Assembly (NCBI GenBank): GCA_021108075.1 | Contig: JAIORP010000090.1 | Location: forward strand, 15,828-79,827 | Reading direction: 5' to 3' | Length of the DNA stretch: 64,000 nt | From: Candidatus Omnitrophota bacterium | GTDB taxonomy: Bacteria > Omnitrophota > Gorgyraeia > Zapsychrales > Zapsychraceae | Shown here: positions 1 to 64,000 of the stretch, piece by piece | How the letters are laid out: each line of letters opens with the position of its first letter | How positions within the stretch are numbered: position 1 is the stretch's first letter | Program-made: the position numbers and the translations under genes | Notes under the pieces: model-generated | What the model saw: the letters and a program-made list of their open reading frames with translations, nothing else | Databases searched by the model: none | Told to the model about the DNA's origin: nothing

Positions 1-1
1 C

Positions 2-3000
2 GCGATTAACTTCTTTTAGATGAACATCACGACGATAAACACTTGGCTCGACATAGACATCCTTCATCGCTAATTTCTGGAAGTCTTGATTATCAAGGGC
101 AATGCTCTTCGGTTGCATTAAAATGATACTGCCAGTTGGCAAGTTATCAATCGAAATATTTATTTTGACTTGCCCTTGGTCTGCCTTTAATTCATATAAT
201 GATATGCGCGCACCTTCTGTTTTTCCAACATAAATATTGCGGTTCTTTGCATCTGCTGTTTGTTGTGCTAGTCCACCAATGTCACTGTCTTCACGTAATG
301 CTAAAACAGCGATCGGCATCATCTCATGAGGAACCACATCAACCGTATTAATCAAATCCGAATTATTGCTTGCCAGGGAGATAGCTCTTTCTATGGAGGT
401 GTTACGAATGGTCTTGGACTGACCAGCTAAGGCTGAGCCATAATCATTGGTGCTAGCAATCATTGGCATACGGATTTGAGTTGGTTGACGGGAAGAAACA
501 TTAAAAACTTGTTCATGAATAAATCCACGACTGGCCAAATTCTGAATACCTTGATTTCTGATGTCAATACTGCGCGGTTCAACCAAAACAATACTGCCAG
601 ATTGAATGTCTTGTGCCGGAACAGCTGTCTGGCTGATCTTTTGATCCGCGCCCAGTTCATAGGCAGCGACTTGATTGCCCTCCTGTCGGGCAATATAAAT
701 TTTTCGTTTTGTTCCCATCTTACCGATCGCAGCTAAATCTTCCTGCATCGGTAACACCACGATTGATGTCACTTCAGATGGAACCATGTCAGCAATTTCA
801 ATTTGCTTTACTAATTTCGGCGTTTCATAAATTGCTTTAGCGATGGTCGCGTGTTGAATTGTATTTGTCCATGATGCGATTGCTGAACCATAATCATCAG
901 CCATTGCCATCATCGGCATGCGCGTTTGTCGTGGTTGTTGATAGGACTGAGTGAAAACTTGTTCATGAATAAATCCACGACTGGCCAAATTCTGAATACC
1001 TTGATTTCTGATGTCAATACTGCGCGGTTCAACCAAAACAATACTGCCAGATTGAATGTCTTGTGCCGGAACAGCTGTCTGGCTGATCTTTTGATCCGCG
1101 CCCAGTTCATAGGCAGCGACTTGATTGCCCTCCTGTCGGGCAATATAAATTTTTCGTTTTGTTCCCATCTTACCGATCGCAGCTAAATCTTCCTGCATCG
1201 GTAACACCACGATTGATGTCACTTCAGATGGAACCATGTCAGCAATTTCAATTTGCTTTACTAATTTCGGCGTTTCATAAATTGCTTTAGCGATGGTCGC
1301 GTGTTGAATTGTATTTGTCCATGATGCGATTGCTGAACCATAATTTTGTGCAGTGGCCATTGAAGGTTGTTTGAAATCAATGTTAATGACCTTGTCATGA
1401 ACAATGCCACGTGATGATAAAGCCTGCATGTCTTGATTTCGACTTGAAACGCTGCGAGGAGCCATAAACATAATGCTTCCCGTTTCAGAATTTTGCAGCT
1501 GACGAACAGTTATTGGACTCATCTTAAGAGACTTATCCGCATTCAATTCATAGGCAATAATCTTGTTGTTGACTTCCCGTCCAACATAAATTTTCCGCTT
1601 TGTATTCATCCCCTCAAGCATTGTCATGTCTTCTTGCATCGGGAGAACAACGATAGATGACACTTCCGATGGAACCATATCAGCTATTTCAATTTGCTTC
1701 TCAATCTTTGCTTCATTATTAATCGCCGTCGCGATGGTCGCGTATCGAACGATGTTTGCTCGGGAGGCAATCGCTGATCCATAATCATTCGCTGCCATCA
1801 TTGTCGGCATTTGCATTGAAGGTTGCCTAAAGGACACGTTGTAAACCTTTTCATGCACAAAACCGCGAATGGCCAAATTCTGCATACCGCTGTTGTCAGC
1901 ACTCGCACTGCGTTGATCCACCAACACAATGCTTCCAGACGGAATCTCTTGCGCTGCAATCGCTGTTTTACTGGTTTGCTGCGTCTTATTGTCAACCTTA
2001 TACGCCTTGAACTCTGTGCCTGCCGCGCTGGCAACATAAATTTCTCTTCCCTTAATATTGGCTTGCCCCAACATTGTCATATCTTTTGGTTTTGGTAAAA
2101 CAACAACCGGCAACTCTGTTGCTGGAATCGCCTCCGCAGTCTTGAGCTGATCCATACTATCGGTTGCGTCATTGATCGCCTGCGCTAAAGTTCCGTACAG
2201 CTTAACAGTGGTCGCATGGCCGGTGATCGCTGAACCATAATCATCCGCAGGAATGATGGCTCCGGTATTACGGACTGTCACAGCGCCGCCCCATATCGCT
2301 GATCCATAACTATTCGCCGCATCCATTATTAGTATTGACGCCTGCATGCTCATCAAAGGTAATTTCCCGCTATCGCTGACTTTGTCCAAGGAACTACTCA
2401 CTACGGCAATATTTTGGGCAATCGGTTCAACTTGCCTAGCTGCAGGGCTAAAATCAACGCCCGCTGCGATCTCTTTAACGCTTGCAGTGAACTCTTGTCT
2501 TAAGCGAGCCACTTTGGCCTTACCATGGGTTGCTTCCAAGTTTTTCAATTGACTTTCCGCTAACTTAACGATCTCTTGAACCAAGACTTTTTCTTGTTGA
2601 CTCTTTGGAGTATACTCGCCACTGCTCATCGCTTGCCCCAACCTCTTAATAACCGGAGGAACTGAATTTGTTCCCTGGAGAAGCATTTTGCTGCTCAGTT
2701 TCCGGACCTTGCTTCTGACGGCTTTCGTATCCTTTAAGCCTTTTTCTTTTGCAATCTTCTTAAGTTTTCGTTCCGCCTTAAGGATCGCTAGAATGATGGG
2801 CTCTGGATTATAGCTGATATTTTGTACCTCAACAGCCTCATTATAGACTCTAATCGCCTCGTTAAAATCAGACTTCATGCTGTTCATCGAACTCATCATG
2901 GCATAATCGGATTGGCTACTGCTGGTCACAGATTCATAGCTACTCGCATACTCTTGCGGGCTTAAACCAGCCTTTAAAATTTGCTTGTCTTGCAGCGTCA

Positions 3001-6000
3001 TCATCTGCGGCACACTGACTTGTGTATTGGCGCGCGCGACTTGATCCATTTCAAACTGGGCCTGGTGACGTTGCATCATACCGCTATATTCCGCGGTCTT
3101 TCCGACCAGGGCATTGCGTGTCGCCATCTTGGCACGCAGATCATCATCGGTCTGATCAGGCTGTGTGAATGCCATAACTTCGTGCATGATACGTTGTTTG
3201 GCAATTTCTTGAGATGTCGCCGAAGAAAGTGGTTGGCCGGCGTCATTGAGATATTCTTGAATCTGATCAACCTTAGGTATAATAATGATTTCATTTTGGC
3301 GTGCGTGCCCACTAAAAACTCTTTCTCCTGTATTGCTTAAGGCTAATTTTGTTTGAACGCGCGATAAATCATCACTGGCAAATTCCTGGTTAATCGCTTG
3401 AGTAATGTCTTGCTCTCCAATATCCGCTAAAATGATCGCTTCTGGTTTTGAGGCTGTTGCGCTTGTGGCTGGAGCTAACATAGCATCTATGACGGCAATT
3501 TCACGATTGATTTCCCGGACAAGCTCTTGCTCGCCAATTTCTTGCGCGGCTTTTGCCATTGACTGCAATTCAATTTTAGCTTGTCGCGCGGCTTGAATTT
3601 GCTGTTTAACAACAGGATCTTTCTTATCTTTCGAGGCACTCATCTTTTTAGCGCTTTTGCTCTTTGATATTAAACGCTTAACAACACGGCTGATATTTTT
3701 ACTTAAATTTTTTCGCGAAGCGGTGAGGCCCACCATCATTTGTTTATCAGAAACTTTCACAGCGACGAAGCCATCTTGATCCGCTTGTCCACTTGTTTCA
3801 ATGAGCGGCATTGTTGTGCTGCGTTTGGCGATTTGATCATTGGCTCTAGCCAATAAATCCGGCTTGATCATCAAACTAAACGTGTTGACTTCCCGTCCTT
3901 CGATATTCGACGTGCCGACGCTTGTCAAAATCAAACTGTCATCAATTTGACGATTATAAATTGTTTGAGCCGGGGCTGCCGGCAACTGCGTTTGCTGTTC
4001 CATCGCGAAGAAGGCTTTTGGTTCTAATGTCTGCTGATCAAAAACAACTCTGAAATTATTGTCCGATGTGATCTTGACAACATCACCTGTGTTTAATGTG
4101 ATCTTTTGATCATCCACCGTCATTTTGATCGATTCAGCAATAACAACTTGATTGCCACTTTCCTTCAATGGTACGATTTGACGTATTTGGCCGTTTGAAC
4201 TGGCAATGGTGAAGCTTTGATCCAGATTGATCTGTTGACCGGCGCGCAATGTCAGAGCGCCAAAATGAACAGCACTGGCACCTGTATTCGCAATCGCGTT
4301 AACGCGACCGTTTTGCTGTTTAAATCCAATGATACCGGCGTCCTTCGTGCCTGAGAGCATCGTAGGATCCGAATAAATTACCGATTGTGTCGTCTTCGCT
4401 GATGCAATGTTTGACACAGAACGATCATCGTCATCAAATATGCTTGTATTATTACTTAAATACGCACGGTTTACGAAAGCATTGGAATTGTATTCAACAT
4501 TGTTATTTGCCATAGCCCTGCTTTGAGGCAATTGCTGACTTAGCGAGTTCTTTGCCATTGAACCTGACCGAGCAGGAGTCAAATCTTTCACTGTTTTGCC
4601 TTTATCATTGATCGGAGAAAATTTTCCTTTTCCTTGAGGCATCCGATTTGATACCTCTCCCTTAGAACTTCTGTGGGTAGTCGTATTGCGAGCAATTTTT
4701 ACAGTATCCAAGGTCTTGGATGTCGGTGTCGGAGCTGCCTTTCTAGTCATTCTCTTGCTTTTCGTCGACGTGTTATTATTTACCTTTTTCTTAGAACCCG
4801 TATTCTTCTTAACTTTAAATTCAAAGCCCCGTTTGCTCTTTTCAGCGCCGAAGAATCCGCTCGACCCTTTTTTGGCAAGACATGATCCGTCCGCGCAAGG
4901 ATCATCACAATTACCAGACGGACAACTGCTAGAAGCATTTAAGGCTGATGAACTTATCATCGAAAGAATTTGTTGATCTGACAGGCTGTCATACTGAATC
5001 GGAATCAACGAAGAACTCAACAAGGATGTCAATGACACACTTCCTTGCGCTAAATAAGCTGTATCTGTTGCCGGTTGATAGCTGCTGACCGCCATTGTCG
5101 TGTCAAGAGTTGGTGTTTCAGTTGGTGTACTGCTCGATGATATCGGTGCTAACATAGGGGTCATCAGTGTTGGTGTCATTTGCAGGATCGCAGCCGGCAT
5201 GGCAGCATCCATCGATGTTGCAGGGAGAACCGGTGTTATTGAGGTCGTACCCATATCGCCGATCAACATGGCTGCGTCTGTGGTTGCCTTTGGCGCCACA
5301 TAATATGTTTTTTCCGACAAGGATTCAATGACCTTGAAGGCCGCGGTAGAAACCGTCTCCGGACTTTCGCCGATATTCAGCTGCATGGTGCGTGACTGAT
5401 GCCCCGTAGAGATGAAGAGTTTATTGTTGTCTGAAACATACGCAACAACAGGGACACCCTGATAGGTGGTATTTAATCCGGCTAAATCTGCATTTTCACT
5501 ACCCTTGGCCGCACTGCTGATATGCGACTCTGAAACAACCATTTTTTCAGGGGCTGTTGTAATGTAAATGTCATCATTTTCAACGATTTCCTTTAACAAG
5601 GCGGTTTGACGGGAAACATCTGCTCCGGCTAATTCCATCCGGCCCAACAGGGCAGCGGCTTGCTGAACAATTTGACGGCCTTCGATCGCGATGTTTTCCT
5701 GCGACTTTGAGCCTGGCTGAGAAATATTCACAACATCCGATTCCATATTTAAAGAAGAGATGACCTCGCGTTCAATTTTCTGTGGCGTTACTTCTGCTGC
5801 GGCAGTCTTTTGGTCAGCCACGTCTTTGTCTCTAAACATGCCCATGACTTGTGTTCTGGAATCCTGAATTTCTGGAGACTTCCCGGCCTTCAGGGCAACA
5901 AAATCAATAACCTTTGTCGGCGCTGAAGAAAATTCTAAAATCCGTCCTGAAGATTTATCGACAACGATGCTGCGGCCGGTTACCGCATTGGTATAAATTT

Positions 6001-9000
6001 TGCGGTCGCCAAGATCCTGGGCAGCTTCCGCGTTTCTGAAAATTTCAGCAACAATCCGTTGCGCTGTTGCTTCTGTGGGTTCTAAGCCCTGGTAAGATCT
6101 CTCGCTTTGAACAGCCGTTGATAATAGGGAAACTAGCTGGTCATTCGTTCCGTCCGTAACAGCGTTTAAGGCTGTTTGATCGTCAATAAATTTATCAGCC
6201 ACATTGGCCAATGCATCCAGTTGAGCCCGTTCCGTTTGTTTTTGTGTGGCACTCGTTTGAATCAATGTACGAGCCATCTGAATCTTGGCTTGCTTGTTTT
6301 CATAATCTTGCTTTGGAATGACCTGATCAATGCGGTAGTAGTCCGCGCCCTTATTATCCTTAACTATTACGCTAACGATGTCTGGTTTCCCAGGATCTTT
6401 AGACTTTTTAACTTCAACAAAAGCTATGCCACTGTCCATCTGTTCAACGGCCCGGCTGTGGGTATATTCCACAATGTTCATCAAGTCGGCAGCGCGTTGA
6501 GCGGACTCGGAAGCACCGACACCAACGGAACGCGCGGCTTCCGTATCGCCGACTTCAAGGGCTTCTTTAGCAAAGGCGATGCGGTAACCCACATCAATAC
6601 TGTGCGCGTCAAATTCACCAACCGCAAAATTGCTACCTTCGCGACCATACGCACCTCGGGTTTTTTCATCCAAAATCGGTTGATAGGCATGCACACGGGT
6701 CGGTCCACCGACTAAGGCGTCTTCTGAAGTCGCAACTTTAGCGGCCATGCGGTCTTCACTGTGGCGAATTTCGTGAAAGAAAATTCCAGCCCCATCGCTG
6801 GTGACATGATCACTGACCGCGCTCACAAAGGCGTTAAAACCGAGGGTTAATGTCTTGTCTCCGGTTTTAGCCGCACTCGCGTTAGATACTTTTTCTCTGG
6901 CGCCTTTTTCCGTAAATGGATCAAAGTAGAAGGATGTTTCCAGTTTTTGGTTAAGTTCATTGATCGCCCCGGTCAGTTCTGGGTTAGCTGATGACTGTGC
7001 TTGATCGCCACGAACCGTGACTTTCATCACTTCGACTTCTTGGTTTGAATTTGGATTAAGCGGATCTTGAATAGTGACCATTTCAACATCAAGATCTGCC
7101 TGGGCCAGACCTAACAGGGTTCGCATGTCGCCAAACATGCGTTTGCGGATGACATCCCTGCGGCCATGCTTATAAATATCTTTTTTACCTCGAATGATTT
7201 GATTATATTTTTCTAACGAAATAATTACTTCCTGTTCCTGACGTTTGCTGTTTAATGCATTCTTGAATTCAATATATGGAATAAATATAGTGGTGTCTTC
7301 TGAGATAGATTCATCAGTTTTGATCTGGACGATATGGTCGGTTAATCCTAATGATGTCAGAGTATCCAGACCGCGCTTGTCAGCCTTGACCCTAAATCCG
7401 AGCGGCGCGTCTGATTCCGCTGGCCTGCTGGATGTCTGAACCATCATATCGCCGGATTTCTTACGTTCCGGACGATACATGCGTCCTTTATGCATAGCAG
7501 CTGTCGTTCTGGTCGCATTGTTTTTCGGGCTGATCACAGCAACACGCATTTTGCCATTGGTTGACATTCGATCACCCCGGCTCAAACCAAGTTCAGGAAT
7601 ATCTTGATCAACGGTAAAATGCGACGAAGATAAAAATTGATCATTATTTTTAAAATTACTGGAAACCTTAAACGTATCAATGGCCCTGACAGTGATATTG
7701 CCGCCTGTGGTGGCAACCGATTCCGCGGTCGGGGCAACCGATGCTTCGGTCGACATCGACGGGATTGAAACAAAGCCGCCTTCCTGTATCGGCAATTTTG
7801 AAAACTGGACTTCCCCTAATTCGCTTTCCTGGCCGGAGTCATATGATAATAAATGTGTGGCGCGATCTTTACCGCCTTCGGTAACATACACGACCTGGCT
7901 ATCGACATCCAACTTCTCACCAGCTGAGAGGCTGATGCCATGATTCAAATCAAGTGTTTGTGTTCGCACGGCTGTTGACAGGGCTTTCTTGATTTTAGAA
8001 GACGCAATAGGCCTGATATCTTCTTTCGCTGCTGAAACAATGGCATCAATGCTAAGGGCTTCGCTGACCAGCATCGGGCTTGTCGTGCGCGCCGTGACAA
8101 TCGCCTTGGCCAAATCTGAAGCACCTTCAATGCCGGAATCAATAAATACGGTTTCCAACTGCGGTTGCGATAAAGTGCTGATGGCCCTAACGGCAGCAAT
8201 ATCTTCCGGTGTTATTCCCTGGCTCAAAATTTCTCCGGCCAAGGCCTGAACCACGTCTTCTGTGTTCATTTCTGTGAACGAAGATACAACCCGGGTTATG
8301 ACGCCAAAATCCTTGGCAGCCGACAGAGGTAGCGCCCCTTCCTGTTTTAAGCGCATAATCTCGCTCGCAGCTTTTTCAGCATCACTAATACCGACTTTTT
8401 CCAAGACGCTGGTCAGTTGTTGCAGATCAAACGTTTCCATCGCTTTTATAGCCGCCAATTCATGGATGGACACCTGGCCTAAATCCGAACTGGCTTCGAT
8501 GGTTGTCACTTTCACATCAGTTGGATTTTCGATGACACCGATAATGGCATCGGCATCGGCACCAAATGTAGCTACGATCTCGGCCCGCATCGCACTATCC
8601 ATCCGCTGCGTCATTGTTCCTTCTATCGGGGCTGTGGTTACAGGGCCTTGCGTTTGGGCAGGGGCAATAAGCTCTCTGCTGATCAATGCGCCCACGACAG
8701 CGCCTGCATTCTTGACCCCAGCATTCTCAAGCCTAACGACTGAAATGGTTCCGTCGTGAACCGCTTCAAAGGTCTGCACACCCTTACCGTTCGGCATCTC
8801 TAATGTGGTTGATTTTTTACCAGAAGTGGTCAAATAATTTTTAATAACTTCGCGTTCACTATTTGAACTGTAGTCGCTGATGAGGCGGGAAATTTGGCTC
8901 TTGGTCACTTCAGCATTCCCTTCCATCATCGTCAGGACATTGCGCTGAAAATCATGCGCAGCATATTGTTGCATTACTTTTTCAACAGCCATACGAACCA

Positions 9001-12000
9001 CGTCCTGAGAACCGCTTGCCGCTGCTTTTCGCAAGGCCACCTTATTTGCATCCGTATGCATGGAATGGTTCGCATCAAAAAGAATGTGATATTCACCCGT
9101 CATACGCTTGGAACCTTTCCATGTTCCCGCACGGGCACCTGCCTGTTGAAAGCGAACCGTAGAACCGACATTCAAGTCATAGATCCAAGCGCGTCCATTC
9201 TCCGCATGTATTTCCTTTCCATTTATATCTGTACCCAGTTTCCGGTCCATGACCGAAACACCTTCCTTAAAAGCGGAGATAAGAATCATCTTCTCGACTA
9301 TCGTCTCTCCCTTCTTTGCTTGTTTTTCCAATTTTTTCACTTCTTGGATAATATCTGTGTTTTTACTCTCTGGACCTGTCTCAACAACACGCCATTGCCC
9401 TATCTTTTTCCCTGCTTTTACTCTAAGTATCTCTTCTTTGGCAAGTACTTCATTAACGGCCTTTTCAATAGCTTTTCGGCTGACCCCATTAATCTCATTA
9501 ATCATGATGAGGCGGTTGCCTTTTATGTCCGTGTGTTTCCTAATAATTTTTCTGACATGCTCTACCAATGCCTTGTGTGTGCTCTTTCCATGAAGACCTG
9601 TGATCTGCACGGCAGAATTCATATCACCCAATTCAATTTCCCTCACAAACTGTGTAATACTGCTGCCCAAAGCGATTAACGGTGTCAGCGGCGGCCCTGT
9701 ACCAGTCATGCCAACGACACGTCCGGTTTGACATAATGCTTCTTTACCGGTTGCCGAGTCCGTCAGCCGGTTATTCTGACTATGAGCCTCATAACCTAAG
9801 TAAGAAAATTTGGAAACTCCGCGGAAATTCTTAATACGTCCATCACGACCCAAGGCTTCATACATGGCCAGATAGGCCTGATTCAGGCTGCCATCACTGA
9901 TGGTTTGCTTATGTTTGACTTCCCCTAAATTACTGTTATCTATCGGAGTTACCAAATGGCCTTCTTTTTTGCCGTGATATTTCACTTCCACGCGTGCGTA
10001 TTGATAACTTTTTAATGCCAGAGCAGAATCATTAACAGCTTTCTGTATTTCCGCTTCACTGATCCGATGAGTAATGCCAGCATCTTTTACTGCCTTTACA
10101 ACCGCTCTTCTGACTTCTTTACGAACAGAAACCCCGTTGCGGCCGGTAAGGTTCTTTTGCTTGCCTTTTGCGTCGTCTAATAATGAGCTCCTGTCCTTTA
10201 ACGTAAAATGTTCCATGATTTCATGACCATTGACATCTCGCACGTGTTCCACCATGGCGTCAATCGCCTTTTTACTGCCCAGCTCCTTCTCTAATTTCTT
10301 AAAAACATCAAAAACTGCCTGAGCGGTTGCTTTTATCATCAAGGCCCTATCCGTCGCCTTAGTCAGCGCACTTTTGTTCAATGCCAGCGTCTTACCAAGT
10401 TCCTTAATAGATCCGACACTGATAACCGTAGGGTCAGCCAAGACAATGACGTGAAACTCGTCACTGACCATTAAGGCCTGCTCCAGTAGATTCAAACCCT
10501 TAGTCTTGGCCTGCAACGTCATGGCTTTGTATTGCTCGACATCAATAACCGTGATTTTATCGGTTGCTAATTTGGTGTAATCACCAATGTGTTCGCCTTT
10601 CGCGATGGTGAAAAATTTTTTTTCGCTTTCGCTAAGCTTACTTATAATCTGTTTAACCAGTTGACGACTCGCTGTGGTAAATAAAAGGGGTTGCTTACCG
10701 TTAAGCTTAAGCTTTAAAATTGTTAATAACAATGATTTAGTCATGTCCGTTTTACCCCCGGAAACCGGTTTGATAACTAGGAACATGTCCATCAGTCGGT
10801 CAATCTCAGACATAGATTTCAAAGTCTGCGCGCCTTGTAACAAATGCTGCGTAATGCCCAACATAAGCGATGGATCACCTCTAGAAGAACTTCCCTTTGA
10901 TGCGTCATAATCCCACTTCAAACGCTCATAGGCAATGGCGGCAACAGCCTGTTCTTTTGTAACACCGCTATCACGTAAAATTTTATAAATCTCTTGGAGA
11001 CTGAAGGCGTCTGTTTGTCCGCGGGTCTTCTTTTTTGCCGCGTCTGAAGTTTTAACTGGCTTGCCTTTGCTTTTTAATTTAACCTGTTCATTGACTTGCG
11101 TGAAGGCTGTCTTTAGTGACTTGAGCGCGGCGGAGTCCTGACTGGAACCTAAGGCGCTGCCTTTTAATAGGGTAATTGCATCCGCTAATTTCGACGCATC
11201 TAAACCTAAACTCTTTGCCCTGACCACGAGATTACTGGCCTCTTGCACCTTCATGCGTCTGCCAACGGTTCGCTCGAGGGATTTCATGCCGTCGGTCGAG
11301 CCATCTTTTGCAAGTTCCATATATTTACTGTGCTCAGCACCAGTCATCCCTCTCAATATGCTGACGCGGCTCTGTATTTTTATCTGGCTGACATCGAAAT
11401 TATTATTGCCGGATAAATATTTTTCAATGGTCTTTTCTATAATTGAAGCTGTGGAAAGAATATCTATTTTTTGAGCAACAGGGCTTGCGGTTTTTGAGCC
11501 TCTTCGAGAGGCAATGCGCTTAACGAAATCATTGATCTTTTTAGAAGATGAATTGAGCATGCCATGATCAAGATCAGAACCTTTGTCTCCACCAGCCCCT
11601 TTCGGACTTGTTAATTTTCTGGCGAGATCCTGAATGCGGCCGGTAAAACCTTTTTTGCCCGTGGGTGGCGGGCCCTGGCTGAGCTTGGGGTTCCCTTTCC
11701 CTGATTCCACGCTCGACGTTTCCTGCGCATCCGTTTTTTCCTGAGACTTTACGATTAAATTTTCACCACCTGTTTCGCGTTTATAGGCTTCCGCATAAAT
11801 CCTTTTAATGCGTTCTCCACGGCGGCCATACCCTATGGCTTCGGCTAAAAGCTCTAATCCTTTTGCTTTATCACCGAAACGAACCTCCTGCATGCCCTGG
11901 GCGCCGACTTTCATCGACTCAGCAATATAGCGAATTTTGGCGATGAGCCTAGATGTACGCACTTCTTTTTGAGCCTTAGCCTGTCCTTCCGATAATACCA

Positions 12001-15000
12001 AAGAATTGATCGCCTGATCCAAAAATATTAGATTGTTGTCTGTGGGCGACAGTTTTTCCGAGTTAAGCATTTCCTTTAACGCCTTAGCGAATTCACTGTG
12101 CGCTTTCTTCATATTCCCTGGGGCCTCACTTGCCGCGAGACGCTGCCCCTCGGCGATATGCTCAATAGCACGCTCATTGGCCAGATCGGTGTGGTACTTG
12201 CGAATAACGTTAGCAACTCTGCCATCTAATTTTGCCGCACCCCCAACTCCCTTATTCATCGCTTGAGACGTTGCATTGACGGCGCGGTTTAAATGTGTTT
12301 GAATCTGACCTTCAATCGTGTCAATCTTTTTTGTTAATTTTTTTATTTCGGATTGAAGTTTATTGGCATTCTTCATCGTAGAATTTCCGGCGAGTATGTC
12401 CATAATTCCTGCACGCCTCAATTGCAATGTTTTTCTCAGAGAAATCAGATTATCAGCTATACTAATTTGAGTTCTGGGCGATTTTCCTTCAATTTTAGCG
12501 AGAATTCTCCAAGCCTTATTGGAGTTCTCTAATTCAATGATTGTGGTATCCATGTCATTACGGCTAAAGGCTTCCTCTGCTTTTGCGCGATGAGCCCAGC
12601 CTTGTTCTATTGCTGGTATAATCTGATAGATTTCACGATTCTGTTTGATTTGATTTTTCAGTGGTTTATTCCAAATCACGGGCAATTGGGCAGCTAAAGC
12701 AAAATTTTTCATAATAGCATTATTTTTTTGAAAAGCATCCGACACGTCTTTGCCGATATCTTTACCAAATTCTTTCAGTATGGAGTGTTCCAACTTACCG
12801 GCAACAGCCATGCCGGAGTACGCTTCAGCACTCGCCGGATCGAGTTTCAATGCTTTTTTCCACTCTTTCTGGGCATTAACACTTGCGTCATGCGCTTCTT
12901 GCTTGAGCACCTGGATATCTTCGGCATCCATGCGATGCAGCTTTGTATGAATGACATTTTTCTGCGTGGCGTCCCGAACCTGTCTGGCCGCGTCAAACTC
13001 TGTTGTGTATGCGTCAATTTTAGCTTGAATCTTGCTAATTTCAGTCTTTGACTTCCCTTTAGCAATAGCAGTTCTTAATGCCTTACGAGCCAAAAGTTTA
13101 TTCTTTAAGGCATTATTGGACTTTGTCAGTGCTGTTTTTGCGTCCAATTCTGCCTCCGCTTCAACGGCCTGTTTGGTCTTAAATTCTGCTTGCACTTTCG
13201 ATCTTCGGGCATTGCCGCGCTCTTTTTCACCCAGCGTACCCCGAGAGCGGGTGGCTAACATGACCGCGAAACTCATGACTTCTTTTTCTTTTTGACTAAG
13301 TGATGTGCCTGGAATATCTTCCTTAAATCTTGAAGCTGCCCGGTCAACATAATGTAAGCCTTTTTCAATGGCTTTAACAAAACCGGGCATGTACACAATG
13401 TCGCGGTAGAACTTGGCAACAAATGGATTTTTTGATGTGCCTTTTTGCAGAAACTCAACAACCCGTCCCATTTTTGTAAGCGGTGTTCCCGCTCTTGTTT
13501 GCAGGGCGCCGAAACCGACAGACATCCATAAACCATCGAGTGGACCGGTTAAAATTCCTTCAACCAAGGCATCATGTCCGGCAGCAGACATCAATTTTGA
13601 GTATTGGGCATCCCCTTCTTTGGGCTCTTGTTTCAAAAGGAACAATGGCACATCCATAACACCTTTAACGCGTTTGCCGTCAATAATTTCATTATATAAT
13701 TCCGCGTCATCACCGGCGATCAATAACTCTATTTTTCCAGTAACACCTTCCCACATGGAGCCGCCGATGGTAAACATCGGAGAGACCATGGTCCATTTGA
13801 GCCCGCCAACCGTTGTTTCTTTCACCAATGCGCCCACATCATCGTAATATTTACCAAAGCCTTCCATCGTTGACGCACCGGTTAATAAGTGCGCGCCAAC
13901 CAAACCCATCATTGAGCCAATCACGAAGTCAGACACGCCAACCTTCCAATGGTAATCCTGACCGCTATTTTTAGCGGAAACCATCCCTGTTCCGACCTTA
14001 ATGCTACCGCCCATAGTAGCCCCAGTCACATAAGCGGCTAATTTGAGACGATTGTATTGCTTGGCTGCTTTTGCGATGCGTTCAGGAACTTTTTTTCCGG
14101 AAGCAACCAAATTTTTGTATATTTTAGCAGACCTGGATAATTGCGCAATATTTAATCTTTTGCTGCTCATCGCCATGCGGTATAAACCAGAACCTGCTGC
14201 ACCCAGTCCAAAACCCGCGATAGCGGCGACGCCTGCTTTTTGTAAAACGCTCATGCCTTCGCCGCTTTCATTTTCCTTGGCGGTGGCCAACGTGTATCCA
14301 CCAGCAGCTATTCCACCGGCCAGACCGCGCGCCGTAGCTTGCGCCCAACCACGTCTCGCAAACTGTGTCGATGCGGTCCCCATCAAATTAATGGAAGCAC
14401 CGGCAATAGCTCCAAATGCGAACCCTCGTCCGTATGCACCAAAGAGATTGCCGATCCTGGAGGACTCTTCAACTTCCTGAAATGAATCCAGTGCAGAGGT
14501 TGACGTTGCGTAAAATTGTCCCCAAACCAAGGCGTCGGCAAAGGCCATTTGCCCTGTCTTTAAAGCAACACTCGCAATTGTCGAATTTCCAGCCCATTTT
14601 GTAATAAAACTCGTCGCATATTTTGAACCAGCGGCCCGAGCTAAAGGTATCGAGAGGGATATTGCGCCCAGGGCCAGATTTTCATTTAGACTTAAAAATT
14701 TCCCCCTGAACGCCAGCGAGGCAGTGTTACCGACACCAAGGGTTATGGCGCCACTATAAAGTGCCCGCTTGCCAAAAGCCTTTCCTGCTTGCAGCAATGT
14801 CTGTTCCGATGCGCCCACCCCGGTCATCCCGCCTATTGAACCGAAAAGCAGGGACCCCTTATTAAAAATCACACCCATCAACATACCAGAGGCTAATTCA
14901 GTCCCAGAGGCTAATTTACCAGAATTAACCAAACTCAAGGTCTCGACGATTCCGCCGCCGATCAAAGCGCCGTAAAGAGCTCGTCTTGTAATATATCTTG

Positions 15001-18000
15001 AACCTAAAGATGACCCCGCAATCTTCATCATCTTACCGAAGGTGTATTTCTTAACAGCCCGTTCGACCAACGATTCCAAAACTTCTTCGGTTATTTCTTT
15101 TGAAGCCTTTCTGATGGCCCATTTAGCCCCTTGGCGCCCAGCAACCGAACTGGCAAGCCGGCCAATACCTAGCTTTAGACCTTCTCCAACTCCGATCGAA
15201 CCACCAAGGGTAAATAGCGCCAAGACAACTTCTGCAACGGTGATGACGCCTTCCGCTATATAAATGGCAGCCTGGATCTTGGCGACCTTGTTTAACCCAT
15301 GCAATTCAGCGGAAACCGAGCGGGCACCGCTCCCGTATCCGTGCTTAGCCAAAGTATCAAAAATACGAATCACTTCATCTGTAGAGCGCGTGAAGTAGCT
15401 ACGAATATCACCATTGGCATCTGCAAATTGAATGCCCAAATCATTGATTTCTATGTTCGCAAAATCTTCCCCTTTGTTCTCGACCGCATCCAATCTGGCT
15501 CGCATCATCTCCAAGGGTGAATCATAGGGCTCCAGGTCCTGCTGTTCTTTTTCTTTCTCATCTCCATCTGAGGCAATGGTCGGCTTGGTCGCTTCTACAA
15601 TCTGATCATCATTAACATACATGGTTCGCCCATCTTTGGTCGTAACCTTGGTGCGCCACCAGCGCAACCCCCTGCCTGTATGTAGATTATCTTCTGCGAC
15701 AATGATTCTTTTGCCTTCATGGTCCCCACCCTCGGCGGTCACTATCGTAGACTTTTTAGGGGCTTCATCGCTATCTTCTGCGTTCGGGTTTGATAACGTG
15801 TAAAAAGCGGATCGACTGTAACGATAGTTCTCAACAATGGTATTAGCCTGTTCTTTTGTCGCTTTTTCCTCAGGTGTCAGGCTGGCTTCGTCCTTACCCG
15901 CAAGCTCCCTCTTGTCCTTGTAGGCTTGTGCGACCACATCATCCCTAACCATCGGAATAAAACCGTAACCTTTAACGTTCACGCCACCTAATCCGCCATC
16001 TTCTCTGGACATTGGCAAGATTGCCAGGAAGTAATCCTCAATATTATGTGCGTCATCATAATAGCCGTAACCTAATTCAGGCTGAACACTCCTTTTTCTG
16101 ATTGTCTTGTCCCAGTACGAGGCCGTATTTTCAAAATGAGGTAGGGCCACCTCTTCCATAACAGGATTACCAGAGGCATCCAACATGGGGCTTCCATCTA
16201 GGTTCCTCTTTATCTGTTTCTTGTGCGTCCTGCCCCAGATTCCCGCAAGCATCTTCTCTTTGCTCTCATATGACTGATTAAACCAACCGCTATCATCTTT
16301 CCGCATGGTGTTGCTATCTAATTCACTCGGATCATCCCCTTCTTCTTCCCATCGGTCCCACGCCTTGTTCCAGCGCCGGGTTGGAGTCAGCCGATTATTG
16401 CGCACATCAATCTGGCCTGCCGCGGGATCAACACGCTTACCGTTCTCCATGTCAACGCCTTTTGCCCCTGGCGAGTTGAATTTCACAACGACTTTGGCAA
16501 ACTCCGGATTGTCTGCCATGGAGACAAGGTTGCCACTTTGCAAAATATCTCCACTCATCTTTAAATAAAGAACAGAGGTCTTAAAGCCACCATCACTTAA
16601 ATCAGCATAGATCGCACTATCCAGACTGTCGTCAGACATCCCTATTTCCAATCGATGGGAACCATCTTCAAGCGTATCCGTAAGCCCTTCGCCCTGCTGT
16701 TCGCCTTTTTTAGGCGGTCTGGCCTCATATGGCGCTATCATCATTTTCCTGCCGGATGGCAATTCGGAAGGAATAATATTGTTATAGAGAGAAATCGTCT
16801 TGGGCAATTCAAATTTACCCCAGGTGAGTTCCAGTGCCATGTCCGTATATTCACCCGTTTCTTCTAATTCACCCGTTTCTTCGTTCTTTCTTTTTCCGAT
16901 GATCCGTTTCCAGCCTGGGCCTTCTCCTGCAATACCGACCGAAGTTCCGGCTCTCATGGCATCTCTGCCGATTCTTTGTTGGAAGTACGTTTCCTTTTCC
17001 TCTTTACCCGGAACGTCTCTTTTGTCTTTATTTGCGGCCGCTAGAGACACATCGGCAATCATTTCTCCTTGGATACCCAAAAATTTATTGCCCCGTTCCG
17101 ACAAAAACCGCTTGCCTCTTAATTCGATAATGCCAATAGAGCCAGGAGCATCCCAGCCTTCGATATTGATAATTCCCGGATAGTTTTCAGGCAGGTCGGC
17201 ATAGGAGGACGGATTGACTTCAAAGGTTCCAAAAAGCGTGTACTTCCCGTCCTTAACCAATTCGCCGGCACCGAAGTACTGCATGCCGTCTTGGGTGAAC
17301 TCTATTCCAGCGAGGATGTTTTTATCGGCCACACCGGATCCTTTAATCTCATCCCGTTTGATACTTTGATCCAAATGCAACAAGGTCCCTTCTTCGACAA
17401 GCCGGCGCCCTTCATGGACATCATTGAGTTGACTGTTATCTCGATCCAGATACATAATATCGTCGAGTTCTTTCCTGGTCGCGGCCTTCTCGTGGGATTT
17501 CTGCTCGGTGTAGAAATAAACTTGTTTGTCAGGATTATTTTCATTGGCTTCCGGAGAAATGAACGCAATTGAGTCTGTGTTGGTTAACAAAGGGTTGAGA
17601 ATAGGGGTTAATACGCGATCTTTCACACCTTTTTCTGAGCTTTCACCGCCGATGGCAAATGTGATATGCAGTTTTTCGGTGCCGTCTTTCAAGGCGGCAA
17701 GTGTTGTTTCGAGATTTGAGGGATCCACCTCTTCGCCAGCGGCAATTTTTAGCCGTCTCGCATCCTCGAATTGCGTGCCAAGTTTTAGTTCAGCATCTGC
17801 CAATAGAACGGTCTGGGCTTCATCATTCGTTTGATAAATCAAGCGCGTTATATCCTTAAAACCAAAGCCTTCCAATACATATGCAGAACGCAGAGGGTTT
17901 ATTTTCTTTTCTTCTGTTTCAGTTGTTGTCGCAGCTAGTGTTTCTTCTTTGGGCGGTTCTTCATCTTTTGGTTTTTCCGGTTCCGCCGCGTCTTTTTTCT

Positions 18001-21000
18001 CCAGCTTTGGCTTTGGTCTACCATTCAAAATATTCGTGAATATCAAGTCATCGCCGCGCCCTTTGATATGACTGTTCGCAATCGTCATAACAGGAGAATG
18101 GCCCTCGGGGGCGTCTTTCTTTTCCGCTGCGCCAGGCATGAAATCATACAGGTGAACCGTTCTTTTGCCCGCGCCTTCCCCTTGCCAGAAAACGCTTTGC
18201 GATTCATCTTCTAATACTTTAACTCCCGCCGGGATAATCAAATCAAAATCACCGGTACCAATAGCTTTTCGAATAAGATAAGCCTTTGTTTTGCCGTCCA
18301 ACAGTTTGGCGTTTAAGACCAGCTTCATGCCAGTGCGGTCCTCAACATTTTTGTCGGTCCGGTCGTTTCTAAACAGGACAATTGTTTCGGTCTTATCCTG
18401 TTTTTTATCTGCACCCTGGAGGCCGATCACATCTGTGTATAGGGTTATGCTGTTATCGCGCATGTTATCCGGGTTGCCGTCAAGCGTTGCGACCAAACCG
18501 AGCGCGAGCGCTTCCAGAACTTTTTGATTTTTCAAATTTTCTTCTGCGTCTAGACTAGGGACAAACAAGCTGTCATCTATGCTATCGCCGAGAATAAAGG
18601 TCGGGCGCCGCTCTTTGGTTTGTGTTCCTTGCCGGGCATAGGCCTGACCTTTTTCATCAATCACGATATCCCCTTTACCAAAATAATTGATTTGACCCGA
18701 AACAAGTCCCTTGTACCGTTTCTTGTACAGTTCGCCAACCATCATATTCTTGACCAGCATTGAGCCGCCCAGCAATTGTGGATTCGTATGAATATTCCCT
18801 TTTGGATTCTTGGCATAAATGTTGCGTCGAACCGGGGTCATGGTGAATCCTAAAAAATTTCCATAGGTATACGGGTCGCCTTCATAGCCCAAATGGCCTT
18901 CACGCCCGTCGATCGAATAAATCGGATCGCTGATACCCTGAGTCTTATCCGCCACATACTGACCGAGAATCACGCCGCCGTCTTCCAGGACAATAGATGT
19001 CAGGGCGCTCTCCGGAGTCACATCTCCGTATGTCACTTCGTCTTCAGACGGCTTGGTGCTGATGCCGATACGGCCAATCGGCAGAGGATAAATCAATTTT
19101 TGATCTTCCGGATTGACATAGACATTGGCCGTATTGCCAGTCTCAGAAACCAAATGGTCTGTTTGTGAGGGATCTTTCATTTGGTCGGTATCGTCGAGCT
19201 CAACAATCATCTCCATATTGCCGGTTTCGGTATTCCAACGCAAATCAATGGTATCTTTCTTCACAACGGCATTGGGGTCGACTTCCTTTAAATTGCTGAA
19301 AAAGGCCTGGTCACCAGCAGCTGCTATGGCAGCATCCGTATGCTTGACTTCGGATCCGGACTGCAAGGCGGCCTTATTTTCGGCCTGCATAGCCTCGGTC
19401 ACTCCATTTTTGGCGTCAGCTGCAGCTCCCAGGGCTGCATTTGTCGCCTTTACCAAGAGTCCTGTTTCGTTTTCGACTGTCGGGGTGGTTCCTTCCTTGA
19501 ATTCCATTTTCAGTTCATGCGGATTAATCAGGACAGAGACAGACGCATTGAGACCCGCGGCCAAAACTGTTTCGCCTAAATCAATCGCTAAAAGAGCTTC
19601 CGTATTATTTAAAATAACCTTATGCGACTTGTCATCGCCTGTGGCGCGCGCATATTGACTGATATCATCATCACCCTCACCGGTTTTCACTTGAACAGTT
19701 GTGCCGATAACCTTACCCTCATGACGAATTTCACCGTAGCCAGAACCGTTGGGAGAATAAAGCATGGTGCCGTCCTTGTGGCGAATCGTCACGTTCTTAG
19801 CTTTCACATCCGGGTTGGCTCCTGTTCCCCAATCTCGACCATATTCTAAAATACTGTCTGCGCGGGAGACAGAAAAATCGATCATGCCCAAATTGCCTTT
19901 TACAACGGCTTTTTTTAGGACAGCGTCTAAAGCCGCTCCTTCGACAACATTGCCGTCTTTATCCTCGTAAGTGCCATCCTTCTTTAAGAAAACGCCTAAA
20001 CCATACGTCGTTCCGGCTTCAGCATCTTCAGTCGCTTCTTCACGAAGGCCTAAAAGCTCGGCTTTATTCATGCTGACTAATCTATTTTCCGTGGTTGTCG
20101 CTAGACGGAGCTGGTCTTTTGATTGGCTCAAGATGACATTATCTTCGATGTCAACAACCCGGGCAACGGTTTGCAGCTTATGATCCGAAGCACCGCCCTT
20201 AGAATCCTGCAGCAATTCTAAAAAGCTTCCAACAGAATTTATCACCAATGTGCCGTCCTTGGTCATTTTGCCATAGGAAATCGTAGCAAAGGCATTCAGG
20301 GCGTCTTTATCAGTCCGGTCATAAACAGAATAGAGGCCACCGCCATCTCTTGTCAGGATAAAACTGTCATCTTCATCCTTTGCTCCTGTTTCAAAAGCTG
20401 CTGCGGCTGCCCACAAGGTGCCGATCTTAACATCTGTCTTAACATCTGTCGTTTTCTGGTGAAGTTGGTCATCAATATATTCCTTGGCACCCCAATAGCC
20501 ACCCCTGATGTCAAAATAATCAGTCTGCCCCACTTCTGATTCGCTGCCTGTCGCGGACTGAAAATCCAGGAACATAAAATCAGCAGCATCGACATTATAA
20601 CTCTCGGCAAGCGCGACAGATTTAAAGATTGTGAGACCCGTAGCATCGATAATCGCGCCATTTTTTGGATCATTAACATCGTCGCTTTGATAGATTTGGA
20701 CACCGTCTTCATGGTTAAGGGAGGAAACCGCCATCTTACTGTTCCAGCTAACAAGATCCCCGTCCTCCTCGTCCTGTACGCGAGAACCGCGATAAGCTAA
20801 AATCTGTTTACCTGCATCACGGTCAAACAAATCTATGCCCATATTCAATGGTTGCGACACATCATCCATGGCCCCCAGCATGGCGGAACGAATGGTGCTT
20901 GTTTTTGGAACAGCACTTTCCATCGGAGTAATACCATCATTATTTGGAGAAGCACCTGCCTTCGGAACGATATCATCCGGAGTTCGAGAGGCAATCAGAT

Positions 21001-24000
21001 CGTCAACTTCGCCATTGATCCTATTTAGGGAAGGGTCTTTTTTGTCATCAGAGCCTGTTCTTTTCTGCAATTCGCTTTTATCCCATGCCACAGCAGCATA
21101 AAAGTCGGCTTTTTCCGTGTCTGTCAGCCCTGACAGATTAATTTTTTTATCATAAAACACGCTCAGAACCTTTATATCACCGCCTTCACCGATTTTTATA
21201 AAAGAACCCCCTGTTTGCGCGATGACAAATTGGTCTTCCGACACTCTTGAACCATCCATTTGAAAAACATCTACCGGCTTACCAACGCCGTAGAGGTAGG
21301 AATTCGTTTGCATGCTGGGATCTTCTTTGTTGGGAAAATTAGTGGTGATAATCTGATACTCGTAGACGCCATCATTTTTCTTATCGCGGGAATAAACATA
21401 TGTCCATTTGCCTTCGCCACCTTCGCCGTTTGGCGCAATGATACCATCCCCATTCATATCTCCGGACCTGTGCGCAACAATTGATTTATCACCATAATCG
21501 ACCATGTAAGTCAACTCTGAACCAAAAAACAAAGTCTCAGAAACCTCCGGAAGCAATAAACCGCTGCTGAATTTAAATCCGCCTTTTTGTACATATTTTG
21601 TCATTTTACCGACTTCAACCGCTGTCATTTCCTTTTCTTCCGCTAACCATTGCCCCTGTAACGCAGGAATACGTGCTTCAAGCGTGGCAATATCACGGCC
21701 GATCATAAAAGCCTCCATATCTAGCCTGACAAGTTCAATATCTTCAAGACCAGCTTCTTTTCCTTTCTCCCACGCTTCTTCTTTTTCTTCCTTCTGTTCC
21801 TTCAATGCAGCAATTTCATCATTCATCCCTGCGATGATGTTCGCATGCGCGACTTCAACATCAATTCCATGTTGTCCTTCAAGTTCAGCAATCTTTGATT
21901 CAAGCGTATTAATTTCAAGTCCCAACTCGAACACCTGCTTATCTATCCGCACGAGCAGCATATCATCCCAGCCAGCTTCACTTCCTTTCTCCAATTTGAT
22001 TTCTTCTTTTTCTTTCTTCTTTTCCAATGCATCAACTTGATTCTTCAGGTCAGCAATCTCTTCATCTGTCGTGGTATAATTTGCTAAAAACAATCGAGCT
22101 TTTTTCCCGTCCTCCCTGACAATTTGTTCAGCCGCGGCAAATAATCCAAACTTAGATATCAATTCCATCGGAAGTCCGCGAAAATCGATGACTGTTTTAC
22201 CGCCGATGTAGATCACTTTATCATTTTCCGTACCCTCTTCATCTATTACGTCTGTTTCCTCAACAATGATGCGATCCGCCCCATAAGCAATCAACTCCGG
22301 CAAAGCGTGAAAAGTCTGGTAGTCTGGCCTGCCAGCCTGTGCTGTTTTTAAATCTAATTCTAACTTGGCCACATTTTTAAACACATTGTCAACAGCGGCA
22401 CAAAGAGCCTCGAGTTTAGCCGGATCATCTGTTTTAGCTGTTTCGTCGATCAATGCTTTTAATCCCGCCTTGCCGGATTTCCATGCGGCTTTGATACGAT
22501 CACTGAAAAAGATCTTATTTCCATCATCATCCGTCTCTACTTTACCGTCAAATGATTCGCCTAGCAGGTCTCTTAACTCAGCTTCTCCTGCTCCGAGGGC
22601 TAAAAAGGCGGCTTTCTCTTCCTTATTAACTGTCTGTAGCGTTCTTGAACTATAAACCTGATTGAGCACTTCCCCTGTGTCTTCATCTATCATTGTTAGG
22701 CGCCCCATATATCGTAGTGGAAGCCCCAGATCGGTCCATGTCCTGGCTAATATGGAGTCCCTGTTCTTGCCCGGGCCGCCGTTTACCGCTGTGACGACAT
22801 GACCGAGTCCGATGATCAGAGGATTGTCGTCCACACTCGTTAAGGCGCCTTCAATAGCGGCCGTAAACGACCCGATGATGAAACGGTGCATTTGCATCGC
22901 GGGATCAATTTGATCCCAAATCTGAATCAACCACTGGTTGGTCATGGCTTCTTGAAGCTCATCCCCTTCAAGGGGCTCATCTTTTTCAGCGTTTGCTTCC
23001 AGATAGGCTTCTTCAAAATTTTCGCGTTGCTTTTTCAGCAACATGGCCTTGTCCAATGTCCACCCGCGCAAACTTGACTGAGCCTCGTACATATTCGCAA
23101 CCTCCATGCCCAGATATGAGGAATAAACCGATGGATCCATGGCATTGGCCGCGTCGGAACCTGTGAGACCGGTCGGATCTGTGGTCTCGTTCATGAAGAC
23201 AAACAGATTGTACCCACCGGCAGCTCCAATAGAAAGCCCTGTGTTCCACAACAACTTTGTCAGGGGCTCTAAAAGAACAGCACCTACTCCTTTTTCTTCC
23301 AGTGTTGTGTCAACGCTCAGGTTTGGATCGAGGCTTGGAGCCGTATTGTTATCTTCGTCTTTATTTATTTTGTCAGACAACAGCATGGCTCCGCCGGAAA
23401 ATATCATACTTCCCAAAAACATCACCCCTAAAGAGGCGAGTGTATCAAACTGCAGATCCAGATCGGAATACTCAACATTCTCACCGTCTCGTTCTCGGCC
23501 CTTACGTTTATTACCGTCCTCGTCGGTCCACTCAACACGGTCCCCTAATCTATCGTTCAAATAAGCTTCCATGCCCCAGGACAGCAAAACATTCAATAAA
23601 CCGACAATAAGCACTTTTCCTATATCTATTGTACTGATTGTGGCTAATTGTGATTCCATATGTTTAATGTTTCTGTTCGTCTGGGCCAATTGGCTCTGGA
23701 TATCGAGGCCGTCGGCACCTAATGTATTATTTGCTATTTGATCCTTGTAAGGATCAAGTTGTTGTTTTAAATCTGCCTGTTCCTTTTTTTCATCAATCAA
23801 ATCATCCTGCAGAGAAGGTTCGACAACAAATTGCCTCATAGCAGCGACGAATAAAGCGGAAACAAGGCTTCCAATGCTCTTTGATATCAAAGTTTCTTTA
23901 TCCGCCAGTCCCGTTTCGTCCGCGATCAAACGCGCCAAGGCGCCAATAAGAGGGGCAAACGTCTGAACGAGACCATCGAGCGAGGTAAATTGCTGAAGAC

Positions 24001-25972
24001 ACAACTTGAGGGAGTTTAACATAGCTTGCCCGAAGCGGGCCATTGTGCTGTTGGAATTTTTTATTGTTTTACCATTTAGATCCTTTGATCCCATTTGCAG
24101 GCCTTTATTTCCACCCATGTTAAAAACATTTTCGATGGCAAAAGAAATCGCTGTTTGAACCAATGCCCCTGCGGCCTGGCCAGCCCAGCCTGCAGCTATG
24201 GAGATAAGGGCATCTAATAAAATATTTTCATCTTCCGGGTCTATACCAAAAACATCTTCTTTCAAATACTTCTGGATATGGTATGTTATGTAACCGATAA
24301 CCGCTCCCTGGACTAATCCCGTAAACAGCCCGGACATCGCCTTACCCATACTACCGGTTACTGCTGCACCGGCAGCATTGGTACCTGAGGCCAATCCACT
24401 GGCAAGACCTTGCGCCCCAAAAGTCAAGGCCATATTAAGCGTGGTGGCCAAAAGCGCAGCTCCGTCTTCATCGCATTTACCATTGGCGCACGAATCTAAA
24501 TAATACAAAGTGGCGATAGAATCAGAAAAACTCGAGGCACCAAAACTTAAACTGATCGTTGAAAATAAACTGGCGGCGCTCGTTGATGAATTAAAAAGAG
24601 CACCGCCAATATAAAATGTTGCGATGGTAATGATTAATTGCAACGCGAAACCGGCTAGCAAATCGCCAGTATCATACAGACCGGGCAGGTCATCTGATCT
24701 GTCCGTATATTTTGATCCCCAAACAAAGGCCTGCAAGGAAGGCGGCACATCTTTATAGGAAATATCAAAATTTTGCTTGATATTTGACGCGAGAACAAAG
24801 CCTGTGAATATTCTTTGAAATTCGACAAAAGAAGCTTCTGTGACTTCACCAATATCAGAATACACAACTTTGTCTTCACTAATATTAGTGACCAGCACGA
24901 AATGTTCCGGTTCTAAATTCGCAATGAATGGCGTTTTCAGCTTAGCTAAGTCTGTTTTTTCTATGCGAGCAGGTGTGAGCTGTACGCCATAGGCCTTTGT
25001 AATCTCATTAATAGCGAACATTGATGTCTTTAATTTGCGATCACCAGGGCGAATAATGTCATTTGTTAAATCAACCAGAATGGCTGTAACCGCTAATTCT
25101 TCTAAGGAAACATCAATATTATTATGAAATAAATAGTCTTTCAATGTGTAAATACCACAATTGATAGGACGTATCTCAGGATCACGTATCCAATTTGTGA
25201 TGGAACGAACTGTTTCTTTTGTAAAGGTCGTGCTCGCGTCAATAAGAATTGATCTGGCTGCTGTAGCGCCTGTTGGTTCTGACAATTGTAGTTGTATTCT
25301 CGCATTATTTTTATATAAAATTTGATTGAGAAGTCTCGACACACTGGACGCAACTCTGGCTGATGTTATTTCCCCCTCAGAGGCATATGGTCCGACATCA
25401 TAAACGGCATCTTCTTTATTACTCCAAATAACGAGAGGGTTATAGTTAAACGCCCAGCTAGCCTGTTCCGGGATAAAAACGACCAAAATGGTCATCGCAA
25501 CAACTTTGAGCCATTGATCAAAACGACTTTTAAACGGTTTTTCTTTAGATCTGGACGAAATATGTCTTTCAATAAAATCATCATCAATAAAATGATGTTC
25601 ACCTTCAAATTTCTTCAATTCTTCTTCATCAAAGTCAAAAGCACCTTCATTAGAATTATCTTTCGCTAAGTGTGCTTCTGAAAGGATGCGATCATCAGGA
25701 TGTTGGGCATTTTTGATATGACTAGATAAATTATTAGCGCCGACAATGCAATCATGATCTTGTTGTTCATTTTCGTTTTGAATTATTGTGGAATTCACGG
25801 CAGGATGTTCGTTAAGATCATTTTGTGATGGGCTTTGGTGCTTATCCTCAGATTGGACATTTCCGTCCTGTCGCGCAGAGTCCGTACAGTCTTTCCGCTC
25901 TTTATTACTAGATGAACTAATATTCTGATCATCTGGGTCGGGAACACCTAAATTGTCCAATCTGTCATCCAT
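2..25972 (-). CDS. Giant protein, at least 8,657 codons with the C-terminus beyond the window edge. N-terminal C39-like (double-glycine/papain-fold) cysteine peptidase domain, then Gly/Ala-rich transmembrane segments, a coiled-coil region and ~150-aa tandem repeats at the visible C-terminal end.
   Basis: Hand translation from the ATG at 25972 gives an open frame: MDDRLDNLGVPDPDDQ...PINCGIYTLKDYLFHNN...PFIANLEPEHFVLVTNISEDKVVYSDIGEV...SFVEFQRIFTGFVLAS. This matches the C39 pattern of Cys...P.I..l...HFVVl...v.DP. The frame is also open at the other end (codons 2-100, ...ALDNQDFQKLAMKDVYVEPSVYRRDVHLKEVNR). The ORF track has no minus-strand ORF in this frame (highest coordinate = 1 mod 3) anywhere in 1-26000, and all other-frame ORFs are short. 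The track also omits the edge-truncated yidC. Both points are consistent with a single ORF running off the window. An alternative in-frame ATG lies at 25993. Coding texture is uniform on the minus strand throughout. Confidence 0.8.
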   Translation of the reverse strand, partial: MDDRLDNLGVPDPDDQNISSSSNKERKDCTDSARQDGNVQSEDKHQSPSQNDLNEHPAVNSTIIQNENEQQDHDCIVGANNLSSHIKNAQHPDDRILSEAHLAKDNSNEGAFDFDEEELKKFEGEHHFIDDDFIERHISSRSKEKPFKSRFDQWLKVVAMTILVVFIPEQASWAFNYNPLVIWSNKEDAVYDVGPYASEGEITSARVASSVSRLLNQILYKNNARIQLQLSEPTGATAARSILIDASTTFTKETVRSITNWIRDPEIRPINCGIYTLKDYLFHNNIDVSLEELAVTAILVDLTNDIIRPGDRKLKTSMFAINEITKAYGVQLTPARIEKTDLAKLKTPFIANLEPEHFVLVTNISEDKVVYSDIGEVTEASFVEFQRIFTGFVLASNIKQNFDISYKDVPPSLQAFVWGSKYTDRSDDLPGLYDTGDLLAGFALQLIITIATFYIGGALFNSSTSAASLFSTISLSFGASSFSDSIATLYYLDSCANGKCDEDGAALLATTLNMALTFGAQGLASGLASGTNAAGAAVTGSMGKAMSGLFTGLVQGAVIGYITYHIQKYLKEDVFGIDPEDENILLDALISIAAGWAGQAAGALVQTAISFAIENVFNMGGNKGLQMGSKDLNGKTIKNSNSTMARFGQAMLNSLKLCLQQFTSLDGLVQTFAPLIGALARLIADETGLADKETLISKSIGSLVSALFVAAMRQFVVEPSLQDDLIDEKKEQADLKQQLDPYKDQIANNTLGADGLDIQSQLAQTNRNIKHMESQLATISTIDIGKVLIVGLLNVLLSWGMEAYLNDRLGDRVEWTDEDGNKRKGRERDGENVEYSDLDLQFDTLASLGVMFLGSMIFSGGAMLLSDKINKDEDNNTAPSLDPNLSVDTTLEEKGVGAVLLEPLTKLLWNTGLSIGAAGGYNLFVFMNETTDPTGLTGSDAANAMDPSVYSSYLGMEVANMYEAQSSLRGWTLDKAMLLKKQRENFEEAYLEANAEKDEPLEGDELQEAMTNQWLIQIWDQIDPAMQMHRFIIGSFTAAIEGALTSVDDNPLIIGLGHVVTAVNGGPGKNRDSILARTWTDLGLPLRYMGRLTMIDEDTGEVLNQVYSSRTLQTVNKEEKAAFLALGAGEAELRDLLGESFDGKVETDDDGNKIFFSDRIKAAWKSGKAGLKALIDETAKTDDPAKLEALCAAVDNVFKNVAKLELDLKTAQAGRPDYQTFHALPELIAYGADRIIVEETDVIDEEGTENDKVIYIGGKTVIDFRGLPMELISKFGLFAAAEQIVREDGKKARLFLANYTTTDEEIADLKNQVDALEKKKEKEEIKLEKGSEAGWDDMLLVRIDKQVFELGLEINTLESKIAELEGQHGIDVEVAHANIIAGMNDEIAALKEQKEEKEEAWEKGKEAGLEDIELVRLDMEAFMIGRDIATLEARIPALQGQWLAEEKEMTAVEVGKMTKYVQKGGFKFSSGLLLPEVSETLFFGSELTYMVDYGDKSIVAHRSGDMNGDGIIAPNGEGGEGKWTYVYSRDKKNDGVYEYQIITTNFPNKEDPSMQTNSYLYGVGKPVDVFQMDGSRVSEDQFVIAQTGGSFIKIGEGGDIKVLSVFYDKKINLSGLTDTEKADFYAAVAWDKSELQKRTGSDDKKDPSLNRINGEVDDLIASRTPDDIVPKAGASPNNDGITPMESAVPKTSTIRSAMLGAMDDVSQPLNMGIDLFDRDAGKQILAYRGSRVQDEEDGDLVSWNSKMAVSSLNHEDGVQIYQSDDVNDPKNGAIIDATGLTIFKSVALAESYNVDAADFMFLDFQSATGSESEVGQTDYFDIRGGYWGAKEYIDDQLHQKTTDVKTDVKIGTLWAAAAAFETGAKDEDDSFILTRDGGGLYSVYDRTDKDALNAFATISYGKMTKDGTLVINSVGSFLELLQDSKGGASDHKLQTVARVVDIEDNVILSQSKDQLRLATTTENRLVSMNKAELLGLREEATEDAEAGTTYGLGVFLKKDGTYEDKDGNVVEGAALDAVLKKAVVKGNLGMIDFSVSRADSILEYGRDWGTGANPDVKAKNVTIRHKDGTMLYSPNGSGYGEIRHEGKVIGTTVQVKTGEGDDDISQYARATGDDKSHKVILNNTEALLAIDLGETVLAAGLNASVSVLINPHELKMEFKEGTTPTVENETGLLVKATNAALGAAADAKNGVTEAMQAENKAALQSGSEVKHTDAAIAAAGDQAFFSNLKEVDPNAVVKKDTIDLRWNTETGNMEMIVELDDTDQMKDPSQTDHLVSETGNTANVYVNPEDQKLIYPLPIGRIGISTKPSEDEVTYGDVTPESALTSIVLEDGGVILGQYVADKTQGISDPIYSIDGREGHLGYEGDPYTYGNFLGFTMTPVRRNIYAKNPKGNIHTNPQLLGGSMLVKNMMVGELYKKRYKGLVSGQINYFGKGDIVIDEKGQAYARQGTQTKERRPTFILGDSIDDSLFVPSLDAEENLKNQKVLEALALGLVATLDGNPDNMRDNSITLYTDVIGLQGADKKQDKTETIVLFRNDRTDKNVEDRTGMKLVLNAKLLDGKTKAYLIRKAIGTGDFDLIIPAGVKVLEDESQSVFWQGEGAGKRTVHLYDFMPGAAEKKDAPEGHSPVMTIANSHIKGRGDDLIFTNILNGRPKPKLEKKDAAEPEKPKDEEPPKEETLAATTTETEEKKINPLRSAYVLEGFGFKDITRLIYQTNDEAQTVLLADAELKLGTQFEDARRLKIAAGEEVDPSNLETTLAALKDGTEKLHITFAIGGESSEKGVKDRVLTPILNPLLTNTDSIAFISPEANENNPDKQVYFYTEQKSHEKAATRKELDDIMYLDRDNSQLNDVHEGRRLVEEGTLLHLDQSIKRDEIKGSGVADKNILAGIEFTQDGMQYFGAGELVKDGKYTLFGTFEVNPSSYADLPENYPGIINIEGWDAPGSIGIIELRGKRFLSERGNKFLGIQGEMIADVSLAAANKDKRDVPGKEEKETYFQQRIGRDAMRAGTSVGIAGEGPGWKRIIGKRKNEETGELEETGEYTDMALELTWGKFELPKTISLYNNIIPSELPSGRKMMIAPYEARPPKKGEQQGEGLTDTLEDGSHRLEIGMSDDSLDSAIYADLSDGGFKTSVLYLKMSGDILQSGNLVSMADNPEFAKVVVKFNSPGAKGVDMENGKRVDPAAGQIDVRNNRLTPTRRWNKAWDRWEEEGDDPSELDSNTMRKDDSGWFNQSYESKEKMLAGIWGRTHKKQIKRNLDGSPMLDASGNPVMEEVALPHFENTASYWDKTIRKRSVQPELGYGYYDDAHNIEDYFLAILPMSREDGGLGGVNVKGYGFIPMVRDDVVAQAYKDKRELAGKDEASLTPEEKATKEQANTIVENYRYSRSAFYTLSNPNAEDSDEAPKKSTIVTAEGGDHEGKRIIVAEDNLHTGRGLRWWRTKVTTKDGRTMYVNDDQIVEATKPTIASDGDEKEKEQQDLEPYDSPLEMMRARLDAVENKGEDFANIEINDLGIQFADANGDIRSYFTRSTDEVIRIFDTLAKHGYGSGARSVSAELHGLNKVAKIQAAIYIAEGVITVAEVVLALFTLGGSIGVGEGLKLGIGRLASSVAGRQGAKWAIRKASKEITEEVLESLVERAVKKYTFGKMMKIAGSSLGSRYITRRALYGALIGGGIVETLSLVNSGKLASGTELASGMLMGVIFNKGSLLFGSIGGMTGVGASEQTLLQAGKAFGKRALYSGAITLGVGNTASLAFRGKFLSLNENLALGAISLSIPLARAAGSKYATSFITKWAGNSTIASVALKTGQMAFADALVWGQFYATSTSALDSFQEVEESSRIGNLFGAYGRGFAFGAIAGASINLMGTASTQFARRGWAQATARGLAGGIAAGGYTLATAKENESGEGMSVLQKAGVAAIAGFGLGAAGSGLYRMAMSSKRLNIAQLSRSAKIYKNLVASGKKVPERIAKAAKQYNRLKLAAYVTGATMGGSIKVGTGMVSAKNSGQDYHWKVGVSDFVIGSMMGLVGAHLLTGASTMEGFGKYYDDVGALVKETTVGGLKWTMVSPMFTIGGSMWEGVTGKIELLIAGDDAELYNEIIDGKRVKGVMDVPLFLLKQEPKEGDAQYSKLMSAAGHDALVEGILTGPLDGLWMSVGFGALQTRAGTPLTKMGRVVEFLQKGTSKNPFVAKFYRDIVYMPGFVKAIEKGLHYVDRAASRFKEDIPGTSLSQKEKEVMSFAVMLATRSRGTLGEKERGNARRSKVQAEFKTKQAVEAEAELDAKTALTKSNNALKNKLLARKALRTAIAKGKSKTEISKIQAKIDAYTTEFDAARQVRDATQKNVIHTKLHRMDAEDIQVLKQEAHDASVNAQKEWKKALKLDPASAEAYSGMAVAGKLEHSILKEFGKDIGKDVSDAFQKNNAIMKNFALAAQLPVIWNKPLKNQIKQNREIYQIIPAIEQGWAHRAKAEEAFSRNDMDTTIIELENSNKAWRILAKIEGKSPRTQISIADNLISLRKTLQLRRAGIMDILAGNSTMKNANKLQSEIKKLTKKIDTIEGQIQTHLNRAVNATSQAMNKGVGGAAKLDGRVANVIRKYHTDLANERAIEHIAEGQRLAASEAPGNMKKAHSEFAKALKEMLNSEKLSPTDNNLIFLDQAINSLVLSEGQAKAQKEVRTSRLIAKIRYIAESMKVGAQGMQEVRFGDKAKGLELLAEAIGYGRRGERIKRIYAEAYKRETGGENLIVKSQEKTDAQETSSVESGKGNPKLSQGPPPTGKKGFTGRIQDLARKLTSPKGAGGDKGSDLDHGMLNSSSKKINDFVKRIASRRGSKTASPVAQKIDILSTASIIEKTIEKYLSGNNNFDVSQIKIQSRVSILRGMTGAEHSKYMELAKDGSTDGMKSLERTVGRRMKVQEASNLVVRAKSLGLDASKLADAITLLKGSALGSSQDSAALKSLKTAFTQVNEQVKLKSKGKPVKTSDAAKKKTRGQTDAFSLQEIYKILRDSGVTKEQAVAAIAYERLKWDYDASKGSSSRGDPSLMLGITQHLLQGAQTLKSMSEIDRLMDMFLVIKPVSGGKTDMTKSLLLTILKLKLNGKQPLLFTTASRQLVKQIISKLSESEKKFFTIAKGEHIGDYTKLATDKITVIDVEQYKAMTLQAKTKGLNLLEQALMVSDEFHVIVLADPTVISVGSIKELGKTLALNKSALTKATDRALMIKATAQAVFDVFKKLEKELGSKKAIDAMVEHVRDVNGHEIMEHFTLKDRSSLLDDAKGKQKNLTGRNGVSVRKEVRRAVVKAVKDAGITHRISEAEIQKAVNDSALALKSYQYARVEVKYHGKKEGHLVTPIDNSNLGEVKHKQTISDGSLNQAYLAMYEALGRDGRIKNFRGVSKFSYLGYEAHSQNNRLTDSATGKEALCQTGRVVGMTGTGPPLTPLIALGSSITQFVREIELGDMNSAVQITGLHGKSTHKALVEHVRKIIRKHTDIKGNRLIMINEINGVSRKAIEKAVNEVLAKEEILRVKAGKKIGQWRVVETGPESKNTDIIQEVKKLEKQAKKGETIVEKMILISAFKEGVSVMDRKLGTDINGKEIHAENGRAWIYDLNVGSTVRFQQAGARAGTWKGSKRMTGEYHILFDANHSMHTDANKVALRKAAASGSQDVVRMAVEKVMQQYAAHDFQRNVLTMMEGNAEVTKSQISRLISDYSSNSEREVIKNYLTTSGKKSTTLEMPNGKGVQTFEAVHDGTISVVRLENAGVKNAGAVVGALISRELIAPAQTQGPVTTAPIEGTMTQRMDSAMRAEIVATFGADADAIIGVIENPTDVKVTTIEASSDLGQVSIHELAAIKAMETFDLQQLTSVLEKVGISDAEKAASEIMRLKQEGALPLSAAKDFGVITRVVSSFTEMNTEDVVQALAGEILSQGITPEDIAAVRAISTLSQPQLETVFIDSGIEGASDLAKAIVTARTTSPMLVSEALSIDAIVSAAKEDIRPIASSKIKKALSTAVRTQTLDLNHGISLSAGEKLDVDSQVVYVTEGGKDRATHLLSYDSGQESELGEVQFSKLPIQEGGFVSIPSMSTEASVAPTAESVATTGGNITVRAIDTFKVSSNFKNNDQFLSSSHFTVDQDIPELGLSRGDRMSTNGKMRVAVISPKNNATRTTAAMHKGRMYRPERKKSGDMMVQTSSRPAESDAPLGFRVKADKRGLDTLTSLGLTDHIVQIKTDESISEDTTIFIPYIEFKNALNSKRQEQEVIISLEKYNQIIRGKKDIYKHGRRDVIRKRMFGDMRTLLGLAQADLDVEMVTIQDPLNPNSNQEVEVMKVTVRGDQAQSSANPELTGAINELNQKLETSFYFDPFTEKGAREKVSNASAAKTGDKTLTLGFNAFVSAVSDHVTSDGAGIFFHEIRHSEDRMAAKVATSEDALVGGPTRVHAYQPILDEKTRGAYGREGSNFAVGEFDAHSIDVGYRIAFAKEALEVGDTEAARSVGVGASESAQRAADLMNIVEYTHSRAVEQMDSGIAFVEVKKSKDPGKPDIVSVIVKDNKGADYYRIDQVIPKQDYENKQAKIQMARTLIQTSATQKQTERAQLDALANVADKFIDDQTALNAVTDGTNDQLVSLLSTAVQSERSYQGLEPTEATAQRIVAEIFRNAEAAQDLGDRKIYTNAVTGRSIVVDKSSGRILEFSSAPTKVIDFVALKAGKSPEIQDSRTQVMGMFRDKDVADQKTAAAEVTPQKIEREVISSLNMESDVVNISQPGSKSQENIAIEGRQIVQQAAALLGRMELAGADVSRQTALLKEIVENDDIYITTAPEKMVVSESHISSAAKGSENADLAGLNTTYQGVPVVAYVSDNNKLFISTGHQSRTMQLNIGESPETVSTAAFKVIESLSEKTYYVAPKATTDAAMLIGDMGTTSITPVLPATSMDAAMPAAILQMTPTLMTPMLAPISSSSTPTETPTLDTTMAVSSYQPATDTAYLAQGSVSLTSLLSSSLIPIQYDSLSDQQILSMISSSALNASSSCPSGNCDDPCADGSCLAKKGSSGFFGAEKSKRGFEFKVKKNTGSKKKVNNNTSTKSKRMTRKAAPTPTSKTLDTVKIARNTTTHRSSKGEVSNRMPQGKGKFSPINDKGKTVKDLTPARSGSMAKNSLSQQLPQSRAMANNNVEYNSNAFVNRAYLSNNTSIFDDDDRSVSNIASAKTTQSVIYSDPTMLSGTKDAGIIGFKQQNGRVNAIANTGASAVHFGALTLRAGQQINLDQSFTIASSNGQIRQIVPLKESGNQVVIAESIKMTVDDQKITLNTGDVVKITSDNNFRVVFDQQTLEPKAFFAMEQQTQLPAAPAQTIYNRQIDDSLILTSVGTSNIEGREVNTFSLMIKPDLLARANDQIAKRSTTMPLIETSGQADQDGFVAVKVSDKQMMVGLTASRKNLSKNISRVVKRLISKSKSAKKMSASKDKKDPVVKQQIQAARQAKIELQSMAKAAQEIGEQELVREINREIAVIDAMLAPATSATASKPEAIILADIGEQDITQAINQEFASDDLSRVQTKLALSNTGERVFSGHARQNEIIIIPKVDQIQEYLNDAGQPLSSATSQEIAKQRIMHEVMAFTQPDQTDDDLRAKMATRNALVGKTAEYSGMMQRHQAQFEMDQVARANTQVSVPQMMTLQDKQILKAGLSPQEYASSYESVTSSSQSDYAMMSSMNSMKSDFNEAIRVYNEAVEVQNISYNPEPIILAILKAERKLKKIAKEKGLKDTKAVRSKVRKLSSKMLLQGTNSVPPVIKRLGQAMSSGEYTPKSQQEKVLVQEIVKLAESQLKNLEATHGKAKVARLRQEFTASVKEIAAGVDFSPAARQVEPIAQNIAVVSSSLDKVSDSGKLPLMSMQASILIMDAANSYGSAIWGGAVTVRNTGAIIPADDYGSAITGHATTVKLYGTLAQAINDATDSMDQLKTAEAIPATELPVVVLPKPKDMTMLGQANIKGREIYVASAAGTEFKAYKVDNKTQQTSKTAIAAQEIPSGSIVLVDQRSASADNSGMQNLAIRGFVHEKVYNVSFRQPSMQMPTMMAANDYGSAIASRANIVRYATIATAINNEAKIEKQIEIADMVPSEVSSIVVLPMQEDMTMLEGMNTKRKIYVGREVNNKIIAYELNADKSLKMSPITVRQLQNSETGSIMFMAPRSVSSRNQDMQALSSRGIVHDKVINIDFKQPSMATAQNYGSAIASWTNTIQHATIAKAIYETPKLVKQIEIADMVPSEVTSIVVLPMQEDLAAIGKMGTKRKIYIARQEGNQVAAYELGADQKISQTAVPAQDIQSGSIVLVEPRSIDIRNQGIQNLASRGFIHEQVFTQSYQQPRQTRMPMMAMADDYGSAIASWTNTIQHATIAKAIYETPKLVKQIEIADMVPSEVTSIVVLPMQEDLAAIGKMGTKRKIYIARQEGNQVAAYELGADQKISQTAVPAQDIQSGSIVLVEPRSIDIRNQGIQNLASRGFIHEQVFNVSSRQPTQIRMPMIASTNDYGSALAGQSKTIRNTSIERAISLASNNSDLINTVDVVPHEMMPIAVLALREDSDIGGLAQQTADAKNRNIYVGKTEGARISLYELKADQGQVKINISIDNLPTGSIILMQPKSIALDNQDFQKLAMKDVYVEPSVYRRDVHLKEVNR
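504..1344. repeat. Intragenic tandem duplication inside the giant gene. Two copies with a 450-bp period (504-894 and 954-1344) are identical over ~391 bp. More diverged copies of the same ~150-aa unit lie at ~1-480, ~1380-1800 and ~1830-2330.
   Basis: Direct line-by-line comparison of the sequence. Track ORFs 460..693 and 910..1143 give identical peptides offset by 450 bp. The unit translates on the minus strand as ...DYGSAIASWTNTIQHATIAKAIYETPKL... Confidence 0.85.
21690..22040. repeat. Internally duplicated coiled-coil-like segment (E/K-rich) within the giant gene.
   Basis: Two similar stretches (~21700-21850 and ~21890-22040) are seen in the DNA (...atcttcaagaccagcttcttttcctttctcc... vs ...atcatcccagccagcttcacttcctttctcc...). 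The minus-strand translation is rich in E, K and L heptad-like sequence. Confidence 0.5.
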
Positions 25973-26878
25973 ATTTTTTATCGGAAAACCTAGCAACAAA
26001 CATTAAAATTAGACTTTATGATTATCTGAAAACCCGAATAAAACGTATTTACAAAAAACGTATAACCTTAAAAATTGCTAGATACCATTTACTTATAAAT
26101 TTTAGAGTAAACTGTTAGTAAAACTATGGCACTATATGGTATGCATAAAAAAAGACCACCTAGAACAGAAGGTAATCTGATTGCTTGTTTGCGATTAGGA
26201 TTTTTCTATTTATTTGTTTTTTTCCGAGCCTCACGGATTCCCTCTCATTCTTAGTTAACCGGCTAACTCCAAGCTTTTTAAGTATATCATATTATATATA
26301 TGTGACAAGGGTTATGCAATTTTTTTTTCAACTTTATGTTGTTTATTTTCAAGATGTTACAACTTTTTTTTGTAAATGGGTTTATTATATACAAAAATGG
26401 GGGCATTCTTCCGACGAAAAATTCAAAAAATGGTCTTTTTGTTCCGTTTGAAAACGTTTTCGCATTAGGCCGTATTTCTTGCTTTTGCTTTTTTTTCAAA
26501 GACTTACAAACACAGTTAAAACTAATTTTTAATTCACTCGCAACTAACAATATTTAAACAAAAAAAAAGAAACCGCTTTCCTGAGGCGACGTCTTTAGAA
26601 TATTTTATTTATTTTATTAAAAATAATAAAAGAAGCTCATACTCCAACAGATTGGACACGGAACAGACCGGACGCTCAAATTCGCCTCTGGTGCACATTT
26701 TTCTCAAATTGATACATGGATATGCTTTCGCATAATTTCGTATGCCTAAAGGGCATTTAAACGCAAAATAAGGGCAAATATACCAAGGAGACCTCGACAA
26801 TCTGTAAATCTTCAAAAACGGTTGCTTAACAATCCTCAGAAACATAATCCGCCTCAGCCAGCATTCGCCATCCCGTGA

Positions 26879-27751
26879 TCAATCAAAATATTCCGCTAAA
26901 CCCGAATCCAGCAACTGTTGATTCAAAAAATATCCATTTTTCAAGACGCGCTCTTTACTGGTCTCACCAGGAAGATAATACACATCCCCAACATACCGAC
27001 CGTAAAGATCCACCTTAAACGTTTGCACGATCAAAAAAGACACCTTATCTAAACGCTCCTGAATAAAGTGCCTGGCCTGAACAGCCTTCCTAGGTGCTAA
27101 CGCGACTCTAGATAGTTGCGGGGCATTGATTCCCCGCAACCGAATGCGTGAATCAAGCTTGACTTGAAAACCAAGGTTCAATTCAACAAAAATGGTGTCC
27201 CCATCAATGACCCTTAAAAGTTTGGCTTCATAAACATAAAGCTTGGCAGATTTTTTTTTCAGTTTGATATTACGAACAACACTGTCTGTAGCTTTTTTAA
27301 GGCGGCTGTGCTGGTAGTACTGATTCTTAATGCGATACCTCAGCTCCCTGGCATTCCAAGTATTTCTTTGCGCCTCTCTCTGATAATAATCTCTGATCTT
27401 TGAATCGTTAACGGTCATCAAATTGCGAAAATGACTCCAAGTCATGCGCGGGGCACTTTCAACTTTGTTCCGGTTCGGCCACAATTTATAAAATTTGATG
27501 ACACGGGTTAACAATGTGTATTCCATCTCCAGGGCTTGCGCCAATTTTGATAAAATAGGACCGGTAAAGGAGGATATTTTCCGTCTAAAAGCATCTTCTT
27601 CACACAATCTTTTTCCCATTTTCCAATAGCCATCAACCAAGACCGTGTTGGCTTGGATAGAAATAGTATTTTCTGTTTCTTTTTTAATATCAACAAGATC
27701 TGACAATAATTTAAAATAATCAATCTGGGGTTGTTCTCTTTTTTTAATCAT
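26879..27751 (-). CDS. DUF1016_N (YhcG-like N-terminal domain) fused to a staphylococcal-nuclease (SNase/thermonuclease)-like domain. The SNase catalytic motif is altered (GINAPQ instead of GIDAPE).
   Basis: The N-terminal half has ...TWSHFRNLMTVNDSKIRDYYQREAQRNTWNARELRYRIKNQYY, matching the WSHY...R.FY...A....WSVRELKRQI signature of DUF1016_N. The C-terminal half has VIDGDTIFVELN...IRLRGINAPQ...DLYGRYVGDVYY...LNQQLLDSGLAEYF, an SNase fold pattern. Confidence 0.6.
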   Translation of the reverse strand: MIKKREQPQIDYFKLLSDLVDIKKETENTISIQANTVLVDGYWKMGKRLCEEDAFRRKISSFTGPILSKLAQALEMEYTLLTRVIKFYKLWPNRNKVESAPRMTWSHFRNLMTVNDSKIRDYYQREAQRNTWNARELRYRIKNQYYQHSRLKKATDSVVRNIKLKKKSAKLYVYEAKLLRVIDGDTIFVELNLGFQVKLDSRIRLRGINAPQLSRVALAPRKAVQARHFIQERLDKVSFLIVQTFKVDLYGRYVGDVYYLPGETSKERVLKNGYFLNQQLLDSGLAEYFD

Positions 27752-28275
27752 TTTGTTCTCTATTTTCTAGTTAACAATAAATTGTTGTCTCAACTGTCAT
27801 TGTGGCAAATAAGACAAGATAATGATACCATCTTTTAAATCCGTTGTCAATACATCCATTTCAAAAATCTTTGGTGAAAAATCCTTTCCGAGATATCAAT
27901 GACCCATGACTCAATTTAAAGCCACGATTTCGGTAATGAAGAAACAACAAAATGACCGTAAAGGGGATGCTCTAATGGAGCCAAAAAAACGAATTATTTC
28001 AATTGCTCAATTTTGGCGTTGATACTTAAAATGATTAAAAATTTTCGAATATACCATCCATTGCCAAAATTTTCTTAAAATCTGTTGGATAAAAATGAGG
28101 ACCAAAATTCATCTCCAGCTTCCTTAAAATGAAAAAATAGGTCCTGTAAAAATATCGAAAAAGTAATCGGAATGGTTACAAAAGTTAACGCCGAAATCAC
28201 AAATTTTTGAATGGGCAGAAGAAAAAAATCGAATGGAAATTTTTATACACTTGAGAATAAAAAACTTTTATCTTC

Positions 28276-28729
28276 AACCTTAACTTTAATAAATGATATT
28301 GTGACGCGCATCCTCTTTGAAAAATGAGACTTTTGACTCTGTTCAAGTCTGTTTTTTATGCAGCAGTCCATTTATGTTTTTCTCAAATAGAGAAAAAATC
28401 TAATATGGGGATCACTGCGCATGGGGATTTTTTGAAAAATGTTGTCTCATTTCGCGAAAATTTGGTTGAATGAACCGTGGACCGAAATTCTGCCTTCAAG
28501 GGGAAGCAACCTTAACATTAGCAAATGATATTGTGACGCGCATCCTCTTTGAAAAATGAGACTTTTGACTCTGTTCAAGTCTGTTTTTTATGCAGCAGTC
28601 CATTTATGTTTTTCTCAAATAGAGAAAAAATCTAATATGGGGATCACTGCGCATGGGGATTTTTTGAAAAATGTTGCCTCATTTCGCGAAAATTTGGTTG
28701 AATGAACCGTGGACCGAAATTCTGCCTTC
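28276..28729. repeat. Two tandem copies of a ~232-bp intergenic unit, more than 98% identical, each containing a terminator-like hairpin (AGACTT..AAGTCT followed by GTTTTTT).
   Basis: The sequence taac(t/a)tta(at/gc)aaatgatattgtgacgcgcatcctctttgaaaaatgagacttttgactctgttcaagtctgttttttatgcagcagtcc...gaaccgtggaccgaaattctgccttc occurs at 28281 and again at 28513. Confidence 0.85.
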
Positions 28730-29161
28730 CGTTTAATCCGCCTTATTACCGCCGGTGGAAGGCTCAAATACATCTCTGGGACAAAAAGATGTCAAAAAAT
28801 TGTTGAATATTAATACTTGCTGCACGCTTGTTTTTGATGTGCAGACCGTAATTGTAGGCGATCATGAGAAAGGGCCCAAGAATAATCAGGGTGGATCTAT
28901 TAATGGCACAATAATGCGGAAACATCTCGTTGGTGGATGTGGGTAAAGAGGGTTTATAACTAGCCTAATCCTTCATATTGTTTCCTCGCTCGATAATGTC
29001 TCCTTTCTCAAGTGTAAACAACCGTAGAATAAAATTTAAAGAATATATATCATGGATGTCAAATTTATTTTTTGTAATTTTGCCCCCAAGGGCCCATTGA
29101 TTATCTTTGGTATCTTTTTAATGATTCCCTACAGTAATCTCTGGTAGAAAAAGGCTTTTTT

Positions 29162-29269
29162 ATACCAAATCCATTAATAAATTGTTCTATTTTAATTCTG
29201 ATATTCTCGCTAAATCGTCGAGAAAAGCAGAATTGGTTTTAGGCATTATTTCCTGGAATTGGTATTATT
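29162..29269. repeat. Copy 1 of a 108-bp dispersed element with terminal inverted ends (ATACCAAAT...AATTGGTAT) and a nested internal hairpin (ATTCTG-ATAT-TCTCG-CTAAATCGT-CGAGA-AAAG-CAGAAT).
   Basis: About 90% identical to 53867-53974. Read directly from the sequence. Confidence 0.8.
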
Positions 29270-29469
29270 TGTAAGAAGGATTCGCATCAATACTGCCGCG
29301 ACCTACGATAGGAAAAAAAGACTGGATAATATGGCCTACTCAGACCACATACCAGGGTTGAATGAGGGAATGGGTGTGGAAAACTGGAGTAACACCCTGT
29401 CTCCCTTGTCACGCAAAGCAGCGGGCACATCGAGCGAACATTACAAAATGCAAGGGGGCTCGCTGTGGC

Positions 29470-30366
29470 TTAACCGCCGGCCAAACCTGCGAATGGATTA
29501 TTCTGAGTAAAGTCCAGCAAAATCGGACCAGCAACGAGAATACCAACAACTGGAAAAATAAATATCAAAAGTGGAACAAGCATTTTTATCGGAGCTTTAA
29601 GAGCTAGCTGTTCACCGCGTCGATAACGAGCGAGACGCATATCCTCTGAAAGAATGTTTAAAGCGTCAATAACAGAGGTTCCCATTTTGTCGGCTTGAAT
29701 AAGCGTTCGGGCAAATGTGGATAAATCCGGCAAATCATATCGCAAGGCCAAGTCTTTAATAGCATCACGACGTGTCTTACCCACACTAATTTCCTGCAAA
29801 ACAACGTTCAACTCTTGGATCATGATTGACGGTGGTGACTTCTCAACAACCCATTTGAGGGCCAACATAAAGTCCAGACCAGCATTAACACAAAGGGCCA
29901 ATAAGTCAATCGCGTCCGGCAAATCCTTGACAATACTTTCCTTGGCTTTTTTAATCTTTCCTTTTAAAAGGAATTCCGGAACCATGTATCCGGCAACCAG
30001 CCCGATACACAACCACATAAAGATAAAATCAGCGGATACAGATGGAAAAGTCACCAATAAAACGACGAAACCCAACAGCTCTTTGACCAAAAAGAATTCT
30101 TCCGGAGTTAAATTAACGTGGGCAATAGCCAAATCTCTTGAAACCCGACGTCTAACAGCCCCTGAACAAAACGGTTTATTGATTTTTGATAAAGTTCTGA
30201 ACAGTAAAAAAATACTGTCTCTTTTCCTCTTTTTTGTGTCTGGTTCTGTTAATCCTAAATGTAATGTCGGCCGTGACTCCCAGTCAACAGGCATGATTCC
30301 AAGGATTAAACTAAACGCGCATAAATAAACCATGATCAAAATTAACTCTAACATAATAACTCCCAA
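29470..30366 (-). CDS. tadC: TadC-like type II secretion system F-domain inner-membrane protein.
   Basis: 298 aa with multiple TM helices. The T2SSF-domain region ...LKWVVEKSPPSIMIQELNVVLQEISVGKTRRDAIKDLALRYDLPDLSTFARTLIQADKMGTSVIDALNILSEDMR... is present. It lies adjacent to a TadB-like gene. Confidence 0.75.
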   Translation of the reverse strand: MGVIMLELILIMVYLCAFSLILGIMPVDWESRPTLHLGLTEPDTKKRKRDSIFLLFRTLSKINKPFCSGAVRRRVSRDLAIAHVNLTPEEFFLVKELLGFVVLLVTFPSVSADFIFMWLCIGLVAGYMVPEFLLKGKIKKAKESIVKDLPDAIDLLALCVNAGLDFMLALKWVVEKSPPSIMIQELNVVLQEISVGKTRRDAIKDLALRYDLPDLSTFARTLIQADKMGTSVIDALNILSEDMRLARYRRGEQLALKAPIKMLVPLLIFIFPVVGILVAGPILLDFTQNNPFAGLAGG

Positions 30367-30387
30367 ATTTCTTTATTTCGCTAAAAC

Positions 30388-31245
30388 CTAAAAATCCTTG
30401 AATGAACTGATCTTGATGATAAGAAACGCACCAATTATTTCAGAAATCACCGCATAAATTAACATGGAACGCCCTAAATCCGTTGTGAACATATGCTCAA
30501 AAATACGTTTATTTGATGAATAGACAATAAAAGCAAAACCAAGCGGCAACAAGGTCATGACAACGCCCTGTAATTTACCCTGAATCGTTAATGTGGATAA
30601 ATTTTGCTGAATTTTCTTACTCTCTCGAATATTAGTAACGATACGGGAAAAAATCAATGGAAGGTTTCCCCCGGTTTCCCGCGCAAGCAAAATAGCCGTG
30701 ATCATCTGCTGTAAAGCAGCTGACGGCATGCGATTGTACAAGTGGTACAATGCGTCTTCTAATGTTACCCCCATCTTATTTTCCCCCAATACAGAACTGA
30801 ACTCTGTATTAATCGGGTTGGGCATCTCCTCAACCACAGCCTCAAAGGCCTGAATAAGGCTCAATCCACCCCGAAAAGAACTGGACATAATCATTAAAGC
30901 ATCAATTAACTGATCTTTAAACTTCTCCTTAATTTGTCTGGTCATAATCTGAATGTAAACTTTTGGAAATAAGTAACCGCCAGTTGCGCCAATAATCAAA
31001 CCAAAAACACGTAATCCTTCCGGAAAAAGGAAATAAAGGGCCGCACCGAACAAAAATGGAGCAAAAACGAAAAATCGGCTCATTTTCTTGGCCTGATTGG
31101 TCGGTAACAGTTGTTGAAAATTCGCGGAAAGATTTTTCTGGCGCTTTTCACTAATAACAGTCGCTTTTTCGTAGACCATCGGGATAACCAGATAAGCAAT
31201 AAAAAAAATCGTGGTGAACATCAAGAATAAAATAATAAATAACAT
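30388..31245 (-). CDS. tadB: TadB-like type II secretion system F-domain inner-membrane protein.
   Basis: 285 aa. Contains ...MSSSFRGGLSLIQAFEAVVEEMPNPINTEFSSVLGENKMGVTLEDALYHLYNRMPSAALQQMITAILLARETGGNLPLIFSRIV..., typical of the T2SSF/TadB family. Confidence 0.75.
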   Translation of the reverse strand: MLFIILFLMFTTIFFIAYLVIPMVYEKATVISEKRQKNLSANFQQLLPTNQAKKMSRFFVFAPFLFGAALYFLFPEGLRVFGLIIGATGGYLFPKVYIQIMTRQIKEKFKDQLIDALMIMSSSFRGGLSLIQAFEAVVEEMPNPINTEFSSVLGENKMGVTLEDALYHLYNRMPSAALQQMITAILLARETGGNLPLIFSRIVTNIRESKKIQQNLSTLTIQGKLQGVVMTLLPLGFAFIVYSSNKRIFEHMFTTDLGRSMLIYAVISEIIGAFLIIKISSFKDF

Positions 31246-31357
31246 ATCTATTTTTCCATATTAATACACTATTTTAGAGTTAGTTTAAACCTAATATTGA
31301 TAAGGATAACATGAAAAAGTCGATCAAACAAGTGATCCGGACCAAATAATTCACAGA

Positions 31358-31696
31358 TTAACTTTGACATGTCGGCGTGGCACAAAGGGCAATAATGTCC
31401 TGACAGGTTGTGGGGTCGGGGTATCCATCCGTGCGGCAATATCCTCCGTTGGCCTTGAAACATCGGTAATCATACCAACAATATGTCCAATCCTGATCAT
31501 ACACGCATTCAATGGTCTCATCTGCATCATACAGGCGTCCAAAAGCCCAAGCGGAACCGGCCTTCTTCCAACTCCCATCCATGGCCCGCACAATATATTT
31601 TTGGAAAATCAAAAAAGCCCCTAGAAGCAAAAACATCATGGCCAAGAATTCCAAAGTCGATTGCCCTTTTCGATTTCTTTTCAACATAACCCTCAC
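31358..31696 (-). CDS. Small Flp/type IV pilin-like protein with a cysteine-rich C-terminal domain (8 Cys).
   Basis: N-terminal class III signal motif RKG|QSTLEF followed by a hydrophobic stretch. The C-terminal half is ...CVYDQDWTYCWYDYRCFKANGGYCRTDGYPDPTTCQDIIALCATPTCQS. Confidence 0.65.
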   Translation of the reverse strand: MRVMLKRNRKGQSTLEFLAMMFLLLGAFLIFQKYIVRAMDGSWKKAGSAWAFGRLYDADETIECVYDQDWTYCWYDYRCFKANGGYCRTDGYPDPTTCQDIIALCATPTCQS

Positions 31697-31767
31697 GTTC
31701 TCAATCGTTTCCTTCCATAATTCAAAAGTGAATCTCCTCGCAGCAGAGCTCAGAGGAATTCACTCCA

Positions 31768-34700
31768 TTAAAAACTTAAACATTGAATAAATTTCATTCC
31801 CATGCCCTTGTTCATACCGTAATGATAATAGTATTCCATGCAAGCCTCTGTCTCAACGCCTTTTGCCAGGAATTTTGTCGCATAATCCCAACAAAGAGTG
31901 TTATCTAATGTTGGGTCAGAAGGATCATCACCAATTCGTATATAACGCCACAACATAAAGGCGTCACCATACAAGAAACCCGGACCTGCGTATGAGTTTG
32001 GATTGTTTGGTTGCGCGACATCTTGACAGGAGTTCTCCATCATATTAAAATCATTCGGATCAATGACAGGAAGTTGCCGGGTATTGATGATTCTAAAATT
32101 CCAAATTTTGGTTTCACCATCCGCGAAATAAATATCCCGGCTTTGCCGGCCCTGATCGTAACGAGAAACTCTCATTTTAATAACACCCCGTTCATCCACT
32201 AACTCATAACAACGGGTCATACCCCAGTCCTTACCATATGTACGCACACGTGGGAAAGCCCGATAAGAGCGCTGGTTTGAAGCACATGCAGCATCGCATC
32301 GCCCCGGAGTCCGCGCATCTACACGGACGATATGCCACAGGCCTTGAGATGTTGGATCTGTCGGATCAGGGGGATCTCCTTGCCAACCATAAATAACGTG
32401 ATAGGGCAAGGCCCTCTCGTCACCCGTCGCAAGATCAATGTAATATTTAATAAAATCCTGAGCCACATCATTAAGATATTCAGAAAATTCCTGGTAAGCG
32501 CGGGCTAAAATGTTGTACATATTGGTGAGCTCCGTCAGACGGTCGTTTAAAAAGCCAACCCGTTTACGCATTTTATTGATTTGATTGACAGACTGTTCTG
32601 ACGCTTCTCTGGTCAGATCAATAAACCCTTTAGCTTTAGGAATATTCTGCCCTAAATAACAATTGTCACAATTCCCGTCAATTCCGTCAAATGGAGGTGG
32701 CGGACATGGATAGGTCGCACTACAAAAACCATTCTGCCGTGTTTCCGCACAAGATCCTTGAGCAAGGATCATTCCCCGCTCTATCGCCCGCATGAAGACA
32801 GGATCCAAACAAGTACCGCCATCCAAAATATGATCGCCGGTCCAGTCACAATCATAACGTTGTGTATAAGCACAACTTGCGCCCATACACGTGGCCGTAT
32901 TCGTACAACTGTTCAAATCAATACAATCCCCCGGGTCACAAGCCGCAAGGCAGGCACAACCCAGACAATTCTGAACGGTACAACAGGGCAATGGTGTTGT
33001 TGTTGCACAAGACGGATGAGCAGGACATGCCGGACAGGCGGCCTCACAACACCCCGAACAGTCAGCCGTGCAACAGGCTAGGGGTATTGTCGTCGCACAA
33101 GACGGATGAGCAGGACATGCCGGACAGGCGGCGTCACAAGTTGTTGAACACGTGCTACAAGGAATACACGCTGGACACATAGGAACCACACAACTGGTTG
33201 GACAGGACGTATTACATCCATACGTGTTGAAGGTTGTCGGTGTTCCCGCGCACCACGTATCATCAATGACCGAACAGGTCCGATTAGCAACAATCGGATC
33301 CAAACAATCTATTCCCGGGCAATCCACCAGAGAATCAACATCTGCCGGAGAATTCTGCGTACAAACTAAATTTTGCGGACAAGTATCATATACCGTTCCA
33401 CTGCTTCCAACAGACCATGTGGGATAGACAAACGGACCCGCAAATTCCCCAAAAACAACGCCATATTTCGCATCGCCAAGATAAGTGGCATAAACAACAT
33501 CACAAAAATATGGTGCCATGGTGCAATCTTCCTGGAGCGGATTATTCGTGACATTCCCCAGCCAACATTCATTACAATCAACCCCTCCATTCGTCACCGG
33601 TGTTCCTGTATTTAAAATACCTGTGTAGCAATCATTAAAATCATTGTATACCGCCATATCCATCGGAATAAACGGCCAGTCATCATCAAAATAAGGAATA
33701 ATAGAACGCGGCAAATCCGAGCAAAGCCCTTGATAATTCCAGCAATCTGTCGCACAAAGCTCAAACTTTAAGGAATTTCCTACAACAGCCACCCCGGGGT
33801 GATGCGGTGTCCAGCCCCCATTGGTCGAGGCCGCATCCGGAGGGATCGTTGCCCCTCCGACTATATCATTCGCATTCCAATCCAAACACGCAACAAGATC
33901 CTCAAAATCTCCACGAACGCCGTTTCCATTGGAATCAAATGTCGCAATTTCCACCGCCGGAGAGTCCACTGGATCAGCAGCAGGAACACACCAAGCATCG
34001 GCAACCGGCTCTACGTGAGTAGCCCCGTAAATTTGGTGTTCAATGCGCAAGGCAACTTCCTCAATCTCCTTCATAAAAAGGACGAGCGCTCCATCATAAA
34101 TTTCACAAATCCAACAACAAGGGGGAGTCCCACTCGCAGCCGCACCAACAGTGTGATCGACACGAGGATTCCCGCAAACAGATGAATCACCCGACGCACC
34201 GCTATTGGTTCCATATTCAATCCAAACAGCGATATCCTGGTACCATTGATCAATATCTTTTGTGATAATGGCCGGTGTAGATTCAAAAGCAACTAATCCT
34301 TCGGCAATCTCTAAGAAACTGGGTAATCCATAGACCATGTCATCTAAGACATCATCCGGATAATCTTCCGGCACCCCGCGTACAGCATCAATCGACACAT
34401 ACGGCGGCGCGCTAACCCCGCACTCGCAATTTTCATACGCTGTTGGGCTTGTCGGCACCGTTTCATCTTCCAAACTTAAACAGGCGATCAAACGGTCGAA
34501 ATCAAAACCGCTCCCAGGCGTTGTTCCGGTAACAGCCGTATCCTCACCACCATGACGGGCACAACCAGTCTGATATGACCAGTGTTGGGAGCAAAATCTT
34601 TTTGCCCCTTTTTTCCAAAAACCTCTGGGCTGGTTCGTGACATCGAGTTCCGGCGGCAATGCAATCGGACCACCGGCCCCCGGGTAATTAGCATAATAAA

Positions 34701-36735
34701 CCACATAAGCATCATCTGGAATAAATCTCTGGGCACAAATGGCCTCAACAGCGAGAATATCTTGTTCCAATTCAAACCCATCGAGAGGTAGGGGATTGTT
34801 CAATGGCTCAAGATTCGGATCCGTCCGAGGATCGGTGTAAAGTGGATTAATGGCTGGCCCAAGCCCCCAAGGGTCTTGATTGGGAGGCGCAGCAGGTACT
34901 GTTGCCCCGCCAAAAGGAACAACCGATGTTGATCCAACCGTTCCGGCTGGTGGAAATACCGTTGTATGCAGCCCATCAACCTGACAACTGCGGTCATAAA
35001 CCAAACGAGCCGGATCGATAGCAACATAAAAATGCACGCCAGAAAGAGTGGGCGTCGGGATAAAGTCATATTCTAATTCTTCCGGCAATGTTGTCACCAG
35101 TGGATCACAATTAGGCGGCATAACATTCGGACAATTTCCTGTTGACCAATCAAACCAATGACAGTGTTCAGGGCGATACGTATGATCCGAATTTAAATCA
35201 TTGTTATTGACCCCCGTAGGATTCAGTGACAAATATGTTGTTTCCGTACCAACAACCACATCTTCCTGCAATAAATTCATCCCCCAATCCTGCAATTTGT
35301 AAAGAGTTGGGAAAACACCGCCACGCAGCTCACTGTTGCTGTAACTCAAAAAACGGTCGGGATTCTCAATGTAATTGGTTGCATCTTTGATGTTCCACGT
35401 CGGATCCGGTGGAATCGTCCCCGTGGGGATAAACGGTGTCAAAATTTGCGGATGAAACTGGCTGTCATCCGCATCAATAGAGACCAAATCACGGTTGACC
35501 TCTGTATTCACACCATAAAGAGAAATGATCTCATCATCTCGGCCAAGTTGCTCAAGGAAAGATAGAAAATAGTCTGCACTGGCAGGATCATTGTTGCGAT
35601 GGTTTTCAAAGTATCGATCATAGACCCATGGATAGAGCGTGTGTGAAATAGGCGTTGTGCTTGCCAGCTCGCAGGTTCCCCAAGCGCCACAATCTCCAGG
35701 AGCAGCACCAAATTGAGTACAACACTCATCCCGAATGGCCAGCACGTTATTTTCATCAGAAGGATCTGTCACAACTGCTGGCAAACAACAGGGATTACAC
35801 TCCGACCAACGCCCTGCAGCAGCCTCTGGTAAACAAGGGTGATTCGTATCCATCGCTCTTAATTGCGCATACGGATCAGGCTCATAGGATATGCGGACAG
35901 GATCATACAGCCCCCAATCGTCACCATCCTTATAAATAAACTCTTTTGTGGCGACAATAAAAATACCCACCGGTCCGGGGTCTGCTTCTCTGATATCGCG
36001 CAATCGCCAATCATAATATGCTGAAAACCGGCTGATTTCATCATTGGGAACAGCTCCGGTAAAGCCAAACAGGCGATCCCCATCCAGGTCCTTTATATCC
36101 GGAACCTTACCCTGATCTGTCACCGATGCAAATAAGGCTTTTTGCATACCCATCTCAAGGAAAGAATCCGTCATGCTCATTGTTTCCGTAATAATAGCAT
36201 TCCACATCTCTGTAAGAGACGGCTCAATAACTGTGGCCTGAATCACAACGGACGCAACAGCCAAAACAACCCCAATAACGGCAACAATAGCAGCGGCTGC
36301 CGCATAGGACGAGGTGCCATATGTACAAATGGTTAAAACCAGAGCGATAACCGCAATGACCAAAGACAAAACAGTTTTAAATAATCCAGAAGAATCACAC
36401 TTCTTTTTGCTCCCGCCCAATGTTTCTTCAACCAGCACTTGCCCATAACTGGCCATTTGTGATCCCAGTCGCGCCGCGCCTGATGTGGCCGCGACCTGAG
36501 AAACAAGCTTCCCTTTATTTAGTCGCCCCAAATTTTGAGAGGCGGCATAAAAAACAAGCGCGATGGCAATCACAAACATTAACACAATCGCAACTTGCCC
36601 TTTGTTAGAGAAACCTCGACCTCTGGGACTTATTGCCTTTTTTTCTAGAAAAGCGCTTGCTCGTTCTTTTTTTTGTGTTTCAGAAAAAAGAATAGAAGAA
36701 AATTTTTTCAACAATTTATTAACAGATTGAAACAA
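31768..36735 (-). CDS. 1,655-aa extremely cysteine-rich, Asp/Pro/Gly-rich protein with a pilin-like N-terminal segment (NKG|QVAIVLMFVIAIAL), a second TM segment and tandem CPACPAHPSCATT repeats. Candidate pilus-associated adhesin or tip protein.
   Basis: Single ORF in the track. The composition is dominated by C, D, P, G, T and N with many CxxC/CC motifs. It sits between the TadE/TadG-like pseudopilin genes and tadB. No recognisable enzyme motif was seen. Confidence 0.7.
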   Translation of the reverse strand: MFQSVNKLLKKFSSILFSETQKKERASAFLEKKAISPRGRGFSNKGQVAIVLMFVIAIALVFYAASQNLGRLNKGKLVSQVAATSGAARLGSQMASYGQVLVEETLGGSKKKCDSSGLFKTVLSLVIAVIALVLTICTYGTSSYAAAAAIVAVIGVVLAVASVVIQATVIEPSLTEMWNAIITETMSMTDSFLEMGMQKALFASVTDQGKVPDIKDLDGDRLFGFTGAVPNDEISRFSAYYDWRLRDIREADPGPVGIFIVATKEFIYKDGDDWGLYDPVRISYEPDPYAQLRAMDTNHPCLPEAAAGRWSECNPCCLPAVVTDPSDENNVLAIRDECCTQFGAAPGDCGAWGTCELASTTPISHTLYPWVYDRYFENHRNNDPASADYFLSFLEQLGRDDEIISLYGVNTEVNRDLVSIDADDSQFHPQILTPFIPTGTIPPDPTWNIKDATNYIENPDRFLSYSNSELRGGVFPTLYKLQDWGMNLLQEDVVVGTETTYLSLNPTGVNNNDLNSDHTYRPEHCHWFDWSTGNCPNVMPPNCDPLVTTLPEELEYDFIPTPTLSGVHFYVAIDPARLVYDRSCQVDGLHTTVFPPAGTVGSTSVVPFGGATVPAAPPNQDPWGLGPAINPLYTDPRTDPNLEPLNNPLPLDGFELEQDILAVEAICAQRFIPDDAYVVYYANYPGAGGPIALPPELDVTNQPRGFWKKGAKRFCSQHWSYQTGCARHGGEDTAVTGTTPGSGFDFDRLIACLSLEDETVPTSPTAYENCECGVSAPPYVSIDAVRGVPEDYPDDVLDDMVYGLPSFLEIAEGLVAFESTPAIITKDIDQWYQDIAVWIEYGTNSGASGDSSVCGNPRVDHTVGAAASGTPPCCWICEIYDGALVLFMKEIEEVALRIEHQIYGATHVEPVADAWCVPAADPVDSPAVEIATFDSNGNGVRGDFEDLVACLDWNANDIVGGATIPPDAASTNGGWTPHHPGVAVVGNSLKFELCATDCWNYQGLCSDLPRSIIPYFDDDWPFIPMDMAVYNDFNDCYTGILNTGTPVTNGGVDCNECWLGNVTNNPLQEDCTMAPYFCDVVYATYLGDAKYGVVFGEFAGPFVYPTWSVGSSGTVYDTCPQNLVCTQNSPADVDSLVDCPGIDCLDPIVANRTCSVIDDTWCAGTPTTFNTYGCNTSCPTSCVVPMCPACIPCSTCSTTCDAACPACPAHPSCATTIPLACCTADCSGCCEAACPACPAHPSCATTTPLPCCTVQNCLGCACLAACDPGDCIDLNSCTNTATCMGASCAYTQRYDCDWTGDHILDGGTCLDPVFMRAIERGMILAQGSCAETRQNGFCSATYPCPPPPFDGIDGNCDNCYLGQNIPKAKGFIDLTREASEQSVNQINKMRKRVGFLNDRLTELTNMYNILARAYQEFSEYLNDVAQDFIKYYIDLATGDERALPYHVIYGWQGDPPDPTDPTSQGLWHIVRVDARTPGRCDAACASNQRSYRAFPRVRTYGKDWGMTRCYELVDERGVIKMRVSRYDQGRQSRDIYFADGETKIWNFRIINTRQLPVIDPNDFNMMENSCQDVAQPNNPNSYAGPGFLYGDAFMLWRYIRIGDDPSDPTLDNTLCWDYATKFLAKGVETEACMEYYYHYGMNKGMGMKFIQCLSF
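33005..33132. repeat. Direct 90-bp (30-aa) tandem duplication inside the Cys-rich gene, encoding CPACPAHPSCATT(I/T)PL(A/P)CCT....
   Basis: gcacaagacggatgagcaggacatgccggacaggcggc is present at 33005 and again at 33095. Confidence 0.8.
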
Positions 36736-36758
36736 GCTTACCTCCTAAAAAAACTTCA

Positions 36759-37118
36759 TTAATAGTGTGGCGCCGTATCATCCCAGACGGCATTCATCTC
36801 TGTTGAATGGTAGAAAGAGGGATCTATTTGCCCCAGCGGGCCTCGATAATAGCTGGCAGGATCATAACCCGACAGGCACATCCCAAAAGTAAGATTCCCC
36901 AGGCATAATCCGTAATCCTCAACAACGCTTTGAACGAGCAGCCGATCATGGGCCAATCGGCGTTGAGCCAAATCAATCCCCGTCCAACGCAAGATCATTA
37001 TAATTGAATAAAACATGATAAATAATATAATCATACAAAAAGTAAATTCAATAAGAACCTGAGCAAATTTTTGATGAGTCCTTTTTTTTAGATTTCTTTT
37101 TTGCAAAACTGAAAACAC
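36759..37118 (-). CDS. TadE-like minor pilin/pseudopilin.
   Basis: N-terminus KFA|QVLIEF followed by a hydrophobic helix (TFCMIILFIMFYSIIMIL). Size is 119 aa, and it lies within the Tad locus. Confidence 0.55.
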   Translation of the reverse strand: MFSVLQKRNLKKRTHQKFAQVLIEFTFCMIILFIMFYSIIMILRWTGIDLAQRRLAHDRLLVQSVVEDYGLCLGNLTFGMCLSGYDPASYYRGPLGQIDPSFYHSTEMNAVWDDTAPHY

Positions 37119-37147
37119 GTTAATACACCTTCAGTTGAATAAAACTA

Positions 37148-38620
37148 TTAATAAGTAATATTGACATACGGATCATTTTGCACATCGGTAATCCATTTGC
37201 GGCCTCTTATATCCCGGATCCGACTCCGCACAAAAATGCGCGGATAAATCGGAGGAACCGCGGCCATATCTCCTGCGATATAACAGGTTAAAACCAGATT
37301 ATTGCCGGAAAAACAATCAGGGAGTCCATTGCTACAACCGCCGTGAGGACTACAACAGACTTCAACAGGATTATATCCTGGACGCTCCGGATCAACTTGT
37401 GCCGCAGGAAGATATTCAAAACCCGTTTGGTGCACACAGAAACGACCTGTATCCGCACTAAGCTGAAGAAGCCGCGAGATGACATCAATCTGATCTTTTT
37501 TCTGTGCGTTACGCACAAACTGACGTCCTGGTTGATCTGCCGCGAACAGCTTTCCCTCTTCAATTAAAAGGTAGTGCCCCGGTTCGGTTTTGGTATAAAC
37601 CTGCATGTCACTCTGAAAGCCTGACCGGGGTTTTGTGTCGCTATCATTCACACCCGAATCCCAATCGCCTTCTTGAAAATCTTCAACGTAATAACTTATC
37701 GCCCGCCCCCAACCATCGCTGACCATGCTCCAGACTCGCTCTTGTTTAAGATCTCCATCCAGATCGAGCATAACATTAACCTCTTCAGCGATATTCATCA
37801 ATTCTGCTATATTGAAATTCCGGGTAATCGTACTATTTTTGGTCGAATCCCACCCCCGCACACGGACCCATTGCCAACCAAATTCTGCGCGAAGGGCTGG
37901 ACCAACGACATCGGTGGCTCCATCGCGATCCAGATCAAAACGGTCGTCTTCAGGCAATAAATCAGCGGGACACGAATTCGGGCAAGTTGAGGTAGGCGTT
38001 CCACAACAATATTTTTCACTCGCCCGATGGTTGAAAACCTTCATTGGAAAAAACCGACAACCCGCGGGGCTTTGAGTCGTTATAATAGCTCCTGTTGGAC
38101 TGAATGATGTCGTCGATCGGATCAGACAATTAGGATCCCAGGCGGAATCAGGACCTGTCATTGGAACCGCAATAGTAACATAGTTAGATATTGTTAAAGG
38201 AAAATATTGTCCATTAACAAAAGCATCAATTCGTGCAATGTCTTGCCTGTCATTTCCTTCAATAGCCATAAACAGGTGACGGCTAAAACTAGCGGAGCCG
38301 CTAGCCATGTACGGTGATCTGTTCTTCGAGGCAAATTTTGCGGATGCTCCTGCTAATCGATCTTCAACATAAATTACTGTTGCGCTGTTGCGCGAAGCCA
38401 TCGGCCCTGCCCCCATCATTCCTTCCGAATACATGTACGACTGTTGCAGGGCCATCCGCATCGCTCGAATATGATGATGCTGCCCATAAGATTGATTCAT
38501 AGATTGCTTAACCGTAACGCCGATGACAAAAAGAAGAACCGATCCAAAAACAGCCAATTCTAAAGCTGTTTGTCCCCAACGATTATCTGCTTTTTTTTGT
38601 TTTATATAAATTTGATTCAT
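37148..38620 (-). CDS. TadG-like large pseudopilin (490 aa) with Ca-binding-like D-x-D-x-D-G motifs.
   Basis: N-terminus NRWG|QTALELAVFGSVLLFVIG has Glu at +5 and a hydrophobic helix. Later motifs include FDLDRDGATDVVGP and LDLDGDLKQ. Confidence 0.6.
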   Translation of the reverse strand: MNQIYIKQKKADNRWGQTALELAVFGSVLLFVIGVTVKQSMNQSYGQHHHIRAMRMALQQSYMYSEGMMGAGPMASRNSATVIYVEDRLAGASAKFASKNRSPYMASGSASFSRHLFMAIEGNDRQDIARIDAFVNGQYFPLTISNYVTIAVPMTGPDSAWDPNCLIRSTTSFSPTGAIITTQSPAGCRFFPMKVFNHRASEKYCCGTPTSTCPNSCPADLLPEDDRFDLDRDGATDVVGPALRAEFGWQWVRVRGWDSTKNSTITRNFNIAELMNIAEEVNVMLDLDGDLKQERVWSMVSDGWGRAISYYVEDFQEGDWDSGVNDSDTKPRSGFQSDMQVYTKTEPGHYLLIEEGKLFAADQPGRQFVRNAQKKDQIDVISRLLQLSADTGRFCVHQTGFEYLPAAQVDPERPGYNPVEVCCSPHGGCSNGLPDCFSGNNLVLTCYIAGDMAAVPPIYPRIFVRSRIRDIRGRKWITDVQNDPYVNITY

Positions 38621-38636
38621 GTTAATCTAAAATTGT

Positions 38637-38673
38637 CGGTTCAGCCATGTTCCTGTTCACTGGCTGAACCGAA
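38637..38673. promoter_or_regulatory. Perfect 12-bp inverted repeat with a 13-nt spacer (TCGGTTCAGCCA-N13-TGGCTGAACCGA) in the short gap between the last pilin gene and the TadG-like gene. No flanking T-run. Intercistronic stem-loop or operator.
   Basis: Read directly from the sequence. Lies between the pilin stop at 38679 and the TadG-like start at 38620. Confidence 0.6.
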
Positions 38674-38678
38674 ACAAA

Positions 38679-39002
38679 CTAATAAGAGGCGACCCCTTCG
38701 TAGCCTATTTTTCTTTCCGTGCTGACCGTCATGTCTCGTCGTCGTGACCAATATCCAGTCGGATCATCGACGGTAATTAACTGTGTATTCGTATTATGTT
38801 CTAGCGTGTACAGCAAGGAGGTGTTGCCGAGTCGAGGATCATATTGGTCACCTAATCCGTCGACAGCTGCTTTCCATCGTCCCTGAATGCCTCTTTTGTA
38901 GTAATTGCTGATGCCGACAAACGCGCCCAATAAAATCACAATAATCGACGTGTACTCAAGGACGCTTTGGGCTTTTTTATTCTTTATCAGTCGTTTTAGC
39001 AT
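38679..39002 (-). CDS. Flp/type IVb pilin paralog.
   Basis: N-terminus KKA|QSVLEYTSIIVILLGAFVG. Good RBS (aggaagga) and a TATAAT box upstream on the minus strand. Confidence 0.7.
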   Translation of the reverse strand: MLKRLIKNKKAQSVLEYTSIIVILLGAFVGISNYYKRGIQGRWKAAVDGLGDQYDPRLGNTSLLYTLEHNTNTQLITVDDPTGYWSRRRDMTVSTERKIGYEGVASY

Positions 39003-39067
39003 TCTAATCTTCCTTCCTAAAGCAATTATACTATATTACAATAAATAAATAACATTTACCATAAATA

Positions 39068-39403
39068 TTATCGATCTCGATGTCCCATGTTGATTTTTGC
39101 ATTGGACACCGTGTAGATGGTGTCATCGTAGACGAAATTAAATATTCCCAATCGTTCCATTCGCCGTTTGTTCACCTGCGATCTTCTCGACGTATAGGAA
39201 TGCTCAAGATGCCCTCTCTCGCGTGAAAATTCTTGTTCAGCATTATGCTGATTTCCAATCTGATCGACGACCAAACGAATCATTGTCTGTGTTGACCTTT
39301 TTATGAGCGGAAGCATGGCATACATCAAACCCGTTACAAGAGTTAAGACGACCGTATATTCTAACATTGTTTGTGCTTGATTTTCATATTTTCGTCTTAA
39401 CAT
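39068..39403 (-). CDS. Flp/type IVb pilin paralog.
   Basis: N-terminus NQA|QTMLEYTVVLTLVTGLMYAML. Confidence 0.65.
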   Translation of the reverse strand: MLRRKYENQAQTMLEYTVVLTLVTGLMYAMLPLIKRSTQTMIRLVVDQIGNQHNAEQEFSRERGHLEHSYTSRRSQVNKRRMERLGIFNFVYDDTIYTVSNAKINMGHRDR

Positions 39404-39411
39404 AAATTATT

Positions 39412-39801
39412 TTATTCCCAACGAGCCGTTCCTGGTGCCCCGGTTTCCGATTGAGTGACGCTTGTTTTTGATTCGTCCACAATTTTACGAAAAATCCCTG
39501 TTGTTCCTCCTGGCAATAAACGGGTGTCATGTGTGGCGCGCGCAGCTGAACGTGTTATCACATTTGAATAATAGGGTTCATATTCTGCTCGGTAGAGTTC
39601 CTGTACAATATGGGGGTCAGATCGGTCGACGATAATCGCAAACATGGTGCGTCGAGCATCTTTGAAACGAGCCTGGACCGCACGCTTAAAATAAAAACTG
39701 ATGGCTGTTAACATGGCTAAAAACATTGTTATAAAAATAACATATTCGGTTGACATCGCTTGTGCTTTTTTGTTCCGGATTTTTCTTAACATAACACACA
39801 C
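39412..39801 (-). CDS. Flp/type IVb pilin paralog (atypical spacing of the Glu).
   Basis: N-terminus KKAQAMSTEYVIFITMFLAMLTAISFYF. It lies 8 bp upstream of the next pilin gene. Confidence 0.55.
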   Translation of the reverse strand: MCVMLRKIRNKKAQAMSTEYVIFITMFLAMLTAISFYFKRAVQARFKDARRTMFAIIVDRSDPHIVQELYRAEYEPYYSNVITRSAARATHDTRLLPGGTTGIFRKIVDESKTSVTQSETGAPGTARWE

Positions 39802-40737
39802 TTTTCCTTGATATTACAAGTATAACTGAAAATTTCCTTGCTGACCATATCACATATAATATTATACAGAAAAAAAATAAAAAATAAATAAAATCTTTTT
39901 TTTCATAAGTTTCCTTTTTTAATGTCAATTCAAGGCAGCACACTATCTTGTCCGCTTTCAGCGCTGTTCAAAACTAAAAGACCTGCCTGACATATCCATG
40001 CGAAGTAGTAATCTGATCAAGGGGCCTCTAACGCATTTGCGATTCTTGACTTACTTTGTTACGAAATTTTGTCGTGCGTTGCATCAGCCTGAAAAAATGT
40101 CCCAATAGTTAAACGGAACAACCTATAACGATAATGAATCTCGTCGCGCATGAACCGTCAAAAAAATATTGCTGCCGTGATGATCAAATACTCGTCGACA
40201 AATCAAAAAAATAAAGACGGCCTTATTCAATAATTCATTTAAATTGACAAAATAATCATGCTTAAATCAACACATGATTTAAAGAGAAAACACGTAATGA
40301 TGGAAGACCTGACGGAATAATATTCTCATGCCTTTTTTCGCAGCCAAAAATAAAAACAGAACCCGTTAATATAAAAAGTCGTTAAATAAATATAATCAGC
40401 ACATCTTTATAGGACGACACTATCATCTAACAATCAAAACCGGATCCTGAACAAAGCATGCGATATTGATGGAACAGCAGAGTTCAAACTGTATCACAAT
40501 AAAATCATCTTCCCTAAAATAATAAAGAAATCATCACATTTTTTCTGAGCGATTTTTTCCTTCTGCAAAAAATCATCCTAGCATCACCCACTCACAACAC
40601 GATCCGCTCATTTAAATAGACACAAAAAGTATTGTCACATATAGATTTATAATACTATCGCCTAAATTTAGAAAAGTCGCATTGGACTCTTTAAATGACT
40701 GATTATCGCTCATACAAATACTTTTTTGCGAACACAC

Positions 40738-40773
40738 AAAAGGCTTGTCAGAAAAATCCTGACAAGCCTTTTG
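40738..40773 (-). terminator. Strong rho-independent terminator. A 10-bp GC-rich stem (GGCTTGTCAG/CTGACAAGCC) with a 7-nt loop, flanked by A-run and T-run so it is bidirectional. Lies ~30 nt past the stop of pilin gene 40806..41132.
   Basis: aaaaggcttgtcagaaaaatcctgacaagcctttt read directly. Confidence 0.8.
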
Positions 40774-40805
40774 TTACAACTAACAAAACAACTGTAAGGT
40801 TATTA

Positions 40806-41132
40806 TTAACCCCAGAATTCTTGTTGAACGTTGATGATAAATTCATTCAATAGAGTGTTAGTTACTTCTGCGCCAGTCAATGTTGATGTTGTAACACCAG
40901 TAGTGAACGAATCTAAAGTAGTACTAATTGTCGATGTCTGAACTCTTACGTTTGTGTTACCACTGGAGAATTGGTCTCCAATGTCATCAGCAGCACTTTT
41001 AAATCGTCCTTGCAAGCCTCTTTTTATGTATACTTGAATGGACAATAAAGCACCAATGATAATGATAATGAGAACAGCGTATTCAAGGGTGCTTTGCCCT
41101 TTTTGTCTTTTTTTGTTTAAATACTTAAACAT
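40806..41132 (-). CDS. Flp/type IVb pilin paralog.
   Basis: N-terminus QKG|QSTLEYAVLIIIIIGALLSIQ. RBS aggagga. Confidence 0.7.
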   Translation of the reverse strand: MFKYLNKKRQKGQSTLEYAVLIIIIIGALLSIQVYIKRGLQGRFKSAADDIGDQFSSGNTNVRVQTSTISTTLDSFTTGVTTSTLTGAEVTNTLLNEFIINVQQEFWG

Positions 41133-41192
41133 TAGTCTTTCCTCCTGATAAAAGTTTATATCTATAGAATCATAGAATTAGAAAGTCTTAAA

Positions 41193-41561
41193 TTACCAAT
41201 CTTCACCCGCACCAACTTGTGAGTTGTAAAGGGATGTTTGATAACCAGCAGATTGTCTCGTTCTTTCATTGTCTGCCAAGTGTCTTGCACCATATATAAC
41301 TTGGTCATCCAACTCTTTAACATCCACGTCTTGTCTACTAATAGAATAGTTTGATTGCAAGTAGTATGGTTCGTACTGCATTGTAGTACCCATATCAGTT
41401 GTGGAATCTGACATGAACTTTGCTGCATCTTTCACGCGAGCTTGCAAAGCTCTTTGTGCATATGTTTGCATCGCAATAATACCTGCAACAACGAGAGAAA
41501 TCAAAATAGCATATTCAGCGGTATTTTGCGCTTTTTTATTTTTAAAAAGTTTCTTAAACAT
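41193..41561 (-). CDS. Flp/type IVb pilin paralog.
   Basis: N-terminus KKA|QNTAEYAILISLVVAGIIAMQ. RBS aggagga. Confidence 0.7.
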   Translation of the reverse strand: MFKKLFKNKKAQNTAEYAILISLVVAGIIAMQTYAQRALQARVKDAAKFMSDSTTDMGTTMQYEPYYLQSNYSISRQDVDVKELDDQVIYGARHLADNERTRQSAGYQTSLYNSQVGAGEDW

Positions 41562-41622
41562 TTATTTTCCTCCTAAAGTTACTATCAATAAATAATTTCC
41601 ATAATGATAACTGTAAAATAAA

Positions 41623-41826
41623 TTATCGAGAACCTGATAATCTATTAGCCATTTTTGACATGCCATTGGTACCAGTTAAAAGCGTAGTGTTAAATGCAGT
41701 TTGAAAGACACCACCACTGGCAAGGAAAATCAAAAGGGCGGCGATTACAGCAGCGAACAAAATAATGTATTCTACCGTACTCTGTCCTTTTTTCTTTTTT
41801 GATTTCATGATATTTCTTTTGAGCAT
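41623..41826 (-). CDS. Flp/type IVb pilin paralog (67 aa).
   Basis: N-terminus KKG|QSTVEYIILFAAVIAALLIF. RBS aaggagga. Confidence 0.7.
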   Translation of the reverse strand: MLKRNIMKSKKKKGQSTVEYIILFAAVIAALLIFLASGGVFQTAFNTTLLTGTNGMSKMANRLSGSR

Positions 41827-41892
41827 TATTATCCTCCTTAAACATATAACTTAACTTTACCCCAATAAAACATTCTTCTTCTTGAAGAACAT

Positions 41893-42063
41893 TTATTCTG
41901 CTGTGAATTCATTTTGAATCATCTGTTGCGTTGCCTGAACCGAACGATACACATAAGTACCCATTGCTATAACTGCAGAAGATATAATAGCTGCGACTAT
42001 GGCATATTCAATTAAATGTTGTCCCTTTTGTCTTTTTATTTTTTTTTGTTTAATTGACATCAT
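41893..42063 (-). CDS. Flp/type IVb pilin paralog (56 aa, below the track's size cut-off).
   Basis: Hand translation of the minus strand gives MMSIKQKKIKRQKG|QHLIEYAIVAAIISSAVIAMGTYVYRSVQATQQMIQNEFTAE*. Confidence 0.6.
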   Translation of the reverse strand: MMSIKQKKIKRQKGQHLIEYAIVAAIISSAVIAMGTYVYRSVQATQQMIQNEFTAE

Positions 42064-42349
42064 CGCCGCTACCTTATGTGTTCAACAAATAACTTTGCCT
42101 TCACTCCTAACCTTTAAGAGTAAAAATTCAAGAAGGCTCTATCCCTTCTCAAAAAATAAACCTGAGAACGGGCCCTTCAGCAACTATAAGCTTAAAAACA
42201 CTTATAATTTACTGAAGGAGTTCAAACACCTTGTGGTGTGGAAGTTCAATTTTCAAAGATTCTCATATTATATCTGACAAATATTATGATAAAAGTATAC
42301 CATATAGAAATTACTTCTGTCAATGCTTCAGTTTTAACTAAAAATTATT

Positions 42350-44374
42350 TCAAAAATCAATAAATAACAACTTATTTTCCTGCGTCTTGATATGAGCGGC
42401 ATTAAGTCTTTGGCAGGCTTGTCGCAGTAATTTAGAATTTTCACAAACTCTTGATTCGCAAAGGTTTACGTTTACTTCATTGTCTGTCTTGCAAAATTTA
42501 CCCCGCAGGGACAACAAGGCGGCAAACGCATCTTCCCATTCTTCATTGGAAAGATATTTAAAATATAAATCTGGAAAAAATCTTTTCAATGTATATAAAA
42601 TAAGATCCTGCGCATAACTTTCAATCAAACTGATCACTCCTTGATCCATGGAAGCCATATCAAATGAAGCTTCCGGCATCTCGCAATTGTCCTCTTTTCG
42701 CCCATAGCCTACGTCTAAGTCGATCTGAGCAAAATTTCGCCAGCTACATAGATAAGAAAAAAGCACATCCTCCGTCTCTTGAGATAAATCATTCGTAATT
42801 AATGTACAGATTTCTTTATCCCTCTTTTCATTCCAAATACTAATGCCTTTTAATATAAAACTCACTTCTTCTCCGTTCTTCTCTGATATTGGAATCAATC
42901 CTTCCTTATAATAAAAAACCTCATCGTAGGCATTGTGATAAATAGCCTTAAAATCTCCCCTATTAAGCATTGCGAGTCCTTCTTGATACTGACAAACATA
43001 CGGCAGAGAAGAGCCGGGTTCTATCTGACCCTTCACATTTAAAAACATTCTGCTTTTCTGCTTGGGGTTTATTCCAATAACAACTCGCCTTTTCATCCTA
43101 GGAAAAACATCAAATGTTGCTAAAGGTTGCTGATTACTGCTGCAGATATTTATTTGCTTCACTTCTTGCGTTGAAACAGAGAAAAAAACCTTTAAAAAAG
43201 AATGGAGATGAGGGACATCGACATCTAACGAAGAAACATAAAAAACGTCCTGGTTACTGATAATATATTTTGTAACATCCTCAATTGATTTTAATAAAGT
43301 GCTTGTATTAATTGGGGGGGGAGCTGTGTGGACTGTAAATTGACTAAAATTAATGAAATATTTCGTGCCATCTACCAAGTTAAGCTCAACAAAGGCCGTT
43401 CCTAAAAAAACTTCCCTTTTACGCATTTTATATTCAAAAAGAATTTGTTCGGATATTTGTTGCTGATTAAGCGTGGCCCACTCCCGATTCAGGTCGACCT
43501 CTTTATAATTTAAAATACATTGAAATAATTCTGTCTGAGCGGAAACGAATGACATGGTGTCTTCCAGGCTATCAAGAAACACCCTTTGCTTTATGACCTT
43601 AAGCATCGTAAGCAGAGAGAGGGCATCCGGTAAATTCTTGGACCATAAACGAGACGTGCTTTGAAACAACTCTTGCCAAAAGGCACCTCGATTTAATTCC
43701 CATTCAGCAGCTCGAACAAAAACCATTCCCATGTTGGGAAAAACTGGGGACATCCTTTGTTCATATTCACGTTTTAATGTGCGAACATATTGTAAAAATT
43801 CCTGATGTTTCTTTTCACGCCAGAAAGGATTTTGTTTCGAATCCTTTAACCTCATTTTTCTATCCGGAATATGCGGTTCCTTTTTAGAAATGACGGGTAT
43901 CGCCTCTTCCCGTCTCTGTTCCAGCTCGTGTGTCCCATCCCCTTTAAACTGTTGCTCTGCCAGTAGAAGTTTATCAATTTCTTTTTTCAAGTCAGGCCTC
44001 TTCTTTATTCGGATGCTGTTCCTGTCTACGGATATATTTGAAGGTAAACTTTTAAAGAGCTGATTCTTTTTCTGTTCCGGGATAATAAACTTCAGTTCTT
44101 TTGGTGCATTCTTTTTTTGAAAACGTCTGCCGACCTGATTGCTTAATAGCGCTTTTTTGAGTATGGTATTAACAGAGGATTTGGATATTTTTATTTCAAA
44201 TTCCTTGCTCGCTAGTTCCGCTAACGCACGGCAACCGGAGGAAGGATTTTCTTTTTTAGCGTTGACAATATAGTCAACAACTTCTTTTTTTAATTTGTGA
44301 ATGACTCCCATAAATATATGATCAAAAATTTTTATTTTATAAAAATTATTAATGGTTTTATTGCATACAATCAA
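42350..44374 (-). CDS. 674-aa Lys-rich hypothetical protein with an N-terminal helix-turn-helix resembling transposase/Psq-type HTH. Function unknown; possible regulator or domesticated transposase.
   Basis: ...VDYIVNAKKENPSSGCRALAELASKEFEIKISKSSVNTILKKA... near the N-terminus. No TM segments, and no other motif I recognise. Confidence 0.4.
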   Translation of the reverse strand: MIVCNKTINNFYKIKIFDHIFMGVIHKLKKEVVDYIVNAKKENPSSGCRALAELASKEFEIKISKSSVNTILKKALLSNQVGRRFQKKNAPKELKFIIPEQKKNQLFKSLPSNISVDRNSIRIKKRPDLKKEIDKLLLAEQQFKGDGTHELEQRREEAIPVISKKEPHIPDRKMRLKDSKQNPFWREKKHQEFLQYVRTLKREYEQRMSPVFPNMGMVFVRAAEWELNRGAFWQELFQSTSRLWSKNLPDALSLLTMLKVIKQRVFLDSLEDTMSFVSAQTELFQCILNYKEVDLNREWATLNQQQISEQILFEYKMRKREVFLGTAFVELNLVDGTKYFINFSQFTVHTAPPPINTSTLLKSIEDVTKYIISNQDVFYVSSLDVDVPHLHSFLKVFFSVSTQEVKQINICSSNQQPLATFDVFPRMKRRVVIGINPKQKSRMFLNVKGQIEPGSSLPYVCQYQEGLAMLNRGDFKAIYHNAYDEVFYYKEGLIPISEKNGEEVSFILKGISIWNEKRDKEICTLITNDLSQETEDVLFSYLCSWRNFAQIDLDVGYGRKEDNCEMPEASFDMASMDQGVISLIESYAQDLILYTLKRFFPDLYFKYLSNEEWEDAFAALLSLRGKFCKTDNEVNVNLCESRVCENSKLLRQACQRLNAAHIKTQENKLLFIDF

Positions 44375-44426
44375 AAAAACTTTTCATCGACACATCGATT
44401 TGTACTGCAGCGCATCAATAAAAAAA

Positions 44427-44768
44427 TCAAGAAATGTCTAATTCGTCATCGACTGAAACACCTTTTTGGGCTATCTTGCCACTGGGCAACTCAATACAAT
44501 AACTTGATTTTGAGTAAATACGGCTCATTCTCCACGGTTTAATGTTTTCAAGCAAGCCAACGACTTTGTGATTCTTGGAAACAAAAATCACATCAATAGC
44601 AAATCGCATAAAAAACATATGAATGGAATTGCAACGGGTGATGACCAGCCCTTCGTCGTCACTTAAAGACAATCGACTCATAAGCCCGATCAGCCGCGAA
44701 AAAAATGAATCGGCCATGCGCACATTGCTAGCAATGATACTGTTTTTCGTTTTATTCTTGACGATCAA
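44427..44768 (-). CDS. DUF192/UPF0127-like small protein.
   Basis: 113 aa with ...RLIGLMSR...ITRCNSIHMFFMRFAIDVIFVSKNHKVVGLLENIKPW...IELPSGKIAQKGVSVDDEL, matching the conserved CxxIHTfFM.fpIDvvFlD pattern of the family. Confidence 0.5.
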   Translation of the reverse strand: MIVKNKTKNSIIASNVRMADSFFSRLIGLMSRLSLSDDEGLVITRCNSIHMFFMRFAIDVIFVSKNHKVVGLLENIKPWRMSRIYSKSSYCIELPSGKIAQKGVSVDDELDIS

Positions 44769-44862
44769 AATAAACCTCCTTTAAAAACACTCTGCTAGCA
44801 ACAATCAAAAAAGGCCCTTTTCCTAAGGGCCCTTATAATAAACGAACATTGTTTCACCCGAA

Positions 44863-47046
44863 TTAATGCTTATATCCTGAAGAAAACATCTCTTTATCCA
44901 AGACAATCCCTTTTTTAGCAAACTCGTCATAAAAGGTTGGCAAATTTCCTACTGAAACAAACTCACCTACAACCTTCCCGTCGTCACTTATTCCTGTTTG
45001 ATTAAAAAGAAAAATATCCGCTAATTTCAAGTGAAACTCTTCATCAAGGTGGAGGGTTTCGGAGATACCCGTTATCTTTCTTGTCCCGTCAGAGAAACGG
45101 TTCACGTGGACAATAACATCAATGGCGCTAGCAATCATTTCATTGATAGCGCGCACAGGCAACTCAATCCCACTCAATAAAATCATGGCGTGCATACGGG
45201 TCATAACGTCTGACGTCGAATTAGCGTGTAGTGTTGTCAAAGAACCGTCGTGCCCGGTGTTCATAGCTTGTAACATGTCTAAAACCTCACCGCCGCGACA
45301 CTCACCAATAACAATTCGGTCCGGACGCATACGTAAACTGTTCGTAAACAAATCCCTAATTGTGATCTCCCCTTTACCTTCCACGTTTTTCGGGCGAGAT
45401 TCAAGACGAGCCCAATGAATCTTTTTTAGTCTTAATTCGGCCGCATCTTCAATGGTAATAATTCGTTCATCGTCTGGGATAAATTCCGAAATGATATTCA
45501 ACAGCGTGGTCTTACCCGAGCCTGTTCCACCGGAGACAATCATATTTTTACGGGCGAGAACACATGCCTGTAAAAAATCTCCCATAACCTTCGACAAACT
45601 GCTGTATCTCTCAAGAAGCTGTCTTAATTCCAAACGTTCAACACCAAATTTTCTAATTGTAATCATTGGACCATTCAATGACAGCGGGGGAATAATCGCA
45701 TTAACACGAGAACCGTCGGGTAAACGGGCATCCACCATGGGGGTTGATTCATCAATCCGGCGGCCAAGCGGGGCGATAATACGGTCAATAATGGCACGTA
45801 ATTTTTGATCAGAAATAAATCTTTTATTCGTTAAGAATATTTTTCCATTTTTTTCAACATAAATCTGATTTCGGTTATTAACCATGATATCGGTCACATC
45901 ACCATCAGCCAAAAAATCCTCCAAGGGGCCTAAGCCTAAAGCTTCATTGATGATGTCGCGCACTAATCTTCGACGTTCATCATGGGCAACAATCCGTCCT
46001 CCCGCTTCCTCCATCAACAAATTCGACACAACTTTCTCTGACAACTTCTTAACCTCTTTAACCGTCTGTTCATCTGTTAAAGCGTCCAAGCGGATCCCTT
46101 CCATATTCAATCGTTCAACCAAACGCTCATGGACCTTCTGCTTAATAGCGATAATTTCATCCTCGGCAGAAGAGAATGCCGCCTCACCAGAACCGGGCGT
46201 TTCCATTTGACGGGAAATACCAAATTTCTCCCAGAACTGACTCTGTTGTGATGTTATCCCATCAGTCGTTCTCTGCCGCTCGATATCCGTTGTTTGGACA
46301 AAAACATCTTTCGTCTTAAACAAATTAACCAATCTGAAAAAAGCATCAGAGACCTTGGATTTGGGACTGTCAATCACACAGGGAACGCCTTGGTTTAATG
46401 CCATCCCAACGGCTTTACCATCTGAAGGGATATGGCTGATAATCTCACACGTCAGAGCAGACCGGACTTCTTGCCACGCCACGCTTCCCCGGCTTTCAGA
46501 GCGGTTTAAAACGAGTTTTACCATTTTATTTGGAAATTGGAGGCTTTGAAGGACTTCCATACACCATTTGATTTGATAAACAGCTAAAATATCTGGTGTA
46601 GCGATAAGCATAATAAGGTTAGAATAATCAAAAATCGTAATGAGTGTCTCGCTAAAAGATTTTCCCGTGTCAATCACAATGTATTCATAACACTTTGCAG
46701 CATTTTTTAGAAACGGTTTAAGATTATCCGGGGATATATGTCCTATCTCTTTTGTATTTTTTACGGCAGGAATAAAATGAAATCCGCTAGAGTGAGAAAC
46801 AACGTAACTTTGTATCACTTCCGGTTCTGTTGTTTCATCAACTTGTGCAAATGAATCAGCTATCGATTTTCGAGGGGAAAGGTTAAGCATTCGGGCCATA
46901 TCTTGTCCCGCTTGAAAGTCTAAATCAATCAATAAAACTTTATAGCCTGCAAGCGCTAACGCTGTCCCTAAATTGACAGCCACAAATGTTTTACCGACAC
47001 CACCTTTATTACTAAATATAGAAATTGTTTTAGCGTTCATATACAC
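44863..47046 (-). CDS. cpaF: Fusion of a CpaE/TadZ-like MinD/ParA-family ATPase domain (N-terminal) with a CpaF/TadA secretion ATPase (C-terminal).
   Basis: N-terminus ISIFSNKGGVGKTFVAVNLGTALALAGYKVLLIDLDFQAGQD (deviant Walker A of ParA/MinD). C-terminal half has ...VSGGTGSGKTTLLN...IEDAAEL...RMRPDRIVIGECRGGEVLDMLQAMNTGHDGSLTTLHANS (VirB11/CpaF family). 727 aa. Confidence 0.8.
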   Translation of the reverse strand: MYMNAKTISIFSNKGGVGKTFVAVNLGTALALAGYKVLLIDLDFQAGQDMARMLNLSPRKSIADSFAQVDETTEPEVIQSYVVSHSSGFHFIPAVKNTKEIGHISPDNLKPFLKNAAKCYEYIVIDTGKSFSETLITIFDYSNLIMLIATPDILAVYQIKWCMEVLQSLQFPNKMVKLVLNRSESRGSVAWQEVRSALTCEIISHIPSDGKAVGMALNQGVPCVIDSPKSKVSDAFFRLVNLFKTKDVFVQTTDIERQRTTDGITSQQSQFWEKFGISRQMETPGSGEAAFSSAEDEIIAIKQKVHERLVERLNMEGIRLDALTDEQTVKEVKKLSEKVVSNLLMEEAGGRIVAHDERRRLVRDIINEALGLGPLEDFLADGDVTDIMVNNRNQIYVEKNGKIFLTNKRFISDQKLRAIIDRIIAPLGRRIDESTPMVDARLPDGSRVNAIIPPLSLNGPMITIRKFGVERLELRQLLERYSSLSKVMGDFLQACVLARKNMIVSGGTGSGKTTLLNIISEFIPDDERIITIEDAAELRLKKIHWARLESRPKNVEGKGEITIRDLFTNSLRMRPDRIVIGECRGGEVLDMLQAMNTGHDGSLTTLHANSTSDVMTRMHAMILLSGIELPVRAINEMIASAIDVIVHVNRFSDGTRKITGISETLHLDEEFHLKLADIFLFNQTGISDDGKVVGEFVSVGNLPTFYDEFAKKGIVLDKEMFSSGYKH

Positions 47047-47115
47047 CTACTCCGCTTGATATAATTTGAAAATAATTTTAATGTAAATTATACCTCTAGA
47101 ATAAGATCATACCAA

Positions 47116-48792
47116 CTAATTTTTTGCAAAATTAAAAACGACTGGTATTGTAACACTAATCTCTTGCAGCTCTGTATCAGCCGGAAACTTTTCATATGGG
47201 GCCAATTCTTTAGCAGCATCCAAAGCGGTTACATCAAAGGTTTCATAGCCAGATGATTCTTCTACCAAAGCATATGCTAGTGTACCATCGCTTAGGATGA
47301 GCAGCTCCATCTTAACGATCCCTTGCCAGCCATATTCTTGGGCTTCTGATGGGTAAGCTATCGATCCCATGATCTTTTCTTGGAGACCCTGCACATAAGA
47401 CGCCATCTCTTTTGGAATGTTCGACAAATCAACAGCCGGTGGCTGCTCGTCCATGCCTTCCTCCATGATGGGCTCTTTTACCCCGAACATATCATCAATA
47501 TATTCTTGCCGAGGAGCGCCTAGGTTCTTTTGAGAAGTTAAAATTGTCGGAACCAAGGTGATAACAAGTTCTTGATCTAGTTCTGGAACCGGGTTTGATC
47601 TATTTGTAAAGATCGTTCCAAGCAAAGGAATGCTACTCAAAAATGGAACTTTTCGTATCGTTTCACTATCATTGTGCTTAATTAAACCAGCGAGCAAGAC
47701 ATTTTGTCCGTCGTCCAACAAAAGACTTGTTTCAGCATTACGGCTCGTAAAACCAACATCATCTCCAACCTGGACAGATGCGTCAACATCGCTGACCTCA
47801 ATGTTTAATCTAATATCAATTTTGTTATTTCTAACTATCTTAGGTGTAATATTCATAGATACACCATAAGATTTGAAGGTGACATTTTCCTGAACTTGTC
47901 CGGAACTACTTGCCGTTGTTGTTCGTATCGGAATCTCGCCACCGACTAAAAATGCGGCCTGTTCCCCGCTCTTAACGACTAATTTAGGACGTGATAGAAC
48001 CCGGCCCTTCCCTTCTTCAATCAACGCGTTAATAATGGATTGCAAACCATTTTGGCGCGTAAAATCTCCGATTTTAAACCAATCACCAGGAGATCCATCA
48101 AAAGAAGGAAGTGCTTCTGCGTAATTGAAAACTAAAGTAGGGCTTGCATCGCCTGTTCCCTGCGATGCCCATGAAATACCAATATTTCTTGAAACAGTTG
48201 TGTTTAATTCAGCAATTTGCATATCGATTTGAATGAGACTCGCTTGATCTTCCTCTTCACTCAAATTTATAATTTCTTCCGAGAATGGTGCTACAATTTT
48301 ATCAAATTGCGACCGTCTATCTTCGTTAACATAACCTGTAATAATAACTTTACCTTCTTTGCCATTAATTTCTAAATTAATTGTATCAATTTGAGCTGAT
48401 TCCAATAATTTTTCAATTCGTTTTTGTACGAAATCTAAATTTTGGGTAAGGACATTAACCATTATTGTTCGTTTACCATTTTCATCCCAAATAAAAAGGG
48501 CTGTCTTTCCCATCGAACGGGAAATAAGCAAAAGGCTGACATCATCAGCATCAACAATATCAACAATTGTCGGATCAGCGATTGAAACGCGTGTCATGCT
48601 ATAGACTCTAACCGCAACCAGTTCACCAATAATCATGTTAATCTCGTCATTTTCCATTGAATCAATTAACATGCCATCATCGATGGCATCAGCATTCGTC
48701 GCTATTAAAGCTATTCCCATGACCATAACCCCTAACAATAAACCTAAACTTTTCGGCATTTGACTCATTTTTATAATTATTCTACTTAGCAT
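47116..48792 (-). CDS. cpaC: Secretin (CpaC/RcpA-like) with a C-terminal TonB_C-like domain.
   Basis: Signal-peptide-like N-terminus. Secretin core ...LVVKSGEQAAFLVGGEIPIRTTT...VTFKSYGVSMNITPKIV...SLLLDDGQNVLLAGLI...VPFLSSIPLLGTIF... The C-terminus is ...IAYPSEAQEYGWQGIVKMELLILSDGTLAYALVEESSGYETFDVTALDAAKELAPYEKFP...TIPVVFNF, matching the TonB C-terminal pattern YP..A...G.eG.V.v.f.I..dG.v....v..SSG...LD.aAl.A.....f.P....v.IpI.F. Confidence 0.75.
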   Translation of the reverse strand: MLSRIIIKMSQMPKSLGLLLGVMVMGIALIATNADAIDDGMLIDSMENDEINMIIGELVAVRVYSMTRVSIADPTIVDIVDADDVSLLLISRSMGKTALFIWDENGKRTIMVNVLTQNLDFVQKRIEKLLESAQIDTINLEINGKEGKVIITGYVNEDRRSQFDKIVAPFSEEIINLSEEEDQASLIQIDMQIAELNTTVSRNIGISWASQGTGDASPTLVFNYAEALPSFDGSPGDWFKIGDFTRQNGLQSIINALIEEGKGRVLSRPKLVVKSGEQAAFLVGGEIPIRTTTASSSGQVQENVTFKSYGVSMNITPKIVRNNKIDIRLNIEVSDVDASVQVGDDVGFTSRNAETSLLLDDGQNVLLAGLIKHNDSETIRKVPFLSSIPLLGTIFTNRSNPVPELDQELVITLVPTILTSQKNLGAPRQEYIDDMFGVKEPIMEEGMDEQPPAVDLSNIPKEMASYVQGLQEKIMGSIAYPSEAQEYGWQGIVKMELLILSDGTLAYALVEESSGYETFDVTALDAAKELAPYEKFPADTELQEISVTIPVVFNFAKN

Positions 48793-48795
48793 AAT

Positions 48796-49665
48796 TTACA
48801 ATTCTCTCCCTCCTCGAAAGATTTGAATAAAGGGTTTCCCTTCTTCCGTTTCCTCATCAATCGACGTAATAACTGGTTTCTTCTGTTTCGGTAACATTAA
48901 CTCTGTGCCCTGATGCTCTAAAACAAAATCTGCTAGGGATTCCCAGGAAGCAACTTGTAGGTTCCATGTTTCCTTTTCAGCTGGAGCTCTTAAAGATAAT
49001 TGCAATTGTCCATTCTGTTGTGCAAAGCTCATTAAACCGACTTCTTCGGGCGTAAGCGCTAGCGTAATATTCAATGATCGAGTTTTTGATTGTGCTTCGT
49101 ATTGAGGGGCTTTACCTGCCATCTGAAAATTCGTGCCAACAGCTAAGACCTGTATATTTTGAAATAAAATTGTTGTAACGGTATCCGTTTCACTCGTATC
49201 AACACCTCGACCTGGTACTTCCAGGTGAGACAAAACATCAACAAAGTCACCCGGGCTAATGAGACCGCCAACAGCTGACAACGAATCAATCATGATTGTT
49301 AAAGCCCGCTTTCCTGGAGGTGTTTTAACAGAAAATGAATTCATCTCAACAACAGGGTCTTTTTTCGGAGCTTTTCCTCCTGGTCCACCAGGCTGAGAGG
49401 GTAAATTTGCCACCATCATTTGTTGTTGTTCTTGTTTCTTTCTTAAATCTTCCTGTTGCGCAACAACTTGCCTCATTTGCTTTTTGACGAGTTCTAACTC
49501 TCCAATTAAAGCGGCATTCTTTTTTTGATAATCTTTTGCCATGTCTTTCGCTTGACCTTTAATACTAGATTGGACATAGTGGCTGGTTAAAAACGTTGCA
49601 ACCAAACCCAGGCCTATTGCAAGCGAAATAGAAGCAAATTGCTTTTTGTTCTCAATGTTCATCAT
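48796..49665 (-). CDS. cpaB: CpaB/RcpC-like Flp pilus assembly protein.
   Basis: N-terminal TM segment. Contains PPGKRALTIMIDSLSAVGGLISPGDFVDVL, characteristic of CpaB. Lies immediately upstream of the secretin with a 3-bp gap. Confidence 0.65.
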   Translation of the reverse strand: MMNIENKKQFASISLAIGLGLVATFLTSHYVQSSIKGQAKDMAKDYQKKNAALIGELELVKKQMRQVVAQQEDLRKKQEQQQMMVANLPSQPGGPGGKAPKKDPVVEMNSFSVKTPPGKRALTIMIDSLSAVGGLISPGDFVDVLSHLEVPGRGVDTSETDTVTTILFQNIQVLAVGTNFQMAGKAPQYEAQSKTRSLNITLALTPEEVGLMSFAQQNGQLQLSLRAPAEKETWNLQVASWESLADFVLEHQGTELMLPKQKKPVITSIDEETEEGKPFIQIFRGGREL

Positions 49666-49685
49666 TTTGCGTTACCTCTTTTCGT

Positions 49686-50642
49686 CTAATTTAGTAAATC
49701 TTCGTTTAAGTCAACCTTAGTTTTTTCCCTTAACGTGTCAATATGATCTATGATAATTGTCTGTTGCTTCTCAGTCAACATACGCACTTTTATATCTTGT
49801 TTAATTTCATCGAAAGGAACAACCTCTCCTCCCCGCTTTGCTTCCAGCTTAATGATGTAATAACCTTCAGGCCCTTTAAAAATGCTGCTAACCTCGCCAA
49901 CTTTCAATTTTAATATTTCTTCTCCCATCTCAAGAAAGGGCTCCCTAGTTAGAAAACCTAAATCACCACCTTTGTCTGCACTTTTTCCAACAGAGTGTTG
50001 TTTTGCCGTCTGCAAAAAACTTTCTCCCTTTAAAAGCAAAGTCAGTATTTCTGACGCCTTTAACTTGTCATTAAGGACAATTTCTCGAACCCGATATTCG
50101 ACGGGTGAAGTGAGTTTATCCATATTATCATTGTAAAAATTCAAAACATCCTTATCAGTAACTTCAATACTTTCCGTGAGCTTTCTTGCCATTTCGCGCA
50201 CAATCAACGTTCTTTCAAATTCAGTGACAGCCAATCGAATATCTCGATCTTGATCAAGGCCGATTTCTTTCGCAGATTGGACAAGAAGCTGTTGACGAAC
50301 CAATTCATCTAGGACTAATTTCCGAGCGTCCTTATTTTCAATATCATAGTCAGGAACAACTTCTTTTAAGGCAAGCAATCGTTCTTTAAATTCATCGACT
50401 GACATAGACCAATCACCAACAGTAACTAACGCATCTTCTACTGGTACTTGTGGTTTAATCGCTGCTTGTGATCCTGTGGGAGGTGTTATTTGTTTTTGAG
50501 GGGCAGGTTTTACAACGGAAGTTTCCTCTGGCGATATTGTGTCTGATGCAGATTTAACCATATCACATCCTGTTAAAACAAAATTTGTTGATAGTATAAG
50601 CGAAAAAATATAAAGAAAGATTGTAGTTTTCTTGTTTTTCAA
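49686..50642 (-). CDS. Parvulin-type peptidyl-prolyl cis-trans isomerase lipoprotein (SurA/PrsA-like).
   Basis: Lipobox LTGC near the N-terminus. PpiC domain ...AKQHSVGKSADKGGDLGFLTREPFLEMGEEILKLKVGEVSSIFKGPEGYYIIKLE. Preceded by a TATACT -10-like box and an aaaggag RBS. Confidence 0.7.
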   Translation of the reverse strand: MKNKKTTIFLYIFSLILSTNFVLTGCDMVKSASDTISPEETSVVKPAPQKQITPPTGSQAAIKPQVPVEDALVTVGDWSMSVDEFKERLLALKEVVPDYDIENKDARKLVLDELVRQQLLVQSAKEIGLDQDRDIRLAVTEFERTLIVREMARKLTESIEVTDKDVLNFYNDNMDKLTSPVEYRVREIVLNDKLKASEILTLLLKGESFLQTAKQHSVGKSADKGGDLGFLTREPFLEMGEEILKLKVGEVSSIFKGPEGYYIIKLEAKRGGEVVPFDEIKQDIKVRMLTEKQQTIIIDHIDTLREKTKVDLNEDLLN

Positions 50643-50795
50643 GGGAACGCTCCTTTGTGTTGGCGTTATCGAAATCTATATTATTGAGTATACATGGGGG
50701 TTTATAAAAAAACAAGGGGTTTTATGAAATTTCTATTTATACAAATTTCAGTTAAAACATGATAAAATAACAAAAAATTCCCCATTTTATAACCT

Positions 50796-51791
50796 TCATC
50801 CAGCGTTAATCATTGATTGGACAAAATTTTTCTCGCGGTGAAGCTCTTCCAACGTAGTCTTAATTTTTTCTAGGCTGAAATTATTATGATTAATATTAAT
50901 AGGAACTAACAATTTTCCACCATCAAAACGAACAGGAAAACTAAATAAAAGCCCTTTATCAACCCCATAACTGCCCTCAGAAGAAACTGCGACAGAAAAA
51001 AATTCATTCTCCGGTGTTGGAATGCATAAATGTTGTACGGTCTGAACAATAGCATTGGCTGCTGATGCTGCCGAAGATAGACCCCTGGCTTGGATGATTT
51101 CTGCTCCGCGTTTTTGAACCTTGCTGATAAAAGTATTCTGGAGCCACTCTTCATCTATAATTACATCGGTTGCAGGAACACCATTAATGGTCGTGTGGTA
51201 AAAATCAGGGAATTGTGTTGCCGAATGATTACCCCATATCGCTAAATTTTTTACAGCTGAAACAGGAACATGGGCTTTTTCAGCCAACTGAGCGACGGCT
51301 CTATTTTGGTCTAGCATTGTTAAGGCATAAAAATTCTCGTCAGGAATATTCGAACAAACAGATTTAGCGATGTAAGCGTTTGTATTGCAAGGATTTCCAG
51401 TAACTAAGACCCTGCACGTTGACATCGCCACCTCTGACAATGCCCTTCCCTGCTTAATAAATATCTTCCCATTTATTTTCAATAAATCGCTTCTTTCCAT
51501 ACCCGCTTTTCGTGGCACACTACCCACAAGCAATGCCCAATCGGCATCATGAAATGCGACGTGAGGATCATCTGTGCCAATCACTGAAGCCAATAAAGGG
51601 AAGGCACAATCATCCAATTCCATCATAACACCCTTAAGAATGGACAATTGCTGCGATAAATCTAATAATTGAAGATGGACACGTGTCCCAAGACCAAACA
51701 TCTCCCCGGATGCAATTCGAAACAATAAAGCATACCCGATTTGACCAGCTGCTCCTGTAACAGCAACCTTGATTTCTTTAAATGCCTCCAT
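50796..51791 (-). CDS. mdh: Malate dehydrogenase (NAD-dependent, cytosolic-type).
   Basis: [26 protein letters not shown]...LQLLDL...[16 protein letters not shown]...[13 protein letters not shown]. Confidence 0.8.
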
Positions 51792-51794
51792 TTT

Positions 51795-52718
51795 CTACTC
51801 CTTAATCTTAAATCGGCCAGGAAACCTCTTCCTAAGCTGGTTGACTTTGTTTATATCTAAATCAGCATATATAACATTTTCTTCATTCCTATTGGCACAG
51901 GCTAATATTTTTCCCCAAGGATCGATAATCATACTATGTCCAAAATGATGACCATTACGATTATCAGGGCCGACTTGGTTTGGCGCTAATACATAACACA
52001 TGTTCTCAATGGCTCTAGCTCGTAATAAAACTTCCCAATGGTCCCGTCCTGTCAGCAAGGTAAACGCAGAGGGCAGGCAAATAACGGTCGCTCCCTTCAT
52101 GGTATAAGAATGGAATAAATTAGAAAATCGTATGTCGTAACATATCGCCATTCCTAGCTTAAATGGCTTTAAATCCACCAAAACCTTGCGTTTACCAGGG
52201 ATAAAATTAGTTGATTCCATTATTTTTTCTTTTTGGACAATAGCGTCGAAAAGATGTATTTTCCTGTATCGACCTTTTATTTGTCCATTCTGATCAATAA
52301 ATATCGACGTATTACACACTTTTTTATATTTATCCACTTTCTCATAAATTGACCCCATCAAAATAGAAATTCGTTCAGCCTGGGCAATTTTCTGAAATAT
52401 TTTTACCGTCGGTCCTGGTATTGATTCCGCCAACAATGTTCTTTCTGCTTGATTAATTTGTCCTCTATATATAAACATTTCTGGCAAAAGGACAAATTTT
52501 GCTTTTCTTCGAATGGCTTTACGGACATAAAAAACAGCTTTTTCGATATTGGCTCGTTTATCATCCGTCGAAGACATTTGAACAACAGCGGTTTTCATCA
52601 TGTTTTTCATCATATCATTTATGTCTTTTTTTAAAATCCTCGCTAAGCCCTCTCCAATACACCCGCTGACACCGTGTATAAAAATCTCTTTGCGTGAGCT
52701 CTTTTTTCCATTCGACAA
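51795..52718 (-). CDS. Carbon-nitrogen hydrolase (nitrilase superfamily). The true start is probably internal, near MMKTAVVQM at ~52600. The annotated 5' extension (KEIFIHGVSGCIGEGLARIL) resembles a Rossmann GxxGxxG N-terminus and may be a remnant.
   Basis: ...KTAVVQMSSTDDKRANIEKAVFYVRKAIRRKAKFVLLPEMF...MAICYDIRFSNLF...ICLPSAFT...HWEVLLRARAIENMCYVLAPNQVG. Confidence 0.7.
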   Translation of the reverse strand: MSNGKKSSRKEIFIHGVSGCIGEGLARILKKDINDMMKNMMKTAVVQMSSTDDKRANIEKAVFYVRKAIRRKAKFVLLPEMFIYRGQINQAERTLLAESIPGPTVKIFQKIAQAERISILMGSIYEKVDKYKKVCNTSIFIDQNGQIKGRYRKIHLFDAIVQKEKIMESTNFIPGKRKVLVDLKPFKLGMAICYDIRFSNLFHSYTMKGATVICLPSAFTLLTGRDHWEVLLRARAIENMCYVLAPNQVGPDNRNGHHFGHSMIIDPWGKILACANRNEENVIYADLDINKVNQLRKRFPGRFKIKE

Positions 52719-52748
52719 TGTGAGGATAACAACCTAAATCAATATCGG

Positions 52749-53250
52749 CTAACCGCGGGCATCAAGCTGTGCTAAAAGGCCAATATCCGCAATCGTCATC
52801 TTATTTCCTGCTAAATAAGCCGTTTCAGATAATTGTAGATCTAATACCGGTAAATACTTCTCACAGATCCATTCCTTCCTTTATCAACGGACAATTCCAG
52901 AATCGGCGCAAAAACGCGGTAAAATAAAACTTTTCCGGCAGCAATGAAAATATGTGTTGAACAAAAAGATAGCCATTGATCAACAACAGCCCGCTCTTTA
53001 TTAAGCCCTTTCAGGTAAAGATCTGACTGTGTCTTATCAGCTAAATATTTACAGATGGCATCACTAGAATTCCATTGAGGTCTTTTAACCAATCCCGGTA
53101 TGCGCGATTGAGTTCTAACGCTGATAAACGCAAACGGTAAGGTTTGCTCTCTGTCCTCTTGAATGGTTTTGCGCGTGAACAAAGACTTTCATCCCGTAGG
53201 AATACAGTGCTTCAACGCGTCTTCTTCTTTGAATTTTACGTTCCACATAA
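52749..53250 (-). pseudogene. Disrupted glutathione S-transferase-like gene. It carries an in-frame TGA at 53189-53191 and a frameshift near 52845-52870.
   Basis: Thioredoxin-fold part ...IPGLVKRPQWNSSDAICKYLADK...ERAVVDQWLSF in track ORF 52841..53182. The C-terminal fragment ...EKYLPVLDLQLSETAYLAGNKMTIADIGLLAQLDARG* is in another frame (hand translated). Confidence 0.55.
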
Positions 53251-53403
53251 ACAATTTAAACCCCGCATTCTCTAACAATTAAAGAAATAAATACTTATTA
53301 TACAAAAAAATGTGTGTTAAATTAAGTATAAAACACTTTAAATGCTCGATTAAAAAGCCTTATCTGTTCAGGTAAGGCTTTTTAAAATGATGACAGCAAC
53401 AAA

Positions 53404-53796
53404 CTAAATATCTCTTTTTCTGGGAATCACCAACCAAAGAATAATATAGCCCAAAATTCCGACGCCAAAAAACAAAGTAAAAACAATAAAGGCTATTCTA
53501 TAAAAAACAGGATCGACCTCAAAGAAGACCCCTAAGCCCCCGCAAACACCGGCTATTTTACAGTCCTCACTCGATAAATATATCCGACGAAGAGCCTGGG
53601 ACGAATCCTTATCCTGATCGTGAACAGGCACCAATATCCACATAATGACATACAAAAGAAAACCTATTCCCGTAATGAACAATAAAAATATAAAAAAAAT
53701 TCTAAAGAAAATCGGATCTACTTCAAAATATTCACCCAGCCCTGCGCAGACACCTGCGATTTTTTTTTCCTGCATGGATCGAAATAATTTTTTCAA
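53404..53796 (-). CDS. Tandem PspC-domain membrane protein.
   Basis: Two repeats of KIAGVCAGLGEYFEVDPIFFRIFFIF / KIAGVCGGLGVFFEVDPVFYRIAFIVF, each followed by TM helices. Confidence 0.75.
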   Translation of the reverse strand: MKKLFRSMQEKKIAGVCAGLGEYFEVDPIFFRIFFIFLLFITGIGFLLYVIMWILVPVHDQDKDSSQALRRIYLSSEDCKIAGVCGGLGVFFEVDPVFYRIAFIVFTLFFGVGILGYIILWLVIPRKRDI

Positions 53797-53866
53797 AAAG
53801 AAGTCCTTTCTGATTTCACTTTCTATTAAATATAATTTATCTTTACCTAATAGTATATTATAAATA

Positions 53867-53974
53867 ATACCAAATCCATTAATAAATTGCTCTATCTTAA
53901 TTCTGATATTCTCGCTAAATCGTCGAGAAAATCAGAATTGGTTTTGGTCATTATTTAATGAAATTGGTATTATT
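53867..53974. repeat. Copy 2 of the 108-bp dispersed hairpin element, ~70 bp upstream of the PspC-domain gene start.
   Basis: About 90% identical to 29162-29269, with the same ends (ATACCAAAT...AATTGGTAT) and the same internal nested hairpin. Confidence 0.8.
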
Positions 53975-54005
53975 ATCGATAAACTGTCTAACTTTTCCAC
54001 CCATC

Positions 54006-54037
54006 AAAAAAGGCCCATCGGACGATGGACCTTTTTT
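54006..54037. terminator. Bidirectional rho-independent terminator (AAAAAA-GGCCCATCG-GA-CGATGGACC-TTTTTT), immediately 3' of tRNA-Glu on the minus strand.
   Basis: Read directly. A 9-bp stem with one mismatch, A-run and T-run on either side. Confidence 0.7.
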
Positions 54038-54046
54038 GATATTCAG

Positions 54047-54120
54047 CGACCCCAGCGGGATTCGAACCCGCGTCGCGAGCTTGAAAAGCTCGTGTCCTGA
54101 CCAGACTAGACGATGGGGTC
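54047..54120 (-). tRNA. tRNA-Glu (anticodon UUC); no CCA encoded.
   Basis: The minus strand reads GACCCCATCGTCTAGTCTGGTCAGGACACGAGCTTTTCAAGCTCGCGACGCGGGTTCGAATCCCGCTGGGGTCG. It has a 7-bp acceptor stem, D arm GTCT/GGAC, anticodon stem CGAGC/GCTCG with loop TTTTCAA (UUC), and T arm GCGGG-TTCGAAT-CCCGC. Confidence 0.85.
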
Positions 54121-54175
54121 GTTTTTATTCATTTGTAAATAAATTCTACGGATCATTGCTACTTAGAGTTTAATT

Positions 54176-54204
54176 ATTATATTCAAGATTAACATTAGGT
54201 CAAG
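54176..54204 (-). promoter_or_regulatory. Sigma70-like promoter (TTGACC-17-TATAAT) upstream of tRNA-Glu.
   Basis: The minus strand reads cTTGACCtaatgttaatcttgaaTATAATaatt, ~55 nt upstream of the tRNA 5' end. Confidence 0.4.
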
Positions 54205-54234
54205 AAAAAATTTTTAAATGCCGCTTTCATATTC

Positions 54235-56688
54235 TTATTCTTCTTTCGCGACAACATTCGCGATAGAACTCACTTCATCATTAGCGCTTAAATTAATCAA
54301 ACGAACGCCCTGAGCACTCCGCCCTGTTTGACGAATTTCCTGCGGAGAACAACGCACAATCATGCCTTTCTTGGTAACGGTCATCAGTTCATCTTCTGGC
54401 ATAATGGGTAAAGCCCCGACAACCAGACCGTTTCGGTTTGTAACTTTAACGTTAATAATCCCCTTTCCTCCTCGTGATTGTGTTCGATATGCAGCAAAAT
54501 CAGATCTTTTTGCATAACCTAACGTTGTCACGGTTATCAATGTGCTTCCCGTCTTAGAAACATCCGGAGGAAAGACTAGCATGCTAACAACAATATCCCC
54601 TTTCGCTAAATTAATACCTTTAACGCCTCGAGCTGCTCGGCCCATGTCTCTCGCCTGCTTTTCATTAAAACGCAAAGATTTCCCCGACCGGGTTGCCAAT
54701 AAAATATCATATTTACCGTTGCTAATCGACGTTCCGATCAACTTATCACCCTTATCGAGGTTTATGCCGACGATGCCTCCCTTTCGAGGGTTGCTAAAAG
54801 CCGATAGTTTTGTTTTCTTTATGTTGCCATTTGACGTCGCCATGACAACAAACTGGTTATCAGAAAACTCCTTAACCGCTACAATCGAACTAATTTCTTC
54901 ATCTTTTTTAAACGAAGCAAGCAAATTAACAATATTTTTCCCTTTAGCGCTTCTAGACGCGACCGGTATTTCATAAACCTTAAGCCAGCGTACAATTCCC
55001 TTGCTCGAAAAAATTAAAAGATAATCTTTCGAAGAAGCAACAAAAACCTGTTTCACAAAATCTTCTTCCCGGGTTGTCATCGCTGAAACACCTTTGCCGC
55101 CTCTGCGTTGTTTGCGATAGGAAGACACGGCTAAACGTTTAATATACGCATTGTTGCTGATTGTTATCGCCATGCATTCTTCAGCAATAAGATCTTCAAT
55201 CTCAATTTCTTCCGCCTTGGCGGCAATTTCTGTTCGCCTCTCGTCACCGAACTTTTTCTTTATGGCGTTTAAGTCTTCTTTTATAATGGCTTCTATTTTC
55301 ATCTCTGAGGCTAGTATTGCGCGGTAGCTTTCAATGTCTTTTAACAAAGCTTTATATTCCTGGTCGATTTTAGTTCTTTCTAAAGCCGTCAACCGCTGCA
55401 GTTGCATTTCTAAAATTGATTGCGATTGAATCTCCGACAAATTAAATTTTTTCATCAGATTAACTTTTGCTATTTGCGTTGATTTCGACTCCCTGATTGT
55501 TTTAATAATTTGATCAATATGATCAAGCGCAATTTTTAACCCTTCCAATATATGGGCCCGTCTTAAGGCTTTATCTAAATCAAATTGTGTGCGTCGTCGA
55601 ATAACCGAGCGACGATGGTTCACAAACAACATTAAAATTTGTTTTAAGCTCAAAACTTTTGGACTATTATTGACTAATGCCAAATTAATAATTCCAAAAG
55701 TAATTTCCATCTGGGTGTGTTTATACAAATAATTCAGGACGATTTGCGGCTCTGTGTCTCGTTTTAATTCAATAACAACACGAATACCGTCCTTGTCGGA
55801 TTCATCGCGGATATCAGAAACGCCTTCAAGTTTCTTTTGGTTAACCATCGACGCTATAGCCTTAACAAGATTTGCTTTGTTAACTTGATACGGTACTTCC
55901 GTAATAATAATCGTATCTTTACTGCCTTTTTGTCGCTCTATATTTGCTTTGGCCCGAACAGTTAGCTTGCCTCTTCCCGTGTTATAGGCACTCACGATTC
56001 CTTCGCGTCCACAAATAATACCAGCGGTTGGAAAATCAGGTCCCTTAATATACCGCATCAATTGTTTTGGTGTCGCATCTGGATTATCAATCAAAAAATT
56101 TATCCCATCTACAACCTCACCTAAATTATGCGGTGGCATGTTTGTCGCCATACCAACGGCAATACCACTGGACCCATTAATTAATAAATTAGGTAAAACA
56201 GCAGGTAATACTGTCGGTTCGTTTTTTGTTCCATCAAAATTCGAAGAAAAATCGACTGTTTGTTTGTCTATGTCGGCCAGCAACTGGGCAGAAATGGCGG
56301 ATAAACGCGCTTCAGTATAACGATACGCTGCCGCGCTATCACCGTCAATAGACCCAAAATTTCCCTGCCCGTTGATCAGTGGATAACGCAAAGAGAACTC
56401 CTGGACCATTCGGACCAACGTATCATAAACAGCCATGTCGCCGTGTGGATGATACTTGCCCAACACTTCTCCGACGATGGTTGCGCACTTTTTGAATGGT
56501 TTTCCGTAATCAAGACCCAATTCCTTCATCGCAAATAAAATTCGTCGATGAACAGGTTTTAACCCATCACGAACATCGGGCAACGCTCGACCGACAATTA
56601 CACTCATTGAATAAGACAAATAAGACTTCTTCATTTCTTCTTCAATATTAACAGGAAATATCTTCTCTTGAGCTGTTAATTCTCTCAT
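54235..56688 (-). CDS. gyrA: DNA gyrase subunit A.
   Basis: 817 aa with ...[34 protein letters not shown]...[11 protein letters not shown].... Confidence 0.95.
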
Positions 56689-56737
56689 TTTGTTACAATA
56701 CCTTTCTTTTCTAATAACTGAAAAACCAAATAATTAA

Positions 56738-59481
<2,744 letters not shown>

Positions 59482-59484
59482 TTT

Positions 59485-60573
59485 TTATATTCTCATCGGT
59501 AAAGCAAGATATAAATAATCAGCCATTCTAAAAATAGCCGGTTTATCCGTCCCCAACAGTTCCATAAAAGAATATTTTTCATTTATATTTTTCAGGTAAT
59601 CAATTAAGTACTGTGGATTAAAACCGACCACCAATTCTTCTCCTGTATATTCAATGACGACCTCTTCTCTCGATTCTCCAATGTCTGGTGTTTGTTTCGA
59701 AACAACCAATTTATCTTTAAATACTTCAAATTTTATCGCTTGAAAATCGGGAGTGGCCAATAAATTAGCACGTCTAATTGCAGATAATATATCTTTTGTT
59801 AAAACTTTAATTTTAGTGGTCGTTTCTTTTGGTATAACCTGATTATAATTAGGAAAATCACCTTCAATAACTCTCGTCGCGATTAAAACGCTATCAATAT
59901 CAAATAAAACCTGATTAGAACCAACAACAAAAGAAACAACTCCCTCATCCGTCAAGTTTCGCATAATTTCCTGAACAGCTTTAATGGGTAATATAACAGA
60001 TATTTCTTTTTTCGTTACATTTTTTAACTGTTTTTGTATTTTTGCCAACCGTCGCCCATCCGTTGCGACAATCTTTATATGATTGTCGATAATTTCCAAC
60101 AAAACGCCATTGAGCACGTATCTTGATTCCTCATGCGAAACAGCAAAAGCTGTTAATTGAAACATCTCCTTCAATAATTCCTGATCGAGTTGAAAAACTT
60201 CCTTGTCTTTAAACTCTGGAAATTTAGGGAATTCATCTTTGGGTAAACCGTTTAATTTGAATCGGCATAATTGTCCTTCAATGTCGACTTGATTGTTTTT
60301 TTTCGCGTTAATAGTGATCTCTCCTTGCGGCAATTCTTTGACAATATCGCTAAAACGTTTTGCTGGAATTGTTATCCCCCCTTCTCCAACAATATCCACA
60401 GGTACTTCACAGGATATACCGATATCTAAATCGGTCGCATTAAGTATTAATTTATTGTCTTTTGTTTGTAATAAAATATTAGATAATATAGGTAATGAAA
60501 TTTTATTAGATACTATATTATAAACGGTTTGTATTCCTGCTAAAAGGTTCTCTTTTGAAATTTTAATTTTCAT
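59485..60573 (-). CDS. dnaN: DNA polymerase III beta sliding clamp.
   Basis: 362 aa. Size, position between dnaA and gyrB, and an N-terminus MKIKISKENLLAGIQTVYNIVSNKISLPILSNILL typical of beta clamps. Confidence 0.9.
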   Translation of the reverse strand: MKIKISKENLLAGIQTVYNIVSNKISLPILSNILLQTKDNKLILNATDLDIGISCEVPVDIVGEGGITIPAKRFSDIVKELPQGEITINAKKNNQVDIEGQLCRFKLNGLPKDEFPKFPEFKDKEVFQLDQELLKEMFQLTAFAVSHEESRYVLNGVLLEIIDNHIKIVATDGRRLAKIQKQLKNVTKKEISVILPIKAVQEIMRNLTDEGVVSFVVGSNQVLFDIDSVLIATRVIEGDFPNYNQVIPKETTTKIKVLTKDILSAIRRANLLATPDFQAIKFEVFKDKLVVSKQTPDIGESREEVVIEYTGEELVVGFNPQYLIDYLKNINEKYSFMELLGTDKPAIFRMADYLYLALPMRI

Positions 60574-60640
60574 GTGTTATTAACTCCGTGACGATTAGCT
60601 ATTTTTTGGGAACTAAAATAGTCGTAGTTATAATAGGACA

Positions 60641-60710
60641 TGTGAATAATTTGAATAAGAACAAAAAGTATTGAAAAATAATGGGTTATGACATTTTTGC
60701 CTGTGAATAA
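60641..60710. promoter_or_regulatory. Two DnaA-box-like 9-mers (TGTGAATAA, the reverse complement of TTATTCACA) in the dnaA-dnaN intergenic region, a second origin module.
   Basis: Located at 60641-60649 and 60702-60710. Confidence 0.5.
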
Positions 60711-60729
60711 GTTTTGCATTAATGATGAA

Positions 60730-62064
60730 TTATTGTTTTAAAACTGTGTACAAATGATGGATGCTTTTGCTGTAAATATCTCCGCTGTCTTTGTATTTAT
60801 CAACCTTTTTGCAAGAATGCAAAACAGTTGTATGATCTCGACCACCAAACGCGCTGCCAATTTCAGGTAAAGACATGTTCGTTAATTTTCGAGATAAATA
60901 CATGGCAACTTGTCTTGGAATAACAATATTTCTGCTACGTCTTTTAGATTTTAAATCGAGCAAAGAAACATTAAAATAATGACAGGTTGCTTTTAAAATC
61001 ATTTCAATACTAATAATTTTTACACTCTGTTTAACCATATCTTTTAATATAATTGTGGCCATATCTAATAAAATAGGTCTTTCTTCTAATAAAGAATAAG
61101 CGACAACCCTCACCAAAGCACCTTCTAATTCTCTAATGTTCGTTTTTATTTGTTCGGCAATAAAATAAATAACGTCGTCGGGAACATTAACGGATTCTCT
61201 TTCTATTTTTTTTCGTAAAATCGCAACACGCGTTTCAAAATCCGGTGGTTGAATATCAGCAATTAAGCCCCAGGCAAAGCGAGAGCTTAATCGTTCTTCA
61301 AGATTAGCTATTTCTTTTGGCGGCCTATCAGATGTAATAATGATTTGTCGTCGATTATTATGCAAATAATTAAACGTGTGGAAGAATTCTTCTTGGGTTG
61401 ATTCTTTTCCGGCGATGAAATGAATGTCATCAATGAGTAAAACATCAATTTCTCTATATTTTTTTCTAAATTGATTTGTTGAGCGATGACGGATAGCCTC
61501 AATCAATTCATTTGTGAATTTTTCAGATGTCAGATAAGCGGATTTGAGACCAGGCTGATTATTTTTGATATAATGCGTGATGGATTGAATTAAATGTGTT
61601 TTCCCTAAACCGACTTGACCGTAAATAAATAACGGGTTGTAAGCTTTAGCTGGTGATTCAGCGACGGCGAGGCTGGCGGCACAGGCAAATCTGTTTGAAG
61701 AGCCAATAACAAAATTATCAAAAGTGAAACGATCATTAAGATCGATAATGTTATTAGTTTGAGGTAAATTGATTTTTGGAACAGCTGGCATAGAAGGGGA
61801 GGGCTGAGTGTTAAGTATCAGATCATTGACAATATAATTTATATTTAAATTGTCGTCAGTGCAAGTTTTTATGCTTTCTGTGATAATTTTTTGATAATGA
61901 TCGATAATCCAATTTTTAAAAAAATCGTCAGGGGTTTCGATGGTCAGTGTGTTGGTGTCAGTTTGTTGGACATGGAGAGAGGCGAACCATGTATCATAGG
62001 ATGTGACACCGATGGTGTCTTTTAATTTGGGTTGGATGCTATTCCAAATATCAATAGGTTTCAT
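60730..62064 (-). CDS. dnaA: Chromosomal replication initiator DnaA.
   Basis: 444 aa with ...NPLFIYGQVGLGKTHLIQSI... (AAA+ Walker A) and a C-terminal DNA-binding domain ...RNIVIPRQVAMYLSRKLTNMSLPEIGSAFGGRDHTTVLHSCKKV.... Confidence 0.95.
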   Translation of the reverse strand: MKPIDIWNSIQPKLKDTIGVTSYDTWFASLHVQQTDTNTLTIETPDDFFKNWIIDHYQKIITESIKTCTDDNLNINYIVNDLILNTQPSPSMPAVPKINLPQTNNIIDLNDRFTFDNFVIGSSNRFACAASLAVAESPAKAYNPLFIYGQVGLGKTHLIQSITHYIKNNQPGLKSAYLTSEKFTNELIEAIRHRSTNQFRKKYREIDVLLIDDIHFIAGKESTQEEFFHTFNYLHNNRRQIIITSDRPPKEIANLEERLSSRFAWGLIADIQPPDFETRVAILRKKIERESVNVPDDVIYFIAEQIKTNIRELEGALVRVVAYSLLEERPILLDMATIILKDMVKQSVKIISIEMILKATCHYFNVSLLDLKSKRRSRNIVIPRQVAMYLSRKLTNMSLPEIGSAFGGRDHTTVLHSCKKVDKYKDSGDIYSKSIHHLYTVLKQ

Positions 62065-62456
62065 ATCTCTATGATTCTGAATGATTTATAAATGTCTCAA
62101 ATTTATTCACAATTTATCCAACGTTGTGGAAAAAATGTGAATAAGTATTTTATCAATGCCTTTACGACGGGAAAAGATGCCAGAAATAAGTAAATTAAAA
62201 ATGAATGTTATATTATAGCAAACAGAAAAATTATTTCAAATCAAATTTTTCCATAATATAAAAACATTGCATAACAATGACTTCCAAACCAACAAGAATT
62301 TATTTAAAAAAAAATGGTTTTGAATCATCACTATCAGCCAAAAATAGGTGTTTTTTTTATAATACAATAGAGGAGAATAAGTTTTATTCCTAAGTGAAAA
62401 AAATAATACCTTAAAATTCTTGACTAACAAAAGTCCTATGATATAATTGTCGAATC
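62065..62456. promoter_or_regulatory. oriC region. AT-rich dnaA-rpmH intergenic region with a cluster of DnaA-box-like 9-mers at 62103-62144 (TTATTCACA, TTATCCAAC, TGTGGAAAA, TGTGAATAA).
   Basis: Read directly. Flanked by divergent dnaA (minus) and rpmH (plus). Confidence 0.8.
62420..62448 (+). promoter_or_regulatory. Consensus sigma70 promoter TTGACT-17-TATAAT. The TATAAT ends only 8 nt before the rpmH ATG, so the mRNA would be leaderless or near-leaderless.
   Basis: ttcTTGACTaacaaaagtcctatgatTATAATtgtcgaatcATG. Confidence 0.55.
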
Positions 62457-62594
62457 ATGAAAAAGAATTTAAAGACTCCAACAATTTTAAAAGGTAAAAG
62501 AAAGCACGGTTTCCGTAAAAGAATGGAATCGTCCACAGGGCAGGACATCATAAATCGCCGACGAGCTAAGGGTAGAAAAAAAGTTTCAAAATAG
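62457..62594 (+). CDS. rpmH: 50S ribosomal protein L34.
   Basis: Hand translation gives [45 protein letters not shown], with the L34 signature ...HGFR.RM.......RRRAKGRK. It is below the track's size cut-off. Confidence 0.9.
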
Positions 62595-62636
62595 ATCATT
62601 AAATAAAATTATACGAACATTATTTAAGGATCATAA

Positions 62637-62867
62637 ATGACGAAATTTAACAATTTATTGGATAAATTTATCATATTTCTAATAAAATTTTACCAAATTT
62701 TTAGTCGTACATTTTTACCCCGAACATGCCGATTCTATCCATGCTGTTCTCAATATACCATTGAAGCCGTACAAAAGTACGGCTTTATTCATGGTTCAAT
62801 TAAATCACTCATCCGAATTCTGCGATGTTCTCCTTTTACAGGGGGAGGATATGACCCATTAAGGTAA
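62637..62867 (+). CDS. yidD: Membrane protein insertion efficiency factor YidD.
   Basis: ...[45 protein letters not shown].... Confidence 0.9.
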
Positions 62868-62872
62868 ATATA

Positions 62873-64000
62873 TGGAAAAAAGGTTAATAATTGCTATAAC
62901 TTTATCATTTATAATTTTAATAATTTGGACACGTTTATTCCCGCAACTGAAAAAAGATACAGTAATTCCAAAAACGCAACAGATTAATCAACAGCAATTG
63001 GACGTGACGGAGCCAATATTGTTGCCAGGCGAGAAGGTTTTGTCTAATCAGAAACATCAAGAGGAAGAGACACAAAGCATTGAGACAGAAGAGGTTAGAG
63101 TTGGGTTTTCGAATATAGGCGCTAATATTGTCAATATATTTTTAAAAAAGTACGATCAAACATTACCCGTCACAAAAATCCTTCAAGAAGACCGCCTATC
63201 TCAGGCCGCTTTCCGTGTTATAAGCCAAACAGACAAAGAAATTTTGTTCGAATTTGATGATAATGGTTCAAAAATTTTCAAAAAATTTGAATTTATTGAT
63301 GATTTTAGCCTGATCGCCGAAATATCCGGTTCTTCAAATCCTTCGGAACATACGACACTATTTAATTTAGATATGACAGAGATACAAGAACCCACCAAAA
63401 GAGACATGAATGCAGAAAGAAGCCGAAGTTTATTTGAATATATGATTAATACAAGTGAAAAAATAATTAGGAAAAACAAGGCATTCAAATTTAACAATAA
63501 AGATCAACGTTTAGGCATTGAAAACGCTGATTGGTTGGGCTTTAGAACAAGATATTTTTGCTTTGTTGTAAACCCATTATTTGATGGGGCCCAATATGAT
63601 ATTAATCCAGAGTCAAGTTTTGTCTTGAACTTTAAGGAAAAATTTTCTTCCGGATCGTCGAGAAAATATCATTTATTTTTTGGGCCAGAAAATAACAATA
63701 TTTTAAAAAAATATGAGTATAATTACGATAAAATTAAAAGGTACTATAAATTAGGTATTTTTGATATTACTGCTAAAGTAATTTATTCTATATTAAATTT
63801 AATCAATAAATTTGTGCCGAATTGGGGTGTTTGCATAATATTAATTAGTATTATAGTATATTTCTCGATGTACCCATTGACGCAAAAAGGCCTTAAATCC
63901 ATGAAAAAAATGCAGGCTTTGCAACCGCAATTAGCAACGATAAGAGAGAAGTATAAGGATAATCCACAAAAATTGAACCAAGAAATGATGGAATTATACA
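62873..64000 (+). CDS. yidC: Membrane protein insertase YidC (5' part; continues beyond the window).
   Basis: ATG at 62873; MEKRLIIAITLSFIILIIWTRLFPQ.... It is open to the window end and follows yidD. Absent from the ORF track because it is edge-truncated. Confidence 0.75.

Follow-up and report, generated by a model that had tools for sequence, protein, structure and literature searches.

A giant reading frame with an N-terminal C39 peptidase domain, downstream of a Tad-like locus in an Omnitrophota bacterium

Locus and gene content

The DNA analysed here (the window) is a stretch of 64,000 nucleotides from contig JAIORP010000090.1 of assembly GCA_021108075.1, positions 15,828 to 79,827 of the forward strand. 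The GyrA, GyrB and DnaA proteins encoded in the window are exact matches to MCD4780123, MCD4780124 and MCD4780127, which are labelled 'Candidatus Omnitrophota bacterium' and come from a 185-kb contig. The guess of an Omnitrophota-like lineage in the preliminary description was confirmed by these matches and by the named relatives of the head of the giant protein, which lie nearly all in Omnitrophota-labelled MAGs.

One end of the window is occupied by a giant open reading frame (ORF) on the minus strand. Upstream of it lies a conserved Tad-like pilus/secretion locus, recognized from Pfam matches, sequences and synteny. The locus comprises the following features, in order of transcription:

29470..50642, minus strand: the Tad-like locus as a whole
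49686-50642, minus strand: Rotamase_2 PPIase, first in transcription order (Pfam)
48796-49665, minus strand: RcpC/CpaB, second (Pfam)
47116-48792, minus strand: secretin with TonB_C, third (Pfam)
44863-47046, minus strand: CpaE-CpaF fusion ATPase, fourth (Pfam)
44427-44768, minus strand: DUF192 protein, fifth (Pfam)
after the DUF192 gene, minus strand: 674-aa unknown protein
38679-42063 and 31358-31696, minus strand: at least eight Flp/class-III-signal pilin-like ORFs (sequences)
before the 1,655-aa protein, minus strand: TadE-like 490-aa protein, then 119-aa protein
31768-36735, minus strand: Cys-rich TadG-like 1,655-aa protein
30388-31245, minus strand: TadB (Pfam)
29470-30366, minus strand: TadC (Pfam)

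The pilin-like ORFs, at least eight in number, have a small P1 residue (G or A) at a predicted site between G/A and QSTxEY, with K, Q or W at P2. A scan of ORFs in the 38 kb upstream of the giant gene revealed no A24 prepilin peptidase, and T1SS partners were likewise not detected in the window. The gap of 3.5 kb between tadC and the giant gene contains a terminator-like hairpin, a repeat-rich stretch and a DUF1016/SNase gene, which makes co-transcription with the Tad operon doubtful.

Within the giant gene the following features were distinguished, from the N-terminus onwards:

2..25972, minus strand: giant ORF, at least 8,657 codons from ATG 25972 (stop-free, host-like codon usage, contig identity)
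25538..25972, minus strand: acidic low-complexity N-terminal extension, aa 1-145, unconserved in relatives (no conservation in the alignment before PFKSRF)
25436..25537, minus strand: basic motif PFKSRFxxW, short hydrophobic segment (VVAMTILVVFIP) and PEQxSWAFNYNP, aa 146-179 (conservation, hydropathy)
24773..25192, minus strand: C39 cysteine peptidase core, aa 261-400
25157..25159, minus strand: codon of Cys272, the predicted nucleophile, motif N-C-G in PINCGIYTL (aligned with ComA Cys17)
24902..24904, minus strand: codon of His357, motif E-H-F-V in EPEHFVLV (aligned with ComA His96 and the His of NHFVV in LahT150)
24854..24856, minus strand: codon of Asp373, motif S-D-I-G in VVYSDIGEV (aligned with ComA Asp112 and the Asp of INDPA in LahT150)
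23183..24661, minus strand: first hydrophobic Gly/Ala/Ser-rich TM-like cluster, aa 438-930 (hydropathy and uncharged-stretch scans)
21650..22057, minus strand: duplicated charged segment, aa 1306-1441 (internal BLASTP, 45% identity, E = 5.5e-7)
13853..15295, minus strand: second hydrophobic TM-like cluster, aa 3560-4040, Gly/Ala/Ser 39% (hydropathy and uncharged-stretch scans)
9053..10795, minus strand: P-loop NTPase-like region, aa 5060-5640 (motif positions)
6761..6775, minus strand: HEIRH, aa 6400-6404, the sole HExxH of the protein (motif scan; identical in the ortholog fragment P0009)
2..2257, minus strand: at least five tandem repeats of ~147-152 aa, aa 7906-8657, continuing past the window (internal comparison)

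Extent, coding quality and assembly of the giant reading frame

Full translation of the minus-strand frame bore out the earlier claim of a single uninterrupted frame of at least 8,657 codons that leaves the window: there are no stops in the 8,664 codons counted from 25993 to window position 2, and the two alternative frames of the same strand contain 478 and 733 stops. The opening is preceded by a TAA at 26003-26005, so the frame is open from 26002 to 2, or over 8,667 codons. One stop per ~15 codons (p = 0.0655) is expected from the base composition of the strand, and on the same basis the probability of a stop-free frame of this size is ~1e-255. Candidate starts are ATG 25972 (8,657 codons), TTG 25999, TTG 25996 and TTG 25960, the last of which matches the gene calls on independent contigs. 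Of the two positions from which the frame was previously said to be open, 25972 is indeed an ATG; 25993 is a CTA codon and not a start, although the frame is open at that point. The C-terminus lies beyond the window edge and the ORF length is therefore a lower bound; the part in the window (at least 25,971 nt) is already above Seymour's 20-kb criterion, and the total length extends past it.

Codon-usage log-odds were trained on 10 neighbouring genes, housekeeping genes among them. The open frame scored +0.20 to +0.32 bits per codon and both other frames were negative, with a positive signal in all 17 consecutive 500-codon windows tested (aa 1-8,500). The giant ORF is a genuine single gene of the Omnitrophota bacterium.

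Where the fetched parts of five contigs from other read sets or assemblies overlap the window, jointly over window 16879-28577, the identity is 99.99-100%; in three of the five the ORF runs without a stop for 7,893-8,077 codons before the contig ends. The C-terminal tandem repeats of ~150 aa in the preliminary description were recovered as at least five units, beginning at aa 7906, 8058, 8208, 8358 and 8505; two adjacent units share 391 identical nucleotides (504-894 = 954-1344). The short-read contigs of the strain end at window 2280, 2255 or 1730, that is at the start of the repeat array, and also break in a 232-bp tandem repeat upstream of the giant gene. Because all of them stop there, window 1-2255 is backed solely by the source assembly. 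Chimerism within the first ~7,900 codons is unlikely, and the question of an artefact narrows to the repeat copy number in window 1-2255 only.

Conserved head and orphan body of the giant protein

The C39/papain-fold signature noted earlier near the N-terminus held up: the domain scored 32.1-34.4 bits with PF03412, whose cutoff is 22 (E = 1.2e-7 to 2.3e-8), and all three catalytic motifs listed above are present. In the structure model the confidently folded region spans aa ~193-413 (window 24734-25396), the predicted fold is papain-like and superimposable on solved C39 domains, and Cys272 is placed at a helix N-terminus. The proposed catalytic residues agree with those of ComA by hhalign against ComA(1-154) (E = 9e-6; C272=C17, H357=H96, D373=D112), and His and Asp agree with LahT150 in the HMM alignment. 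The best matches of the domain are the active peptidases LahT150, ComA and PCAT1. Cys272, His357 and Asp373 are 100% conserved in 56 relatives, the invariance of Cys and His being partly enforced by the search patterns and Asp373 lying outside those patterns; the 56 sequences are divergent, with 36-50% identity within the C39 domain.

The canonical oxyanion Gln, which precedes the Cys by six residues in ComA (Gln11) and PCAT1, has no conserved counterpart, the position being E266 in a variable column, and activity could therefore be reduced or altered. N271, directly before Cys272, is invariant in the family and might compensate for it. The protein contains 17 canonical double-glycine-type motifs, against 16.5 +/- 4.1 in shuffled versions; with no enrichment over chance, classical C39 cleavage sites have no in-silico support. 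Taken as a whole, the N-terminal C39 domain is probably an active cysteine protease.

Ahead of the peptidase, PEQxSWAFNYNP is an invariant motif of the head and PFKSRFxxW is conserved; F166, P168 and Y177 are found in 100% of the 56 sequences, A174 in 98% and S172 in 91%. Hydropathy peaks at aa 157-175, and a crude charge count gives 3.1 K/R in the N-terminal flank of the hydrophobic segment vs 1.5 on the other side. P168 and S-W-A174, both conserved, look like a signal-peptide c-region. From these features we infer that aa 146-179 serve as a signal anchor or as an extended signal peptide, which SPase I might cut after S-W-A174. An invariant W418-G419 precedes the first TM-like cluster.

The Gly/Ala/Ser-rich, membrane-like segments of the preliminary description were found again, as two clusters at aa ~438-930 and ~3560-4040 that are defined by crude hydropathy only. 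The charged duplication consists of 62 aligned residues at an offset of 74 (aa 1306-1367 and 1380-1441) and is helical or coiled-coil-like by composition only. In the P-loop NTPase-like region, GGKT at 5072, DEFH at 5171, SDG..NQA at ~5360, GMTGTG at 5421 and QQAGARAG at 5609 follow the order and spacing of SecA, as read post hoc. For SecA homology of aa 5060-5640 there was no Pfam match even at E <= 10, and a PDB sequence search, BLASTP and hhalign against E. coli SecA were all non-significant; the AF2 pLDDT of the region is 40. HEIRH is a possible zincin-like site. Searches of the 8,657 aa, whole and as 990-aa tiles, detected neither Archaeovorin domains (GT, GH, methyltransferase, NUDIX, HEAT) nor dockerin/TSP3 repeats. 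ABC_membrane and ABC_tran had no match anywhere in the 8,657 aa, the NCBIfam PCAT models matched the peptidase part only, far under their cutoffs, and no toxin, immunity or delivery domains were detected in the giant protein.

All eight proteins homologous to the head contain PF03412; four of them have NCBI names, and these are Omnitrophota/Omnitrophica. Genome loci with the head numbered 56, most of them labelled Omnitrophota, many TPA 'uncultured Planctomycetales' and two unclassified. In 52 of the 56 no stop interrupts the C39 ORF before the fetched DNA ends (up to ~3,700 codons), and the order p490-p119-p1655-TadB-TadC-C39 ORF is found in nearly all those with enough upstream DNA. Relatives match only aa ~130-470 of the giant protein (at most 731). 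Among 13 relatives the first ~3,650 aa contain C39 in every case, and otherwise OmpA, a domain that binds peptidoglycan, in two and hexapeptide repeats in one. For aa 4991-5800 a single match, a 61% ortholog, was found among 1.84 billion representative proteins, and the ortholog fragment is ~61-64% identical in aligned regions. By these alignments, conservation across the family is confined to the N-terminal head, that is the basic motif, the hydrophobic segment, the C39 domain with its triad and the TM-like cluster, and the >8,000 residues that follow are, as far as the comparisons reach, lineage-specific and fast-evolving sequence.

Interpretation and comparison with known systems

N-terminal C39 domains adjoined by signal peptides, and a conserved upstream secretion/pilus locus, have already been reported for Omnitrophota giants (West-Roberts et al. 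2023, 10.1101/2023.11.21.568195), and in a 2026 preprint (10.64898/2026.06.07.730766) on 916 long Omnitrophota proteins the PF03412-only group is reported as the largest cluster of architectures. An S8 peptidase near the signal peptide is the alternative to C39 in the class. The earlier view of a C39-headed giant protein as an undescribed architecture is contradicted by both reports. Known Omnitrophota giants include a 39,678-aa protein of Velamenicoccus archaeovorus LiM, and roles in adhesion to, or digestion of, a host or prey have been proposed for them in the literature. On sequence grounds the gene described here belongs to the described class of membrane-associated giants directly downstream of a Tad/type-II-like locus; it is a further example of the Tad-adjacent Omnitrophota giants described since 2022-2023 and not a new kind. 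What the present comparison adds is a head conserved in 56 species behind tadB-tadC, with the remainder appearing as orphan sequence.

The best overall explanation, which we regard as probable, is an Omnitrophota giant of the described class with a C39 head, export and proteolytic maturation, and a role in contact. The hydrophobic segment would direct export and the C39 domain would face the periplasm, an orientation suggested by the K/R-rich N-terminal flank, the c-region-like P168 and S-W-A174, OmpA in two relatives and the signal peptides of the literature. The giant protein would keep its anchor in the inner membrane, next to the TadB/TadC platform. There an active C39 domain would most likely cleave either the giant protein, in cis or in trans, or a partner exported with it, and the cleavage would release or mature extracytoplasmic pieces. 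The variable body and the repeats could then serve as a surface coat, adhesin or effector where host or prey cells are touched, a role already proposed for Velamenicoccus archaeovorus and other Omnitrophota. The topology, protease activity, substrate and cellular role of the giant protein are what we infer, the contact role from the literature only.

A more specific version, which we put forward tentatively and as having a small chance of being right, is that the signal/TM-C39-TM head is a periplasm-facing docking and maturation module, that the giant protein is a client or part of a Tad-derived machine, and that C39, acting in the periplasm, cuts the giant protein or a partner associated with the pilus for release through the secretin. 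If true, a C39 protease would be coupled in a new way to an apparatus resembling a type IVb pilus, and proteins of 10,000 to >100,000 aa would have a general route of export. Omnitrophota giants rank among the largest predicted proteins of any organism, and the ~340-aa head, with an intact C39 triad and a fixed place behind tadB-tadC, is a tractable piece amid thousands of diverging residues. It offers a realistic way into the question of whether the giants are processed polyproteins and how they are linked to the Tad-like machine. For annotation, an Omnitrophota 'C39 domain-containing protein' usually marks where a giant gene begins that short-read assemblies have truncated.

It is unlikely that the C39 domain is non-catalytic and, as in HlyB, binds or chaperones an unfolded secretion substrate (the giant itself or a partner) and does not cut: the catalytic Cys is missing from the C39-like domains known so far, whereas the triad here is invariant in 56 divergent sequences whose closest matches are active peptidases. 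We consider it quite unlikely that the gene encodes a polymorphic toxin or a polyprotein of effectors for secretion (cf. MARTX, CdiA, polyvalent proteins), from which the protease frees modules inside a target cell instead of acting on a protein resident in the envelope or coat, since no toxin, immunity or delivery domain was detected, the two TM-like clusters favour a membrane-resident protein, and the protease is N-terminal beside the anchor and not amid effector modules.

Besides autoprocessing, the preliminary description had raised processing of the adjacent pilins or adhesin. The C39 head would then be a Tad maturation protease that removes Flp/class-III leaders in place of TadV/CpaA (A24), as its synteny with tadB-tadC across the 56 species (nearly all), the lack of an A24 peptidase among the ORFs scanned in 38 kb upstream and the G or A at P1 of the pilin-like ORFs might suggest. 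However, prepilins lose their leaders on the cytoplasmic side of the membrane and the C39 domain is predicted to be periplasmic, and P2 is K, Q or W vs Gly in C39 substrates. Omnitrophota also possess type IVa pili (Seymour et al. 2023, PMC10066038), and such pili normally imply that an A24 peptidase is encoded at another place in the genome. On the grounds of topology and cleavage site, processing of the neighbouring pilins by the head is thus unlikely, and the reading as a whole is improbable. Least probable is the reading that the ORF, in whole or in part, arose in assembly through a chimeric join or the collapse or expansion of a repeat (the true gene being of other length or split), for which the two short-read breakpoints, the perfect 391-nt duplication, an early end of the ORF in 4 of 56 relatives and the several ORFs of one of the relatives (L007) can be cited, and against which stand the five near-identical contigs with their long open frames, the uniform codon usage along the ORF, a tadC-giant adjacency that as the product of a join would reproduce the arrangement conserved in relatives, and the ortholog fragment P0009, which by inspection looks colinear with aa ~3400-8050.

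With the Omnitrophota giants the gene shares the phylum, an ORF of >20 kb, an N-terminal C39 domain by a signal/TM segment, an abundance of TM-like segments, poor conservation and a scarcity of other annotatable domains, as well as the upstream parts: a Rotamase_2 PPIase, RcpC, a GspD-like secretin, a T2SSE ATPase, two T2SSF proteins and small genes with class-III signals. It may differ in size, with at least 8,657 aa in the window and a full length beyond it, vs the >30,000 aa emphasised for the class. Giant genes of the class are followed by small PilZ genes, solute-binding proteins or glycosyl hydrolases, and the corresponding stretch here lies past the window edge. It also differs from the Archaeovorin- and Dockerin-type subclasses, whose respective domains are absent from the 8,657 aa seen here, and in the divergent SecA_DEAD / SecA preprotein-binding domain, which is present in 'most' Omnitrophota giants and not statistically detectable here, where there are SecA-like motifs only.

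To our knowledge, C39 proteases have until now been recognized solely as cytoplasmic parts appended to ABC exporters. In contrast to the C39 domains of ABC transporters (ComA, PCAT1, LahT/AMS), the domain described here is not followed by ABC transmembrane or ATPase domains, comes after a signal or anchor, would on prediction lie in the periplasm and not in the cytoplasm, and has an unconserved oxyanion Gln and no evident double-glycine leader substrate. The C39-like domain of HlyB is without the catalytic Cys; here the triad is invariant, an ABC transporter is absent, and T1SS partners were not detected in the window. The likeness to LapG/LapA and the MARTX CPD is a functional analogy only: LapG is a separate polypeptide of C93/BTLCP and the MARTX CPD is C80, other protease families for which neither sequence nor fold gives evidence here. 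What these systems have in common with the giant protein would be the pairing of a cysteine protease with a very large extracytoplasmic protein that contains repeats, with proteolysis as a plausible step of release or maturation.

Reading frame and assembly support

The preliminary description had proposed a single uninterrupted minus-strand frame of at least 8,657 codons that reaches position 2 of the window, with 25972 or 25993 as its start. Full translation bears out both the continuity and the length: the 8,664 codons from 25993 contain no stop (478 and 733 in the other two frames), and the first ATG, at 25972, gives 8,657 codons, open to the window edge. Position 25993 falls away as a start, its codon being CTA. 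Upstream, the frame is bounded by a TAA at 26003-26005; TTG codons near its start lie at 25999, 25996 and 25960, the last being the start in the gene calls on independent contigs. With the base composition of the strand, stops are expected about once in 15 codons, and the chance of the giant open frame is approximately 1e-255. A codon log-odds score trained on ten genes nearby (gyrA, gyrB, dnaA and dnaN among them) lay between +0.20 and +0.32 bits per codon for the giant frame in 17 of 17 consecutive 500-codon windows (aa 1-8,500) and was negative across the same windows for the other two frames. Rfam gave no match inside the giant gene, the sole match in the window being a tRNA-Glu, so it is uninterrupted by any ribozyme or intron.

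The GC content of the giant gene is 44-47% (window 1-24000), above the 37-40% of the Tad and housekeeping genes (44000-60000), with which it shares codon preferences. The higher value probably reflects its Gly/Ala-rich composition and not a foreign origin. A phage, plasmid or polyvalent-protein origin was dropped in view of the chromosomal locus, approximately 35 kb from dnaA/oriC, and the host codon usage.

Overlapping contigs in five further read sets or assemblies (ENA ERZ26872899 and ERZ26872904; Logan SRR15668621, SRR32473238 and SRR32473237) were 99.99-100% identical to the window where the fetched parts overlap it, with a combined span of 16879-28577. The giant ORF is open for 7,893-8,077 codons, up to the contig ends, in three of these five contigs, and an assembly artefact over the first ~7,900 codons is unlikely. 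On the upstream side the contigs end within a 232-bp tandem repeat at 28275-28729; the join across it is credible because the tadC-to-giant-gene adjacency that it recreates is conserved in relatives. At the other side they all stop at window 2280, 2255 or 1730, the start of the C-terminal repeat array. The tandem ~150-aa repeats noticed at first reading are present here in at least five units, and a partial assembly artefact confined to the repeats is a rival explanation for this part: the array (window 1-2257) is supported by one assembly, from which the copy number comes, and contains a perfect 391-nt duplication (504-894 = 954-1344; TRF period 450, 1.9 copies, 100% match), which points to duplication or gene conversion in the very recent past, or else to an effect of assembly. 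The 3' end of the giant gene was not found, as the contigs that contain neighbouring genes break off at repeats, and a scan of JGI metagenomes with the last 301 aa in the window gave no match.

In one relative (L007, 10001-22907 of a 348-kb contig) the homologous gene is annotated as four successive ORFs (968, 1,943, 738 and at least 2,265 aa), the first two overlapping by 4 nt. This split is due either to indel errors in that assembly or to a truly fragmented giant gene.

The C39 head and the body of the protein

The following features were located in the giant protein, encoded on the minus strand (window 2-25972), in addition to its C39 domain:

aa 1-145: acidic N-terminal extension, not conserved
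aa 146-179: PFKSRFxxW motif, short hydrophobic segment and PEQxSWAFNYNP, conserved
aa ~438-930 and ~3560-4040: Gly/Ala/Ser-rich hydrophobic segments in two clusters
aa 1306-1441: duplicated charged segment (62 aligned residues, offset 74 aa)
P-loop region: GGKT 5072, DEFH 5171, SDG..NQA, GMTGTG 5421 and QQAGARAG 5609, motifs in SecA order and spacing
aa 6400: single HExxH
C-terminal side: ~150-aa repeats, at least five units

The N-terminal C39 peptidase domain, the catalytic placement of its Cys, His and Asp and the hydrophobic segments behind it, all proposed from the sequence by eye, were confirmed, the last as the two clusters listed. Pfam Peptidase_C39 scored 32-34 bits (cutoff 22), and hhalign against ComA residues 1-154 (sequence identical to PDB 8hf7) paired Cys272 with Cys17, His357 with His96 and Asp373 with Asp112 (E = 9e-6). 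The family profile also places His357 and Asp373 at the positions of the LahT150 catalytic His and Asp. An AlphaFold model from nine homologs had a pLDDT of 80-94 across aa ~193-413, and its best Foldseek matches were PCAT1, LahT150, the C39-like domain of HlyB, and ComA. ComA has its oxyanion Gln six positions ahead of the Cys; the family does not conserve this residue, which is E266 in the giant protein. A PDB search with the first profile, from an untrimmed alignment, and a single-domain phmmer search gave no match, and an NCBIfam scan gave weak matches to the peptidase part and nothing further. Membership of the PCAT family was rejected, since no ABC transporter domains follow the C39 domain.

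The guess of an Omnitrophota lineage proved right: GyrB, DnaA and GyrA are exact matches to MCD4780124, MCD4780127 and MCD4780123, which belong to a MAG labelled 'Candidatus Omnitrophota bacterium' and lie on a contig of 185,064 bp. If this contig and the 140.6-kb ENA contig have the same far end, about 15.8 kb extend past window position 1, and the giant protein could be as long as about 13,900 aa. Eight proteins are homologous to the first 1,000 aa, all with PF03412, and the four named in NCBI are all Omnitrophota. Scanning one genome for each GTDB species, a set without the genome of the window, returned 56 loci with 36-50% identity in the C39 domain; most are labelled Omnitrophota, many TPA 'uncultured Planctomycetales' and two unclassified. 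In 52 of the 56, the C39 ORF has no stop before the fetched DNA runs out, with open lengths of up to ~3,700 codons. Cys272, His357 and Asp373 are 100% conserved in 56 sequences (55 relatives and the giant protein), of which Asp373 is the fully independent case, the scan having used patterns with NCG and EHF.

Apart from C39, nothing credible was found with 24,736 Pfam and 18,950 NCBIfam models, run on the whole protein and on 990-aa tiles. A SecA-like ATPase at aa 5060-5640, spotted by eye, failed every statistical test run: Pfam gave no SecA match (whole protein, tiles, or isolated aa 5060-5640 at E <= 10), a PDB sequence search gave no support, a word-indexed homolog search gave no matches at all, BLASTP and hhalign against E. 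coli SecA were not significant, and an AF2 model from a two-sequence alignment was unusable (pLDDT 40). The resemblance at motif level is a lead only. Exhaustive phmmer of residues 4991-5800 against 1.84 billion representative proteins returned one match, an ortholog fragment of 61% identity. Profile search of a 5.8-billion-protein set for full-length relatives returned short fragments only, and the part alignable to relatives is aa ~130-470 (at most 731). Among 13 relatives scanned (~3,650 aa each), all 13 had C39, two had OmpA and one had hexapeptide repeats. The alignability of the head only, the single match for 4991-5800 and the varied domains in relatives show a family made up of a conserved head and a hypervariable body.

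This 61%-identical ortholog fragment (P0009, 5,039 aa), by inspection apparently colinear with aa ~3400-8050, carries near its C-terminus a ~300-400-aa insert that the giant protein does not have. Its Cys...His...Asp motifs (RIDCW, GYHAYG, WFSIDAA) are reminiscent of a transglutaminase-like or papain-like core, and the difference illustrates module gain or loss between close relatives.

Tad locus and genomic context

At the right of the window lies dnaA-dnaN-dciA-gyrB-gyrA, followed leftwards by the Tad locus and then the giant gene, all co-directional with replication; a GC-skew switch near 60-64 kb suggests the origin. The upstream Tad-like set is complete, with a Rotamase_2 PPIase, RcpC, secretin plus TonB_C, a CpaE-CpaF fusion, DUF192, pilin-like ORFs and TadB/TadC. 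At least eight small pilin-like ORFs (31358-31696 and 38679-42063, minus strand), an unusually large set, have Flp/class-III-signal N-termini of the G/A-Q-S-T-x-E-Y/F type. Nearly all of the 56 loci with enough upstream DNA share the order 490-aa TadE-like protein, 119-aa protein, Cys-rich TadG-like giant (1,655 aa here), TadB, TadC and C39 ORF.

The 1,655-aa protein (31768-36735, minus strand) is syntenic across Omnitrophota and has a hydrophobic TadG-like N-terminus and no Pfam match. It is extremely Cys-rich, with CPACPAHPSCATT-type repeats (72-nt repeat at 32978-33139), and may be a pilus tip or minor-pilin-associated adhesin. In the Tad secretin (47116-48792, minus strand) a TonB_C domain is fused at the C-terminus (E = 5e-15), a combination that is unusual among RcpA/CpaC-type secretins.

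The interval from tadC to the giant gene contains a terminator-like hairpin, a 1.7-kb gap rich in repeats and a DUF1016/SNase gene, with a promoter-like site ~310 bp before the giant-gene ATG; from this arrangement, the giant gene may here form its own transcription unit. The inserted gene (26879-27751, minus strand) encodes DUF1016_N and staphylococcal-nuclease domains. 'Ca. Zapsychrus exili' (L014, ~6368) has a DUF1016 homolog of 33% identity at the same spot on the opposite strand, the interval in most other relatives is ~0.4-1.4 kb, and this interval may be an insertion hot spot. The 232-bp direct repeat, located between tadC and the DUF1016/SNase gene, consists of two copies (28275-28497 and 28507-28729, 98% identical), each with the same weak promoter-like site; the 1.7-kb stretch around it holds no ORF of at least 70 aa and no Rfam match. 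A 108-nt element with the inverted repeat TTCTCG-N9-CGAGAA occurs in two direct copies (29162-29269 and 53867-53974, 92.6% identity), one directly 3' of tadC with its terminator-like hairpin, the other directly 3' of tRNA-Glu with its own hairpin. The copies bracket a 24.6-kb block containing the whole Tad locus, and the element could be a small RNA, have a regulatory role or be the scar of an old recombination.

Proposed function and comparison with described giants

With its basic motif, short hydrophobic core, conserved Pro and S-W-A174, the segment before the C39 domain looks like a signal anchor or an extended signal peptide. Such a segment would make the C39 domain periplasmic, and the transmembrane-like cluster behind that domain would tether the protein beside the TadB/TadC platform. 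We infer that the domain is probably an active protease, because its triad is strictly conserved. It would most plausibly cut the giant protein or a partner exported with it; the count of canonical double-glycine sites speaks against this, showing no enrichment in the giant protein (17 regex matches, 16.5 expected). Canonical C39 substrates were rejected, double-glycine-type sites being no more frequent than expected and the pilin leaders lacking GG. Following proposals in the literature, the variable body and repeats may be the exposed, fast-evolving part for contact with host or prey; a rival to this reading is a delivered effector polyprotein. A non-catalytic, chaperone-like C39 domain is disfavoured by the conservation of Cys272. 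The ORFs scanned over the 38 kb upstream of the giant gene included no A24 prepilin peptidase, and the C39 head as a substitute for one is disfavoured by the predicted topology and the P2 residues of the pilin sites.

The preliminary description had taken a C39-headed giant protein to be an undescribed architecture, which does not hold, as it was already reported by West-Roberts et al. 2023 (10.1101/2023.11.21.568195) and in a 2026 preprint (10.64898/2026.06.07.730766). In the former, full-length Omnitrophota giant genes have N-terminal C39 domains adjoining predicted signal peptides and are preceded by a conserved secretion system (gspD/E/F homologs, rcpC, a Rotamase_2 PPIase and small genes with class-III signals). 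In the latter, the PF03412-only group is the largest of the architecture clusters into which 916 long Omnitrophota proteins fall, and secretion/pilus genes flank 13 of 14 giants. ORFs of more than 20 kb, with few domains and poor conservation, occur in most Omnitrophota classes (Seymour et al. 2023, PMC10066038). The present gene agrees with the Omnitrophota giant class in every testable respect except a detectable SecA_DEAD domain, and fits neither the Archaeovorin nor the Dockerin-type subclass. It is a clean example in which the ~340-aa C39 head provides a conserved, experimentally tractable handle on an otherwise unalignable class.

Follow-up and report, generated by a model that had tools for sequence, protein, structure and literature searches.

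The stretch of DNA analysed here (the window, 64,000 nucleotides) comes from an Omnitrophota MAG, and positions 29470-50642 on its minus strand hold a genuine Tad-type (type IVc) pilus gene cluster of this uncultured bacterium. All genes of the module are co-directional; they follow one another, from the peptidyl-prolyl isomerase (PPIase) to TadC and the giant gene, in the order given below. An arrow marks the predicted prepilin cleavage point.

49686..50642, minus: PpiC/SurA-type PPIase with lipobox LTGC, opens the module (Pfam Rotamase_2 1.6e-14)
48796..49665, minus: RcpC/CpaB (Pfam RcpC 1.6e-25; NCBIfam pilus_cpaB TIGR03177 105 bits, cutoff 71)
47116..48792, minus: Tad-type secretin, RcpA/CpaC-like, with C-terminal TonB_C (Pfam T2SS-T3SS_pil_N 5e-10, Secretin 7e-40, TonB_C 5e-15 at aa 479-554; NCBIfam tonB_Cterm 44 bits, cutoff 27)
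44863..47040, minus: fusion ATPase, CpaE (TadZ-like ParA/MinD) to CpaF (TadA), 725 aa, ATG at 47040
44427..44768, minus: DUF192 protein (Pfam 1.1e-20)
42350..44311, minus: 653-aa conserved protein, weak transposase-type HTH N-terminus (sub-threshold matches)
42294..42323, minus: ahead of the first pilin gene, best match to a sigma-70-like promoter, TTGACA-18-TGnTATACT (consensus match only)
41893..42063, minus: pilin A, Flp-like protein of 56 aa (42 aa when mature) and candidate major pilin, G↓QHLIEY
41623..41826, minus: pilin B, 67 aa (mature 53 aa), G↓QSTVEY (Pfam Class_IIIsignal 28.2 bits, cutoff 23.7)
41193..41561, minus: pilin C, 122 aa, A↓QNTAEY and hydrophobic helix
40806..41132, minus: pilin D, 108 aa, G↓QSTLEY
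39412..39792, minus: pilin E, 126 aa, A↓QAMSTEY, Glu at +6
39068..39403, minus: pilin F, 111 aa, A↓QTMLEY
38679..39002, minus: pilin G, 107 aa, A↓QSVLEY
37148..38620, minus: TadE-position prepilin-like protein of 490 aa with 12 Cys and DxDxDG motifs, G↓QTALEL
36759..37118, minus: TadF-position prepilin-like protein, 119 aa, A↓QVLIEF (Pfam TadE only E 0.52)
31768..36735, minus: TadG-position protein, 1,655 aa, N-terminal G-Q and helix, two more membrane helices
31358..31696, minus: pilin H, 112 aa, 7 Cys in the C-terminal half, G↓QSTLEF
30388..31245, minus: TadB, single T2SSF domain (Pfam 7e-16)
29470..30366, minus: TadC, single T2SSF domain (Pfam 9e-13)
2..25972, minus: giant gene reaching past the window edge, 8,657 codons or more, with Peptidase_C39 at aa 316-396

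An earlier note on this DNA had placed the core Tad components in one co-directional locus and proposed profile searches as a check; these uphold the Tad-family assignment, with RcpC/CpaB, secretin, CpaE-CpaF, TadB and TadC all confirmed. The setting is also as that note described, next to oriC: dnaA, dnaN, dciA, gyrB and gyrA occupy 54-62 kb, where dnaA has DnaA-box-like sites beside it and the GC skew changes sign, and the giant ORF, starting at 25972, adjoins it at the far end. The longest ORF for the 653-aa protein, starting at a TTG at 44374, has the 674 aa first reported (653 aa are called in a public assembly); the ORF is real, but its HTH is weak (sub-threshold matches, E 0.002-0.003), and the protein has no sequence match in PDB. 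Promoter-like sites show no overall enrichment.

Prepilin-like proteins and the large TadG-position protein

Ten prepilin-like genes share a [G/A]↓Q-x3-E-[Y/F/L] signal. A six-frame scan of the window returned 10 matches, all on the minus strand at 31666-42024, and none elsewhere, well above what chance would give; 50 shuffles gave 0. The prepilin-like set comprises 11 proteins: eight small pilins, as originally counted (seven in an array plus the Cys-rich one, which has seven Cys rather than the claimed eight), and three larger proteins. Pfam and NCBIfam do not recognise nine of the 11, including the three in TadE/F/G positions, as Flp, TadE or TadG; those nine bear such labels because of their N-terminal motif and gene position. 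The TadE-position protein has no Pfam match, and its PDB sequence matches are to EF-hand proteins only and not significant (E 0.02); residues D286, D288, D290 and E294 are invariant in the family alignment.

The pilins have one-to-one orthologues across related contigs, 50-70% identical for pilin A, 55-58% for pilin C and 59-63% for pilin D; in one related locus C and D occur together in tandem triplicate. Pilin H lies immediately 3' of the large protein in 14/14 related loci and is followed by TadB-TadC in 12/12. Pilin A matches Flp_Fap below the cutoff (1.5e-5, 25 bits against 32); its match to CedA1, a DNA-import protein of archaea, is weak and likewise sub-threshold (18 bits against 100, E 0.0017). 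Type IV filaments are functionally versatile, and the latter match would suit a filament for DNA uptake or another non-adhesive function, as in some monoderm Tad-like systems. Against such a role, which we regard as very improbable, neither the locus nor the window holds ComEA/ComEC-like competence genes, and the partner conserved with the locus is a giant surface protein rather than DNA-processing genes.

What is the 1,655-aa protein? It was described as having ~10% Cys, double the measured value (83 Cys, 5.0%), although aa 1100-1300 alone attain 14-22%; it has a large Cys-containing outside domain and, around aa 1015-1369, a Cys-rich insert that is variable. The family counts about 750 representatives, and no fold relative is detectable. 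The pilin-like N-terminus is borne out as far as the G-Q and a long helix go, but the confident predicted model contains no pilin domain. The proposal that this protein forms the pilus tip or cargo is thus unlikely: at least three N-terminal membrane helices, with none later, are found in 55/58 family members, alongside about 25 invariant or near-invariant Cys, and the protein is probably membrane-anchored instead.

Conservation, fusions and relation to known systems

The comparison of gene order that the earlier note had called for gives a clear answer: the order is kept in loci L005-L013 and L089-L107 and recurs in every related contig examined, together with the one-to-one pilin orthologues and the downstream giant gene. 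Judged by this synteny, the locus is the standard Omnitrophota arrangement, not an oddity of one genome.

The 725-aa ORF joins a ParA/MinD-type CpaE domain (aa 6-240) to a T2SSE/TadA-type ATPase (aa 370-646, 3e-61), and its top NCBIfam match is the TadA-family model TIGR03819 (2.4e-97). Could this fusion and that of the secretin with TonB_C be frameshift or assembly errors in an ordinary Cpa/Tad cluster, the outcome named at the outset as refuting the idea? Four further assemblies have the identical 725-aa protein, and more than 120 protein clusters of ~720 aa, 64-72% identical, span at least 99% of it; the fusions are therefore not frameshift artefacts. Also against errors, 16 loci of other phyla, mostly Bdellovibrionota and Elusimicrobiota, have the fusion in a single ORF, and the secretin bears TonB_C in all Omnitrophota-type loci in which that gene is visible. 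Nothing was found in support of the artefact explanation, which is refuted, its remaining probability being negligible. Homologues of the ATPase fusion with a named source all belong to Omnitrophica/Omnitrophota.

Several features had been presented as departures from described tad operons, and this holds in part. The CpaE-CpaF fusion and the DUF192 gene are real but widespread: the former extends to the 16 loci just mentioned, and the latter, whose position is kept in Omnitrophota-type loci, lies directly 3' of tadC in 16 loci from many phyla. The [G/A]↓Q...E[Y/F] signal likewise occurs in Tad loci of many phyla. Among loci sampled from this and other phyla, five features are confined to Omnitrophota-type loci: (i) the secretin-TonB_C fusion, correctly reported earlier, seen in nine related loci and in 0/32 secretins from other phyla; (ii) the lipoprotein PPIase immediately 5' of rcpC; (iii) the 653-aa protein, judged by syntenic homologues; (iv) the 11-member pilin set; and (v) the large protein.

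With Aggregatibacter tad and Caulobacter cpa (bioRxiv 10.1101/2025.11.06.686991; PMC6668835) the locus shares RcpC/CpaB, an RcpA/CpaC secretin with T2SS-T3SS_pil_N, TadZ/CpaE, TadA/CpaF, TadB and TadC, as well as a short pilin of Flp type that has Glu at +5 and three genes in pseudopilin positions. Canonical loci, however, keep CpaE and CpaF as separate genes, normally hold one or two pilin genes against eight here, and their pilins begin G↓ATAIEY or G↓VTAIEY instead of G↓Q. They also encode a TadV/CpaA peptidase and a pilotin/lipoprotein (TadD/CpaO, CpaD), whereas neither the window nor the related loci examined contain a Peptidase_A24 or polytopic TadV-like ORF, an absence already noticed for TadV/CpaA, or a pilotin of the TadD/CpaO/CpaD type. 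Bdellovibrionota and Elusimicrobiota Tad loci share more: CpaE and CpaF are joined in a single-ORF ATPase of 702-780 aa, the prepilins are of the G↓Q...E[Y/F] kind, and in an unbootstrapped NJ tree of CpaF domains the fused forms fall in adjacent clades beside a few unfused ones; unlike here, tadB directly follows the ATPase, the TonB_C secretin, PPIase, 653-aa homologue and large-protein homologue are absent, and most loci have fewer pilin genes. Pilin B, above the Pfam Class_IIIsignal cutoff, recalls archaeal Epd (EppA-dependent) pili. Epd pilins also have Gln at +1. Denise et al. (2019) trace Tad itself back to an Epd-like system that had two platform genes together with short pilins. The secretin, RcpC and bacterial TadZ-type partner identify a diderm bacterial Tad system, not an archaeal one.

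Within the phylum, 'Candidatus Velamenicoccus archaeovorus' LiM and other Velamenicoccia possess a Tad complex (Seymour et al., 2023, PMC10066038; Kizina et al., 2022), complete in LiM at CP019384.1 12382-29832, near the chromosome start, and expressed in co-culture during predation on Methanosaeta (PMC10066038); by the published description, the same genome has a giant ORF. The system of West-Roberts 2023 (bioRxiv 10.1101/2023.11.21.568195, Fig. 7A) is the same one: a conserved secretion-system locus immediately 5' of giant genes, with more than 10 subunits, gspD/E/F-like genes, rcpC, a Rotamase_2 PPIase and numerous small genes with class III signal peptides, agrees with the window point for point. 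The locus type is thus already published (Seymour 2023; West-Roberts 2023), and several parts found here appear undescribed: the accessible part of the West-Roberts account does not mention the CpaE-CpaF fusion, secretin TonB_C, DUF192, 653-aa protein, orthologous pilin set or large membrane-anchored protein family. Our literature search found no observation of a pilus on these organisms.

Proposed function of the machine

Wherever a related locus has enough sequence, TadC is followed by a homologue of the giant gene, and in nine of these loci the N-termini are homologous. Strict synteny with the giant gene is compatible with secretion as much as with adhesion. The machine might mainly be a device for secretion or deployment, in which a short Tad-derived pseudopilus piston would, in the manner of a T2SS, push the giant protein or other exoproteins through the TonB_C secretin; West-Roberts 2023 calls the locus T2SS-like, and an unusually large conserved set of 11 prepilin-like proteins resembles the pseudopilins of a T2SS, of which one is major and four are minor. 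We nevertheless consider this unlikely, since the parts are of Tad type (RcpC, two single-domain T2SSF proteins, a ParA-like partner, class-III-type signals) and profile searches of the window ORFs obtained no match to GspC/L/M. The giant protein, whose N-terminus is a membrane anchor and which has many transmembrane segments according to West-Roberts 2023, is unlike a soluble periplasmic T2SS substrate, and a substrate relationship does not follow from synteny alone.

How, then, might the Tad filament machine work? We can only infer the individual roles of pilins, TonB_C, PPIase and large protein. A prepilin peptidase encoded elsewhere would cut after G/A, so that Gln comes to stand at +1 and Glu at +5, and the CpaF motor, fused to its ParA-like partner, would drive polymerisation on the TadB/TadC platform. 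Most of the filament would be built from the short Flp-like pilin A, perhaps together with B, while a minor or priming part would fall to the larger pilins C-H and to the TadE/TadF-like proteins. The filament would pass through the periplasm and outer membrane by way of RcpC and the secretin; TonB_C may tether the secretin to peptidoglycan or a partner, and the lipoprotein PPIase might stand in for the missing pilotin or a chaperone. The large Cys-containing protein would be retained in the inner membrane by three helices, with its big periplasmic domain serving as a scaffold or adaptor.

Tip or cargo role aside, a specialised organelle for attachment or predation, tied to the giant gene, as first proposed, fits published Omnitrophota accounts (PMC10066038; bioRxiv 10.1101/2023.11.21.568195). 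A Tad filament machine is favoured by the core domains, the locus-confined prepilin signal and the conserved gene order; against it count the lack of a prepilin peptidase and pilotin in the window and related loci, the nine unrecognised pilin-like proteins and the fact that our literature search found no pilus observation. We think it likely that the locus specifies a Tad (type IVc) filament machine in its Omnitrophota version, as part of a conserved chromosomal module, used for host or prey attachment: the filament would attach to host or prey cells jointly with the neighbouring giant surface protein.

Gene content, class and chromosomal setting of the locus

Between 29470 and 50642 the minus strand carries all the long ORFs, and curated profiles back the core Tad assignments made in the earlier note. 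In transcription order, the locus contains:

50642-49686 (-), PpiC/SurA-type isomerase (PPIase) with a lipobox, first in transcription order
49665-48796 (-), RcpC/CpaB (profile match)
48792-47116 (-), secretin, 558 aa: Tad-type N-terminal domain, secretin core and C-terminal TonB_C (profile matches)
47040-44863 (-), CpaE-CpaF, 725 aa: ParA/MinD-type CpaE in the first 240 residues, TadA/CpaF-type ATPase at residues 370-646 (profile matches)
44768-44427 (-), DUF192 protein (profile match)
44311-42350 (-), 653-aa protein
42063 to 38679 (-), seven small genes (pilins A-G)
after the seven small genes (-), proteins of 490, 119 and 1,655 aa, in this order (TadE-, TadF- and TadG-position; the last is the "large protein")
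31696-31358 (-), one further small gene (pilin H)
31245-29470 (-), TadB, then TadC (profile matches)

Is this a Tad (type IVc) system or a type II secretion system (T2SS)? Tad systems have two separate inner-membrane platform proteins, TadB and TadC, each with a single T2SSF domain (PMC6668835), whereas in a T2SS a single GspF has two domains and the pseudopilins bear a G|F-T-L-x-E signal; the locus encodes two single-domain proteins (TadB, 285 aa, T2SSF at 7e-16; TadC, 298 aa, 9e-13), and its signals are of the form [G/A]|Q...E[Y/F]. The ATPase matches Pfam T2SSE (3.2e-61), and its best NCBIfam model is the TadA-family TIGR03819 (2.4e-97; 326 bits, short of the equivalog cutoff of 373). The TadZ/CpaE partner is present as AAA_31, CbiA and ParA matches at residues 6-240 of the fusion; since its ParA/MinD domain begins at residue 6, there is no N-terminal receiver-like domain. 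RcpC/CpaB passes both curated cutoffs (Pfam and NCBIfam), and the secretin matches T2SS-T3SS_pil_N (39 bits, cutoff 23) and Secretin (137 bits) in addition to TonB_C. GspD and GspE models match at the generic family level, far below their cutoffs, and searches of the locus for GspC/L/M, a two-domain GspF and pseudopilins with the T2SS signal gave no matches. These membership tests favour Tad over T2SS; the published "T2SS-like" label is corrected to Tad (type IVc).

Neither an A24 match nor a polytopic candidate ORF for a prepilin peptidase (TadV/CpaA, Peptidase_A24) was found in the window or in the related loci L005-L013, and no locus protein matches a family of pilotins or outer-membrane lipoproteins (TadD/CpaO, CpaD) at the thresholds used, the PPIase being the sole lipoprotein candidate.

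The locus has mdh, a CN-hydrolase gene, pspC, a tRNA, gyrA, gyrB, dciA, dnaN and dnaA on its far side; dnaA is flanked by DnaA-box-like sites, and the GC skew switches sign there. L009, a contig from a closer relative, has the gyrB-gyrA-hydrolase-mdh upstream context in common with the window. The near side holds a 1.7-kb non-coding gap, a nuclease-like DUF1016_N-SNase gene (26879-27751, -), whose slot in relatives is taken by a radical SAM gene or a Y1 transposase or is empty, and the giant ORF, which starts at 25972 and runs off the window (2-25972, -; at least 8,657 codons). A Peptidase_C39 domain lies close to its N-terminus (aa 316-396); the part inside the window has no other Pfam domain, a TPR match being sub-threshold.

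The intergenic regions have features of their own. In the gap beyond tadC a 223-nt direct repeat occurs twice (28275-28497 and 28507-28729; 98% identity), and the ENA contig NODE_9 stops inside this gap, at about window position 28622, which marks an assembly break point. A second non-coding gap of 1 kb (39793-40810, AT-rich, 33% GC) separates pilins D and E, an interval of less than 200 bp in the related loci L005 and L007; it has no coding remnant and resembles no other sequence fetched. Neither 39793-40810 nor 27752-29475 holds pilin or peptidase remnants. An approximately 105-nt palindromic element with terminal inverted repeats and an inner hairpin occurs at 29162-29269 (-) and 53867-53974 (-), the copies being 92.6% identical, with a third (76%) within a relative's Tad locus (L092:3138-3243). 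RNAalifold predicts 33 pairs, three of them with compensatory changes, and Rfam returns no match; its form recalls either a MITE/REP-like element or a small structured RNA. Of two terminator-like hairpins, each with a 10-bp stem, one lies directly 3' of the ATPase gene (44810-44834, -) and the other in the 5' leader of pilin A, downstream of the promoter-like site (42127-42153, -), where it could be an attenuator or a transcript-stabilising structure.

Shared features and those seen only in Omnitrophota-type loci

Sequencing frameshifts do not explain the fusions, which are genuine: the identical 725-aa sequence is called in four further assemblies, and over at least 99% of its length the CpaE-CpaF fusion is matched by more than 120 protein clusters of about 720 aa, at 64-72% identity. 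The exact matches are to the ATG-start form; the 727-aa reading from a GTG start has none. All source-named homologues of the fusion come from Candidatus Omnitrophica/Omnitrophota.

Contigs with related loci, gathered via the large protein, via the ATPase and via a metagenome scan (7-sequence alignment), present one architecture throughout: the ATPase fusion, DUF192, a 500-690-aa homologue of the 653-aa protein, 7-14 pilin-motif genes, the TadE- and TadF-position proteins, the large protein, pilin H, TadB and TadC. This order holds in L005-L013 and L089-L107, with pilin H directly after the large protein in 14/14 loci and TadB-TadC after pilin H in 12/12. Every locus with at least 3 kb beyond tadC has a homologue of the giant-gene N-terminus; contigs where none is visible end just after tadC. 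The first 1,000 residues of the giant ORF are conserved in these downstream giant genes at E-values of 1e-72 to 1e-105. The window has the full set of parts of an Omnitrophota giant-gene-associated module: PPIase, rcpC, secretin, ATPase, class-III-signal genes, two gspF-like genes and an adjoining giant gene.

Which features, then, set the locus apart from other Tad systems? The comparison rests on 75 Tad loci of other phyla from a genome-contig scan that also yielded five Omnitrophota-type loci, that is, loci sharing the window's module architecture; one contig, L013, labelled Planctomycetales by its submitter, is counted as Omnitrophota-type on gene architecture and tree position. Two of the departures proposed earlier dissolve in this comparison. 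CpaE and CpaF form a single ORF in 16/75 of the other-phyla loci, mostly in Bdellovibrionota and Elusimicrobiota, and a neighbour-joining tree of the CpaF domain, drawn up without bootstrapping, places the fused forms in adjacent clades beside a few unfused ones. DUF192 directly follows tadC in 16 loci (Firmicutes, Chloroflexota, Acidobacteriota, Elusimicrobiota and others) and is therefore a common Tad accessory, which appears "inside" the Omnitrophota locus because tadB and tadC have moved to its end. Both belong to the general make-up of a large branch of Tad systems. The G|Q...E[Y/F] signal, too, is the rule in most outgroup phyla.

The TonB_C domain of the secretin, by contrast, stands as a departure: it is present in all Omnitrophota-type loci with a visible secretin (L002, L003, L009-L013, L097, L104) and on 0/32 secretins of other phyla. 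In this sample, the upstream PPIase, the 653-aa protein, the TadE-position family and the large protein were likewise found only in Omnitrophota-type loci, which also carry 7-14 pilin-motif genes against mostly four or fewer elsewhere.

The scan also revealed a third ATPase architecture beside the fused and the separate one. Tad ATPases of 530-640 aa in Myxococcota, Kiritimatiellia, Verrucomicrobia and Acidithiobacillus bear an N-terminal extension with no CpaE match and have no adjoining cpaE (loci L055, L062, L064, L067, L068, L073, L074, L077-L081, L085 and L088).

The 653-aa protein, initially described as a 674-aa HTH protein, matches HTH models at E 0.002-0.003 only, well under the curated cutoffs. 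An origin from a transposase, suggested by a 'Y..RWPN' motif, was dropped, as the family has no invariant acidic residue and no profile support. In L005 (3042-5296), two additional secreted proteins of 160 and 610 aa, which have an N-terminal 'LSTYYPAPSGN' motif in common, lie between its homologue and the pilin array; the window is without them.

The prepilin-like proteins and the large protein

The shared pilin motif reported earlier holds up: [G/A]-Q-x3-4-E-[Y/F/L] with 18 hydrophobic residues behind it gives ten hits, every one in the interval 31666-42024 of the minus strand, and none in the rest of the window's six frames or in 50 shuffles; the signal is not due to chance. The predicted leaders are short and rich in Lys/Arg, and the mature ends begin with Gln and have Glu at +5, or at +6 in one family; pilins A-D and F-H carry a motif of the G/XXXXEY processing-site type. 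Profile models leave 9/11 pilin-like proteins unrecognised. Pilin B alone passes a curated model (Class_IIIsignal), with pilin A close to Flp_Fap but under its cutoff (25.1, cutoff 32.2); even at high E-values, Pfam and NCBIfam scans did not support the pilin-like N-termini as TadE, TadG or Flp. The TadE-, TadF- and TadG-position proteins fit by position and prepilin-like N-termini; Pfam TadE gives E 0.52 for the 119-aa protein and nothing for the 490- or 1,655-aa proteins, and sequence-profile searches of the PDB with the 653-aa, TadE-like and large-protein families found nothing significant.

The small pilins are not a random expansion: all eight have one-to-one orthologues in other genomes, where the genes keep the same order. 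Pilins A-D are 50-70% identical between genomes, near the 67-70% of the ATPase, and pilins E-H 33-49%; within the window, the paralogues are alike over their first 45-65 residues only. In one genome the C/D pair is tandemly triplicated, the later copies differing mostly in their C-terminal halves. Pilin H, given eight Cys in the earlier note, has seven.

Cysteine was also overestimated in the large protein: its 83 Cys amount to 5.0%, half of the approximately 10% first given. Residues 1100-1300 alone reach 14-22% and contain the duplicated ACPACPAHPSCATT motif, and the Cys-rich stretch of the window's protein (about aa 1015-1369) is a variable insert. An exhaustive HMMER profile search of 1.84 billion representatives found 748 family members at E <= 1e-3 and 341 at E <= 1e-30, typically of 1,000-1,700 aa; a word-index search had found only eight relatives, and a 9-sequence profile added one homologue. 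In a sample of ten clusters, the three that are source-named are all Omnitrophota hypothetical proteins. At the N-terminus the family has G-Q and then a hydrophobic helix, with no Glu at +5; ASYGQ, DxDxDG and ECNPCC motifs are conserved, and about 25 Cys are invariant or nearly so; 55/58 members have at least three hydrophobic helices within the first 260 residues and none later.

Could this protein be the tip or cargo of the pilus, as the earlier note had it? The AlphaFold2 model of P0125, a 1,128-aa orthologue (58-sequence alignment; mean pLDDT 82.7, pTM 0.79; a 10-sequence alignment for the family gave pLDDT 41), comprises a 60-residue N-terminal helix, a low-confidence membrane hairpin, a loop-rich core, a 65-residue helix and a C-terminal β domain, with no match to a pilin or vWA-like domain. 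The model suggests an N-terminus resembling a prepilin helix but no pilin globular domain, in a fold that is apparently novel. With three N-terminal helices and, judging from the orthologue, no pilin globular domain, a role as tip or cargo is unlikely; the protein is labelled "TadG-position" and is not classed as TadG.

Proposed mechanism and place among giant-gene loci

Established knowledge of Tad systems (PMC6668835; bioRxiv 10.1101/2025.11.06.686991) suggests how the machine may work. The leaders would be removed by a peptidase encoded outside the locus, and CpaF, acting on the TadB/TadC platform, would polymerise chiefly pilin A, a Flp-like protein of 42 aa when mature, whose gene comes first after the best promoter-like site, perhaps with a contribution from pilin B. 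Priming or decoration of the filament would fall to the larger pilins and to the proteins in TadE/F position, and RcpC and the secretin would form the envelope conduit. More speculatively, the secretin may be anchored through TonB_C, either to peptidoglycan or to a partner, the PPIase, a lipoprotein, may substitute for the absent pilotin, and the large protein may serve as a periplasmic scaffold.

The most likely function is attachment to host or prey cells, jointly with the giant protein. A machine dedicated to the secretion or deployment of the giant protein must be taken seriously as a rival, given that module and giant gene are always syntenic. A further reading, to which we give a fairly low probability, is that the locus represents a distinct class of Tad-derived type IV filament machines, co-evolved with giant surface proteins. 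In such a machine, three parts together would deploy or operate the giant protein at host contact: the secretin, tethered by TonB_C; the 11 prepilin-like proteins, as a fixed set; and a Cys-rich protein of about 1,000-1,700 aa that has a novel fold and is anchored by three helices. Maturation would require neither a prepilin peptidase nor a pilotin from the locus.

Tad complexes occur across Velamenicoccia (Seymour et al. 2023; PMC10066038), and V. archaeovorus has a complete, expressed Tad complex at 12-30 kb of its chromosome and a 39,678-aa giant ORF in its genome (cited in PMC10066038). West-Roberts et al. (bioRxiv 10.1101/2023.11.21.568195) describe a locus with gspD/E/F, rcpC, a Rotamase_2 isomerase and many class-III-signal genes, and a 2026 preprint, which also mentions TonB-domain flanks, reports secretion or pilus genes flanking 13/14 giant genes. 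Neither the type of locus nor the role proposed for it is therefore new; the window adds a further member. The accessible portions of this Omnitrophota Tad and giant-gene literature contain no description of the phylum-restricted secretin-TonB_C fusion, of the one-to-one orthologous eleven-pilin set, of the size, topology and apparently novel fold of the large-protein family, or of the wider distribution of the CpaE-CpaF fusion and DUF192. Literature searches for secretin-TonB_C fusions returned nothing relevant, and those for a link between DUF192 and pili only papers unrelated by title and abstract.

Omnitrophota are abundant, uncultured, ultra-small bacteria, at least one of which kills archaea. 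Their Tad module and giant gene form a single unit of inheritance, and the parts seen only in the Omnitrophota-type loci (the secretin TonB_C, the lipoprotein PPIase, the 653-aa protein, the eleven orthologous pilins and the membrane-anchored family with no detectable fold relative) are concrete targets, suited to cryo-ET, proteomics and structural work in the sole existing co-culture.

Follow-up and report, generated by a model that had tools for sequence, protein, structure and literature searches.

The Omnitrophota locus described here resembles Tad/Flp loci such as those of Aggregatibacter (flp-1-flp-2-tadV-rcpCAB-tadZABCDEFG) and Caulobacter (pilA-cpa): like them it encodes RcpC/CpaB, a secretin, proteins with TadZ and TadA functions, a pair of platform proteins and a short Flp-like pilin carrying G/A-x4-E-Y, and candidates for the larger pseudopilins lie downstream. 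Several small pilins encoded together, as here, are also found for archaeal class III signal peptide pilins (PF04021; the EppA-dependent Epd pilins of Methanococcus), with which our locus shares the K/R-G-Q...E motif and the Gln at +1. Type IVa pilus and type II secretion systems have rows of four to five genes for small helix-plus-sheet pilins (FimU-PilVWXE, GspHIJK); these pilins are expressed below the level of the major pilin, prime assembly and carry a tip protein. In the Kil pilus of Myxococcus xanthus, a major Flp pilin is combined with short Flp adapters as minor pilins and with a TadE/F/G-like tip complex; one of the tip proteins is very large and disulfide-rich, and this predator uses the pilus for cell contact (PMC12075869). 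Another predator, Bdellovibrio bacteriovorus, needs several differentially regulated Flp paralogs together (flp1-flp4); this set of four short genes, of which the tad operon contains only two, was described in 2017 as the largest known type IVb complement (PMC5430801).

Omnitrophota are widespread, uncultured and ultra-small, and the Tad pilus is a prime candidate for their host-contact organelle. They are suspected to be predators or parasites, and V. archaeovorus expresses Omnitrophota Tad complexes (PMC10066038).

The Tad locus and its pilin genes

The stretch of 64 kb analysed here (the window) belongs to an Omnitrophota MAG contig and contains, on the minus strand, a complete Tad (type IVc) pilus operon with an array of small pilin genes (38679-42063) inside it. 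Pfam matches identify the upstream part of the operon (42350..49665), which has the same order in related loci: rcpC/cpaB (48796-49665; RcpC 1.6e-25), a secretin with a C-terminal TonB_C domain (47116-48792; Secretin 7.2e-40 and T2SS-T3SS_pil_N), a fused TadZ-like/TadA ATPase (44863-47046; T2SSE 3.2e-61, with a ParA/MinD-like N-terminal half), a DUF192 protein (44427-44768) and a 674-aa protein with a weak N-terminal HTH (42350-44374). The platform genes tadB and tadC follow far downstream (30388-31245 and 29470-30366; T2SSF 7e-16 and 9e-13). Of the components that mark a Tad system, a TadA/CpaF-type ATPase, two platform proteins, RcpC/CpaB and a secretin are present: the operon encodes RcpC, the secretin, the TadZ-TadA fusion ATPase, TadB and TadC. 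Among the ORFs of the window no candidate for a prepilin peptidase (TadV/CpaA) was found, and A24 peptidases were also missing from the Pfam matches of the larger ORFs. Closely downstream of the Tad locus, the same strand carries a giant ORF, 8667 codons or longer.

The array itself consists of seven minus-strand ORFs, each with a basic leader, the motif [G/A]-Q-x3-4-E-Y and a hydrophobic helix, as the first-pass annotation had described; its count of eight genes within the array has to be amended, as the eighth small paralog (g8; 31358..31696, ~109 aa, MLKRNRKGQSTLEF) lies outside, between the large downstream genes and tadB. It is related to g7 (BLASTP 7e-12) and to the g4 family (hhalign 97.5%). 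A strict motif scan matched 10 of the 224 window ORFs of at least 50 aa, all 10 in this one locus and on one strand, while 200 shuffles gave no match. Two larger proteins, of 490 and 119 aa, bear the same N-terminal motif as the small pilins, so that the operon encodes ten proteins with class III-type signals (basic leader, G/A at -1, Q at +1, E at +5, hydrophobic helix).

The first gene, g1 (41893..42063), encodes a 56-aa Flp-type pilin of ~42 aa in its mature form, the proposed major pilin, and g2 (41623..41826) a short pilin of 67 aa that has a class III signal peptide. They are followed by g3 (41193..41561; 122 aa, QYEPYY family, a relative of g5) and g4 (40806..41132; 108 aa, KRGxQGRxK...DDIGDQ...EFWG), the most conserved pilin of the array. 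Beyond a long spacer come g5 (39412..39801; YEPYY family, 129 aa from GTG or 126 aa from the ATG at 39792), g6 (39068..39403; 111 aa), which starts 8 nt past g5 and is probably translationally coupled to it, and the g4-like g7 (38679..39002; 107 aa, KRGIQGRWK..GDQYDPR). None of the seven genes is truncated: each has its own start codon and signal, and most have an RBS. Good ribosome-binding sites had been reported for all but g5; read from the sequence, g6 lacks one as well, and the Shine-Dalgarno sequences of g2-g4 are stronger than that of g1. The Glu of the signal motif, from which cleavage is predicted, stands at +5 in 45-51 of 51 orthologs at positions 1-4, 6 and 7. Its shift to +6 in g5, noticed at first reading, is real and a family trait of position 5 (33/51 orthologs).

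Downstream of the array, the 490-aa protein (37148..38620, minus strand) was recognised in the motif scan by its pilin-type N-terminus RWGQTALELAVF; it is syntenic in related loci at ~25-42% identity, and we propose that it is a large minor pilin or tip component. The 119-aa protein (36759..37118, minus strand), also found by the motif scan and syntenic, is a candidate TadE-like pseudopilin with a faint match to TadE (E 0.52). Next to it lies a syntenic Cys-rich protein of 1655 aa (31768..36735, minus strand), which has a hydrophobic pilin-like N-terminal segment NKGQVAIVLMFVIAIALVF and which we propose, by analogy with KilN (PMC12075869), to be a TadG/KilN-like tip protein. The candidate assignment of the 119-aa and 1655-aa proteins to TadE and TadG draws on N-terminal resemblance and synteny; searches of the 490-aa and 1655-aa proteins against Pfam returned no family.

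Family relationships, fold and conservation of the pilins

The reading of these proteins as Flp or class III signal pilins is borne out by three of them. g1 matches Flp_Fap (PF04964) at E 1.5e-5 and 25.1 bits, below the gathering cut-off of 32.2, and 47 of its 51 orthologs match at E<=0.01 (best 3.2e-7); its mature sequence AMSTYVFRSVQATQQ is conserved. Only g2 passes the threshold of Class_IIIsignal (PF04021; 28.2 bits, gathering cut-off 23.7), for which weak matches also occur in 7 of the 118 members of the g4 family. The AlphaFold2 model of g4 (pLDDT 76) has a helix at residues 15-52 and four strands within 60-99, the predicted lollipop of a type IV pilin with its long N-terminal helix and antiparallel beta-sheet head. 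A Foldseek search with this model returned no similar solved structure, profile searches over PDB sequences gave nothing significant, and neither Pfam nor NCBIfam matched any family in g3-g7. The C-terminal parts of g3-g7 are homologous to each other (hhalign 92-99%; g3 against position 5 98.7%, g6 and g7 against position 4 95% and 99%), and each gene has conserved orthologs, so that the proteins do not diverge completely after the N-terminus as had been thought.

To what extent the array is fixed becomes apparent from related loci. In 47 of the 61 that are complete, which come from different species, all seven genes are found again in unchanged order; 38 of the 47 have the fixed order g1-g7 and 9 differ in that position 5 matches g3 best. 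Each position constitutes its own conserved family, with a mean pairwise identity of 0.34-0.60 (0.52 for g2 and, highest in the array, 0.60 for g4) and motifs conserved to the C-terminus. The best 120 database matches of g4 are mostly full-length orthologs at ~63-88% identity. Some genomes carry a tandem duplication of the whole g2-g3-g4 block. Of 12 dN/dS comparisons with close relatives, 11 fall within 0.04-0.39; the single outlier, 2.45 for g1 against L088, is due to changes within the leader peptide, the part cleaved off, in a gene of just 56 codons. Each of the seven genes is under purifying selection. Judged by their sequences, the seven arrayed genes are different, anciently diverged families whose order has been kept across the phylum. 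The earlier description as hypervariable is contradicted by the ordered set in 47/61 loci, the conservation at each position and the low dN/dS, and the impression of a hypervariable antigenic repertoire is thereby corrected.

Promoter, leader RNA and terminator

A conserved sigma-70-type promoter, a conserved and covarying leader RNA and a conserved, covarying terminator bracket and divide the array. Directly past the stop codon of the 674-aa gene lies the promoter-like site P1 (42294..42323, minus strand; TTGACA-18-TATACT with TG), which matches 11 of 12 consensus positions. By regular expression, the same TTGACA/extended -10 box recurs upstream of g1, at a distance of 125-299 nt from the ATG, in no fewer than 21 of 75 related loci, and the alignment shows additional loci with GGCATACT as -10. 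A structured 5' leader RNA follows (42061..42142, minus strand), in which ATAGA precedes a stem P1 (GCCxx..xxGGC) enclosing a variable hairpin P2, a conserved single strand, the SD and the ATG of g1. Its covariance model, R2, scores 42.3 bits in the window (E 1.5e-6) and has 52 matches in 1.3 Mb, those checked lying directly upstream of the first pilin gene. Compensatory changes occur in 10 of 10 pairs, 93.8% of cells are paired as compared to 74% in shuffles, and Rfam contains no match.

At the other end of this unit, a terminator-type RNA hairpin after g4 (40736..40774, minus strand; consensus AUGGCUUAC..stem..GUAAGCCAU with a U-run) coincides with the strong terminator first noted at 40738-40773, for which we obtained -29.8 kcal/mol and z -5.7. 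Its 16-nt arms pair perfectly. An alignment of 43 sequences with 19 bp shows compensatory changes in 15 pairs, values reached by 0 of 500 shuffles, together with many G-U pairs that are compatible with the sense strand only. When both strands of the loci were searched, 46 of 60 motif matches lay directly after g4, the other 14 being mostly the same palindromes on the opposite strand. The hairpin is thus covarying, conserved phylum-wide and specific to this site. The hairpin suggested after g1 fared less well: it is weak (z -1.25) and, being present in 4 of 51 loci, not conserved. The region between promoter and terminator reappears in six transcript-like contigs from six other samples, which cover precisely g1-g4. 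Their 5' ends lie 174-213 nt ahead of g1, which is 7-52 nt downstream of the start predicted from promoter P1, and they end 15-60 nt past g4, at the hairpin. One of the six is a chimera with tmRNA, as expected if these contigs come from transcriptome assemblies; there is also a contig of this kind that reads through the hairpin.

The ORF-free gap of about 1 kb that follows is real, being identical in four independent assemblies. This AT-rich non-coding spacer (39802..40735) is a lineage-specific expansion: the distance between g4 and g5 is 1013 bp here, the maximum among 51 loci with a median of 166 bp. In most genomes it is the longest spacer of the array, the others being short (medians 9-59 nt, 9 nt for g5-g6). 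The 1-kb spacer shows no similarity to pilins, other loci or the remainder of the window, no Rfam match, no excess structure (z +0.8) and no meaningful repeats. Near its g5 end lies P2 (39819..39866, minus strand; TATAAT at 39861-39866 and TGGTCA-17-TATACT at 39819-39847, 9/12 in the consensus scan), from which we infer a candidate secondary promoter for g5 and the downstream genes. Of 51 loci, 23 have a TAYAAT box in the 110 nt immediately upstream of g5, where 9 are expected and 300 shuffles gave at most 17. The proposed division into sub-operons is supported by the conserved terminator past g4 and the long g4-g5 spacer in most genomes, and the conserved RNA elements probably divide the array into a highly expressed and a lower-expressed unit.

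Possible roles of the pilins and comparison with known systems

We consider it probable, with some reservation, that the locus builds one Tad pilus from a major Flp pilin and conserved minor, adapter and tip pilins expressed in two tiers. A prepilin peptidase encoded elsewhere would cut after the G/A, and g1, the short Flp homolog, would polymerise into the shaft. g2-g4 would be translated from the same abundant mRNA as g1, ending at the hairpin and perhaps stabilised by it, while read-through or the secondary promoter would provide lower amounts of g5-g7, the 490-aa and 119-aa proteins, the 1655-aa TadG-like protein, the eighth pilin and TadB/C. On the model put forward for Kil in Myxococcus, the low-copy helix-plus-sheet pilins g3-g8 may prime assembly or serve as adapters between the Flp shaft and a large tip complex, and the pilus would attach to host or prey cells. 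As g2-g4 belong to the transcription unit of g1, they may be abundant rather than minor subunits.

This last point leads to a different arrangement, in which g1-g4 or more of the pilins are structural subunits of comparable stoichiometry and jointly form the filament. To our knowledge such a multi-subunit shaft occurs in no characterised Tad pilus. It would accommodate the single transcription unit between conserved promoter/leader and terminator, the stronger Shine-Dalgarno sequences of g2-g4, the highest conservation falling on g4 and the tandem duplication of g2-g3-g4, but the known short Flp-like and helix-plus-sheet pilins beside a major pilin are low-copy (PMC12075869). A multi-subunit fibre, already raised in the first-pass annotation as an alternative, is compatible with the data, though we regard a heteropolymeric shaft of this kind as doubtful. 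A more far-reaching version, in which the helix-plus-sheet pilins (g2-g4, perhaps g3-g8) are stoichiometric with Flp and their production is gated by an undescribed riboswitch-like or protein-binding g1 leader RNA and the sequence-conserved 3' hairpin, so that these nanobacteria would make the pilus in response to meeting a host or prey, would amount to a new architectural class and is unlikely. A major pilin with several minor pilins is likewise the GspG-K arrangement, and the machine might work as a type II secretion piston with pseudopilins that exports or displays giant surface proteins. The giant ORF downstream on the same strand would fit this, as would a 2026 preprint in which secretion or pilus genes flank 13 of 14 Omnitrophota giant genes; yet the core genes (RcpC, TadZ, two T2SSF proteins, Flp-like pilin) are of the Tad and not the Gsp type, and the link to the giant gene is adjacency in this one locus, which is weak evidence, so that we judge the piston quite improbable.

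The remaining explanations treat the paralogs as alternatives to one another. That one machine assembles different homopolymeric pili under different conditions, with functional specialisation like that of Haloferax PilA1-6, might be expected of paralogs with a common N-terminal assembly module and differing heads, and the two expression units could have separate regulation. Against this, all seven are kept in nearly every genome, and the very short spacers within a unit and co-transcription argue for co-production over choice; we give it little credence. An antigenic or phase-variable repertoire, in which paralogs diversify fast or swap to evade recognition, had been suggested from the conserved N-termini and differing C-termini, to which the dN/dS outlier of g1 could be added. 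It is highly improbable given that order and orthology are fixed across species, C-termini are conserved per position, dN/dS is low in all other comparisons and neither silent cassettes nor repeats able to drive recombination are present; the silent partial cassettes and between-strain variability of Neisseria pilE/pilS-type systems have no equivalent here. Under the preferred reading of a single two-tier pilus, the phylum-wide fixed set of eight small pilins and three larger pilin-like proteins provides a parts list for structural modelling and metaproteomics, and leader and terminator hairpin, both covarying RNAs, offer testable handles on how pilin stoichiometry is set.

In comparison with Tad/Flp loci, termination past the pilin genes recalls the 'termination cascade' of the Aggregatibacter tad locus. 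Where such loci have one to three small pilins, the Omnitrophota locus has eight, and for six of these a beta-sheet head is predicted and no pilin family model matches. It further stands apart by the fusion of TadZ with TadA, a TonB_C domain on the secretin, the inserted DUF192 and 674-aa proteins, the lack of a prepilin peptidase in the locus and a near-universal Gln at +1. In contrast to the archaeal class III pilins, the machinery is bacterial, with an outer-membrane secretin and RcpC, and g2 alone scores above the threshold of that family. Neither by sequence nor by Pfam was a relationship to the FimU-PilVWXE or GspHIJK sets detected, and here some of the small pilins share the transcription unit of the major pilin. 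Whereas Kil combines its major pilin with four interchangeable tip sets in dispersed clusters, the set in the Omnitrophota locus is fixed and contiguous, with just one trio of candidate tip proteins; its small pilins are mostly helix-plus-sheet, and the likeness of the tip proteins is one of analogy. With respect to Bdellovibrio, the Omnitrophota operon has twice the number of pilins, all of them in one operon.

The pilin array and its Tad operon

The pilin genes are part of a Tad-type operon that runs on the minus strand throughout. It opens with RcpC/CpaB, a secretin (47116-48792), a single ORF in which a ParA/MinD-like (TadZ-like) domain is fused to a T2SSE (TadA/CpaF) ATPase (44863-47046), and a DUF192 protein followed by a 674-aa protein (42350-44768). 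It continues with seven pilins, two pilin-like proteins of 490 and 119 aa, a Cys-rich 1655-aa protein with a pilin-like N-terminal segment, an eighth pilin, and TadB and TadC. The fused ATPase is matched over its full length in related loci (59-72% identity), and in most of these the DUF192 and 674-aa proteins likewise lie between ATPase and pilins. The 674-aa protein is poorly conserved overall, its N-terminal part being better conserved, and gives a weak HTH match; it might regulate the adjoining pilin promoter. At its C-terminus the secretin has a TonB_C domain (5.3e-15), which is unusual for a Tad secretin. No prepilin peptidase gene was seen within the 64-kb window.

Judged from the proximity of dnaA, dnaN, gyrB and gyrA close upstream (50796-62064, minus strand), the operon is located near the replication origin, and the genome coordinates of the Tad locus of V. 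archaeovorus (12382-29832) suggest a similar position there (PMC10066038). Tad complexes of Omnitrophota have been reported previously and are expressed in V. archaeovorus (PMC10066038); the references of that study were TadB/C, TadZ, RcpA and Flp, and the pilins were not analysed one by one. A giant ORF of a kind known in Omnitrophota (2-26002) follows on the tadC strand about 3.5 kb further downstream, as one stop-free frame of at least 8667 codons that runs past the left window edge. Between tadC and a DUF1016/SNase-like gene, about 1.7 kb (27752-29469) contain no ORF longer than 63 aa and gave no Rfam match at gathering thresholds.

The array at 38679-42063 consists of seven minus-strand ORFs, referred to as g1 (41893-42063) to g7 (38679-39002), which encode 56, 67, 122, 108, 129 (126 from ATG), 111 and 107 aa. 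All seven N-termini lead from a Lys/Arg-rich leader through [G/A]-Q-x3-E-Y (x4 in the fifth gene) into a hydrophobic helix. The 224 window ORFs of at least 50 aa, as well as 200 shuffles, were searched for a strict form of this motif. Ten ORFs match, every one on the minus strand at a single locus, and none in the shuffles; the N-terminal likeness noted in the first-pass annotation is therefore far above chance. The ten are the seven arrayed pilins, the 490-aa (37148-38620) and 119-aa (36759-37118) proteins, and a small paralog (MLKRNRKGQSTLEF...; 31358-31696), which is homologous to g4 and g7. The array had been described as holding eight genes, of which only seven are found there; the eighth small paralog sits outside that interval, with the gene for the 1655-aa protein on one side and tadB on the other. 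Other loci have it at the syntenic place, and its best match there is sometimes g7 or g4.

With respect to known families, g1 matches Flp_Fap at E 1.5e-5, below the family cut-off, and 47 of 51 g1 orthologs match it as well; g2 scores above the Class_IIIsignal cut-off, and g3-g7 have no family match in Pfam or NCBIfam. An AlphaFold2 model of g4 built from 118 aligned sequences predicts a helix (15-52) followed by four antiparallel strands (60-99; mean pLDDT 76), and this modelled shape is the classical pilin shape. Foldseek returned no similar solved structure for the model, and sequence-profile searches of the PDB with g1 and g4 gave nothing significant.

Conservation of the pilin families across related loci

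The array, together with the 1-kb gap between g4 and g5, recurs identically in independent assemblies from other samples. Combined into a profile, the five longer pilins matched 3389 database proteins, the best 120 of which are mostly full-length g4 orthologs at about 63-88% identity. With each species represented by a single genome, a scan yielded 177 genomes with a g4 relative, from which 80 loci were fetched, about half of them titled Omnitrophota and the remainder mostly MAGs titled 'uncultured Planctomycetales'. A tblastn search with all window proteins showed the whole operon to be syntenic in related loci. Gene order was counted in the 61 loci that are complete from the upstream genes to the 490-aa gene: 38 have the order g1-g2-g3-g4-g5-g6-g7, and the sole difference in nine more is that position 5 best-matches g3, its relative. 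In 5/61 loci g4 and g5 are separated by an additional g2-like gene, and the g2-g3-g4 block is present in tandem copies in a few. Loci with duplications or extra genes comprise L023, L024, L060, L082 and L086, and also L016, L026 and others; in L060, which was checked, the conserved hairpin described below follows the last g4 copy.

The pilin genes are not hypervariable. Mean pairwise identities for positions 1-7 are 0.56, 0.52, 0.54, 0.60, 0.34, 0.35 and 0.45, and conserved motifs extend to the C-termini, which had been thought to diverge completely. Even with the signal and hydrophobic helix cut off before comparison by hhalign, positions 3-7 remain mutually homologous (3 vs 5, 98.7%; 4 vs 7, 99%; 4 vs 6, 95%; 5 vs 7, 96.5%). 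Compared with three close relatives at 81-90% DNA identity, g1-g4 show dN/dS values from 0.04 to 0.39 with one outlier of 2.45, for g1 (56 codons) against L088, which arises because the changes sit in the cleaved leader peptide. The glutamate is at +5 in nearly all pilin orthologs. Its shift to +6 in the fifth gene, read earlier as an insertion peculiar to one paralog, is real and is shared by 33/51 position-5 orthologs; it is therefore a family trait.

RNA elements dividing the array after g4

The proposal that a strong terminator at 40738-40773 splits the array is borne out. This strong hairpin belongs to a phylum-wide conserved element with the consensus AUGGCUUAC-stem-GUAAGCCAU followed by a U-run, located 25-50 nt past the g4 stop across loci. 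Compensatory changes are found in 15 of its 19 pairs, many G-U pairs are compatible with the sense strand only, and the observed values were reached by 0/500 shuffles. Terminator-like hairpins follow position 4 in 28/51 loci, compared with 0-4/51 at any other position. The GGCUUR/YAAGCC motif is almost confined to this site: 46 of its 60 occurrences follow g4, so that a generic terminator of these genomes was rejected, and the other 14 are mostly the same palindromes read on the opposite strand. The hairpin with a U-rich tail annotated after g1, by comparison, is weak and not conserved in related loci. A strong hairpin followed by AAUUUU (38636-38672, minus strand; -28 kcal/mol, z -4.4) lies between g7 and the 490-aa gene, where hairpins are rare elsewhere (4/51 loci).

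No other spacer of the array is as long as that between g4 and g5 (median 166 nt, vs 9-59 nt for the others), and with 1013 bp the window has the maximum among 51 loci. In 23/51 loci, vs 9 expected, g5 is preceded by a TAYAAT box, which suggests a secondary promoter there. The AT-rich gap itself (39802-40805) is free of ORFs; it starts with the hairpin and ends with promoter-like boxes, and nothing else was found in it. A structured element or small RNA in the gap was rejected (no Rfam match at E<=1, folding z +0.8). Relaxed tblastn and blastn searches of the gap found nothing, and its reading as the decayed remains of a g2-g3-g4 block, which some genomes have in duplicate at this place, was likewise discarded. 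The gap has no significant repeats and no similarity to the pilins, other loci or the rest of the window. No sister lineage with the gap region was found, a metagenome scan with g5 giving two distant loci, and the closest relatives' contigs end at the hairpin. The gap is best read as an expansion specific to this lineage, at a place where other genomes have taken in extra genes.

Upstream of g1 lies a predicted sigma-70-type site, TTGACA-18-TATACT with TG (11/12; 42323-42294, minus strand), and in many loci the same box is found again, at 125-299 nt ahead of g1. About 50 nt past the predicted transcription start is a small hairpin, ACACC-ACAA-GGUGU followed by U's (42226-42240, minus strand), whose arms in related loci vary by species yet are complementary in the alignment (e.g. 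CCCC/GGGG, UUCC/GGAA). A conserved structured 5' leader with two covarying helices, P1 and P2, is located directly ahead of g1 (42061-42142, minus strand; 42.3 bits, E 1.5e-6) and includes a conserved single-stranded stretch with the SD. Its covariance model, built from a hand-checked, hand-anchored seed and iterated once (two search rounds), gave 52 matches in 1.3 Mb, those checked being directly ahead of the first pilin gene. The helices are 93.8% paired vs 74% in shuffles, in an alignment that was fitted to the model; compensatory changes occur in 10/10 pairs, slid controls collapse, and independent MFE folds arrive at the same P1/P2 layout with other sequences in the arms. The leader has no Rfam match. 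RNAalifold predicted no pairs on MAFFT alignments, in which the helices are misaligned. CsrA-type GGA sites were dropped as candidates, the first site not being conserved, the window included.

Six contigs from six other samples (the JGI 33000355xx series and one SRA run) begin 174-213 nt before g1 and end 15-60 nt after g4, at or within the hairpin 5' arm; these boundaries match what would be expected of assembled g1-g4 mRNAs. A seventh, L097, begins similarly far from g1 but continues past the hairpin, and these boundaries are absent from an ordinary groundwater metagenome contig. One of the six, L087, carries a tmRNA fragment at its 5' end (1-97; Rfam RF00023, E 2.8e-15, ANDDNYALAA tag frame), joined just where a sister contig begins; two abundant RNAs have probably been assembled into one chimera here. 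The sample accessions did not turn up in a literature search.

A probable division of labour and comparison with known systems

The locus encodes a complete Tad machine, ten proteins sharing a pilin-type signal, and fixed orthologous families, and conserved cis elements divide its pilin array after g4. In the Kil pilus of Myxococcus, the major pilin KilP is accompanied by adapters KilK/KilO and tips KilL/M/N, KilN being large and disulfide-rich (PMC12075869). On this model, the most likely reading, g1, the Flp homolog, would form the pilus shaft from an abundant g1-g4 mRNA that ends at the hairpin and is perhaps stabilised by it, while the genes downstream of g4 would have lower expression. 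The helix-plus-sheet pilins could act as priming or adapter subunits, and the 490-aa, 119-aa and Cys-rich 1655-aa proteins could make up a tip complex. A shaft polymerised from several pilins is a serious alternative, since g2-g4 are in the same unit as g1. A secretion role tied to the neighbouring giant ORF would also be possible; in a 2026 preprint, secretion or pilus genes are reported to flank 13 of 14 Omnitrophota giant genes.

As the system is a Tad system, its kind is already known. What is new is how large and how fixed the pilin set is, along with pilin families missing from Pfam and NCBIfam, a near-universal Gln at +1, and two covarying RNA elements without an Rfam family. Archaeal class III signals have Gln at +1, as these pilins do. 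We found no paper on the pilin cassette in open-access text, and an earlier description is possible. The four flp genes of Bdellovibrio were called the largest complement in 2017; the eight small pilins in one operon described here are twice that number (PMC5430801).

Follow-up and report, generated by a model that had tools for sequence, protein, structure and literature searches.

The gene at 47116..48792 on the minus strand of the window, that is, of the whole 64-kb stretch of DNA that was analyzed, almost certainly encodes an outer-membrane secretin of the Tad (RcpA/CpaC) class that carries, behind a tether, a genuine TonB-type C-terminal domain (TonB_C). Its assignment draws on the ORF list, Pfam, NCBIfam, and the homologues. 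Comparison of related sequences suggests that TonB_C on the secretin is the rule within the Omnitrophota, and our literature searches turned up no account of a secretin-TonB_C fusion. We tentatively propose that the module may act as a tethered periplasmic hook that captures strands of a partner. Identity, architecture, and this mechanism taken together form what we hold, with modest confidence, to be the best explanation of the gene.

The ORF (558 amino acids, stop codon included in the ORF) opens with ATG and runs in a single unbroken frame. Residues 1 to 36 (48685..48792, minus strand, as are all features below) form a putative signal peptide, recognized by sequence inspection and in the full-length model from a hydrophobic helix at residues 15 to 32 and an A-x-A motif (“ADA”) that ends at residue 36. 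Sequence inspection, Pfam, and the model detected neither an S-x3-H motif nor its His in this N terminus, and the secretin domains follow directly, so that it is predicted to be a cleavable-type signal peptide and not a TonB-type membrane anchor. Three Pfam matches exceed the gathering score in the protein, namely, T2SS-T3SS_pil_N, Secretin, and TonB_C. The first of these, PF13629 (5.4e-10), defines a pil_N domain, a mostly β-stranded module characteristic of RcpA/CpaC proteins, at residues 49 to 114 (48451..48648), where the full-length model places β-strands at residues 50 to 115 with a pLDDT of >90; in P. aeruginosa, the N-domain docks RcpC/CpaB (PMC12307814). An N1-like α/β ring-building domain occupies residues 119 to 176 (48265..48438), as judged from secondary structure and a pLDDT of >90 in the same model, and one relative shows a weak BON-like match. 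The β-barrel and gate region spans residues 186 to 418 (47539..48237), including the Pfam Secretin match (PF00263, residues 256 to 418, 7.2e-40), and finds secretins both by sequence in the PDB (8jvb at 4.7e-32 and RcpA, 8odn, at 6.1e-27) and by Foldseek. By analogy with its class, the protein would be expected to form a gated pore of 13 to 15 subunits in the outer membrane. Behind the barrel lies a disordered, low-complexity tether (residues 419 to 458, 47419..47538), delimited by pLDDT, conservation, and composition; it is rich in Ala, Glu, Ser, Lys, and Pro (7.6% Pro), and the pLDDT falls below 50 at residues 422 to 449 of the full-length model. Its length is ∼40 residues here and ranges from 30 to 136 across the family.

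The remainder of the protein (residues 459 to 555, 47128..47418) forms an entire TonB C-terminal domain preceded by an additional helix, as assigned by Pfam, HMM, model, and Foldseek. The Pfam TonB_C match covers residues 479 to 554 and model positions 4 to 78 of 79 (5.3e-15, 56.1 bits against a cutoff of 24.6), NCBIfam TIGR01352 (tonB_Cterm) matches at 2e-11, and a profile of the module retrieves the H. pylori TonB C-terminal domain from the PDB at 1.8e-11. An AlphaFold model of residues 455 to 558 reaches a pLDDT of 91.6 and shows the canonical closed monomeric fold, with helices at 461 to 477, 482 to 487, and 517 to 530 and strands at 491 to 500, 505 to 512, and 544 to 553. Each of the best 25 Foldseek PDB matches of this segment is the C-terminal domain of a TonB or TolA protein; among the structural matches are the TonB chains of receptor complexes (2gsk_B, 2grx_C, 6i97_D, and 9dc4_T) and the dimeric crystal form 1u07, and the best TonB superpositions give a TM(target) of 0.7 to 0.78 and an rmsd of 1.7 to 2.4 Å. 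Taken together, these sequence and fold matches go far beyond chance. The preliminary description had proposed, from a C-terminal sequence that is indeed present in the translation of this ORF, that the last ∼90 residues follow the TonB pattern, and the profile searches and the structural superposition both bear this out. It had also called the placement of such a domain on a pilus channel unusual; this holds for characterized secretins, as none of the solved secretin structures among the PDB matches carries TonB_C, but not within the Omnitrophota, where the arrangement is the norm.

The breadth of this distribution bears on whether the fusion is real. A missed stop codon, a frameshift, or a chimeric assembly could in principle make one ORF out of a secretin gene and an independent tonB gene, and the name “TonB family protein” under which NCBI lists these secretins could mislead in that direction. 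We found nothing that favors such an event: the frame is unbroken, the TonB-like segment has neither the N-terminal anchor of TonB nor the context of a start codon, and the survey of related secretins recovered the same single-ORF fusion, in identical gene order, in 48 of 49 related species-level genomes, as well as in hundreds of independent metagenomic clusters. Given this conservation, we reject a frameshift or misassembly and consider an artefact excluded for practical purposes. Among the GTDB species representatives, the best match reaches 61%. All of the best 120 homologues share the three-domain architecture, and the fusion is present in 133 of the 150 nearest cluster representatives (50% identity clusters), down to 29% identity. 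Its named members all belong to the Omnitrophota except for one labeled Hydrothermarchaeota, which is probably misbinned; TonB_C is absent from the closest relative with a name from beyond the phylum. Seventeen related loci are labeled “uncultured Planctomycetales”; these labels, like a Patescibacteria label discussed below, we treat as submitter labels or binning errors. The mean top frequency per alignment column is 0.71 in TonB_C and 0.72 in the secretin domain, against 0.22 in the linker, and the pattern of conservation points to strong purifying selection on the fusion throughout the uncultivated phylum. A tandem second copy of TonB_C occurs in 16 of 262 proteins and in 9 of 49 loci (about 6 to 18% of members). 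Two tandem copies from one protein are 51% identical, copies at equivalent positions in different proteins are 50% and 48% identical, and copies at unlike positions are 43% identical, figures that are compatible with either one or several duplications. A 2026 preprint counts “TonB-domain” genes beside giant genes and does not recognize a secretin (10.64898/2026.06.07.730766); these genes may be the same secretin fusion.

The predicted gene set places the secretin firmly in a complete Tad/Flp pilus locus of an Omnitrophota-type genome; the names of homologues, synteny, and the giant gene make this affiliation probable. The full set (cpaB/rcpC, tadZ, tadA/cpaF, tadB, tadC, and flp pilins) occupies one strand from 29.4 to 50.6 kb, with an order conserved in 49 genomes. 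The cassette is headed by a gene for a SurA-N/PPIase-type periplasmic chaperone-like protein (49686..50642; Pfam Rotamase_2 at 1.6e-14 and SurA_N_3), which is syntenic in 43 of 49 loci and stays with the cassette even in a highly divergent locus that has different upstream genes. The copy in the window contains a lipobox-like LTGC, and a simple regular expression detects a lipobox in 15 of 42 orthologues. It is followed by a homologue of CpaB/RcpC, the periplasmic alignment ring, which lies 3 nt upstream of the secretin gene (48796..49665; Pfam RcpC at 1.6e-25, TIGR03177 at 3.6e-30) and is syntenic in 45 of 49 loci. Downstream of the secretin gene, Pfam and NCBIfam identify a 727-residue fusion of TadZ (ParA/MinD-like) with TadA/CpaF (T2SSE ATPase) at 44863..47046, which is covered by one HSP across both halves in 44 of 46 loci. 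The rest of the locus (29470..44768), assigned from ORF lists, N-terminal motifs, Pfam T2SSF matches, and synteny, comprises a DUF192 gene (44427-44768), a gene for a conserved HTH-like protein of 674 amino acids (42350-44374), at least nine Flp/pseudopilin-like genes (31358-42063), among them those for proteins of 490 and 1,655 amino acids with pilin-like N termini, and the TadB/TadC platform genes (30388-31245 and 29470-30366, both with T2SSF matches). Pfam revealed no TPR/TadD-like gene among the ORFs of the locus, although one could lie outside the window. A scan for promoters and terminators stayed near background (21 sites versus 17.7 expected), and the only site in it that looks meaningful is a hairpin after tadZ-tadA (44834-44810, minus strand). 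An Rfam scan returned one tRNA and nothing else.

What such a module could do on a secretin can be approached from the way its relatives work. TonB and TolA C-terminal domains bind their targets by β-strand addition (PMC12204202). In the model, the fused module keeps every secondary-structure element that strand addition uses, and the protein stops just after the last strand, with 5 residues remaining. The linker is disordered, variable in length, and of low complexity, and the module is tandem duplicated in some members, traits that are tether-like. By analogy, the barrel of an assembled channel of roughly 13 to 15 subunits would be encircled at its base by a crown of periplasmic TonB_C modules, each of which could capture an exposed β-strand of a partner in the manner of TonB and TolA. 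Such a hook would use a partner in the periplasm or the envelope to dock or position the channel, or to help in its assembly, without a pilotin of the TadD type. Against this reading speaks that, in the AlphaFold full-length monomer, the module is docked on no other domain of its own chain (pTM of 0.48).

The likeness to free TonB C-terminal domains (H. pylori 5lw8/6sly, E. coli 2gsk/2grx, and P. aeruginosa 6i97) extends from the fold to the YP, G-x-V, DG, SSG..FD, and IPI-x-Y motifs, and the extra N-terminal helix recurs in H. pylori TonB and in HasB. Unlike in TonB, however, the module sits at the C terminus of an outer-membrane channel, with no inner-membrane anchor, S-x3-H helix, or ExbBD nearby, the spacer is not proline rich, and the module has an acidic pI of about 4 to 5, in contrast to the basic C-terminal domains of free TonB. 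The preliminary description suggested that the domain may couple the secretin to an Exb/Tol-like system. In that case, the outer-membrane-tethered module would engage an ExbBD, TolQR, or Poc motor or a TonB-dependent receptor and make gating or pilus function dependent on the proton motive force. [quoted passage not shown] There, too, the function of a type IV pilus machine is linked to a TonB-type protein, but that protein is a TonB in its own right, anchored in the inner membrane and equipped with an ExbBD-like motor, and does not form part of the secretin. The secretin studied here lacks the N-terminal membrane helix by which TonB binds its motor, and in a protein fixed in the outer membrane, the C-terminal domain cannot by itself relay a force that arises at the inner membrane. 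Neither exbB, exbD, tolQ, or tolR nor a gene for a TonB-dependent receptor was found in the 64-kb window. In the ∼6-kb flanks of the 49 related loci, other conserved genes take up all of the space, and exbB, exbD, tolQ, tolR, and TonB-dependent receptor genes are likewise absent. Coupling to such a system is thus poorly supported, and we regard it as very improbable. Given that the TonB membrane anchor is missing and that there is no ExbB/ExbD partner nearby, the secretin is, as far as its sequence and gene neighborhood indicate, not an energy transducer.

A second type of outer-membrane channel in the same phylum carries a related module. We found a family of TolC-like OEP proteins with an N-terminal TonB_C (L050-L052 and L072), with 93 homologues, of which about 88 have both domains; the named ones are almost all from Omnitrophota, and one is labeled Patescibacteria. 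The fusion gene adjoins an RND transporter gene, and its neighbors in L050/L051 gave no Pfam match. The two families have in common the phylum, an acidic TonB_C, a long linker, and an outer-membrane channel of a trans-envelope machine; they differ in that the TolC-like proteins bear the module at the N terminus, belong to a family of trimers, and are associated with RND pumps. Since a similar module occurs on an RND-pump channel, this comparison favors, as the partner captured by the proposed hook, a component of the envelope at large or a class of periplasmic adaptors over a protein dedicated to the Tad system. The TonB_C domains of the two fusions share only 36 to 39% identity, so that their partners may differ.

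The position of the module invites comparison with the C-terminal extensions that serve assembly in other secretins. P. aeruginosa RcpA (8odn) resembles the protein described here in its pil_N and barrel domains and in the company of rcpC/cpaB, tadZ, tadA, tadB/C, and flp. RcpA has 416 amino acids and ends in a short unstructured S-domain tail, the last 4 residues of which bind the TPR lipoprotein and pilotin TadD (PMC10499894). Here, a 40-residue tether and a folded 97-residue TonB_C replace the S-domain, the locus shows no gene for TadD, TadZ forms a single protein with TadA, and the SurA/PPIase-like gene heads the cassette. The TadD-binding tail is a trait of the P. aeruginosa/Aggregatibacter type and not of all secretins. 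The S-domains of GspD and PulD in type II secretion, with the pilotins AspS and PulS, likewise extend past the barrel and bind a lipoprotein, a contact needed for outer-membrane assembly, but they are short helical or coil segments, unlike the autonomous 97-residue globular domain found here, with its long tether and occasional duplication. TonB C-terminal fragments can form strand-exchanged dimers. The module might accordingly be read as an aid to oligomerization that pairs with its like or with the N-domains of the secretin and serves as a ring stabilizer, an intramolecular chaperone, or a targeting device independent of a pilotin. It sits where the S-domain governs pilotin-dependent assembly in RcpA and GspD (PMC10499894), TadD is absent from the locus, tandem copies could pair intramolecularly, and the dimeric form 1u07 is among the structural matches. 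On the other hand, the model shows the closed monomeric fold with no sign of docking on the N-domains, the conserved SurA/PPIase-type gene of the cassette could provide the chaperone role, and the TolC-like fusion would be left unexplained, because TolC trimers need no pilotin. We consider this reading quite unlikely.

A further possibility, a wall anchor of the kind that the preliminary description also suggested, is that TonB_C binds peptidoglycan and thereby fixes the secretin to the sacculus, either to bear the load of pilus retraction or for localization, as an equivalent of the AMIN repeats of PilQ. PilQ, too, is a secretin to which accessory periplasmic modules are attached by flexible linkers in varying number: its 2 to 3 N-terminal AMIN repeats, the number of which differs between species, anchor and localize the channel, and their binding to peptidoglycan has been demonstrated (PMC5285504). 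The module described here is instead C terminal and TonB type, and AMIN is an unrelated fold. For an anchor speak the variation in copy number (1 to 2) and tether length, as in repeat-type wall anchors, the reach of a tether of 30 to 136 residues, which could extend to the wall layer, and the occurrence of the module on a second, unrelated outer-membrane channel, which points to a generic envelope ligand. It would also fit that the Tad secretin itself has no AMIN, LysM, SPOR, or OmpA_C match in Pfam at E ≤ 0.01. However, no recognized peptidoglycan-binding motif was detected, and to our knowledge binding of peptidoglycan is not an established property of TonB C-terminal domains, although one older proposal reportedly ascribed it to them. 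In addition, the module is acidic and peptidoglycan is anionic. The fused modules have a median pI of 5.0 (4.15 for the copy in the window, with a net charge of −10), against 9.9 for the free, basic TonB C-terminal domains of the same scan; the E. coli TonB sequence in this comparison is illustrative only. This charge discriminates only weakly between a protein partner and peptidoglycan, because envelope proteins of this lineage are generally acidic (pI of 4.5 for the secretin body and 5.0 for the PPIase). A wall anchor is, in our assessment, an unlikely explanation. Only one basic periplasmic segment came to light, in the region of CpaB closest to the membrane (median charge of +4, and +8 in the window); we regard it as a lead and not as a result.

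Secretins and TonB have both been studied intensively, yet no characterized secretin is known to carry a TonB domain. The finding bears on how Tad secretins assemble and stay in place without a TadD pilotin, and the module shared with the TolC-like channel suggests a lineage-wide way of docking outer-membrane channels. As a practical matter, a single soluble domain of 100 residues is a concrete handle for ligand fishing, and the finding corrects the annotation of secretins that NCBI records name “TonB family protein.” More broadly, the results are relevant to the envelope biology of the Omnitrophota and to roles of TonB-type domains beyond Ton systems. Members of the Omnitrophota are thought to be ultrasmall cells that live by predation or as epibionts and depend on Tad pili. 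A speculative extension, which we think rather unlikely to hold, is that TonB-type C-terminal domains were relocated in this phylum: away from the transducer in the inner membrane, they would sit on channels of the outer membrane (the Tad secretin and the TolC-like duct) and serve there as “reverse TonB” hooks for Ton-box-like strands that belong to partners in the periplasm or the inner membrane. If true, this would be a previously undescribed organization of the envelope, in which the outer-membrane channels of trans-envelope machines are physically coupled to the remainder of the envelope, and the Tad pilus could gain a load-bearing and possibly energy-responsive link during attachment to prey.

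The secretin gene was found where the preliminary description had placed it, as an unbroken frame of 558 codons with an ATG start on the minus strand (47116..48792), and its translation contains the C-terminal peptide cited there as TonB-like. A Pfam scan assigned three domains to the protein, each beyond its curated cut-off: T2SS-T3SS_pil_N (residues 49-114, 5.4e-10), Secretin (residues 256-418, 7.2e-40) and TonB_C (residues 479-554, 5.3e-15), the last scoring 56 bits (cut-off, 24.6) and covering nearly the whole model. The NCBIfam model tonB_Cterm (TIGR01352) matched at 2e-11; the NCBIfam secretin equivalog models all matched partially, every score falling below its cut-off.

Residues 455-558, modeled from an alignment of 31 family members (mean pLDDT 91.6), form a helix, a short helix, two strands, a helix and a strand. 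The first 25 Foldseek matches in the PDB were all TonB or TolA C-terminal domains, the best being that of H. pylori TonB (5lw8/6sly; TM by target 0.74-0.77, rmsd 2.2-2.4 Å) and the TonB chains of receptor complexes (9dc4_T, 6i97_D, 2gsk_B and 2grx_C; rmsd 1.7-2.4 Å). The module profile also matched H. pylori TonB along its full length (1.8e-11), extra N-terminal helix included. The full-length model (pLDDT 81) opens with a signal-type helix at residues 15-32. A beta-rich pil_N domain and then an N1-like alpha/beta domain lead to the secretin sheet region (186-418), and between that region and the TonB_C fold (461-553), residues 422-449 have a pLDDT of <50. The secretin part of the model matches solved secretins, such as those of A. 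caldus (8jvb/9wfd) and RcpA of P. aeruginosa (8odn). What follows the secretin barrel, in the place of the S-domain (the classical RcpA tail, which binds the pilotin TadD), is a disordered tether and then a complete TonB-type C-terminal domain.

The same three Pfam domains were present in all 120 best homologues from a collection of 5.8 billion proteins, the named ones being Omnitrophica/Omnitrophota MAG proteins. In an alignment of these homologues with the query, the mean column top-frequency was 0.71 for the TonB_C module, 0.72 for the Secretin domain and 0.22 for the linker between them. An artefactual fusion is ruled out by this shared architecture and the conserved module, and the fusion is under selection. 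We then used patterns from the TonB_C module alone to scan GTDB, with one genome per species, which yielded 71 loci. In 48 of the 49 closest ones the module lies in one open frame with the secretin, and the sole exception is interrupted by a contig end. The preliminary description had proposed a profile search, a fold superposition and a survey of related secretins as checks on the TonB_C assignment, and all three came out positive.

All 49 loci share the gene order nitrilase, malate dehydrogenase, SurA/PPIase-like protein, CpaB, secretin with TonB_C, TadZ-TadA, DUF192, a ~670-amino-acid HTH-like protein and Flp pilins. For an unbiased view, we searched a library of 1.84 billion representatives, taking just the secretin part of the protein (residues 40-420) as query, and obtained 374 at E ≤ 1e-30. 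Among the best 150 of these, with identities as low as 29%, 133 contain one or two TonB_C domains; the other 17 are mostly fragments, two of which have full-length fused cluster mates. The boundary of TonB_C presence lies at ~30-33% identity, and the module is missing from the CpaC of Selenihalanaerobacter shriftii (446 amino acids) and from one Omnitrophota paralogue (420 amino acids). In a sample of 30 distant representatives, all named members but one, which is probably mis-binned, belong to Omnitrophota. A very divergent fused member (P0240) is encoded in a cassette of PPIase, RcpC, secretin with TonB_C, TadZ/TadA fusion, HTH-like and small pilin-like genes, with upstream genes that differ from those of the other loci. 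This distribution, together with the synteny of the P0240 cassette, marks the fusion as an old trait that the Omnitrophota Tad cassette has inherited vertically. The labels Planctomycetales, Hydrothermarchaeota and Patescibacteria on some of the related MAGs probably reflect labelling or binning errors.

TonB and TolA contact their motors through an N-terminal membrane helix (PMC12204202). The secretin instead begins with a signal-type segment followed by secretin domains, its spacer is not proline-rich, and no ExbB, ExbD, TolQ/R, free TonB or TonB-dependent receptor was found in the 64-kb window. For these reasons it is not a TonB protein, and the product name that NCBI gives to its homologues, "TonB family protein" (JGI uses "pilus assembly protein CpaC"), is misleading. 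Coupling of the secretin to an Exb/Tol/Poc-type motor (the preliminary description had suggested an Exb/Tol-like system) has a precedent in PocAB-TonB3 but would be mechanistically awkward without a TonB anchor and receives no support from the gene context.

Secretin C termini are found at the rim of the outer membrane, on its periplasmic side, so tethered TonB_C modules would ring the assembled channel there, in the periplasm. RcpC/CpaB docks at the secretin N-domain and not at the C terminus (PMC12307814). TonB and TolA C-terminal domains capture a target by strand addition, extending their own sheet with a strand of the partner (PMC12204202); in our model, the module keeps all elements for strand addition, and the chain stops directly past the last strand. 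The best-supported reading of our analysis is that the module would serve as a hook on a tether: by capturing a strand of a partner, it would dock or position the channel or help to assemble it, in a system for which no TPR/TadD-like pilotin was found anywhere in the window. Anchoring to peptidoglycan, as by the N-terminal AMIN repeats of PilQ, is a plausible but less likely alternative, and would fit both the variable copy number (two tandem TonB_C domains in 16 of 262 retrieved proteins and in 9 of 49 genomic loci) and the variable tether, an Ala/Glu/Ser/Lys/Pro-rich linker of 30-136 residues across the family.

The module may alternatively aid self-association or intramolecular assembly, which agrees with its S-domain position but does not fit a second fusion family, the Omnitrophota TolC-like outer membrane efflux proteins with a signal peptide, an N-terminal TonB_C domain and a long linker. 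These are encoded in three loci of the GTDB scan (L050, 5914..7848; L051, 5911..7782; L072, 7735..9744) and have 93 homologues, ~88 of them with both domains and the named ones almost all from Omnitrophota. One such gene has an RND (ACR_tran) transporter gene downstream of it and a large gene of >2,300 codons beside it. The TolC-like fusions, too, carry the NCBI name "TonB family protein." The same kind of module on two unrelated outer-membrane channels of trans-envelope machines speaks against a purely Tad-specific role and supports a general envelope role. Charge was considered as a way to tell the proposed roles apart: modules in fusions have an acidic median pI of 5.0 (n = 229; pI 4.15 and net charge -10 in the window), whereas the free TonB C-terminal domains picked up by the same scan have a basic one of 9.9 (n = 19). 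Since the secretin body and the PPIase are just as acidic, with pI values of 4.5 and 5.0, this contrast may be a lineage trait and is weak evidence only.

The secretin is part of a Tad locus that is complete and spans 29.4-50.6 kb of the minus strand, ordered SurA/PPIase-like protein, CpaB, secretin, TadZ-TadA, DUF192, a 674-amino-acid protein, Flp/pseudopilin-like genes, TadB and TadC. The SurA-N/PPIase-type protein (49686..50642, -), encoded 20 nucleotides upstream of cpaB, may be a dedicated chaperone or stand in for a pilotin; the window copy has a lipobox-like LTGC, and a lipobox was found in just 15 of 42 orthologues. Its gene stays with the Tad cassette even where the remaining upstream genes differ. 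The CpaB homologue (48796..49665, -) matches only the C-terminal two-thirds of the CpaB model, and its segment ~36-110, between membrane helix and RcpC domain, is Lys-rich, coiled-coil-like and of net charge +8. No other periplasmic segment in the cassette is basic, which makes this membrane-proximal region a candidate lead. A single protein of 727 amino acids (44863..47046, -) combines TadZ (ParA/MinD-type) with TadA/CpaF (T2SSE ATPase); in 44 of 46 related loci, as well as in one very divergent locus, one alignment covers the two halves. The DUF192 protein (44427..44768, -; 44 of 49 loci) and the 674-amino-acid protein, which has a weak HTH_Tnp_Tc3_2 match (42350..44374, -; 39 of 49 loci), have no Tad role that we know of. 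Next come Flp/pseudopilin-like genes, at least nine in number, whose N termini are of the G/xxxxEY type (31358..42063, -); many products are far longer than ordinary Flp (56-129 amino acids), and those of 490 and 1655 amino acids have pilin-type N-terminal segments and no Pfam match.

Directly downstream of the Tad locus, a giant ORF of >8,667 codons exits the window at its start (2..26002, -); a Peptidase_C39 match falls inside the first 1000 residues. Published work has linked giant genes in Omnitrophota to loci for pili and secretion, and this ORF fits that pattern. Between it and tadC are an ORF with DUF1016_N and staphylococcal nuclease domains (26879..27751, -) and then ~1.6 kb of low GC content (36-38%; 27800..29400) with neither a long ORF nor an Rfam match. 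The Tad locus is close to the probable replication origin, because gyrA, gyrB, dnaN and dnaA lie nearby in a row (54238..62085, -), together with a tRNA (54047..54120, -) and yidC on the opposite strand (at 62863).

Full-text literature searches found no description of the secretin-TonB_C fusion. Seymour et al. (2023) analyzed Omnitrophota RcpA without mention of TonB, and the fusion likewise goes unmentioned in the giant-gene papers, in a large comparison of type IV filament systems and in a recent paper on TonB/TolA evolution. In one giant-gene preprint from 2026 (10.64898/2026.06.07.730766), genes with a "TonB C-terminal domain" are tallied as neighbours of giant genes, without a secretin being recognized; these may encode the same protein. 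Automatic annotation in databases already displays the architecture, so the raw observation can be retrieved, yet it is uninterpreted there. The components and the machine are known, and what was undescribed is their combination and its conservation across the phylum. While this settles no long-standing question yet, a specialist on secretins or TonB would find the fusion surprising.
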